Source: Flaccisagitta enflata
Taxonomy: Eukaryota
Reading direction: 5' to 3'
Assembly: GCA_965153355.1 (NCBI GenBank)
Contig: OZ231126.1
Coordinates: 48,856,001 to 48,920,000, forward strand
DNA length: 64,000 bases
Every line of letters begins with the position of its first letter. Positions within the stretch are counted from its first letter, which is position 1. The notes beneath the pieces are model-generated. The model had not been told where the DNA came from. It saw nothing but the letters and a program-made list of their open reading frames with translations, and did not search any database. The translations under genes and the position numbers were made by a program. This document shows, one piece after another, positions 1 through 64,000 of this stretch.

Positions 1-739
1 TCATCCTTGTCCGGAAAAATGATTCAACTTTACTCGCCGCTAAATCTTAATCGTTTTCCGATAAAAGAAAAGGAGATTTACACCTTGAGTTGCAATTCCG
101 ATTTGCCCAATTCCGATTTGCCTCATTCCGATCCTCCGACATGCATTCCGCGATGAATTCTAAATCAGAGAGTTGAGATGGAATACACAAGTACTGAACG
201 CCGTAGATGGATCGACAGATCGTCGTAGACGGCACTACCGATCGTCGGCTAGAGCGTCGGTATGAAAACCCGAGTGATGGGTTGGTCCGCCAGTTCACTT
301 GGGATTATTCTTGTTGGTTGGTCGACCAAACAGGTACTGATGGGTCCGTCAGTCCGTCAAAGCATCGCATTGATCAGTGGCCACGTAGGCCTGTCGATCC
401 GACCCTTCATCTCAGTCACTCACCTTCACGTCCACGCTTTAACAGATCTCGCTCGATCTTACGCTCTTCCGCCTCTTTACTTTCATTGCAACTTTTCCTC
501 GTTCTGCGTGAATATCCTGAGGGCGCGGCTGAATCCACGCTGGCGCCGTGACCCTCTGGGTGAGGCGACAAAAGTTATCCACAATTCAGCGTTGGAACCT
601 TATTCAGTCAATATTGGTGGGAACTAATCGCGTGTCGAAAATAAGTACATAAGAATGATTCAAGCGTTCCACCAATCGAGAAGGTAGGAAAATTTGTTTA
701 TTTACATCCTTTTGTCCTATCCACCAGAAAAGATAATGA

Positions 740-1337
740 TCAATGACCACCTCCAACCCCGTTACACCCTCCACCTCCATCATTTTTGCTTTCGTTTTTT
801 TCGTCATCTCGCCGGTTTCCCTCGCCCCGGTTTCCCTCGCCATCTCTCGCTGCAACAAAGTCTTTCGGCGTGTGATGAGAACAATGCTCACAATCGCTAT
901 CGCTGTCTTCGCTTTCGCTTTCACCAAACTTCAAGGGTTTCTTGTAAACGCAACAGCATTTTGATTTCTGAAAAAAAGGAGAATGAAGATTGCTAAGCCG
1001 ATAAAGTGAGAGTAGTTTTGAAAATGGGCAGAGTAAAAATTTGCACAAACGCTCGCGCTGCTATCCAGAAGAAATTCGCAGGGGCGGTCAACTTTATACA
1101 CGCCTGGAAACTCGTGCTCGCCAGGGTTACCTTTTTGTTCATATGCTCATTGTCGACAGTATCTTCAGTCCACTGCACTCGACGCGAAGGGGGCGGCTTT
1201 TTCAGCTTTAATTTCAACACTGCAGGTGAGGCGGCTCCTTCTCTTCCACCGGACCCTTCGACTTGGAGGACAGTTTGTGACCCGGATGCGCTAGTAGCCA
1301 TAGTTTTGGGAGCGATGCCAGCGTCAGAGTCGGGCAT
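740..1337 (-). CDS. PPP1R11: Protein phosphatase 1 inhibitor-3 (PPP1R11/Ypi1), 144 aa, 2 exons
   Basis: Exons 1337-1131 and 967-740; intron AAG|GTAACC...TTTCAG|AAA, phase 0. The product has the RVxF-type PP1 motif [29 protein letters not shown] followed by an acidic GESESEDSDSDC tract, the hallmark of inhibitor-3. The true start could be the downstream MATSASG. Confidence 0.93.
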
Positions 1338-1558
1338 AACCTCGCATTTAAGTGTTTAGAAATTCAGAAAGCTATGATCCACGCGAGGGTTTTTGTCAAT
1401 TCAGCTTGTTGACCCAATACGGCGGTAAAATTAGTTGATGTGAGCTAAAAAATTAACCATACAAATTTTCCACTGAGGAATGAGTTGGAAACGACGACGG
1501 TAATAGCGGAAAACAAATGACAATTCTACATTTACACTGGAATTGGCAATTCCAAGCG

Positions 1559-4500
1559 TCATGAGATCACATTGTACGCGACGTCTAATTCGAAATGGGT
1601 TTGAATTACGCCTCTGCATACTGGACATCGTCGATCTCTCAGTCGCTCAAGACACGGAGGGCAAAGCGCGGCGTGACGGCAGGGCAACGTCACGACGGTA
1701 ACTGGAAGCGAGAGGCACACGGAACAATCTTCCGATCGTCGCGGAAATGAGGGCGAGGTTGGGGAAGATTCGTGGCTTTTGGGGGAGGCATAGGAAGACG
1801 ATAGATCGAAGTCAGAAAGCGAATCGCTTGACGTAGAGTCCATTAACGTCGACCGTTCATGGCGGTTATTTCCTTCTGCGGCGTCAATACGGGAAGCAGT
1901 CTCCGAGATAGATTCCGTTGTAGCATCCAAAATTCCGGAATCGGCGGAGGTTGGGATCGCAGGTACGTCGTTTAAACATTGTGGACTTTCCAGTTCAGTT
2001 TTTTCAACTTCCGTCGAGTTTTGACGTTGATTCGATCCGATTTCCGCTTTCACAAAAGACGCAGAGCGGTCGGGCGTTTCCTCCTCTTCCTCGGGTGGGG
2101 AACCGGAGGGAATGTAAGGCTGAAGACGGAGCTTCTGATCAGCGTTTGTTACGACGAAGGTCAGCATCGCGTGCGTATCCATTCTTTCTTTCTCTGTCGT
2201 TGGCGAGGTTGGCGCAGCCGTCCCCCGTCCTCCATCGTCATCTGCATCCTGAACATGAAAGACGGTGACTAACGCAACGACGCGCTGCGGTGACGAACCG
2301 TCGAAGTCCCGGATCTCTTCTTTCTTGGCGGCATTCCAGTCTAACCCCAAAACGGCGACCAGAGGATACCGAGTTCGCGGCCAAAGAGGACCTAAGGCAG
2401 CTGGAAAGGGGAAGTATGGGAGAATGAGACGGTGAAAGCGAGGGTAACGGATTTGAAGGCGAGGGGCTGGACGATGAATAGATACAGTAGATCTCGTCTA
2501 GACTTGAGATAACGGGGGCAAGCATTGACAGGAAAAACAAACGGGGTTTTAAAGGTCAGAGTGATATTTGGAAACAGACTTATAAAAAGTGGATGTCTAT
2601 TGCCCACGATAATAGATGTCATGGAAAACATCACGTATCTACCAAAGTATCAATATTGAACAGACCACAAGGATGCTTTATTGCCCACGATAGTTGGTTG
2701 CTTGCAAGAAACACATTTCCACGTGACCCCGCCAGCATCAATATTGCACAGACCATAAAGGATGTTTTTATTGCCCACGATAGCTGCTGTATTAATTTTA
2801 AACACATTTCCCATGTATTCTCATAAAGCACACATTTTTGAGAATTTTTTAGCTTTGAACATTTTTAAAATTACCATATATCCTTTCCCATAGCATGTTC
2901 TGTAAGAATGTCGCTCGCTTATAGGTTGCTAAGGGTTGTCACACATAGATATGCTACCTAGCAACGGCCAAATGAGCGACATTATTACAGAACATACTGT
3001 AGAAAGTTGCAGCAAAATTTGGATTTTTAGCAATGTTCCTTAAAATCTCTCAAAATATTGATATTTTAGCGAGAATACATGGAAATGTGTTTCCATGGCA
3101 ACCAGCATTCATGGGGAATTAAGCATCCTTTCGTCTTTCCACTGTATCAACTTTCAACATAAATCCACTCTTTTGCCACGTAAAGAACCTTGGCCAATAA
3201 TCATGACTCAAGATATTCAGGGCAATAACGCCCAGCAATAACCACTAACTTACCAGAAGTGATGGAACTGTGAGCAATAAACGGCTCTTCGAGACATGGG
3301 TCAACGATACGAGTATCGGTTTCGAGAGCCTCCCCCTCAAACAGCCTTCCCTCCGCCAAATGCGACAAAAAAGAGCGCCACGAGAGAGAGTCGAACCGTT
3401 GGTATAGCGCGTCGATCTCCAAGCCCCATGATAAGCACAGCACGGCCGATGAACGCGATGAGCGAAGGAGAGACACTCCCGAGGAGAAGGAGGAGGCCGC
3501 GGAGGAGGGAGGAGGTAAGGAAAGCGCGAACGGATTATCGATGCCGACGAGGAGAGTTTTAGGCGTTGGATCAAACAAACGCCGAGAGGCAGTGACGCCA
3601 AACCACGCGTCGAATGCGTCAAGATCAGCGTGCCTAGATAGTGGACAGGGACGTTAATATTCAAGGGACACTGAAGAACACTTGCTTACCATTAAAGGCG
3701 GCTCTCGCAGTAGGGAAAAACTGTCGTATAATGCTAGGATTTTCATCTTTTTCATTACATTCGCTTACTACTCGCGGACATGCGAATCAATACGTTGCTG
3801 TGTAGATCGGTCGGTCTGAAATGTTAAGTTGCGAGAGGTTTCTGCATTACTGCCCCTGCCCACCCGTCCGTAACTGGTGGTCCGTGTAGTCGGTCTTGTT
3901 ACGACACAATGAAAATTATCGTGACACTACAGTTTCGCCAGGAGCAAAAAAATGGTCATTGTTTTTACCAAAAACAAATGATTCACCTGATAGTACATGT
4001 CACTTGGGGTAGTTAACAGAAAAAATTAATGCAAAATCTCATCAAACAAAAAAGTTAGCGAGTTTTCCTTTAAAAAAAATCAGGCTTCTCAGGCCTCAAA
4101 TCAGGCTTCTCAGGCCTCAAATCAGGCTTCTCAGGCCTCAAATCAGGCTTCTCAGGCCTCAAATCAGGCTTCTCAGGCCTCAAATCAGGCTTCTCAGGCC
4201 TCAAATCAGGCTTCTCAGGCCTCAAATCAGGCTTCTCAGGCCTCAAATCAGGCTTCTCAGGCCTCAAATCAGGCTTCTCAGGCCTCAAATCAGGCTTCTC
4301 AGGCCTCAAATCAGGCTTCTCAGGCCTCAAATCAGGCTTCTCAGGCCTCAAATCAGGCTTCTCAGGCCTCAAATCAGGCTTCTCAGGCCTCAAATCAGGC
4401 TTCTCAGGCCTCAAATCAGGCTTCTCAGGCCTCAAATCAGGCTTCTCAGGCCTCAAATCAGGCTTCTCAGGCCTCAAATCAGGCTTCTCAGGCCTCAAAT

Positions 4501-5588
4501 CAGGCTTCTCAGGCCTCAAATCAGGCATCTCAGGCCTCAAATCAGGCTTCTCAGGCCTCAAATCAGGCTTCTCAGGCCTCAAATCAGGCTTCTCAGGCCT
4601 CAAATCAGGCTTCTCAGGCCTCAAATCAGGCTTCTCAGGCCTCAAATCAGGCTTCTCAGGCCTCAAATCAGGCTTCTCAGGCCTCAAATCAGGCTTCTCA
4701 GGCCTCAAATCAGGCTTCTCAGGCCTCAAATCAGGCTTCTCAGGCCTCAAATCAGGATTCTCAGGCCTCAAACCAGGATTCTCAGGCCTCAAACCAGGCC
4801 TCTCAGGCCTAAAAACCTCTCAGGCCTCAAATAAGGCCTCTCAGACCTCATAGGCCTATCAGACCTCAGAAGGCCCCTGACCTCAGATTAAGTCTTTCGG
4901 GCCTTTTGTTAGCCCTATCAGGTCTCAAATCAACTAAGCCTCAAATTAGTTCTTTCCCGCATCAAATCAGTCCTCAATAGCCTTTCAGGCCCTTATTCAG
5001 CCCCATGCCTATGATTAGCTTGTTCAGCCTCAAATCTGGCCTCTCAAACCTAAAATCAGGCCTCTCAAACCTAAAATCAGGCCTCTCAAACCTCATATCA
5101 GGCCTCTCAGACCTCAAAATAGCCCCCTCGACCTCAAAATAGCCCCTTCAGACCTCAAATCTTGGAATGAATGGACAGACGAACGAATGAAAGTCCCCGT
5201 GTTCTACAGGACTTCGTCCCCTTCGGGGCCGCTGCCCTGCTTCCCCCCACTCAAATTCACAATAATCAGAGCAGTGCAACGGGTATCGCTGACAACATAT
5301 GGCCCTTGGGCGACCTGTTAATTTGTCTAACAATCGTCTGTTGTGCCGACTGAATGACTGACTGACTGACACTTTGCATACTGAAGCGATGAGATCGAAA
5401 GCTTCAGAACTCGAAAAATCTCACCTCGAAAAAAGGCAAAAGACAGCGATGGCTAGCACTAGGGAGCCGAGCAGTACGTAGAGTTGGCCGGATTCTCCGC
5501 TGCCAAAATCGAAATTGCGCAAATTCTCGACGCCGGCGCTTCCGAGGGAATAAAGACGAAGACCGATTTTCCCCCAAAGCGCCAACAT
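1559..5588 (-). CDS. CGRRF1: Cell growth regulator with RING finger domain 1-like membrane E3 ligase, ~461 aa, 3 exons
   Basis: Exons 5588-5425, 3633-3254 and 2400-1559 (alternative in-frame acceptor at 2391); phases are compatible. It has an N-terminal hydrophobic segment (LYVLLGSLVLAIAVFCLF) and blocks AWFG, IDNPFALSLPPPSSAASSFSSGVSL, LSWGLEIDALY and PRTRYPLVAVL that match CGRRF1 as recalled. C-terminal C3HC4 RING: CSVC..LPCRHAALCPPC..CPVCR. Confidence 0.85.
2485..3190. mobile_element. Truncated copy of a TA-flanked MITE (same family as 62331-62829)
   Basis: Starts TA|CAGTAGATCTCGTCTAGACTTGAGATAACG, identical to the left TIR at 62331, and has an internal hairpin at ~2880-3005. I found no right TIR, so the right end is approximate. 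Confidence 0.65.
3766..3900 (+). mobile_element. Short Helentron-associated (HINE/DINE-1-like) element
   Basis: Degenerate 5' hairpin, GGTC repeats, and a 3' end CCCTGCCCACCCGTCCG...CCGTGTAGTCGGTCTTGTT shared with many other copies in the window. Confidence 0.6.
4077..4800. repeat. 21-bp minisatellite (AAATCAGGCTTCTCAGGCCTC), ~34 near-perfect copies, decaying to ~5160
   Basis: Read directly from the sequence. It produces the spurious (LRPEKPD)n ORF and lies in CGRRF1 intron 1. Confidence 0.97.
4077..5320 (+). mobile_element. HINE-like family A element (5'-truncated) carrying the 21-bp array
   Basis: The 3' module GGACTTCGTCCCCTTCGGGGCCGCTGCCC...GCAACGGGTATCGCTGAC...CTTGGGCGACCTGTT recurs at 5830-6466, 11231-11440, 30182-30792 and 44050-44140, with a matching 5' module at 37023. 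Confidence 0.7.
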
Positions 5589-5699
5589 GTTGGCGAGTTT
5601 AAAGGAGGCTTTCAGACAGCGTGCGGAATAGTATGAAGGAGAAGAATAGGACGAGGAGGACGGCAGCAGTGAAACAAAGGTAAGAAAGGGACTGACAAT

Positions 5700-7980
5700 T
5701 CAATCGGCACCATCGCCGCCAGCTTCGGTAACTTGCTGTTGGTTTTGATCGTCGTCCTCTTCCGCGTCGTTACCAGGGATTGTTCTTTGAATGATCTCTA
5801 ATAATTGTTCAACCTGTAAAGTAAAATGGAATAGCAGCCCAAAGGCAGTAAGTTTTCAGCGGTACCCGTGCCCTGCTTAAGTAGTGTGTGATTTAAGTTG
5901 AGGGGGGAGCAGGGCAGCGGCCCCGAAGGGGACAAAGTCCTGTAGAAAACAGGGGGAATCTGTCCGTCCATCCGTCCGTCCTTTCATCCCCCCGCCCCAT
6001 CCTCAGGGCTTTGTCTCCTTTGGGGCCTATTCTGACCCAAATTCTGCCAAATAGCCCAAATCCAAGCAATATGGCCCAAATCTAAGCAAAATGGCTCAAA
6101 TCCAAGCATAATGGCCTAAATCCAAGCAAAATGGCCCAAATCTGGTCAGAATCTAAGTATTGGAAGCCACAACATAGGTCTAAGGGGCTAAAATGAGGGA
6201 CCTCAGGCCAGAATTGGGCTTTTTTGGCCAGATTTAGGCCATTTTGCTTGGATTTAGGCCATTATGCTTGGATTTGAGCCATTTTGCTTAGATTTAGGCC
6301 ATATTGCTTGGATTTGGGCTATTTGGCAGAATTTGGGTCAGAATAGGCCCCAAAGGAGACAAAGCCCTGAGGATAGGGCGGGGGCAACGGACGAACATAC
6401 GGACGGACGGACAGATTCCCCCTGTATTTTACAGGACTTCGTCCCCTTCGGGGCCGCTGCCCAAAAGTGGGCTACTTGACAGAACTTGCAGAAACTTAAA
6501 TTTAAGTGAAATGAAATTCAACGTCGTCATTACAAACTGGGCCATGTCACACCTGTTCATCGGTAAATCTTTCGACGCTCTCTTCGATGAGAAGTTGAAT
6601 TTCAACTTCGGTGGTGGGTCGCAGATTGAGGCACTGAAGTTTCTCCGCCTTAGTTAATTTGAATGGCGCTACCTCGCGCAAAAATGCGGAAATCGACTTC
6701 GGAAAATCAAGAGTGAAAGAAAATCAGTTCAAGCTTCTCTACAACGGTTCAGTAGGGACTGATGGGGTAAAATGGGTCACAATATCGTTGCGGACGGGTG
6801 GGCTGGGGCATACAACCCCCATCCACACCCTCGCCCACCCCATACACACACTCAAAAACAGACCAGTTCAGCTGCAGCATCAAAAGTGCGCGTTTTCCCA
6901 CTCGATCATTACGGACCGACGGACGGACAAAGCCTCTTATAGAATTGCGTGTCCGCAACTAAAGAGTGGGTGTCCCAATTAACCACTCGTGACCCATTTT
7001 GACCCATCTTGCCCCACTCTACCCCACTCAAGCATGACAGACGCCAAAGGCATCATTTCTCAACGCTAACATCATCAATCCTATCGAATAAAATCTCTCA
7101 TTCATCAACAGTTCAACACGCGACTTATACATTACGTCTGTCAGAGTGCCTAGAAAAGCCCAAATTAAACTTTGCTCCTCAAAAATATTTTTCCTTTGCA
7201 AAAATGCATTCAAATGAGCCATCGCGCGACTATCAAATCAATCAGGAACCATCTTTAGGGTGACTTTGAAGTTTCCATAGATCTGAATGAGAAAGATGAA
7301 ATTTGCATCATGGAAAAATAGATTCCAATGATGATTCAATGGAAACTTCAACCTCACCCTAAAGATGGTTCCCAATTGATTTGAAAGTTGCGCAATGGCT
7401 CATTTGAAAGCATTTTTGCAAAAGAAAAATATTTTTGAGGAGCAAAGTATAATTTTGGCTTTTCTAGGCACTCTGACAGACGTATTATACATCCATTGAA
7501 ATGTAAAACCCATCAAAGTATCCAGCATCAAAGTTTTAGGCGAAGGGCGACCCAACCACTTTTTCAGTCGGGTCAGTTGGTGACAGACTTCTTTTGCTAT
7601 CTCTGCTCACCCGCACTCCACTACTAATAGGCTGATCCGTTCTCCAGTAACGAGCCAAAAGTGATGAGAACCATACCTCTTCACTTTGAAGTTCGCAAGT
7701 AGTTTGTTTCTCGATATATTTGACAGTCTCGTAAGCGATAGTATGCATATTCTGAAGAGGGCCGTCAAGTTTCTTCTTTGCTTCTTTTTCGCGGGGCTTT
7801 GATTGAACTTCACGTATGAAATTATAAACCTGGGGTAGGGCGAAGGGATAACTTGATAGATCCGAAATTTATACACTGTAGAAGAGTTAACAATGATGAG
7901 TGCCGGAACAAATAAGATTTCAACCGGTACAACACCTCAAAATTGGAGAGCATGGCGACGTTCGGTGATTTTACTTCCAT
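5700..7980 (-). CDS. CRCP: RNA polymerase III subunit RPC9 / CGRP-receptor component protein, 151 aa, 4 exons
   Basis: Exons 7980-7936, 7829-7677, 6696-6553 and 5813-5700, all phase 0 GT-AG. Product: [19 protein letters not shown]...[13 protein letters not shown]...[41 protein letters not shown], matching CRCP/RPC9 as recalled. The ORF track misses most of it. Confidence 0.93.
5830..6466 (-). mobile_element. Complete HINE-like family A element with internal palindrome and ~20-bp AAATCCAAGCAATATGGCCC repeats
   Basis: Inverted GGGCAGCGGCCCCGAAGGGGAC blocks at ~5912 and ~6440-6462, plus a GTCC microsatellite; it fills most of CRCP intron 3. Confidence 0.75.
6769..6963 (-). mobile_element. HINE-like family B copy
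   Basis: TTTAGTTGCGGACACGCAATTCTATAAGAGGCTTTGTCCGTCCGTC 5' end and CCCACCCGTCCGCAACGATATTGTGAC 3' part, also seen at 11057-11230, 49165-49322 and 59560-59805. Confidence 0.7.
7135..7482. mobile_element. Foldback MITE, 348 bp, TA target duplication (Tc1/mariner-type)
   Basis: TA|CGTCTGTCAGAGTGCCTAGAAAAGCC ... GGCTTTTCTAGGCACTCTGACAGACG|TA; palindromic over most of its length. Confidence 0.85.
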
Positions 7981-9243
7981 GATGTGTGCAGAATATCTCG
8001 TAGTTAAATCCTATGGCCGCCTGTTCATCGATATCCGTCGCATTGCTTGTTTGGACGTAATTGACGACTGAAGCGTTAAGATCGCAACATATTATCTAAA
8101 TAAGCAGTTGACAGTTTGAGTCCCGCGGACAGAACGAATGCCCAGCTGCAGATGACGATGGCAATAATGAGACAGTTAAGAATCAAGGCAACCGTTCGGG
8201 GCGAGAATTTCAAATACATCACGACATTTAGAAAATCATGGTCGCTCCGATGATGGTACGGAGTAAGATAGTGGGTTGGCACTCAATTAGCCAGGATATC
8301 TTCTAAGCCAGTGTCCTTTGAAATATTAACCGTCCTAAAAGCGCTAAATGAAAAAAAAAATGCGGAATGCAAAGTTGACAATCATTTCCTATCGCGTCTT
8401 ACATGCGCCTCTTAATTACATTCCGCGACTAAAAATGCGGAATGCAAAGTTGACAATCATACAAATAACAAACGTCTGAGAAGCGAATCAAAGGTCGATG
8501 GCACTACATGTATATGTAATTTGGGCGAATGGGAAAGACGAGGAGAGAGGGAGCAAAACGAGGCAGACTATTCGTTGGGTGGTCGGGGTATGAATGGCAC
8601 AAATTGGAGAAAACGCACGAGAATGCGAGAACGCGTAAAAATACCGTTAACTTCCTGGAAGGGAAACACAAATGATACCCTTGGCGTCGATCTTCAAACA
8701 TTTGCTTTACGTCGATTCTGCCATTTAAACAAACAGTTAGCCATAGGCTTGCATCAGGGTGGCGACAAAAACGTACAAAACGTTCTAAGATTTAATTCAA
8801 TCATACAACCGTCAACCGAAATGTCAGCATTATCAATGTCTTGCACTCCTTGTTATCAGGCGACTTAACAAAAGAAATTTTAAACTTAAACTACAAAACG
8901 TGAAAGCAACGGCAAAGATAGTATCATTAGTCATGATAAAACTTGATTGAGAGAGACCTAGGGAATCACCTTTTTCCATAAAGCAGTCTTTCAAGTTTCA
9001 AAGTTCCATATCAACTTTAAATAAAACAAGACGACGTGGGGGATAAGAAAAAAAAGTATCACGCAGTTTTGTCTTTTGTTGGGTATGTATGATCCATTAT
9101 TTCGCGAAGTTGGGCGAGAGAAGAGAAGGAAGAGTTCAGAGTTATTGATTTTTTTCCCGCCCTCCGAGGTCGTTACGTCGTGGTCGACGACGATGACCAC
9201 TCGCCATTAACGACGCGCTGATGACGAAGAGCGATGAGCAGAT

Positions 9244-12200
9244 TTACCGTTGCTCCAGCTTTTCCAGCTCGTCGACATCGTCGGCGTCCAATCTGTGATG
9301 GGAGCAAAAATATGACAAGTTAGGAAACTACTGGCACTTGCAACGGTCTTTAAATGAACTTCGCATTTACGATTGTAGTATCGACCTATCTGCTCACTTA
9401 TCAATAGTCTTTCCGAAGTGCTGCCTAATTTTGTTCAGATCTTCTCTGCTTTTGGGACTGTCCACCATGTTGATAGCGAGACCCTTTTTGCCGAAACGAC
9501 CGGTCCGCCCGATTCGATGGAGATAAGTCTCAAAATCGGGTTCTTTGGTTTCGTGGACGATGGGTAAATCGAAGTTGATCACCACCGTCACCTACGGAGA
9601 AGAAAAATGAAACAGAGGGGGGGGGGGAGAGGAGAAGAGTATTAGAATTTGTGCAGATTGCGACAACACTAGAGACGGAATAACTTTTAGAGCCCACACC
9701 TACCAGACCAAACGGTACCTGATAGAGAATTAACATTTGGTATGACGAGCCTTCAACATATAGGCTGTGGTAAATAGTCAGGGCACTGTAAATTGCGGAT
9801 GGGGCCTTTTGTCATAAGTCAGATCACCGTATTTTGCTTAAGCAAGCGTCAATTTGGTTACATGAGGGCAGTATACTAGTAATACTAGATACACACGGCT
9901 ATTACTAAGTAAAACGCGCACGGCACATGAGCGCATTCGGCGCACGCGCACAGACGCGCTAGTATCGATAGCGTCACACCTGCGCGACGTCGATCCCTCT
10001 CGCAGAAACGTTGGTCGTAATGAGGATCTTTTCGTTTCCGGCTCTGAATCGGTTGATAACGGCGGCGCGCTGTTCGATCGTCAACTCCCCACTCAACATC
10101 GCCACTCGATGACCTTCCTCGCTCAGTTTACCGGCCAACCACGAAGCAGTCTTTCGCGTATGACAAAAGATGATACACTAAAGAAACGAGAAAGGAATCA
10201 GTTCTTTGGAAAAGCCGGTGATGTTTTTGTTCGGTGCCTGTTGTGTTTTTGTTGTTTTGTTGTGGTTCCGCAGTTTTTTTGTGGTTGTTTTTGTTGTCGT
10301 TGAGATTGTGTTGATAATGGCGCCTTGTTGTTGTGGTTTAGTAGTTTTATCTTGCGGTTGTTGTTAAAGTTTTGTTTTAGTTGCGAGTTTGTTCCTGCTT
10401 TGCGATTGTAGTGTTAATGTTGTTTTGGTGCAGTTTTGCGTTTTGCGTTTCGTAGATAATGTTATTCCGTCGATCAGTTTCAGTAGTTTTTTCTTTTGAC
10501 TGATGTGGGAGTTAAGCTGTTGTTGCAATTTTGTGCCATTGGTTTTTTTTTTTTTTTGTTTTTTTTTTTGTCGTGTATCTTTATTCTTCATGTTTTTGTT
10601 GGTGCAGAAACATAACCAAAGCTCTGACTGATAACTTTCTCTTCCTTCATTCATTCATTCATTTATTCACTCTCGTTTGATTGTGCATACTTGACCGATG
10701 GTGATGGTTCCATACAGATTGGCGATGGCATTGTGTTTCTGCGACAGATTTTGACACTCGATGTAGTACTGACGAATGTTGTCCAAGCTTTCCTAAAAGG
10801 GAGTAAATATTCACAAGATATCCGTGAAGGAAGAATGATTATGGTCGATCAAGGGTTTACCTAGACGTGCACTAGTTTTCCTGTAAGAGCGTTTCTCTTC
10901 TCGGCAACTGACCTCTTCACGTCGTAATCGGATAATGAGAGGATCGACGACGACTCTTTCGGCGAAATTCATGACTTGAGGCGTGTAAGTCGCACTGCAA
11001 AAGAGAACAAATTTAGTATAAATCAAGCGCCAAAAATATAGAGAGAAGTCAGGGCATATAAGCGCAAAGGGCGGCGATCCTGAGACTTTTCTTGTAATGG
11101 GCAAGGGCAGCGATAAAAACAAGTGACGCGAAGTCACAATATCGTTGCGGACGGGTGGGCAGGGGCGGCCAACCCCCATCCACACCCAACGCCCCACCCA
11201 ACCCCCCTTCCAACACAGACGCATACACAACTAGTCATCCAAGGATCGCACATGATCAGCGGTACCCGATGCCCTGCTTAGAGTGATCAAGTTAAGTAGT
11301 GGAGTGAGAGCAGGGCAGCGGCCCCAAAGGGCCGATGTCCTGTAGGACACAGGGGTGAATGTTGAGACGTCCAGAGGCGGATTTGAAGTCGGGATGGCAG
11401 AATTTAGTCCAACAGAGCAGATTAGAGGTTTTGGGGGCAGGCTTGAGGCGACGGACGGGCACGGCCAATTATAGAGATGCGAGGACGCATCTAAAAACCT
11501 GAAGAGAAGTTGCTGGCAGTTTTGTTTGTCAAGAAGTCTGTGAAGGCGAATGGATTGATCTTGATGTCCCTGGGTGTCGATCATAACGTCGGCTTCGTCC
11601 AGCACAAAAACCTAACGATGGGGTTGACACGTGATACAACGTTAACCGCTTTCAACATTGCAAACTTCAAAGGCAGCAAAAAACAACTTTAGAACGGCTC
11701 AAACAGGGACGGATTGCTGCAATGCAATGTAGTTTGGAGTGCATTCGCAGGGTCTACGAAGACTACCTTGATTTTCTTCATGTCAAAGAACTTGAATTTT
11801 TGCGCCCAATCGAGCATGGTGCCTGGAGTTCCGATAACGATCTGTTCCGTCAATTTAGTCCCGCGTGGCTGCATGTTCCCTCGCACGGCGTAAGCGATCT
11901 GAAAGACATCATTTGCGGTAACAAAAATATTTTTATTTTAGCATGGCTGGGGCATGAAGTACTTCGGATGCTGCGTTGCGACCATAACCCATCTAACCGG
12001 CCCAGTTTGACTGAATGGTCACCGCAGACATGTAACTACAAATAGTTTATAAGAAAGCATGTTAAATCCGAATTCCGAACCTTGAAATTGGGATAGTATT
12101 TTGCCATTTCTTCGACGACTTTCCCCGTCTGCAACGCCAATTCATACGTAGGCGAAAGTAAAAGCGCCTGTAAGCAAAGAGAGAGGGTCGGTTTTGACAC

Positions 12201-15200
12201 AGGAATTCCTTTCATTTTATCCGAAACAGATTTGGCCAACAATGAATGGGTGACGTTTATTGTAGACTGGTGTCACGCTAAGCCGACCGTGGACGGGATG
12301 AAATTTGTCAATTTTACATGTTTGAAAATTGAACAAAACCATATGTCATCATGTAGCTCACCTATTCTTACATATGAATCCATACTTAGATTTTCTTAAG
12401 TGAGCTCATTTTTCATGCAAATTAGGCTTAAATAGATATTGTTGGCAATTTTATTACTAGAAAATTTAGCTTAATACAATTTAGAAATCAATATGAGAGG
12501 GAAATTCTTATTGATAACATTCAAGCAAACATGTGTGATCATGTTTCTGAAATTTTTTTGAATTCTTTTAGTTTTTTAAGAAAATCTCTATAAGTACTAA
12601 TTCTGGCTGGGTGGGCTATTGGAAGAGAAAAATTTTCCCCATGCTCTTTTTTATGCCAGTGACGAGGAATCTTTAAAAGAAGCTTCAAGCAAAATTTCAA
12701 CCAGATCGGTGAATTATTTAAGAAGTTATGCCATTTTTTCATTTTTTTTTTCTGGTAGGCTGGTTGGTCTGGTTGGACTCCTCAACATTCTCTAGGTCGC
12801 ATCAGAATTTAGGCAAAGGAGTCTCTTGATCAAGATACCAACCATGCAAAATTTCATTGGGCTAACTCAAATAGTTCCTGAGATATGCAAATTTGAATTT
12901 TGAGAAATTTTACCAAATATTAAACTTAAAAGCATCGCGCATTTGTGTGAGAAGCGCTGTGTGGAAACAAAGAATTAACTACGAAGCTTGGTCGGCGAGC
13001 GTTACAATTCAATTCTTATTTTTGTAGTGATCATCTTTGGAATTTCACTGTGACCAAACAATTTGGAGTTAAGAGTTGAAATTTTAGGTGCAAGTACAGA
13101 ATTTGATTTTCTTTCCCATCATGTAGATGAATTTTTCGTCACTTATGTTACTATGCCGTGGCATAGTATGAATCATAGTGTGACACAAGTGTGACAGCTA
13201 CAACAAGGAGCACCTCTGAATTGTAACGCTCCAGGAAAATGATTATTTCTCTAGAATGAAATGGAAAAAATCCTTGAAAATCGGAGGAAAGGTCCTTCAA
13301 CTAGTCCTTAATACAATGAAAAAAGAAAAAATGCTTAATGTTTGAGTAAAGATAAGCCTAGGAAAAAAACTGTCTACCTGACTCATTTTCAGTAAAAAAT
13401 GACAGAAAAATAAAGGGGAAGAGCATCATAATTCAAATTCATTTTTTGTCATCTTACAGTTGAAATATTGAATTCCAACTTTCTACACATATCAATGGAT
13501 TGATAGTGATTGCTTACAAGCTATTGGATGACCCCATTGACATTTTTTGATTGGTTAAACTTGTGTTTTGCTTGCAGGGACAAAATCGGGACAGGCCCAA
13601 ATAGACCCTTCTACCCCTGTTTTGGACCCCATAGGGGCAGTCGGTGTGGCAAAAATTGGTTTAGTATGGCACACCAGATAGGTATGTCACCCAACCTTTG
13701 TGACCTTATGCAATTCAGCAGAAGAAGCGATGACACTTCTACAATGATGGAGAGTCAGGGTTTCTCGCGCGCATAACGAAAATCGGAATTAGCCTGTACA
13801 AGAAAGACGGAGAGAACGAGTACAAAGGGACGGTATGGATCAAACAGAAGTAAAATCCTTTCCCTCAGGCCACCAAGCTTGTCAGTTCAAAATTGCCTGT
13901 GGATACTGAAGGTTGTTGTCGACTCTGCTGAGCATAGCGACGGAGAAGGCTGCAGTCTTGCCAGTTCCTGATTGAGATTGGGCGATCATGTTGATCGGTG
14001 GATCGGCCAACAAGGAAGGGATCGCCGTCTCCTGAATCTTGGACGGATGATTAAACCCCATGGCAAAGATTCCTGCAACAAGGTACAACAAGGACAACAC
14101 TTACTAGTCGCGTGCGGTCGTTAAGACCATAAGACCAAAAGACTAAAAGACTAAAAGACTATAAGACCAAAAGACCAAAAGACTAAAAGACTAAAAGACT
14201 AAAAGACTAAAAGACTAAAAGACTAAAAGACTAAAAGACTAAAAGACCAAATGTAAATTGACTTAAAATAACTGAAAATGACTTTAAATGACTTAAAATG
14301 ACTTAGAATTACGTAAAACGGCGAAAAAAAGCTAAGGGTTACCGACAGACGGACCGACCAACCGACCGACAGACGGACAGAGTGGGTTGTAGAGTCGCGT
14401 GCACGCGACTAAAAAGCTTCAAAATTACAGTCCCCGACTGGGGACTGCAATTTTTGAAGCTTTCTCGTTGCGTAAACGCAACTCGAGAAGATACACTACA
14501 AGACAGCAATTTCAAGAAAAAAAGAAAAAAATAACAAATATTGTTTAAATGATGACAAAACTTGATAATGATAAAAATAGTGGATGACGATGATGACAAC
14601 AACGAATGATAATGACAACAGAAATCTAAGAAAAAAATGTTTAAAAAATTTTTCAAAAAAAAAAAAAGAAATAAAAAAAATTTTTCAAAAAAAAAAAAAA
14701 ATTTTCAAAAAAATTTAAAAAAAAAAATTCAAAAAAATAATTTAAAAAAAAAAGTTTAAAAAAAAAATTTTTCGAAAAATTTTCAAAAATTTTTTTAAAA
14801 AATTTCAAAAAAAAAATTCAAAAAAAAAAAAAAAATCAAAAAATTTTTCCAAAAAATTTTTTTCAAAAAATTTTCAAAAGATTTCCAAAAATTTTTAAAA
14901 AATTTTCAAAAAAAAATTTTCAAAAAAATTTAGTAATTGAAGATGATTACAGTAATGGATGATCATAACAGTAGGTGAGGATGATGACAGTAGATGAAGA
15001 TGATGACAGTAAATAAAGATGATGACAGTGGTTAAAGATGATGACAGTGGTTGAAGATGATGACAGTGGTTGAAGATGATGACAGTGGTTGAAGATGATG
15101 ACAGTGGTTGAAGATGATGACAGTGGTTGAAGATGATGACAGTGGTTGAAGATGATGACAGTGGTTGAAGATGATGACAGTAGTTGAAGATGATGACAGT

Positions 15201-17191
15201 GGTTGAAGATGATGACAGTAGTTGAAGATGATGACAGTAGTTGAAGATGATGACAGTAGTTGAAGATGAATCTTGAAATCCATAATGGCAAACCTAAAGA
15301 AAAATCAGAATGTAATAAATGAGCAAGTAAAAGAATTCATCAACTCCAATCCTCGCCTAAGTCCTAGTAACATATTACTACATTAATAAGCTAATATCTT
15401 ATAAACCAGACTTTAGATTTAATTCGAATTTTGCAGGGGCAGTTCAATTAATATCCTTTACTTGTATACCAAATCAGAAAAAAAATTACATTCCTTTACT
15501 ACCCTTTGCCTATGTAAATTGCCAAAGTCCTAGCAACATACTACTACATTAATAAGTTAATATCCCATAAACCAGACTTCAGATTTAATTCGAATTTTGC
15601 AGGGGTTGTTTACTGCTTGTATACTAAATCAAAAAAATTCATAAACCTTTACTACCCTCTACCTATGTAAACCAACTAAGTCCCAGCTAAATATTACTAC
15701 AAAAATAATAGGCAAAGGGTAGTAAAAGTTTATGAATTTTTTTGAAAATTGGTACACAAGCTCCCATTGACATAATAATAACACTGGTAAAATTTCATGA
15801 ACTCCTGAAGTCTGGATCAAAAGATATGAGAAGGTTCTAGACAGACAGACAGACAGACAGACTAGCACAAACAGGCGATCTCGTAGTCCACCGACGATAA
15901 CTGTTCGTCGGGGACAAAAATATTGAGTTCAACGCCTGTTGTTAATACAGAAATAAACGAACGACACTATGCAAAGTAACTTTGAGAAAAAGCGGGTCTG
16001 ACCTTTGAGGATCTCCGGTTTGAGGTGCATTTCTTCAAAAGTTCTGACGGAGTATAGAGGGGAATTGGGATCTCTACGCTGGACTTCGATGGTGTCGTTT
16101 TTCAACTCGTATAGTTCCGTTTGAACCTTTTTGTTGAGCAACGACATCGCCGCCGCATCCGGCGCCTTTTCAGGAACGGCAGCGTCTCCGTCGTCCCAAT
16201 CATCTGGAGGAAGAAAGATTTAGTTTATGTCCAGTATGTCAATCGATCTATGTAGTTGGATTTAGCAAAAAAAAACAAACAAAATAAAACAAAGTAAGGG
16301 ATTAACGATGAAAAATGAAAAAATACATTCTGCAACTGCATCAGTTTCCCGACATGGTCAGACAGCAAAACAATCCGAAGGAAAGATCGAATCACTAGAT
16401 TCAGTAAAATTTCTTGAATCACCGATCGATGAAAAGTGCTCAAGTACAAAGTTACTCGCAGCGGGGATGACTCATTCTCGCCAGAAGGGCATAATGGCCG
16501 ATTTGATGGCAAAATAAGCTAAAATAAACTAACGCCAACAAATCAAGTGAAAATATACGAACCGGCCGGAGGTGCTGGAGCGGCGGGCGCCGCTGGAGCG
16601 GCAGGTACTGCGGGGGCTGGTGGGGTGGGCGAAGAGGATCCATTGGTGGTCGTAGGAAGATTCGAGGTCGTCTTGTTCGCGAGATTTAAGTTTTTCACTT
16701 GAGCACTGGAAAAGAAAAAAAAGTCAAGATTAGAAATTTAAGATCGATCGTTAAGTTAAATGCTAGGTCAAACGATCGAGAAATCGAACATGATGCCATG
16801 ATCTTTAACGGGTCTAATGATTAAAACGATTGACTGGTCATCACGCAGTTCTTCCTCAGTCCCACACAGATTTAATTGCGCGAAATGCGGGTTCATCAAC
16901 TGCAGATTTAGTAAAATCAGAGTCTACAAAGTCTACAGAGTTTTTGAACTAGGTTGCAAAAGGATGCTGCTGATTGCGGTATGAAAAATCATTCAACCAG
17001 GGGTCAATACCTGATTTCTGACGCCGATATCTCCTGCAAGAGTCTATAGACTATTGAGTCTACTGATTTTTTGACCGATTGCAAATGGACACTAAAGTGA
17101 GTATGAAAAATCATTCTAGGGGCCAATACCTGATTTCTGAGGCCGATATCTCTTGCGAATCTACGGCCTTTGCCCAATCGTCGTCCGCCAT
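9244..17191 (-). CDS. DDX19: DEAD-box mRNA-export helicase DDX19/Dbp5, 512 aa, 12 exons
   Basis: Exons 17191-17130, 16705-16563, 16203-16003, 14072-13897, 12167-12081, 11898-11767, 11611-11499, 10994-10913, 10792-10691, 10177-9980, 9591-9398 and 9292-9244 (1539 nt, in frame). Motifs: [76 protein letters not shown]. Confidence 0.95.
11057..11497 (-). mobile_element. Composite of nested HINE-like pieces filling DDX19 intron 7
   Basis: A HINE 5' hairpin TTTTTAGATGCGTCCTCGCATCTCTATA at 11497-11470, a family A piece at 11440-11231, and a family B 3' end at 11230-11057. Confidence 0.7.
12262..13800. mobile_element. ~1.5-kb AT-rich interspersed repeat, probable non-autonomous DNA transposon; second copy at ~27230-28900
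   Basis: Shared collinear blocks: AGAAGTTATGCC..GGTAGGCTGGTTGG (12721-12778 vs 27844-27900), AACAAAGAATTAACTACGAAG (12966 vs 28067) and TTGCTTG..GGACAAAATC.GGACA (13569 vs 28669). Termini are not resolved. Confidence 0.65.
14087..14415 (-). mobile_element. HINE-like family B copy with an internal (AAAAGACT)n array
   Basis: 5' TTTTTAGTCGCGTGCACGCGACTCTACAACCC, a GTCY microsatellite, a 3' subterminal CACGCGACT and a CTTGTT end. Related copies at 27029-27215, 29162-29292, 31780-31925, 36006-36430, 37802-37930, 40537-40740, 49463-49672 and 58780-59099. Confidence 0.8.
14416..15920 (-). mobile_element. DINE-1/HINE-like element (family C) with central tandem repeats
   Basis: 5' TTTTTGTCCCCGACGAACAGTTATCGTCGGTGGAC hairpin followed by (GTCT)n, and a 3' inverted copy GTCGGGGAC. 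Contains ~166-bp repeats (15359, 15525), a 19-bp array and an A/T-only tract at 14630-14930. Confidence 0.75.
14935..15270. repeat. 19-bp minisatellite (GATGATGACAGTGGTTGAA)n
   Basis: Read directly; it explains the repetitive [19 protein letters not shown] ORFs. Confidence 0.93.
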
Positions 17192-17497
17192 TCTATTGAA
17201 CCGTTTTTACTGCAATAGTGTTTATCTGTTGATGATATGGTCTCTTAGTTGTGGACTAATGTTTTCAGGATCTTCTGACGAAACAAATACCTACACAGAC
17301 GGGTCGTGAACAGGTAATTGAAATGAGGAGTGAATAAAATAAAAAAGCTAGAACTAAAAACTTTGGGTCAACAATACTCATAAGCGAAACGGCTAAAATC
17401 TTTGTTATTGAATAATCCACAGTTTTACACAACGAGAATCCATAAAAAAACTGATAATATAGTCAACGGATTTGAACCAGATCAGGAAGAGAAACCA

Positions 17498-20400
17498 TTA
17501 GAACAAAACTCTCTGAGCCTCCCTCCACAATTCCTTGGGGACGTCTCCAAAATCGATGCATTTGCCGCCGCAATAACCACCACCAGCACCATCTCCTCCT
17601 CCTCCTTTAACACGCAAAAGCGCCTTGACTTGAGACTCGGCAATCCACTCGTCGCGGGCGAACCGCGGTGTCCAGCGGACGAGGAATTCGCGTTCCGGGA
17701 CGCCGGTCCGAAGACGCGATCCCAGAAAGCAACCGATGGAAACGAAGAAATGACGCTTGTGAGGACAGCGACTAAGGGCGACGGACATGGCGGAGGAAGA
17801 AAAGTTGTATGCGAGAGGCGGAAATGTGGACGACGGCAACTGCGGTAGAGGAAGTGGAAAAAACGACGCCGGAGGAAATGAAGGAGCAGCTGAAGTGACA
17901 GAAGAATTACGAACAGGAAGGTGATGAGACGTCGACCGGAAAAGTGAGGTCATCCAATCGGATCCTAGAAAAAGTAAAAAAATAAAAATGTGCAAAATGG
18001 GGGGGTCGGTAACAACGAACTTTGGAAATGCCAGTTGGACATATGACCGAAGTGTGCACAAAAACGGTTTATAAACATATGTGATAGGAAAAAGGAGTCA
18101 CACCATATCATTTACAGTCGTGCCACACCCCTTATTTACATTGTAATGAATAGGGAGAAGGAAGAGGAAGAGGGAGCTCCTATACTTCCACTATGGGAAA
18201 GGTAGGGTTGGCACGACTATAAATGATAAAATCTCATGAACTTTTCCTTCTAGTTCTCAGGTTGTTTTGTGATTGTGCATGGTCTGGTGATATGTCCGAT
18301 TGGCATTTCCAAAGTAGGTTGATACCGACCTCCCCAGTGCAAAATAGCTCGACGGCTCCGCGAACGCCACAGCCAACTCGGTAATCAACCGGAAACCAAC
18401 CAGAGGAGCACTCGTCACACATTTCAAACGCTAGCATGTCACTTTTGGTCTAGTAGTTAAGGAATTCCTTAACTACTAAACCAAAAGTCTTCAAATTTTC
18501 AATGTATGTTGGTAATAAGTGAGTTTTTTTATGTAAAACTTGACGGGTTGAAGTCAGCAAAAAATTGAAAGAATTGCTATTTTGGGGGCCAAAACAATTT
18601 ATTTGCAATATTTCTTTTAAGAAACTGTCTTTATTTGCTTGAAATCTCTAAAAAAATTGAGCTAGCACCTTGAGGTTGGTGTCAAATGATAGATATTTCT
18701 ATCATAGATTGTGTCTTGATGCCAAACTGGAAAAATTGGGACTCTCAACAAAGTTTCAGTGGATTTGAGTCAGTCATTCTCTCAATTTGGAACATCAATC
18801 ATGAAAAATTCAATTCAGTTAAACTTTAATGCTAAAAATCATAAAATTTTTTAGCGGAACTATAATCTACAACTAGTTTTCTTTGATTTGAGACCAATCC
18901 CAGGGTGCTAGCTCAATTTGTTTGGAAACAACAAGCAAATAAAGAAAGTCGGTTGTAGAACACTTTGCACAAAATTTGATTAGGCCCTCAACATGGTAAT
19001 TCTTTTAATGGTCTGCTGACTTCAACCAATCAAATCACTGACACTAAGGTTTTGCATGACAAAACTGTCACTTATTACCATTACACTTTTTTTTTTTTAT
19101 AAGAACCAAGTTTATAAGAACGTTAGGCTTCAAATCGTCAAAAATTTAAGAACATTGCTAAGAACCTAAGAAGGCTTCATTCTTCAAAAATTTAAGAACA
19201 TAAGGCTTAAAACCTTAAAAATTTAAAAACATTTTTTTTCGGGGCTTTTTTTCAATCAATAGTTCTTTGTAAATGGACAGACTCTGTATCTTTTCTGTAT
19301 AACAAATCACGTTTTTCTTTGTATAGCATATATTTTTCTACTTTTATTGATCTTGATTCATTCAAAATGTTTAAATCTGCTAGTTTGTTGTTTCATTGAC
19401 ATTTTCTTTCATTTTCTCCTTAATGACAAACTTAAGATTAATTAAGAACGTTCTTAATTGAAGGTTAAACTGTGTTTTTAAATTAAGAACAATTTAAGAA
19501 CGTTCAAGCCTTGAAACTGCTCAAAATTAAAGAACATTGAAGGCTTGCCCAAAAAATGACGTTCTTATAAAAAAAAAAAAGTGTATACATTGTAAATTTG
19601 AAGTAAATTTGGTTTAGTAGTTTAGGATTTATAAAGGTTTACAATAACGCACTTCGATCCAAAGACGGTGTACCAGTGAGCTTGTCTGCGTCATTATCGC
19701 CCCAGCGCCAATCGATAGCTGAGATTGTGGAGGCGCTGTCGCTCCCTTCGCAATCCTGAGACTTTCGATTCCCGACTTGGTCAGTGAGCATTTTTCTTTT
19801 GCCAAGCTTTTTCGCCAGTCCCAATTCTTTCTTCTTCGGTCTAGCCTCGCTGATGATGACCGATTGCTGCTTGGCCGCTTTCACACGTTGTTCTGAATAC
19901 TTAACACCACATTCTAGTTCTTTCCGCTCATCGCCGTTGACCGACATTTCCGTCATCGCTTTTTTCGTATCGTACTTCTTATTCATCGCGTTACCAGTCT
20001 TCTTTGCTTTTTTGAGCCCCTCGCTCTTCACATCTTTGACATTTTTCAAAATCTTACCATTTTTCTGCTCAAGTCCTTTCGAATTCTTTTTGGATGGCGT
20101 AGCGGCTTCAACCACCGGACGGTATAATCCGTTTTTGCCTCCGTCGGCTGAATTGCTTGCTTTGGCGCCAGACGCTTTCTTCCCCTTCTTTTTATTCTCT
20201 TTGTGATCTGATTTTCCGACTTTTCCGGTTTTGATAACAGTGGCCGTACGTTTGATTTCGACGTCATCTGCAGTGACGAGTGTAGGTTTCGCATTTTCGC
20301 CAGTTTTGACTTTTACTTTTTTATCGTGGAACGCCACTTGAAAGAAAGCATCGCGAGGTCCGTCACTCACTGAATGGCGAGGCGCTGAATTGTTGACGGA

Positions 20401-22251
20401 GGGGGAAGGGCCCTCGCTCGCGGTCTTGGTTCTTTTCGCTAACTTGACACTTTCACTGGGGTTTATCAAAGGGAAGGACATCGAACGTCGAGGTCCATCA
20501 AGATTTGGTTCAGCTTCTCCACTCTTCGCCGCAACATCTGTCAATTTCGGTTTTCCCGCGCCTTTCTCTTCGTCGTCGGATCTTTCTTCTTGCGCTTCTT
20601 CGTCGCTTTCATCGCTTTCTTCATCCCCCAACCCGCCCCAAGTGGACGTGTCAAGCATGCGTTTGAGAAGAACGTTGCCATATTTCTTTTTACCTTTAGT
20701 CTTTTCAGAGACACCTTTGACTTGGTTATCCATAGCTCCACAATCATCATCGATAACGACAACGTCTGTGCCGCATTTGAGATTGATGACCTCTTGACGC
20801 GTACCATTGCTCAACGCGTATTCATCACCTCTGACCGAACTACCATCAAATTTCCCAGTGTCTCCAACGTTAATTGATTTTGGTGGCTTCATGGAAGAGG
20901 ATGCGATCCGCATGTCGTCGTCATCAGCGAGAAACGTCGCATCGCAGTCCACCAGAGAGGGTATGGATGAAGCGACTATTTCGATGCCAAAGTCTGCAGT
21001 CCCGCTTTCGGTGTTACAGTCAACTCCACCCGTTTCTTCATTTGCGTCACTTTCCTTTACCCATTGTCCATTTCTTCTTATTTTCCTCGCAAAATGATTT
21101 TCTCCTCCCTTCCTTTGGATATGCTCAACTTGACCGCTTGGGCGTTTGATCGGCGTCAATCTTCCGCAAGAGATTTTCCGGTCTCTCTCAGTAGCGTCGA
21201 CGCGCTTTTTCTTGTCGTGATTATCGACCAGCATTTCGACCACGCCTTTGTTAGCCGATTCTACGCCGTCCTGCCAACCAACGCCACTTCCGGATTCATA
21301 GGACGCGCTTCGACTTCCATTCTTCGCCGATTCGTCACAGCGAGACGCGCGTCCACGTGTTCCCACAGAATTTTCCTTCTCTTCCTCAGCGTGTCGATCA
21401 TGAATCGCTTCCACCTCGTCATCCGACGAAGTTAAGACAACCAAATCCGTCCCATTGATTTCACGCTGGGAATCGAGGAACGACTCCAACTCGTCGCTCG
21501 ACTCGCCAGATGAGACAGCAGCGCGGCCGTTGTGAACAGGAGCCCTTTCTCGACTACGTCTCGTCTCGGCAACGTCGACCTTTTCTAGAGCTCGGCCCCG
21601 CGCCAAAACTGTCGGCTCTTCGTGTTGCGTCGGTGTAGAGGCGGGCTTTCCATGCTTTCTGTTGCCCAACGAAGTGCATGCCGAGACGTCATGGTTGACG
21701 CTCGATCTAACTGACATCTTTTCATCGAGCTCTGTAGCGCTGTTGGTGGATTTAAGCATCATCTTCCTATCGCCGACCGACGCAACATACCAGCTCTTAT
21801 TCAGCGACTCCTCGGTAATCGCTTGTTTGGATGTATCTTTCCCGTTATTGACTTTCGCTGCAGTTGCAGCCTTCACGATCCCTCCGGTGTGATATTTTGT
21901 CGACTCGAGTATCGTCGATTTTTTTGCTCCGACGTGGGCATTGAAGGATTTGGCGCTTTCCTCTCGAGAATTGGTCGTAAGCGCGCATTCGTCGGTCATG
22001 ACAAAGCTACGCTCCGAAGTTGGCATCTCCACGGGATCAGACGCTGGTCGCATAGAGGCAAAGTTCCACGATCCAGATGTGCAAGACAAGACCCCTTTGT
22101 ATTTCTTCCTCCGACGATCGATTTTGACGACATTGGATTTGGACGTCGACGATGATGATGCCTGAGATGAGGTCACGATCGGTTTGGAAGCTGAAGAACA
22201 GCGACGAGAAGTGTTCGCGTCACGGGATGGAGAATTGTCCTTCGAGGCCAT
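17498..22251 (-). CDS. Uncharacterised ~1014-aa Ser/Lys/Glu-rich, probably disordered nuclear protein with a C-terminal chromo-like domain, 2 coding exons
   Basis: A 2578-nt open exon 22251-19674 (first ATG after an in-frame TGA) joins exon 17964-17498 in phase 1 (CTG|GTACAC...TTCTAG|GA). There is a strong upstream acceptor TTTTTTTCAG at 22390. The C-terminus FFVSIGCFLGSRLRTGVPEREFLVRWTPRFARDEWIAESQV resembles the chromodomain pattern. Confidence 0.8.
18106..18228. mobile_element. Small inverted-repeat element (~120 bp)
   Basis: TATCATTTACAGTCGTGCCA ... TGGCACGACTATAAATGATA. Confidence 0.6.
18463..19630. mobile_element. Foldback element interrupted by a nested MITE
   Basis: AATTCCTTAACTACTAAACCAAA..CTTCAAAT..CAATGTAT pairs with ATACATTG..ATTTGAAG..TTTGGTTTAGTAGTTTTAGGATTT; the inner arms are 18511-18680 and 18900-19082. 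Confidence 0.7.
19084..19583. mobile_element. 500-bp MITE with TA duplication; degraded relative at ~52580-52960
   Basis: TA|CACTTTTTTTTTTTTTATAAGAAC ... GTTCTTATAAAAAAAAAAAAGTG|TA, with many internal TTAAGAAC repeats. Confidence 0.8.
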
Positions 22252-22787
22252 GACGACGTCCGTGTACAGAGAGAGAGCGAAAGTTGCGTCAGTGTTGAGC
22301 TTGGCCAATCATTTCACCCGCCCTCAATCTTCAACCGCTTGGGCTAAAAAATGTCAGAACTTGTATAATGTGGACATCAGCAACTGTGTCTGAAAAAAAT
22401 TAAAGAAATAACAAATAAATCGCGATATGAATTTCCATATTCACGAATCGGAATTTGTAAAATACTAGAAGTAAATAATGCATCCGGGCCTGTTACCACA
22501 ACAGAAATGTTAATAAATAAATTCAATAAAAAATACAATTCAATAGATTAGCGACTAGGAAGAAGCAACAACCTCGTACTAAAATCGGCAACATTATGGG
22601 CTAGCGTACCGCCCACCATTGCAACTCTGCAACTCTTGGAGAAAACCAGTCAAGTTTGCGGCGATCACCGTCACCTTCAAATGGCATTGTCTGTACATCA
22701 TTGCATTATAATTGGAGAATGACGCAAATACAGTCCCAGTTCACAAAGTCGATTCCAAGTCTCTCCGCCAGGAGCAAGCAGTAAGCT

Positions 22788-33353
<10,566 letters not shown>

Positions 33354-33644
33354 GTTCACTTTCGTAGACCACGGATAGCGGGTTATTAGTTAGGACCATG
33401 AACATAGCGTTCCATTCCCTTTAGGCCAACGCGGCATAAGATTCTCGTGTGTTACGTTCACGATTTCTCATATCACTTGTAGTCTTGGAACTAAACATAT
33501 GTGTCGGATTCAACAAAACTTTCCAGTTTTCATCCTTGGAAAACAAACGAAGGTAAAACTCCACTGCAATGAAACATGAAAAGAGCCATGCAATTTCTGC
33601 TTTGGGCGCGAATCAAATAGGAAACGATGCCCAAGCTTAACAGA

Positions 33645-36600
33645 TTATGTTTCCCCTTCCTCCTTTGGCGGACATTGCTCCACGTTATCTGTTCCCCCAC
33701 CGACTGCCGGTTTGAAAAATCCAAACTCATCTTTAGATTTCTCGCCCTCCTTCGTCGCATCATCTCCCTTCTTTTCCGACATCCCTTCCCGAGTTTCAAC
33801 AGATTCCTCCTTCTCCGAGTCTTTCTCGACTTTTAAAACGCCTTCGTTATCTTCCGTCCTTCGATCTCCCTTAACCTCACTAACCGCGTCACCTCCGCCA
33901 AACATTTGCAAATTATACTTTTTATTAGCCTTGTATTGTTTCAACAGAGCCAAACAGGCGGTTTTCCCAAGAATTTCGACAGCGATGGTAAAATGCGGAT
34001 CGTCGTAATCGACTCGATTGCGATCATCGAGGCCTTGGACCACGTTTGAGACTTGGCGCAGCGTCGTGTGGCGATCGAGACTTCCGTTATGGCGCGCCTT
34101 GAAATCCACGTTGAAAGTCCGCGTTTGGGGAGGCGAAGCGGGAACAGCGGGTGAGGACTCTTTCCTGACCGCATCGTCGACGTCCTCATTCCCCACTGCT
34201 TCATCGACGTCCTCATTTCCCACGTCGCTTTTTCCGTTTTTATCCAACTCGTCCAGGCCCTCGAGGGAATCGTCTTTGGCGTTGGTTACTTGGTCGTCCA
34301 CCTGAGACGTAATCTTCACGGTCCCGAGGAATGGCACGAGGCACTGAGAGGCGAGCTGGTTCAACTTGTCCTGATCCACTGAGAGGGAAGGTTGAAAAGA
34401 GAAAAGTCGATGAAGGGGCGCGGGGGAAGCAGCACGCGAGAGTTAAAGCCGCAGAAATTGAATCAAGTGCGAGAGAGCATCACAGGGGTGTGGATAGTAC
34501 TTTCAAACCATTACCTTTTACCGTACACATGACAGGATAATAATAAAATGAAGTAGAATATCGGATATTTGTCTAACTGGATGATAAATGATTATTTACA
34601 TTAGTAACGAAACTGATTTGGCAAAAACCATCATCACTTGGAAATACGGTGGAGCTCACTACCACCCAATCACTCAAATTGAGCATTCTAACAAAACTCG
34701 TCTCCAACGTTTTCTCATGTTCCATCTACATAAATTCCATTTCCATAATAAGCAAATCATAACCTTAGCCTTATCTAGTTGCAAAATCATTCCAAACCGG
34801 AACTAGCCACCACATTATGATTGTTCATGTTTAGTCATGGAATAAAACTGAATTTTAACGATGTTTTCACTTCACAACGTGGTGCCAAGATCAAAATCAT
34901 ATTGGTTTGACAAGAGGATTGAACTTGAATTTTGCTACTGGAATACGAAAACTGCATGGATAGTTATACTTTCATCCAAACGCCCCAAATGTGCCTGGCC
35001 TAAAAAGTGTTAGTGTGCTTATGTGATGCCTCAGCCCCCCCCCCCCACTGGTCAGCAATGGGATATATCATCCTCAATAACTTCCATCAGGACAGATAAT
35101 TCACAGAATTTCATGGGTAGCAAAAGGATTCATTAAATGACTCAATTTGCGAACCAAAAGGTCATTCAATGTTTTACATTACGGAGTGCGGGCCAAGCTT
35201 GGGAGATTTGAAGGTATTGCTTTTAAAAACAGGCATTTTTTCTCATTTTTCTTGCGGTGCTATTTCTATGAAAACATTATTTCCGAAGCAAACTGAGCTA
35301 TTTCTCAGTTAGTCTAGCCCATTTGCTCCATTTTGATACCAAGTTGACATATCTTTGATGAGGTTGACAATTTTTTAAGGGCTTTTGAAGATTTCACGCA
35401 TCAATTTGCTCAAACATGGACCCTTTTTAAATTTACCAATTTTTCACCATAAGTAGTCCCGATCAAGGGGTGAACATAGGTCAACCCATTTCAGCTCGGA
35501 GTCATCACTTTCATAGGCAAAAAATGCATTGAAAATATTTGTTTTTAATTCCAAAACCTCCTCCTGGTCTTTGATTTTAAAACCCTAGAGCGTGGATTTT
35601 GGTTTTAAAGGTCTTGATTTTAAAACCCTAAAGTGGGGATATTGGCTTTAAAGGTCTTGATTTTAATAACTTTTGTTGAATATTTGCTCACTCATCTTTG
35701 CTGTATTTTAGATAGTATGTATGCCCCTTCATGGGTACAAGGTGCATATACCTGGATGGAATTGACTCTTTTTATGTTAGTATGTTTGAAACAGAACAGT
35801 GAGAAAATTTTTGAACAATTTTTAAAAACCCGAGTTTGAGCTTTATGGTGGTTGTGTTCAGCCATCTTAAAGATGTTTTCCTTCCAAGTAGCAGGTTTTG
35901 CCCTTTAAGTCTTCCAAAATTAGTGAAATCACACTAACGTTTAAAAGAAACCCCAAACTTTTGCTTTTATTGACTTACAAGAACATAGCATACTACACAA
36001 ATTTAAACAAGCCCAAGAGGGCAACAGTCGCGTGCGTCTGGATATGACAAACAAAACTTAATAACGACTGTCCAATAAAAAACGTAATAACGTATCTCCA
36101 ATAAAAAGTTGACAAAATACCCAAAACACCCAAATATACCCAAAAATACCCAAAAAAAAAACCTAAACATACCCAAAAATACTCAAAAACACTCAAAAAT
36201 ACCCAAAAATATCTGAAAGTACCCTTATGTACCTATAATAACTTGAGTATCCTTAAGTACCCTGAAGTACCCTAAAGTACCCTGAAGTACCGTGAAATAG
36301 CCTAGTGTACCCAAAATAACCTTAAAATACCATAAAAAATCATAATTTTAAAAATGTGACGGATCTACCTACCGACTGACCTACCGACTGACACGGTAAG
36401 GTCTTGAGTCGCGTGAACGCGACTAAAAAAAAGACGCACTTTTGAATGGTTGATTTTGCCATTAAAAATTTTAAAAAACTTATTAAAATCTTAGACCATT
36501 CTGAAGCCCTTGAAACCCTCTTTCATTTGGCGCCAATCTGGTATCTCTATCTTTTTTTGTTTGGAAATGGCATTAGTTTGAATAAAAATATTGATAAATT

Positions 36601-39600
36601 TTTTTTTTGCAGTCCCTATGAAAAAGATGCAATTCAGCAAAATGGTGTCTCACTTTAGAGAGCTCAAGCTCCTAAACCGTTAAAGATACAGATCTGGGAT
36701 TGGTCTAGAATAAAAGATGATTTGAAAATCTTGTTGCAAAAATGGTCAAAATTTTGCTAAAAATCTCCATTCTTAAGCTTGTTAGGTAACATGGATATCA
36801 AGGAAGGTGGACGGGTAAGTGGGAAAGGGGAATGCCTCATGGGGTGGGGGCAAGGGGACTTATATGACCAAAATTGAGGTCCTGAGGGAGGTGGTTGTAA
36901 GAAATGACAAAAATTAAAAATGTTGATTTTTTTTGGTCAAAATGTGGATGATTTTATCAAAAAAAAATAATTGTAAATTGGAATCATGGGTGCCAAATAA
37001 TGCCAAATAACAGCCCTAGTGGTTTTTGGGCAGCGGCCCCAAAGGGGACGAAGTCCTTTAGAGAGATGAATTTTATGAATTTCAAAATTTCAGAATTCTA
37101 GAAATTTTAGATTTTAGAATTTTAAAGTTTTAGAATTTTAGAATCTGGGCTTTAAGAAAAAGTGCTTATTCTGAATCACAAGATTTTACCGTATAAAACT
37201 TTTTGAAGGTGAATGGGAGAAGTTCATTTAAGGGTGCAATATTTCATGACCTGTTGATTTCAATCTCTAATCTCACTTTAGCCTTACTCTTTTTATATTT
37301 TTTATTCTGTTTACATCTGTAAGTCTTTCTGTTATTCAGTCTTTTTTACTTTTTTTTTTGTCATCTTTTTTTCTCTATTTCAACTTTTTTTTTCTTTCTC
37401 CCTCTTCTTTTTCATTTTTTCACTTTTTTTTTTTAAATTTTCCTCTTACCTCTATTTTTTCTTTTTTCTTTGGTGTCCCGACAACTTTGGTGTCCCGACA
37501 ACAGGGACTTCCATGGAAGTCCCGGAAGTCCCTTGTCCTACGCCGCTGCCTGTAGGACCCAGGGTTAAATTTCCAGACGTCCCTCTGTCCATCTGTCTGT
37601 GTGTCCGTCTGTCTGTCCTTCCGTCCTTCCATCCATCTGTCTGTCCTTCCGTCCTTCCATCCGTCTGTCTGTCCTTCCGTCTGCCATCCGTCTATCCATC
37701 CGTCCGTCCATCCGTCCGTCCGTCCATCCGAAATCGATTTCTTATACATCATTTGATGTGAAACACCTTGTTTTTGGCACCCATGATTCCAATTTACAGT
37801 TGTTTTTAGTCGCGGACACGCAACTCTAGAATTTTCTGTGTCGGTTGGTTTAAGGTCGGTCACATCACATTTCTGTTTTAAACTCCTGCCCACCCATCTG
37901 CTACTAAGGGGTAGTGTATATGGCCTTGTTTTGGCTGAAATCATCAAGTAGCAACATATTTTGACCAATAAAATTAACATTTTGAATTTTTGTCATTTTT
38001 TGCAATCACCTCCAGGAGGACCTCAAATTCGGCTACTTTAACCCTCTTGCCCCCACCCCATGAGGCACTCCCCTTGCCCACTTACAACATGACCTTCCTT
38101 GAAATCTCTGCTACCCAACAAGCCTAAGTATGAAGATTTTTGGCAAAATTATAACCATTTTTGCAACACTCTATTATGAGGGTTATGCATCAAAAAGGCC
38201 TCTATATGGCCCTGACAGGCCAACTGCAAAAAAGTGGTGTGGTCTAAAGAATCCGTGCAGATGATTGACTGTGTCATACAAACCTCATAATGTGTCCAAA
38301 CTTTCTACACAGGCTTTTTTTGCATTTTTGGGAAATCCTTAACAAGCCAAAAGACCAGCCTTCTTAACACAACCAGCCCTCTTAAAAGTGGAGTAGCGGG
38401 TAGCACCACTACTCAGAAAAGGATATGTGCTGGAAGGTTTTGACAGAAGATAAAGAGGAAGAAGAAAAAGTCAAAAGGATCGCACATGGGAGCGGTACCC
38501 GATGGAGAGAAAGAGAGAGAGAGAAGGATAGATGAGAGAGAGAGAGAGAGAGAGACTTGGAAGGGAAGGGGTGAGTGGGAGAGTTTTGGAAGGGGCAAAG
38601 GAGAAAGAAGAAGAAGAGAGAAAGAAAAATAAGAAGAAGAAGCAGAAATAGGGAAGAACAAGTACCCCGGGGGTACAACGATGCGTCCACATGCTTCTTA
38701 GCTTGTTAAGAATGATGCAATATTGCATCAATCATGTGGAATGATGCAATGACTCAATATTTTGGGTGATTTTATTGAGTTTTCTACTCGTGTCCACGGA
38801 CCGACCAACCGACGGACAAAGCCTCTTATAGAGATGCGTGGACGCATCTAAAAAGAAAAAGAAAAGGAACATAAGAAAGAATAGGAGGAGAAAAAAGAAA
38901 CAAGGCCGGATACAGGGCTACCCCAGTCGCGTGCAGGTGGGCAGGGGCCATAATTGAGGTCACTCCATAATTTCGGAAGACTTGAAGTGCAAAATCTGCT
39001 ACTCGGAAGGAAAACATTTTTAAGATGGCTGAACACAACCACCATAAAGCTCAAACTCGGGGTTTTAAAAATTGGTCAAAAAGTTTCTCACTGTTCTGTT
39101 TCATATTATACAAACATAAAAATAGTAAATTCCATCCAGGTACAGGCACCTTGTACCCATGAAGGGGCATACATACTATCTAAAATACAGCAAAGATGAG
39201 TGAGCAAATATTCAACAAAAAGTTCTTAAAATCAAGACCTATAAAACCAAAATCCACGCTCTAGGGTTTTAAAATCAAGACCTTTAAAACCAAAATCCAC
39301 GCTCTAGGGTTTTAAAATCAAAGACCAGGAGGAGGTTTTGGAATTAAAAACCAATATTTTCAATGCATTTTTTGCCTATGTAAGTGATGACTCCGAGCTG
39401 AAATGAGTTGACCTATGTTCACCCCTTGATGGGGACTACTTATGGTAAAAAATTGGTGAATTTAAAAAGGGTCCATGTTTGAGCAAATTGATGGGTGAAA
39501 TCTTCAAAAGCCCTTTAAAAATTGTCAGCCTCATCAAAAATATGTCAACTTGGTATCAAAATGGAGCAAATGGGCTAGACTAACTGAGAAATAGCTCAGT

Positions 39601-41069
39601 TTGCTTCGGAAGTAATGTTTTCATAGAAATAGCACCGCAAGAAAAATGAGAAAAAATGCCTGTTTTTAAAAGCAATACCTTCAAATCTCCCAAGCTGTCA
39701 GACTGCTATATTATGAATTTTTTTTTGGTAAAATGTTGATCTTAAGTGTGACTTTTCAAAATTCCTTTTGAAAAAGTAAATTTAATCCAGCCTGTCTCAT
39801 CCGGCATTTTTTCAAATGGTTAAAATCACCTCAACCCAAGACTGAGGTTACCTTTACAGGTGCCGATTATGGGCATCATTCTCATAATATTCCTTGAACC
39901 CCTTTTGACGCCGCTTTTGATGTCATCCAAGATAGCGTCCATGATAGACAAGTTACCAGTGGCGCCCAGTTTCGTACGGATAAACAGCACGTTTTTTATC
40001 CCCGTTGTCACCTTGACGCAAACATAAATAAGTCATCAAGAATTAAGTACGTATGTAAGTATTAATTATTAGTGCGCTAGTATTAGATTTTTCCTCGGCA
40101 GATCAAGTAGGCCGCTATTAGTAATCCAAAACCATGCACGTGAAACAGTAAAACCAAGAGCGGTTCCCCTTTCAGACCGACTGAGAATACATAATTTCTC
40201 TGTTAGACAAAAATACACTAAAGTTGAAGATTTAGAGACCAACAAACCAAGAGTAAGAGACGATTGAGTCGCATTCACGCAACCGAAAATGAAGTATTAT
40301 TATTAGGTATCACCAGAGGTTAAAAAGTATGTCACCTGTTGAAAATCTCTCTCCTTCGTGGTGGTCTTTGATTTAATTCCTTCGACCTCTTTTGCGAACG
40401 CCGCATCGAAATCCTCTTCGATTTCGTCCCCTGCGAACGCAAAAAGAAAAAGCATTCCAGTAATGAAACTAAGCGTGCAGTAAGCGTGCAATGACCGACT
40501 TGATAGATAACTGGGAAGATAAGACAAGATCAGTCAAAACAAGACCAGATACACGGCGACCCCAGTCGCGTTCGGAAGGGCAAGGGCTGTATATATGGTC
40601 ACATTTGGTATATATGGTCACATTTGAGCAGTGGTGAGGTCAAAGACCGCAAAAACAAAACTAAAATGCTTGCTACCGACCAGCCGACGGACGGACAAAG
40701 CGCACACGGGATGTTGAGTCGCGTAGCACGCGATTAAAATTGATCCGTTCATAACTTTTTTATTTCAAGAATCTAGTTTATAACATCATCTGATACAACT
40801 GAAGCTCATTAGAGCGATAACCTGTCACCTGAGTCATGATCACGCAGGTCTTCTTCCGTCCTATTAACCAATCCGAGCTTATCAGCGTAGTGATTGAGAA
40901 GGTCATAGCATTCGTTTAGGCATCTTTTTTCGTTGTAGTTGCAGGTGACGAGGAAACCCGTGACACCCGGCTCAAGGTGGTTTGATCTCTTCCTCTTCGC
41001 CGAGAAATATTTCTTCTTGTCATTGAATTTGCGCTTAGCTCCTTGTAAGTCACTGCTGTCAGCCGACAT
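33645..41069 (-). CDS. THUMPD1: THUMP domain protein 1 (Tan1-like adaptor for tRNA ac4C), 409 aa, 4 coding exons
   Basis: Exons 41069-40829, 40430-40336, 40011-39852 and 34378-33645 (1230 nt). Motifs: LEPGVTGFLVTCNYNEKRCLNECYDLLNHYAD, FQQVTTGIKNVLFIRT, RMMPIIGTCK, FKARHN, NRVDYDDPHFTIAVEILG, KKYNL. An acceptor TTTTTCTCAG|C lies immediately before the ATG. Confidence 0.92.
35196..39696. repeat. Large inverted repeat: ~730-bp arms (35196-35925 / 38965-39696) around a 3-kb nest of other elements
   Basis: AGCTTGGGAGATTTGAAGGTATTGCTTTTAAAAACAGGC... is the reverse complement of ...GCCTGTTTTTAAAAGCAATACCTTCAAATCTCCCAAGCT. A second, more diverged inner pair lies at 36733-36960 / 37935-38167. Confidence 0.88.
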
Positions 41070-41391
41070 GCTGAGAAAAACAGAGATGAGGAAATAATTA
41101 CCGATGGCGATGATTTACAATTTTACTTTCTTATAGTACACAATCACCCCAATGACCATACGAACAGACTATGTTTTCTGAGTCACTTGGGTCTCGGTCG
41201 TTGGACTCATTCACTTTTTCTTGCTTTCAGAGAAGCCATGAATGGCACTCGTTCGTGGGCGTGGAACGTATCAAATTTGAGCCCAATTGCAATTGAACGC
41301 ATGTGAATATAATCATGCGTAATAGAAACAATTACCAACTGCATAGGCAAGCCGATGATAATATTAAATTATAAATTTTGTAATGGTTTCA

Positions 41392-41560
41392 CCTTTTAAT
41401 TAAGAAAATTTGACGGCCGAGGGAGAAATAACAGGCCTTAGCTTAGGCAAGGAGCCAATCAGAAACTAGAGAAAAAGATCCAAATCATCCTGACCAATGG
41501 CAGGCTCCAGAGGGAGGGCTCCGTTTGTTGTTGCTGTTCATCACCCGGTACTAGGAGCAC
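41392..41560. promoter_or_regulatory. Candidate bidirectional promoter with two CCAAT boxes between THUMPD1 (-) and the AARSD1 fusion gene (+)
   Basis: AGCCAATCAG (CCAAT 41455-41459) and GACCAATGG (41494-41498), 39 bp apart, in the only head-to-head interval of the window. A minus-strand donor AAG|GTGAAA at 41392 could close a 5' UTR exon. Confidence 0.5.
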
Positions 41561-41859
41561 AACGCTTTAAAGCGTACTTATCATCAGTACCATATTGGAC
41601 TGTCCGGCGGTCGCCATCGCGATGACAAAGTCGTCCTGATTCAGTCCAAGTTTGAACAACCGTATTCTACTCTCGCGTCAGGATCAATTCCGCAGTTCCC
41701 CGAAATCATCTGAGCATCTGATCATATCCTCTCGCAATGCAGTGAGAAAGCTAGGTCGCTTGGTTTTTAAGCTAGAAGTTTCTGTCCCTGAAAGTCTGTC
41801 TGTCTGTCTAGACAGTAACTCCAGTAAGCTCTACTAGTCATGGCAAAGAATAAATTAAC

Positions 41860-43995
41860 TCCTTTCTTTTTCTGTCTTTTTCTGTCTGTTTTCTGTCTGT
41901 TTTCTGTCTGTTTTCTGTCTGTTTTCTGTCTTTTTCTGTCTTTTTCTGTCTGTTTTCTGTCTGTTTTCTGTCTGTTTTCTGTCTGTTTTCTGTCTGTTTT
42001 CTGTCTGTTTTCTGTCTGTTTTCTGTCTGTTTTCTGTCTGTTTTCTGTCTGTTTTCTGTCTGTTTTCTGTCTGTTTTCTGTCTGTTTTCTTTCGTTTTCT
42101 TTCGTTTTCTTTCGTTTTCTTTCGTTTTCTTTCGTTTTCTTTTGTTTTCTTTGTTTTCTTTGTTTTCTTTGTTTTCTTTGTTTTCTTTCTGTTTTCTTTC
42201 TGTTTTCTTTCTGTTTTCTTTCTGTTTTCTTTCTGTTTTCCTTCTGTTTTCCTTCTGTTTTCTTTCTGTTTTCCTTCTGTTTTCTTTCTGTTTTCTTTCT
42301 GTTTTCTTTCTGTTTTCTTTCTGTTTTCTTTCTGTTTTCTTTCTGTTTTCTTTCTGTTTTTCTTTCTGTTTTCTTTCTTTTTTCTTTTTTTTCTTTCTTT
42401 TTCTTTCTTTTTTTCTTTCTTTTTCTTTCTTTTTCTTTCTTTTTCTTTCTTTTTCTTTCTTTTTCTTTCTTTTTTTCTTTCTTCTTTCTATTTTCTTTCT
42501 TCTTTCTATTTTCTTTCTTCTTTCTATTTTCTTTCTTCTTTCTATTTTCTTCTTTCTTTTTTCTTTCTTTCTTTCTATTTTCTTTCTTCTTTCTATTTTC
42601 TTTCTTCTTTCTTTTTTCTTTCTTTCTTTCTTTCTTTCTTTTTTCTTTCTTTCTTTTTTCTTTCTTTCTTTTTTCTTTCTTTCTTTTTTCTTTCTTTTTT
42701 CTTTCTTCTTTCTTTTTTCTTTCTTCTTTCTTTTTTCTTTCTTCTTTCTATTTTCTTTCTTCTTTCTATTTTCTTTCTTCTTTCTTTTTTCTTTCTTCTT
42801 TCTATTTTCTTTCTTCTTTCTTTTTTCTTTCTTCTTTCTTTTTTCTTTCTTCTTTCTTTTTTCTTTCTTTCTTTTTTCTTTCTATTTTCTTTCTTCTTTC
42901 TATTTTCTTTCTTCTTTCTTTTTTCTTTCTTTCTTTTTTCTTTCTTTCTTTTTTCTTTCTTTCTTTTTTCTTTCTTTCTTTTTTCTTTCTTTCTTTTTTC
43001 TTTCTTTCTTTCTTCTTTCTTTCTTTCTTTTTTCTTTCCTCTTTCTTTCTTTTTCTTTTCTTTCTTTCTTCTTTCTTTTTCTTTCTTTCTTTTTCTTTCT
43101 TTCTTTCTTTTTTTTCTTTCTTTCTTTCTTCTTTCTTTCTTTCTTTCTTTTTCTTTCTTTCTTTCTTATCTTTCTTTTTCTTTTTCTTTCCTCTTTCTTT
43201 TTCTTTTCTCTTTCTTTCTTTTTCTTTCTTTTCTTTCTTTTTCTTTTCTTTCTTTCTTTCGTTTTCTTTCTTTCTTTCTTTTTCTTTCTTTCTTTCTTTT
43301 TCTTTTTTTCTTTCTTTTTCTTTTTTCTTTCTTTTTCTCTTTCTTTCTTTTCTTTCTTCTCTTTCTTTTTCTTTCTTTTTCTTTCTTTCTTTCTTTCTTC
43401 TTTTCTCTTTCTTTCTTTCTTTCTTTCTTCTTTCTTTCTTTTTTTTTCTTTCTTTCTTTCTTTCTTTTTTCTTTCTTTCTTTTTCTTTCTTTTTTCTTTT
43501 CTTTTTCTTTCTTTTTTCTTTCTTTTTTCTTCTTTTCTTCTTTTCTTTCTTCTTTCTTTCTTTCTTTCTTTTTCTTTCTTCTTTCTTTTTCTTCTTCTTT
43601 CTTTCTTTCTTTCTTCTTTCTTTTTCTTCTTTTTCTTTCTTTCTTTCTTTCTTTTCTTTTCTTTCTTTCTTTCTTTTTTTTCTTTCTTCTTTCTTTTTTT
43701 CTTTCTTTTTTCTTTCTTCTTTCTTTTTCTTCTTCTTCTTTCTTCCTTTCTTTCTTTTCTTCTTCTTCTTTTTTTTCCTTTCTTCTTTCCTTTTTCTTTT
43801 CTTTTTTTCTTTTCTTCTTCTTTTCTTTTTCTTTTCTTTTTCTTTTTCTTTTCTTCTTTTCATTTTCCTTTCCTTTTTCCTTTTCCTTTCTTTTCTTCTT
43901 TTCTTATTTTCCTTTTTTCTTTTCTCTTTTTTTTTCTTCTACTGATTCTTTGGTTTTTTTATTCTTTTTTTCTCTTTCTTTTTCTCTTTCTTTCT
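41860..43995. repeat. 2.1-kb polypyrimidine/polypurine compound microsatellite
   Basis: The unit drifts TTTTCTGTCTG > TTTTCTTTCG > TTTTCTTTG > TTTTCTTTCTG > (TTTC/TTC)n. It is followed by a HINE family A 3' end (44050-44140) and (CT)/(CA) tracts (44145-44330). Confidence 0.97.
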
Positions 43996-44214
43996 CTGTC
44001 TGTCTGTCGGTCTACCTACCTCACAGGCCTGAAGTCAGTCAAACCTCCTGAAATCGGCCCTGCTCCCACCTCACTTCTTTGAAACAGCAATAGAGCAGGG
44101 CAACGGGTTCCGCTGACCATCTGCGATCCTTGGATGAATAGTTTTCTTTCTCTCTCTCTCTCTCTACTCACCACCACCACTCACTCACTCCTCACTCACT
44201 CACACACTCACACA

Positions 44215-44251
<37 letters not shown>

Positions 44252-44525
44252 ACACACACTCACAATCTCTCTCTCTCACACAATCTCTGACAATCTCTCT
44301 TTCTCACACTCACACTCTCTCACTCATTCTCACAAGTAAAAAAACGAACTATCAAAAGATTGAAAAATGAATATAAAAGGCTGAAAATTGTTGTGGTGGT
44401 AATTTGGAATTGTTCGACATTTTTTCTTGACACCAGTCGTAGGAGAACCCTGCTGGGTATTCATATAAGTCCTGGGGCCTGCAAGTATTTAGACAACTTC
44501 CATTAACAATAACTTTGATAACACG

Positions 44526-53536
<9,011 letters not shown>

Positions 53537-54624
53537 CTGACCTCGCGAGCCTCTGGCATGTACCGAAGAAAATTGGTCCAGTTGAAAGCTGTGGGATTGC
53601 TGATTGTTAAAGATGTGACCATGGATTGTAGTTATATTGATAGTAATTGTATTAGTATAAGTTGTTCGTTTTGTTGTTGTAGAGAAAATAATAAGGATAG
53701 ATAAATTGGACAGTTTGGACTTGCAGGCTCTGTTGAATTCCTGACAGAAAAAAAGGTTGATTTACTATGCTAATGCTGCAATTTTTTTATCTCCCGCGAG
53801 GGCAACAAAAAATTCGTTCAGTCGTTCATTTTTCATTTATCCAGTTTTATCCTCCTTTATAGTACAAGACAGATTATAGTACAAGACAAAATTCTCACAC
53901 CTACTAACTCTTAGATTTTGTGCACACTCAAGTTAGCTAAATAACCTGTATAACCTGTAAAAAACTTTCGCAGAAGGAAAACCCATAAGCTTGGGCGTTG
54001 TTGTTTGTTAGAAGGCTTGATATATTTAGCTAACCTAGGTAGAAAGAAAAATTATATCACATGTATTCTTGGAACAAAAAAGAAAAATACACAAGAGTAA
54101 AGGCGCATGTGTTATATGCCAGCTGTTCTGCAATCATGCAATTTGATCAAAACAGCGATTGGGAGAGAATTGAATGCCTACGATGTCTATGATGCGCGTG
54201 CCGTTAACACGAGCTAACGATCGAATAGGTTACGATATCTGGCGTAAGTTAAAGCGGCGGCTGTGCGACTGTCTAGGTAACCGCTACTGGAGCTGTCTCC
54301 CATCCAAGGAAGTCCTGAGCCGCCGACCTGCTCGCCGGATTTGCCCATGCGGATCGCTGACGCCTGGAGAAAAGAGAGAAAAGTTTCATTGAAGTGCGAG
54401 ATAGTAATGGTAGGCCTTGATCTACAACTTGGAATTTCTAAGGCTGAAAGCGGATCTCGTTTTGAAAAAAACTCGCCCCCTGAAGTGTTGACTGTTGTTA
54501 CAGGCTCTATACGCTACCAATCTAGGCGTTCTTGGTCTTGTTCGACGGAGATTTGATTTCTCTCGCCGTCGGCTTTAACTAAACATTATTTTTATTCTAA
54601 CCCAAAAAGCCCTTATGAGAATTT

Positions 54625-55150
54625 TTTTGAAAAAAGTGGGCAATCAATAGGAAATTGTTTGATTTGCCTAGATCCAAAATCTTGTTTTCACTTTTTCAAA
54701 AACTTTGAAAATTTTATGTCGCGCATCAGGACTTTGAAAAAAATCACAAAATATTTTTTTTGAAAAATGGTTTTAAAAGTGGGGTAATCAACAGGAAATT
54801 GTTTGATCTGCCTAGATCCAAAATCCTGCATTTTCATTTTTTAGAAAACATAAAAATTTTTGTAAATAGCACTTAGGAAAAAAATCACTAAATATTTTTT
54901 TTGAAAAATGGTTTTCAAAAGTAGTGCTATCAATAGGAAATTGTTTGATTTGCCTAGATCCAAAATCTTTTATTTCATTTTTTTTTCAAAAAACTTTGAA
55001 ATTTTTTTGTATTGGTGTCAGGGACTTTCAAAAACACAAAAATTTTTTGAAAAATGGTTTTCAAAAATGAGTGCAGTTGATAGGAAATTGTTTTTATCTT
55101 CCTAGATCCAAAACCTAAAATTACTTTTTTAAAAAAATTTAAAAATTTGA
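54625..55150. repeat. Four diverged ~140-150-bp tandem units (..AATAGGAAATTGTTTGATTTGCCTAGATCCAAAA..)
   Basis: The core recurs at ~54647, 54790, 54932 and 55080. Confidence 0.85.
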
Positions 55151-55635
55151 TTGGGGGCAAGTTCAAAGAAAAAACGGAAAAAAAGAATGTCGGTTTTCTC
55201 TTTTACTTTTTAAGTATGAAAAAGGCCGTAACTTCTAAACTATTGATGCGATTGTCCTGAAATTTGAAATACTAGCTGACGTCATGCTTCCCAACGTACG
55301 AGCTAAAAATCTCGATTGTGAACCGTCGTAAAGTTGGACGCACTTCTTTGCCTAGTAATGGATAAATTGGATTGCAGCCAGAATATGGTGGGCCTTGACA
55401 ATTTGGAGATTCAGTAGGAATTTGATTTGGCTTAGCAAGTTGGGATTTGGGTCCCACGTCTAAGATCTAGGGTTTATGGAACTGAAACTAGCTGGGGAAG
55501 GTATGGCAAGAAGAACAGTAAGAACACACATATTCACTAACGAAACCTCCTACTCATACGGTAAAATGAAAGTTTAGATAGAATGGGAATCCTGATCTTT
55601 CTATTGATGTTTTTCTTTTATTTTGCATCTGAGTA

Positions 55636-55965
55636 ATAGGCTGGTTACCTGTAGGGTGAATTTGGCTCAAAATTTAAAATTCCTCCGCCATCTGACCATA
55701 CATTCTAAGCGGCATTTGGGCAGTACAACAGACAAGCAGAGGTCGGTATTTGATCAAGAAACCCGCACGGCAACACAATGGTAAAGTATATGAAAGCAAT
55801 TTTACGCCCATTGTAACGCTATAGTGTTGCCGTGCGGGTTTTCTTTCCTCATACCGATCTCCGCTTGCCTCAATTCCCTTTTAAATATGACGTAGAGTGT
55901 ATGGTTAGTTGGCTGAGGCGTTTTGAAATTTGACCACATTTGACCCTCCAGGTAGCCGCCCTACT
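55636..55965. mobile_element. Diverged ~330-bp foldback element
   Basis: GGCTGGTTACCTGTAGGGT..GACCATACATTCTA pairs with TAGAGTGTATGGTT..ACCCTCCAGGTAGCCGCC; the inner AAACCCGCACGGCAACAC pairs with GTGTTGCCGTGCGGGTTT. Confidence 0.65.
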
Positions 55966-56004
55966 GAGTAACCAAGACCGCAAAAAATTCCAAGAAAGTT
56001 TTGG

Positions 56005-63705
<7,701 letters not shown>

Positions 63706-64000
63706 CTTGTAGTTTCTCACAGTTTTCACTGACGATAACGATTGATTTCTGCTTTTCTGTTTTATTTAATTTTTTTATTATTATTTTTTTTGTTTGATTT
63801 TTTCTCAGTCGTCTCCAAACCGACTGCCGCTCGTCTTTTTCGCCTATTTCACGCCTTTTGTTTCGTCCTTTGACGAACGCAGAAAATGATGACAGTCGAT
63901 GGCGGCGTTTGTTTCTAAAACTAACGAACTCTCTCTTCAGCTCGTCCTCTCGCTCCCGCTTTCTCGTTCTCTAAATTCTCGCTCCCTGTGTCGGATACCG

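Follow-up and report, generated by a model that had tools for sequence, protein, structure and literature searches.

The locus raises the question of whether a row of closely spaced housekeeping genes is transcribed as one unit and then resolved by a spliced leader. Within the window (the whole 64,000-nt stretch of DNA that was analysed), seven genes follow one another on the minus strand in the order THUMPD1 > MLYCD > orphan gene > DDX19 > CRCP > CGRRF1 > PPP1R11. A sequence-only reading had placed all seven on that strand, with stop-to-ATG gaps of 291, 536, 306, 1263, 111 and 221 nt; Pfam, PDB matches and our own gene models bear out the former, and the gaps recomputed from these models are identical. 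The models are the following:

33645–41069, minus strand: THUMPD1; exons 41069–40829, 40430–40336, 40011–39852 and 34378–33645; 409 aa; THUMP domain
22788–33353, minus strand: MLYCD (malonyl-CoA decarboxylase); MCD_N and MCD domains; introns 23218–23484 and 23717–23923 confirmed by GT..AG joints in three runs
17498–22251, minus strand: orphan Ser/Lys/Glu-rich gene (gene 3); large exon from 22251 to about 19650, last exon about 17963–17498
9244–17191, minus strand: DDX19/Dbp5 helicase; stop codon 9246–9244 in a last coding exon that starts at 9292; 9293–11498 contains five confirmed introns
5700–7980, minus strand: CRCP / RNA polymerase III subunit RPC9; ATG at 7980; last exon 5813–5700; Pfam and PDB support
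1559–5588, minus strand: CGRRF1 (RING); exon 1 5588–5425, exon 2 3633 to about 3254, last exon to the stop codon 1561–1559
740–1337, minus strand: PPP1R11 (inhibitor-3); exons 1337–1131 and 967–740; 144 aa; Pfam and PDB support

Of the 152 minus-strand ORF pieces of at least 50 aa in positions 1–42,000, 140 were searched with Pfam, after 12 overlapping alternative-frame pieces had been set aside by hand. The search placed PPI_Ypi1 at 743–1355, a RING domain (zf-C3HC4_3) at 1562–2497, RNA_pol_Rpb4 at 6550–6723, DEAD and Helicase_C at 9397–14100, MCD and MCD_N at 23001–29748, and THUMP at 33648–34442, while the best matches in the PDB searches were DDX19B, RPC9 (CRCP) and PPP1R11. The THUMPD1 model is identical to the transcript-derived protein P0019 at 402 of its 409 residues, and its intron 39851–34379 (5.47 kb) agrees with the earlier statement that introns reach 5.5 kb. 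For MLYCD, the first exon (33353–33291, with the ATG at 33353) is predicted and unverified. CGRRF1 owes its name to RING-domain matches, and a relative (P0005) joins exons 2 and 3. A scan of metagenome contigs with exon 1 of PPP1R11 gave 12 distant relatives (33–57% identity, plus two 14-residue matches at 86–93%), but no same-species mRNA. Gene 3 had been labelled chromo-like, a label which we drop: neither a chromo or chromo-shadow domain nor any other Pfam family was found in it at E ≤ 0.01 or even E ≤ 5, and none of the 8,000 candidates scored against its 889-aa exon was a homologue. A single-sequence fold prediction gave a mean pLDDT of 54.9, too low to use. The gene is expressed, with contigs in X6, X7 and X9.

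Seven co-oriented genes at gaps of 111–1263 nt answer to the general description of an operon as two or more such genes at short intercistronic distance, and the remaining gene pairs in the window are spaced roughly 2–3 kb apart. For the chaetognath Paraspadella gotoi, PMC12460157 defines operons as genes less than 250 bp apart, from gene end to gene end, at least one of which bears a leader. Two of the six gaps here are below that distance and four exceed it, although ours run from CDS to CDS and the published limit is measured between gene ends including UTRs.

As for the leader, THUMPD1 is such a gene. A metatranscriptome protein from a JGI contig (P0176), 96.7% identical to the THUMPD1 of the window, carries an N-terminal extension, its start reading MGEANFYHFTYLN-MSADSS. 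Table 3 of PMC2481426 lists the leaders SL3.1/3.2 for Flaccisagitta enflata; followed by C and ATG, these translate to EANFYYFTCLNM, and 10 of the 12 residues are identical to the extension; the other four leader forms tested gave 3–6 identities. The window's own frame upstream of THUMPD1 reads GNYFLISVFLS, unlike the extension, and the sequence at the start of the gene is ttttctcAG|C-ATG:

41071–41090, minus strand: polypyrimidine tract and AG acceptor (AG at 41072–41071), 1 nt before the THUMPD1 ATG; trans-splice site

The extension thus corresponds to an in-frame chaetognath leader at the acceptor of the window; the source is therefore a chaetognath, and THUMPD1 is trans-spliced, with the leader joined at AG|C-ATG. 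Through THUMPD1 and P0176, the organism can be said to add a spliced leader to its mRNAs. A copepod origin (46-nt leader, PMC4664967) was considered and rejected, since it is the chaetognath form that the leader translation fits; the 7 relatives of THUMPD1 that bear a name in the top 10 come from mixed slow-evolving phyla at 32–42% identity, with no copepod among them. The leader-gene pattern GGAAGC...TTAAAGT has no match in the window, in which Rfam (at the gathering threshold) and ARAGORN also returned nothing. A leader on the first gene is not proof of an operon, because about half of the genes in P. gotoi are trans-spliced and only 18% are operonic (PMC12460157). The spacers are the following:

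33354–33644, minus strand: spacer 1, 291 nt; acceptor-like AGs at 33564 and 33535
22252–22787, minus strand: spacer 2, 536 nt; strong acceptor tttaatttttttcAG at 22390; contig X9 record 17 extends to 22370
17192–17497, minus strand: spacer 3, 306 nt; a contig terminates at the donor-like AG|GTATTT, 17291
7981–9243, minus strand: spacer 4, 1263 nt; essentially all DDX19 3'UTR
5589–5699, minus strand: spacer 5, 111 nt; 73% pyrimidine; bridged by a contig with its ends on splice sites
1338–1558, minus strand: spacer 6, 221 nt; acceptor-like ttttttAG at 1445
697–702, minus strand: AATAAA, 38 nt past the PPP1R11 stop; the only coding-strand AATAAA near a gene end

The acceptor-like sites reported earlier at 22390, 1445 and 33535 are present, and the contrast drawn between transposon-free spacers and repeat-filled introns holds in a self-BLAST of the window, where 60 of 2,728 spacer nt are repeated vs 8,204 of 37,602 elsewhere in 740–41069. 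The spacers resemble exons in their CpG observed/expected ratio (1.19, with 1.30 for exons and 0.78 for introns). The absence of a coding-strand AATAAA, claimed for the five short spacers, extends to all six, so that the nematode SL2-type arrangement of AAUAAA about 100 nt before the acceptor is not found in any of them. It is weak evidence and not significant on its own, because a background of 22 per 40,330 nt predicts no more than about 1.5 in 2,728 nt. A single ATTAAA lies at 8796, within the 1263-nt spacer. The monocistronic THUMPD1 contigs measure 1346–1382 nt, which with a CDS of 1230 nt leaves 116–152 nt for both UTRs together; the 3' end of THUMPD1 is therefore inside spacer 1.

RNA evidence was aligned to positions 4840–24000, which take in spacers 2 to 5. 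The DDX19–CRCP spacer has depths of 14.5–18, 19–23 and 6.6–7.8 in three metatranscriptome runs, in which DDX19 exons have 20.4, 20.7 and 8.1 and intron-only bins 0–4. Transcription of spacer 4 continues at DDX19 depth to about 8036, which leaves 56 nt up to the CRCP ATG, and X9 record 14 splices 8407–9292 to 9398–9522. X7 record 9 covers 17291–17800 (spacer 3 and the orphan gene side) and has 21 unaligned letters. X9 record 13 aligns to 5424–5811, that is, to the last CRCP exon, spacer 5 and CGRRF1 exon 1. Its ends fall at most 2 nt from the acceptor 5813 and 1 nt from the donor 5425, and past them 49 and 11 letters are unaligned. In the raw RNA run X16, all exons within 4840–24000 have zero depth, reads being confined to repeats and 4,119 of 4,124 fitting only in part. 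None of the 24 loose ends listed, out of 475 in this interval, contains leader-like sequence.

Upstream of the first gene lies a candidate promoter region:

41455–41498, minus strand: two inverted CCAAT boxes (ATTGG at 41498 and 41459), a motif match

The clearest promoter-like motif had already been placed upstream of the first gene. The two boxes belong to a cluster of 5 CCAAT/ATTGG motifs in the 531 nt upstream of THUMPD1, vs 5 in the 2,728 nt of the spacers, where they are at the background rate of 1.8 per kb. Enrichment of CCAAT-type motifs is thus seen only upstream of gene 1, where a putative promoter function is suggested by motif content.

Taken together, the seven genes probably make up a single spliced-leader operon or are divided among two to three operons side by side. 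RNA polymerase II would start upstream of THUMPD1, near 41.4–41.5 kb, and transcribe through the cluster; each upstream message would be cleaved and polyadenylated inside the spacer, freeing the cistron, and a GGAAGC...TTTAAA-type leader, about 33 nt long, would be joined at an AG acceptor just downstream. The polycistronic unit of about 41 kb proposed from sequence stands in part, in that it is supported by the leader at gene 1, by exon-depth spacers within 4840–24000, by the CRCP–CGRRF1 contig and by the motif enrichment upstream of gene 1. We infer leader addition at genes 2–7, transcription of the cluster from one promoter, and where precisely the poly(A) and acceptor sites lie.

The same arrangement could also arise in a dense tandem cluster whose genes are separately transcribed from their own promoters, in or near a spacer or in the 3' end of the upstream gene, with abutting or overlapping UTRs and leaders added to individual outrons. 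The frequencies of trans-spliced and operonic genes in P. gotoi would allow for this, as would the uneven steady-state depth, which differs several-fold between adjacent genes (in X7, about 20 for DDX19 vs 1.8 for the CRCP bin). Spacers 2 and 4 (536 and 1263 nt), with one or two CCAAT-type motifs each, could also fit a promoter. However, the gaps of 111, 221, 291 and 306 nt must already house a 3'UTR and a 5'UTR, the spacers show no motif enrichment and have exon-level depth throughout 4840–24000, and the CGRRF1 contig continues upstream into sequence spliced onto the last CRCP exon rather than into a collinear intron. That contig is not itself proof of a single CRCP–CGRRF1 molecule, as De Bruijn contigs may merge or chain overlapping transcripts. 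All things considered, separate promoters are unlikely. That the genes share a strand by chance, or that errors in the gene models or the assembly produced the cluster, is very improbable: seven genes on one strand are expected about once in 64, many windows were scanned and the first MLYCD exon comes from sequence reading alone, but gene ends at five of the six spacers are backed by homology or RNA joints, and DNA of the locus is present in several independent runs.

The depth of the bridging contig (6.3) is as high as that of the adjacent mature messages in the same run; a short-lived precursor accounts for this no better than overlapping UTRs or a stable dicistronic RNA would. Read-through messages which persist without leader resolution (CRCP–CGRRF1, possibly orphan gene–DDX19), their second ORF being reached by re-initiation, leaky scanning or stop-codon read-through, would explain this depth. 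The CRCP TGA and the CGRRF1 ATG share a frame in which spacer 5 has no stop codon over 37 codons, and X7 record 9 stops at a donor-like AG|GT in spacer 3, with its 21 further letters. An open stretch of 37 codons in one of three frames of 73%-pyrimidine sequence is nevertheless not rare (chance roughly 0.06–0.1), and the lineage has an efficient leader system, which makes this explanation distinctly improbable for the locus. There is likewise a small chance that part of the cluster exists as stable spliced dicistronic messages (CRCP–CGRRF1, perhaps orphan gene–DDX19 via a small intron in the spacer) which are not fully leader-resolved; if so, a chaetognath operon already unusual for its span (41 kb, long introns) would have a second way, independent of the leader, to express its downstream cistrons.

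Read as a leader-resolved operon, the cluster is probably a further case of the chaetognath type already published, real but expected. Like the operons of Spadella cephaloptera (RPS14–PCNA) and P. gotoi, which belong to the same phylum to judge by the leader, it consists of housekeeping genes in one orientation whose untranscribed gaps are very short or missing; GGAAGC...TTTAAA leaders and a size within the range of up to nine genes per operon are further points of likeness. According to PMC12460157, the longest P. gotoi operon has nine genes, 18% of genes lie in leader-resolved operons with a housekeeping bias, and an operon-specific leader is reported absent from chaetognaths; for Spadella, PMC2481426 gives 3 nt from poly(A) site to acceptor. 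Unlike those operons, the present cluster has introns of up to 5.5 kb, would span 41 kb, contains one gap of 1.26 kb filled by a long 3'UTR, and has putative leader use at its downstream genes. The proposed resolution of a polycistronic precursor by 3' cleavage and trans-splicing, as well as the housekeeping bias, recalls the SL2 operons of Caenorhabditis elegans, which however employ a dedicated SL2 leader and have an AAUAAA followed by a gap of about 100 nt, whereas the spacers here lack AATAAA. As in Ciona and Oikopleura, one leader class would serve operonic and monocistronic genes, with the poly(A) site often abutting the acceptor, but operons in those animals are mostly dicistronic, with gaps of about 0–60 nt and compact genes (PMC7986045). 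Pyrimidine-rich intergenic tracts are a likeness to trypanosomatid polycistronic units, which differ in comprising tens to hundreds of intron-poor genes and in being the sole mode of expression. In trypanosomatids, upstream polyadenylation is coupled to downstream trans-splicing without AAUAAA, a feature possibly shared by this cluster.

Chaetognath operons and leaders have been published since 2008, and genome-wide since 2025, so that the cluster raises no new question. It does provide a well-delimited seven-gene candidate operon in a pelagic chaetognath, near the largest size reported for the phylum, in which genes can retain multi-kilobase repeat-filled introns beside short repeat-free spacers. 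The THUMPD1 case also shows how protein databases can yield a spliced leader, in the form of a translated N-terminal extension, from which phylum and trans-splice site can be read off with no need of sequencing reads.

The cluster comprises THUMPD1, MLYCD, an orphan gene, DDX19, CRCP, CGRRF1 and PPP1R11, all on the minus strand from 41069 down to 740, and our own gene models give exactly the stop-to-ATG gaps previously claimed, namely 291, 536, 306, 1263, 111 and 221 nt (spacers 1 to 6, numbered from the THUMPD1 side). The window is animal DNA, with long introns rich in repeats. The minus strand of 1-42000 has 152 ORF pieces of at least 50 aa; a Pfam scan of 140 of them (12 overlapping alternative-frame pieces were left out) matched, from low to high coordinates, PPI_Ypi1, C3HC4 RING, RNA_pol_Rpb4, Helicase_C and DEAD, MCD and MCD_N, and THUMP. 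The best solved relatives in a PDB sequence search were DDX19B, the RNA polymerase III subunit RPC9 (that is, CRCP) and PPP1R11, while CGRRF1 is an annotation based on RING-domain matches. The third gene, formerly described as chromo-like, is not. The models are as follows.

41069-40829, 40430-40336, 40011-39852 and 34378-33645, minus strand: exons of THUMPD1, translating to 409 aa
ATG at 33353, minus strand: putative start of MLYCD, in a basic presequence-like exon ending GTGTGT, from sequence reading alone
ATG at 17191, last exon from 9292, stop at 9246-9244, minus strand: DDX19, with the start and first three exons read from the sequence
5813-5700, minus strand: last exon of CRCP
5588-5425, minus strand: exon 1 of CGRRF1, compatible in phase with exon 2 at 3633
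1337-1131 and 967-740, minus strand: PPP1R11

The THUMPD1 model is identical at 402 of 409 positions to P0019, whose source is an assembled transcript of 1,346 nt. Among the model's ten best relatives, the 7 with names are a mixture of sea urchin, brachiopod, horseshoe crab, abalone, amphioxus, crinoid and fish at 32-42% identity, as would be seen for a phylum that lacks an annotated genome. GT..AG joints in metatranscriptome contigs confirm five DDX19 introns and two MLYCD introns, and the CGRRF1 exon 2-exon 3 join is confirmed by the database relative P0005. The 3' part of DDX19 exon 1 is tandemly duplicated at 16930-17156, including the donor and the start of the intron; the second copy, preceded by ttgcAG and followed by GTATTG, would make a 23-nt exon that shifts the frame if used.

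Evidence for a spliced leader comes from THUMPD1, whose ATG is preceded, 1 nt away, by a strong acceptor, ctctgtttttctcAG. P0176, a 423-aa protein from a 2,023-nt contig that continues for roughly 700 nt past the THUMPD1 stop, belongs to the 90%-identity cluster of P0019 and is 96.7% identical to the THUMPD1 of the window, with MGEANFYHFTYLN preceding MSADSS at its N-terminus. Genomic read-through does not explain this extension, because the window's own in-frame sequence upstream of the ATG reads GNYFLISVFLS. A template-switch oligo with the ending ATGGG could have supplied the leading Met-Gly. Chaetognath leaders, including Flaccisagitta enflata SL3.1/3.2, are tabulated in Table 3 of Marlétaz et al. 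2008 (PMC2481426), and when SL3.1/3.2 are joined to the window's C and ATG, with the frame fixed by the ATG, they translate to EANFYYFTCLNM, identical to P0176 at 10 of 12 positions; the other four leader forms tested gave 3-6 identities. From this comparison we conclude that the DNA comes from a chaetognath with a leader close to F. enflata form 3 and that THUMPD1 is trans-spliced at 41071.

The other three full-length THUMPD1 contigs measure 1,346-1,382 nt for a CDS of 1,230 nt, which places the 3' end of monocistronic THUMPD1 messages inside spacer 1. We infer that this end is close to the AGs at 33564 and 33535, which resemble acceptors; the site at 33535 is one of three (with 22390 and 1445) that had been pointed out and are indeed present. 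Candidate acceptors of the downstream genes are the AGs at 33564/33535 (MLYCD), 22390/22345 (orphan gene), 17213/17193 (DDX19), 8021/8011 (CRCP), about 5609 (CGRRF1) and 1445/1341 (PPP1R11). The differing C-terminus of P0176 (…AVCSPTRGAMSAKGGRGNIIC) is another frame of the same DNA (33636-33700, to the TAA at 33637-33635) and is a population indel variant.

Public runs with part of the locus (15 of 16 listed) consisted of two under one organism label, the rest being marine or seawater metagenomes and metatranscriptomes; RNA was mapped over 4840-24000, the limit being set by a tandem repeat. In the metatranscriptome contig sets X6, X7 and X9, intron-only bins have a depth of 0-4, while spacer 4 (14.5-18, 19-23 and 6.6-7.8, respectively) is covered to the same depth as the DDX19 exons (20.4, 20.7 and 8.1). 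A spliced contig carries the DDX19 3'UTR from 9292 to 8407, and coverage drops at about 8036, leaving 56 nt to the CRCP ATG. Contigs break between the two copies of a direct repeat at 8350-8460, and the X6 depth falls immediately beyond them, possibly reflecting an alternative poly(A) site. Contigs follow the 3'UTR of the orphan gene as far as 17291, which leaves 100 nt to the DDX19 ATG; at this point the genomic sequence is AG|GTATTT, and a further 21 letters of the contig do not align. Record 13 of X9 (445 nt, depth 6.3) aligns to 5424-5811, and thus to the last CRCP exon, the entire 111-nt spacer and CGRRF1 exon 1; the acceptor (5813) is 2 nt from one end and the donor (5425) 1 nt from the other, and beyond these ends 49 and 11 letters stay unaligned. 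Judged by where its aligned ends fall, the contig is most simply read as an RNA that is spliced on either side and runs through the CRCP-CGRRF1 spacer without a break, bearing in mind that assembly can chain overlapping transcripts. No leader-like sequence was seen among the 24 of 475 loose ends listed for 4840-24000. X16, a raw poly(A) run of 30 Gb that shares its study and organism label with the best DNA run, has zero exon depth over this range and is uninformative for exons: 4,119 of its 4,124 reads fit only partly, all on repeats, with hundreds of partial matches on interspersed repeats at about 5222, 5926, 6447, 6911-6943, 11469-11497 and 19091-19124. Something is odd about the label, the tissue or the read filter of this run.

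Repeat-flagged nucleotides in a window self-BLAST amount to 60 of 2,728 in the spacers versus 8,204 of 37,602 in the rest of the cluster, which bears out the contrast drawn by the sequence-only reading; the intron density, 44 repeat segments per about 28 kb, would predict about 4.3 segments in the spacers. The 60 flagged nucleotides are a direct repeat of about 30 nt, atgattgtcaactttgcattccgcattttt, present twice, 75 nt apart, in spacer 4 (8350-8460, within the DDX19 3'UTR). Over 740-41069 the exons have a CpG observed/expected of 1.30 and the introns 0.78, falling to 0.58 where intron is repeat-flagged; the spacers, at 1.19, are near the exons and above the introns and therefore exon-like. 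This pattern is the opposite of gene-body methylation. In Paraspadella gotoi, DNA methylation is described in PMC12460157 as lying on transposons and absent from gene bodies, and the pattern here matches what such transposon-targeted methylation would leave.

The earlier proposal of a seven-gene spliced-leader operon, a polycistronic unit of about 41 kb, is thus supported in part: the leader exists in the lineage and on the first gene, the RNA-mapped spacers are transcribed UTR, and spliced RNA bridges one pair. A leader-resolved operon covering most or all of the seven genes is a candidate that we consider probable. Separately promoted, abutting genes are a less likely arrangement, to which we give a minor share. 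The 531 nt upstream of THUMPD1, where the clearest promoter-like motif had been noticed, contain 5 CCAAT/ATTGG motifs (9.4 per kb); the six spacers combined also contain 5, which at 1.8 per kb matches the background. That some pairs give stable dicistronic messages is improbable. In the bridged pair, the CRCP stop (TGA 5702-5700) and the CGRRF1 ATG (5588) share one reading frame, with 37 spacer codons without a stop, so that a single TGA divides the two ORFs. Chance or artefact is very improbable. The reported lack of AATAAA on the coding strand holds for all six spacers (0 in 2,728 nt), but is suggestive and not significant because only about 1.5 are expected at the local background rate; the spacers contain one ATTAAA, at 8796, and the only AATAAA near any cluster gene end lies 38 nt past the stop of PPP1R11, the last gene.

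The cluster fits the known kind of chaetognath leader-resolved operon. In P. gotoi, 10,197 of 21,072 genes undergo trans-splicing, and leader-resolved operons, which are biased to housekeeping genes, account for 18% of genes; the longest operon has nine genes, and no leader is operon-specific (PMC12460157). In Spadella, the poly(A) site of RPS14 is three bases away from the acceptor of PCNA (PMC2481426). Unusual by comparison are the genomic span of 41 kb, a consequence of the long introns that the genes retain, and the 1.26-kb gap, which is taken up by 3'UTR. Since operons in chaetognaths are already published, the interest of the cluster is modest.

Beyond the upstream border, a second Pfam scan (89 pieces, of which 78 belong to the two strands of 41-64 kb and 11 were taken from the 54 plus-strand ORFs that lie below 41 kb) found no transposon protein in these pieces and the following genes.

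44493-46275, plus strand: alanyl-tRNA-synthetase-editing-domain gene (tRNA_SAD)
52221-53533, plus strand: GST gene
56008-61061, minus strand: GH18 chitinase with a CBM14 domain
63364-63765, minus strand: further CBM14 gene

The border is thus formed by the two plus-strand genes, followed by the minus-strand chitinase. Spacing among these neighbours is about 2-3 kb, and the adjacent, same-strand chitinase and CBM14 genes have ends kilobases apart, in contrast to the cluster. Human THUMPD1, MLYCD and DDX19A/B are all on chromosome 16, and the adjacency of the three genes may possibly go back to an ancient linkage group. Tandem arrays occur at 4077-4850 in CGRRF1 intron 1 (a 21-nt unit, 37 copies), at 24068-24927 in an MLYCD intron ((AG)n-rich, 860 nt) and at 41862-43995 between THUMPD1 and the next gene (TTTC-type, 2.1 kb).
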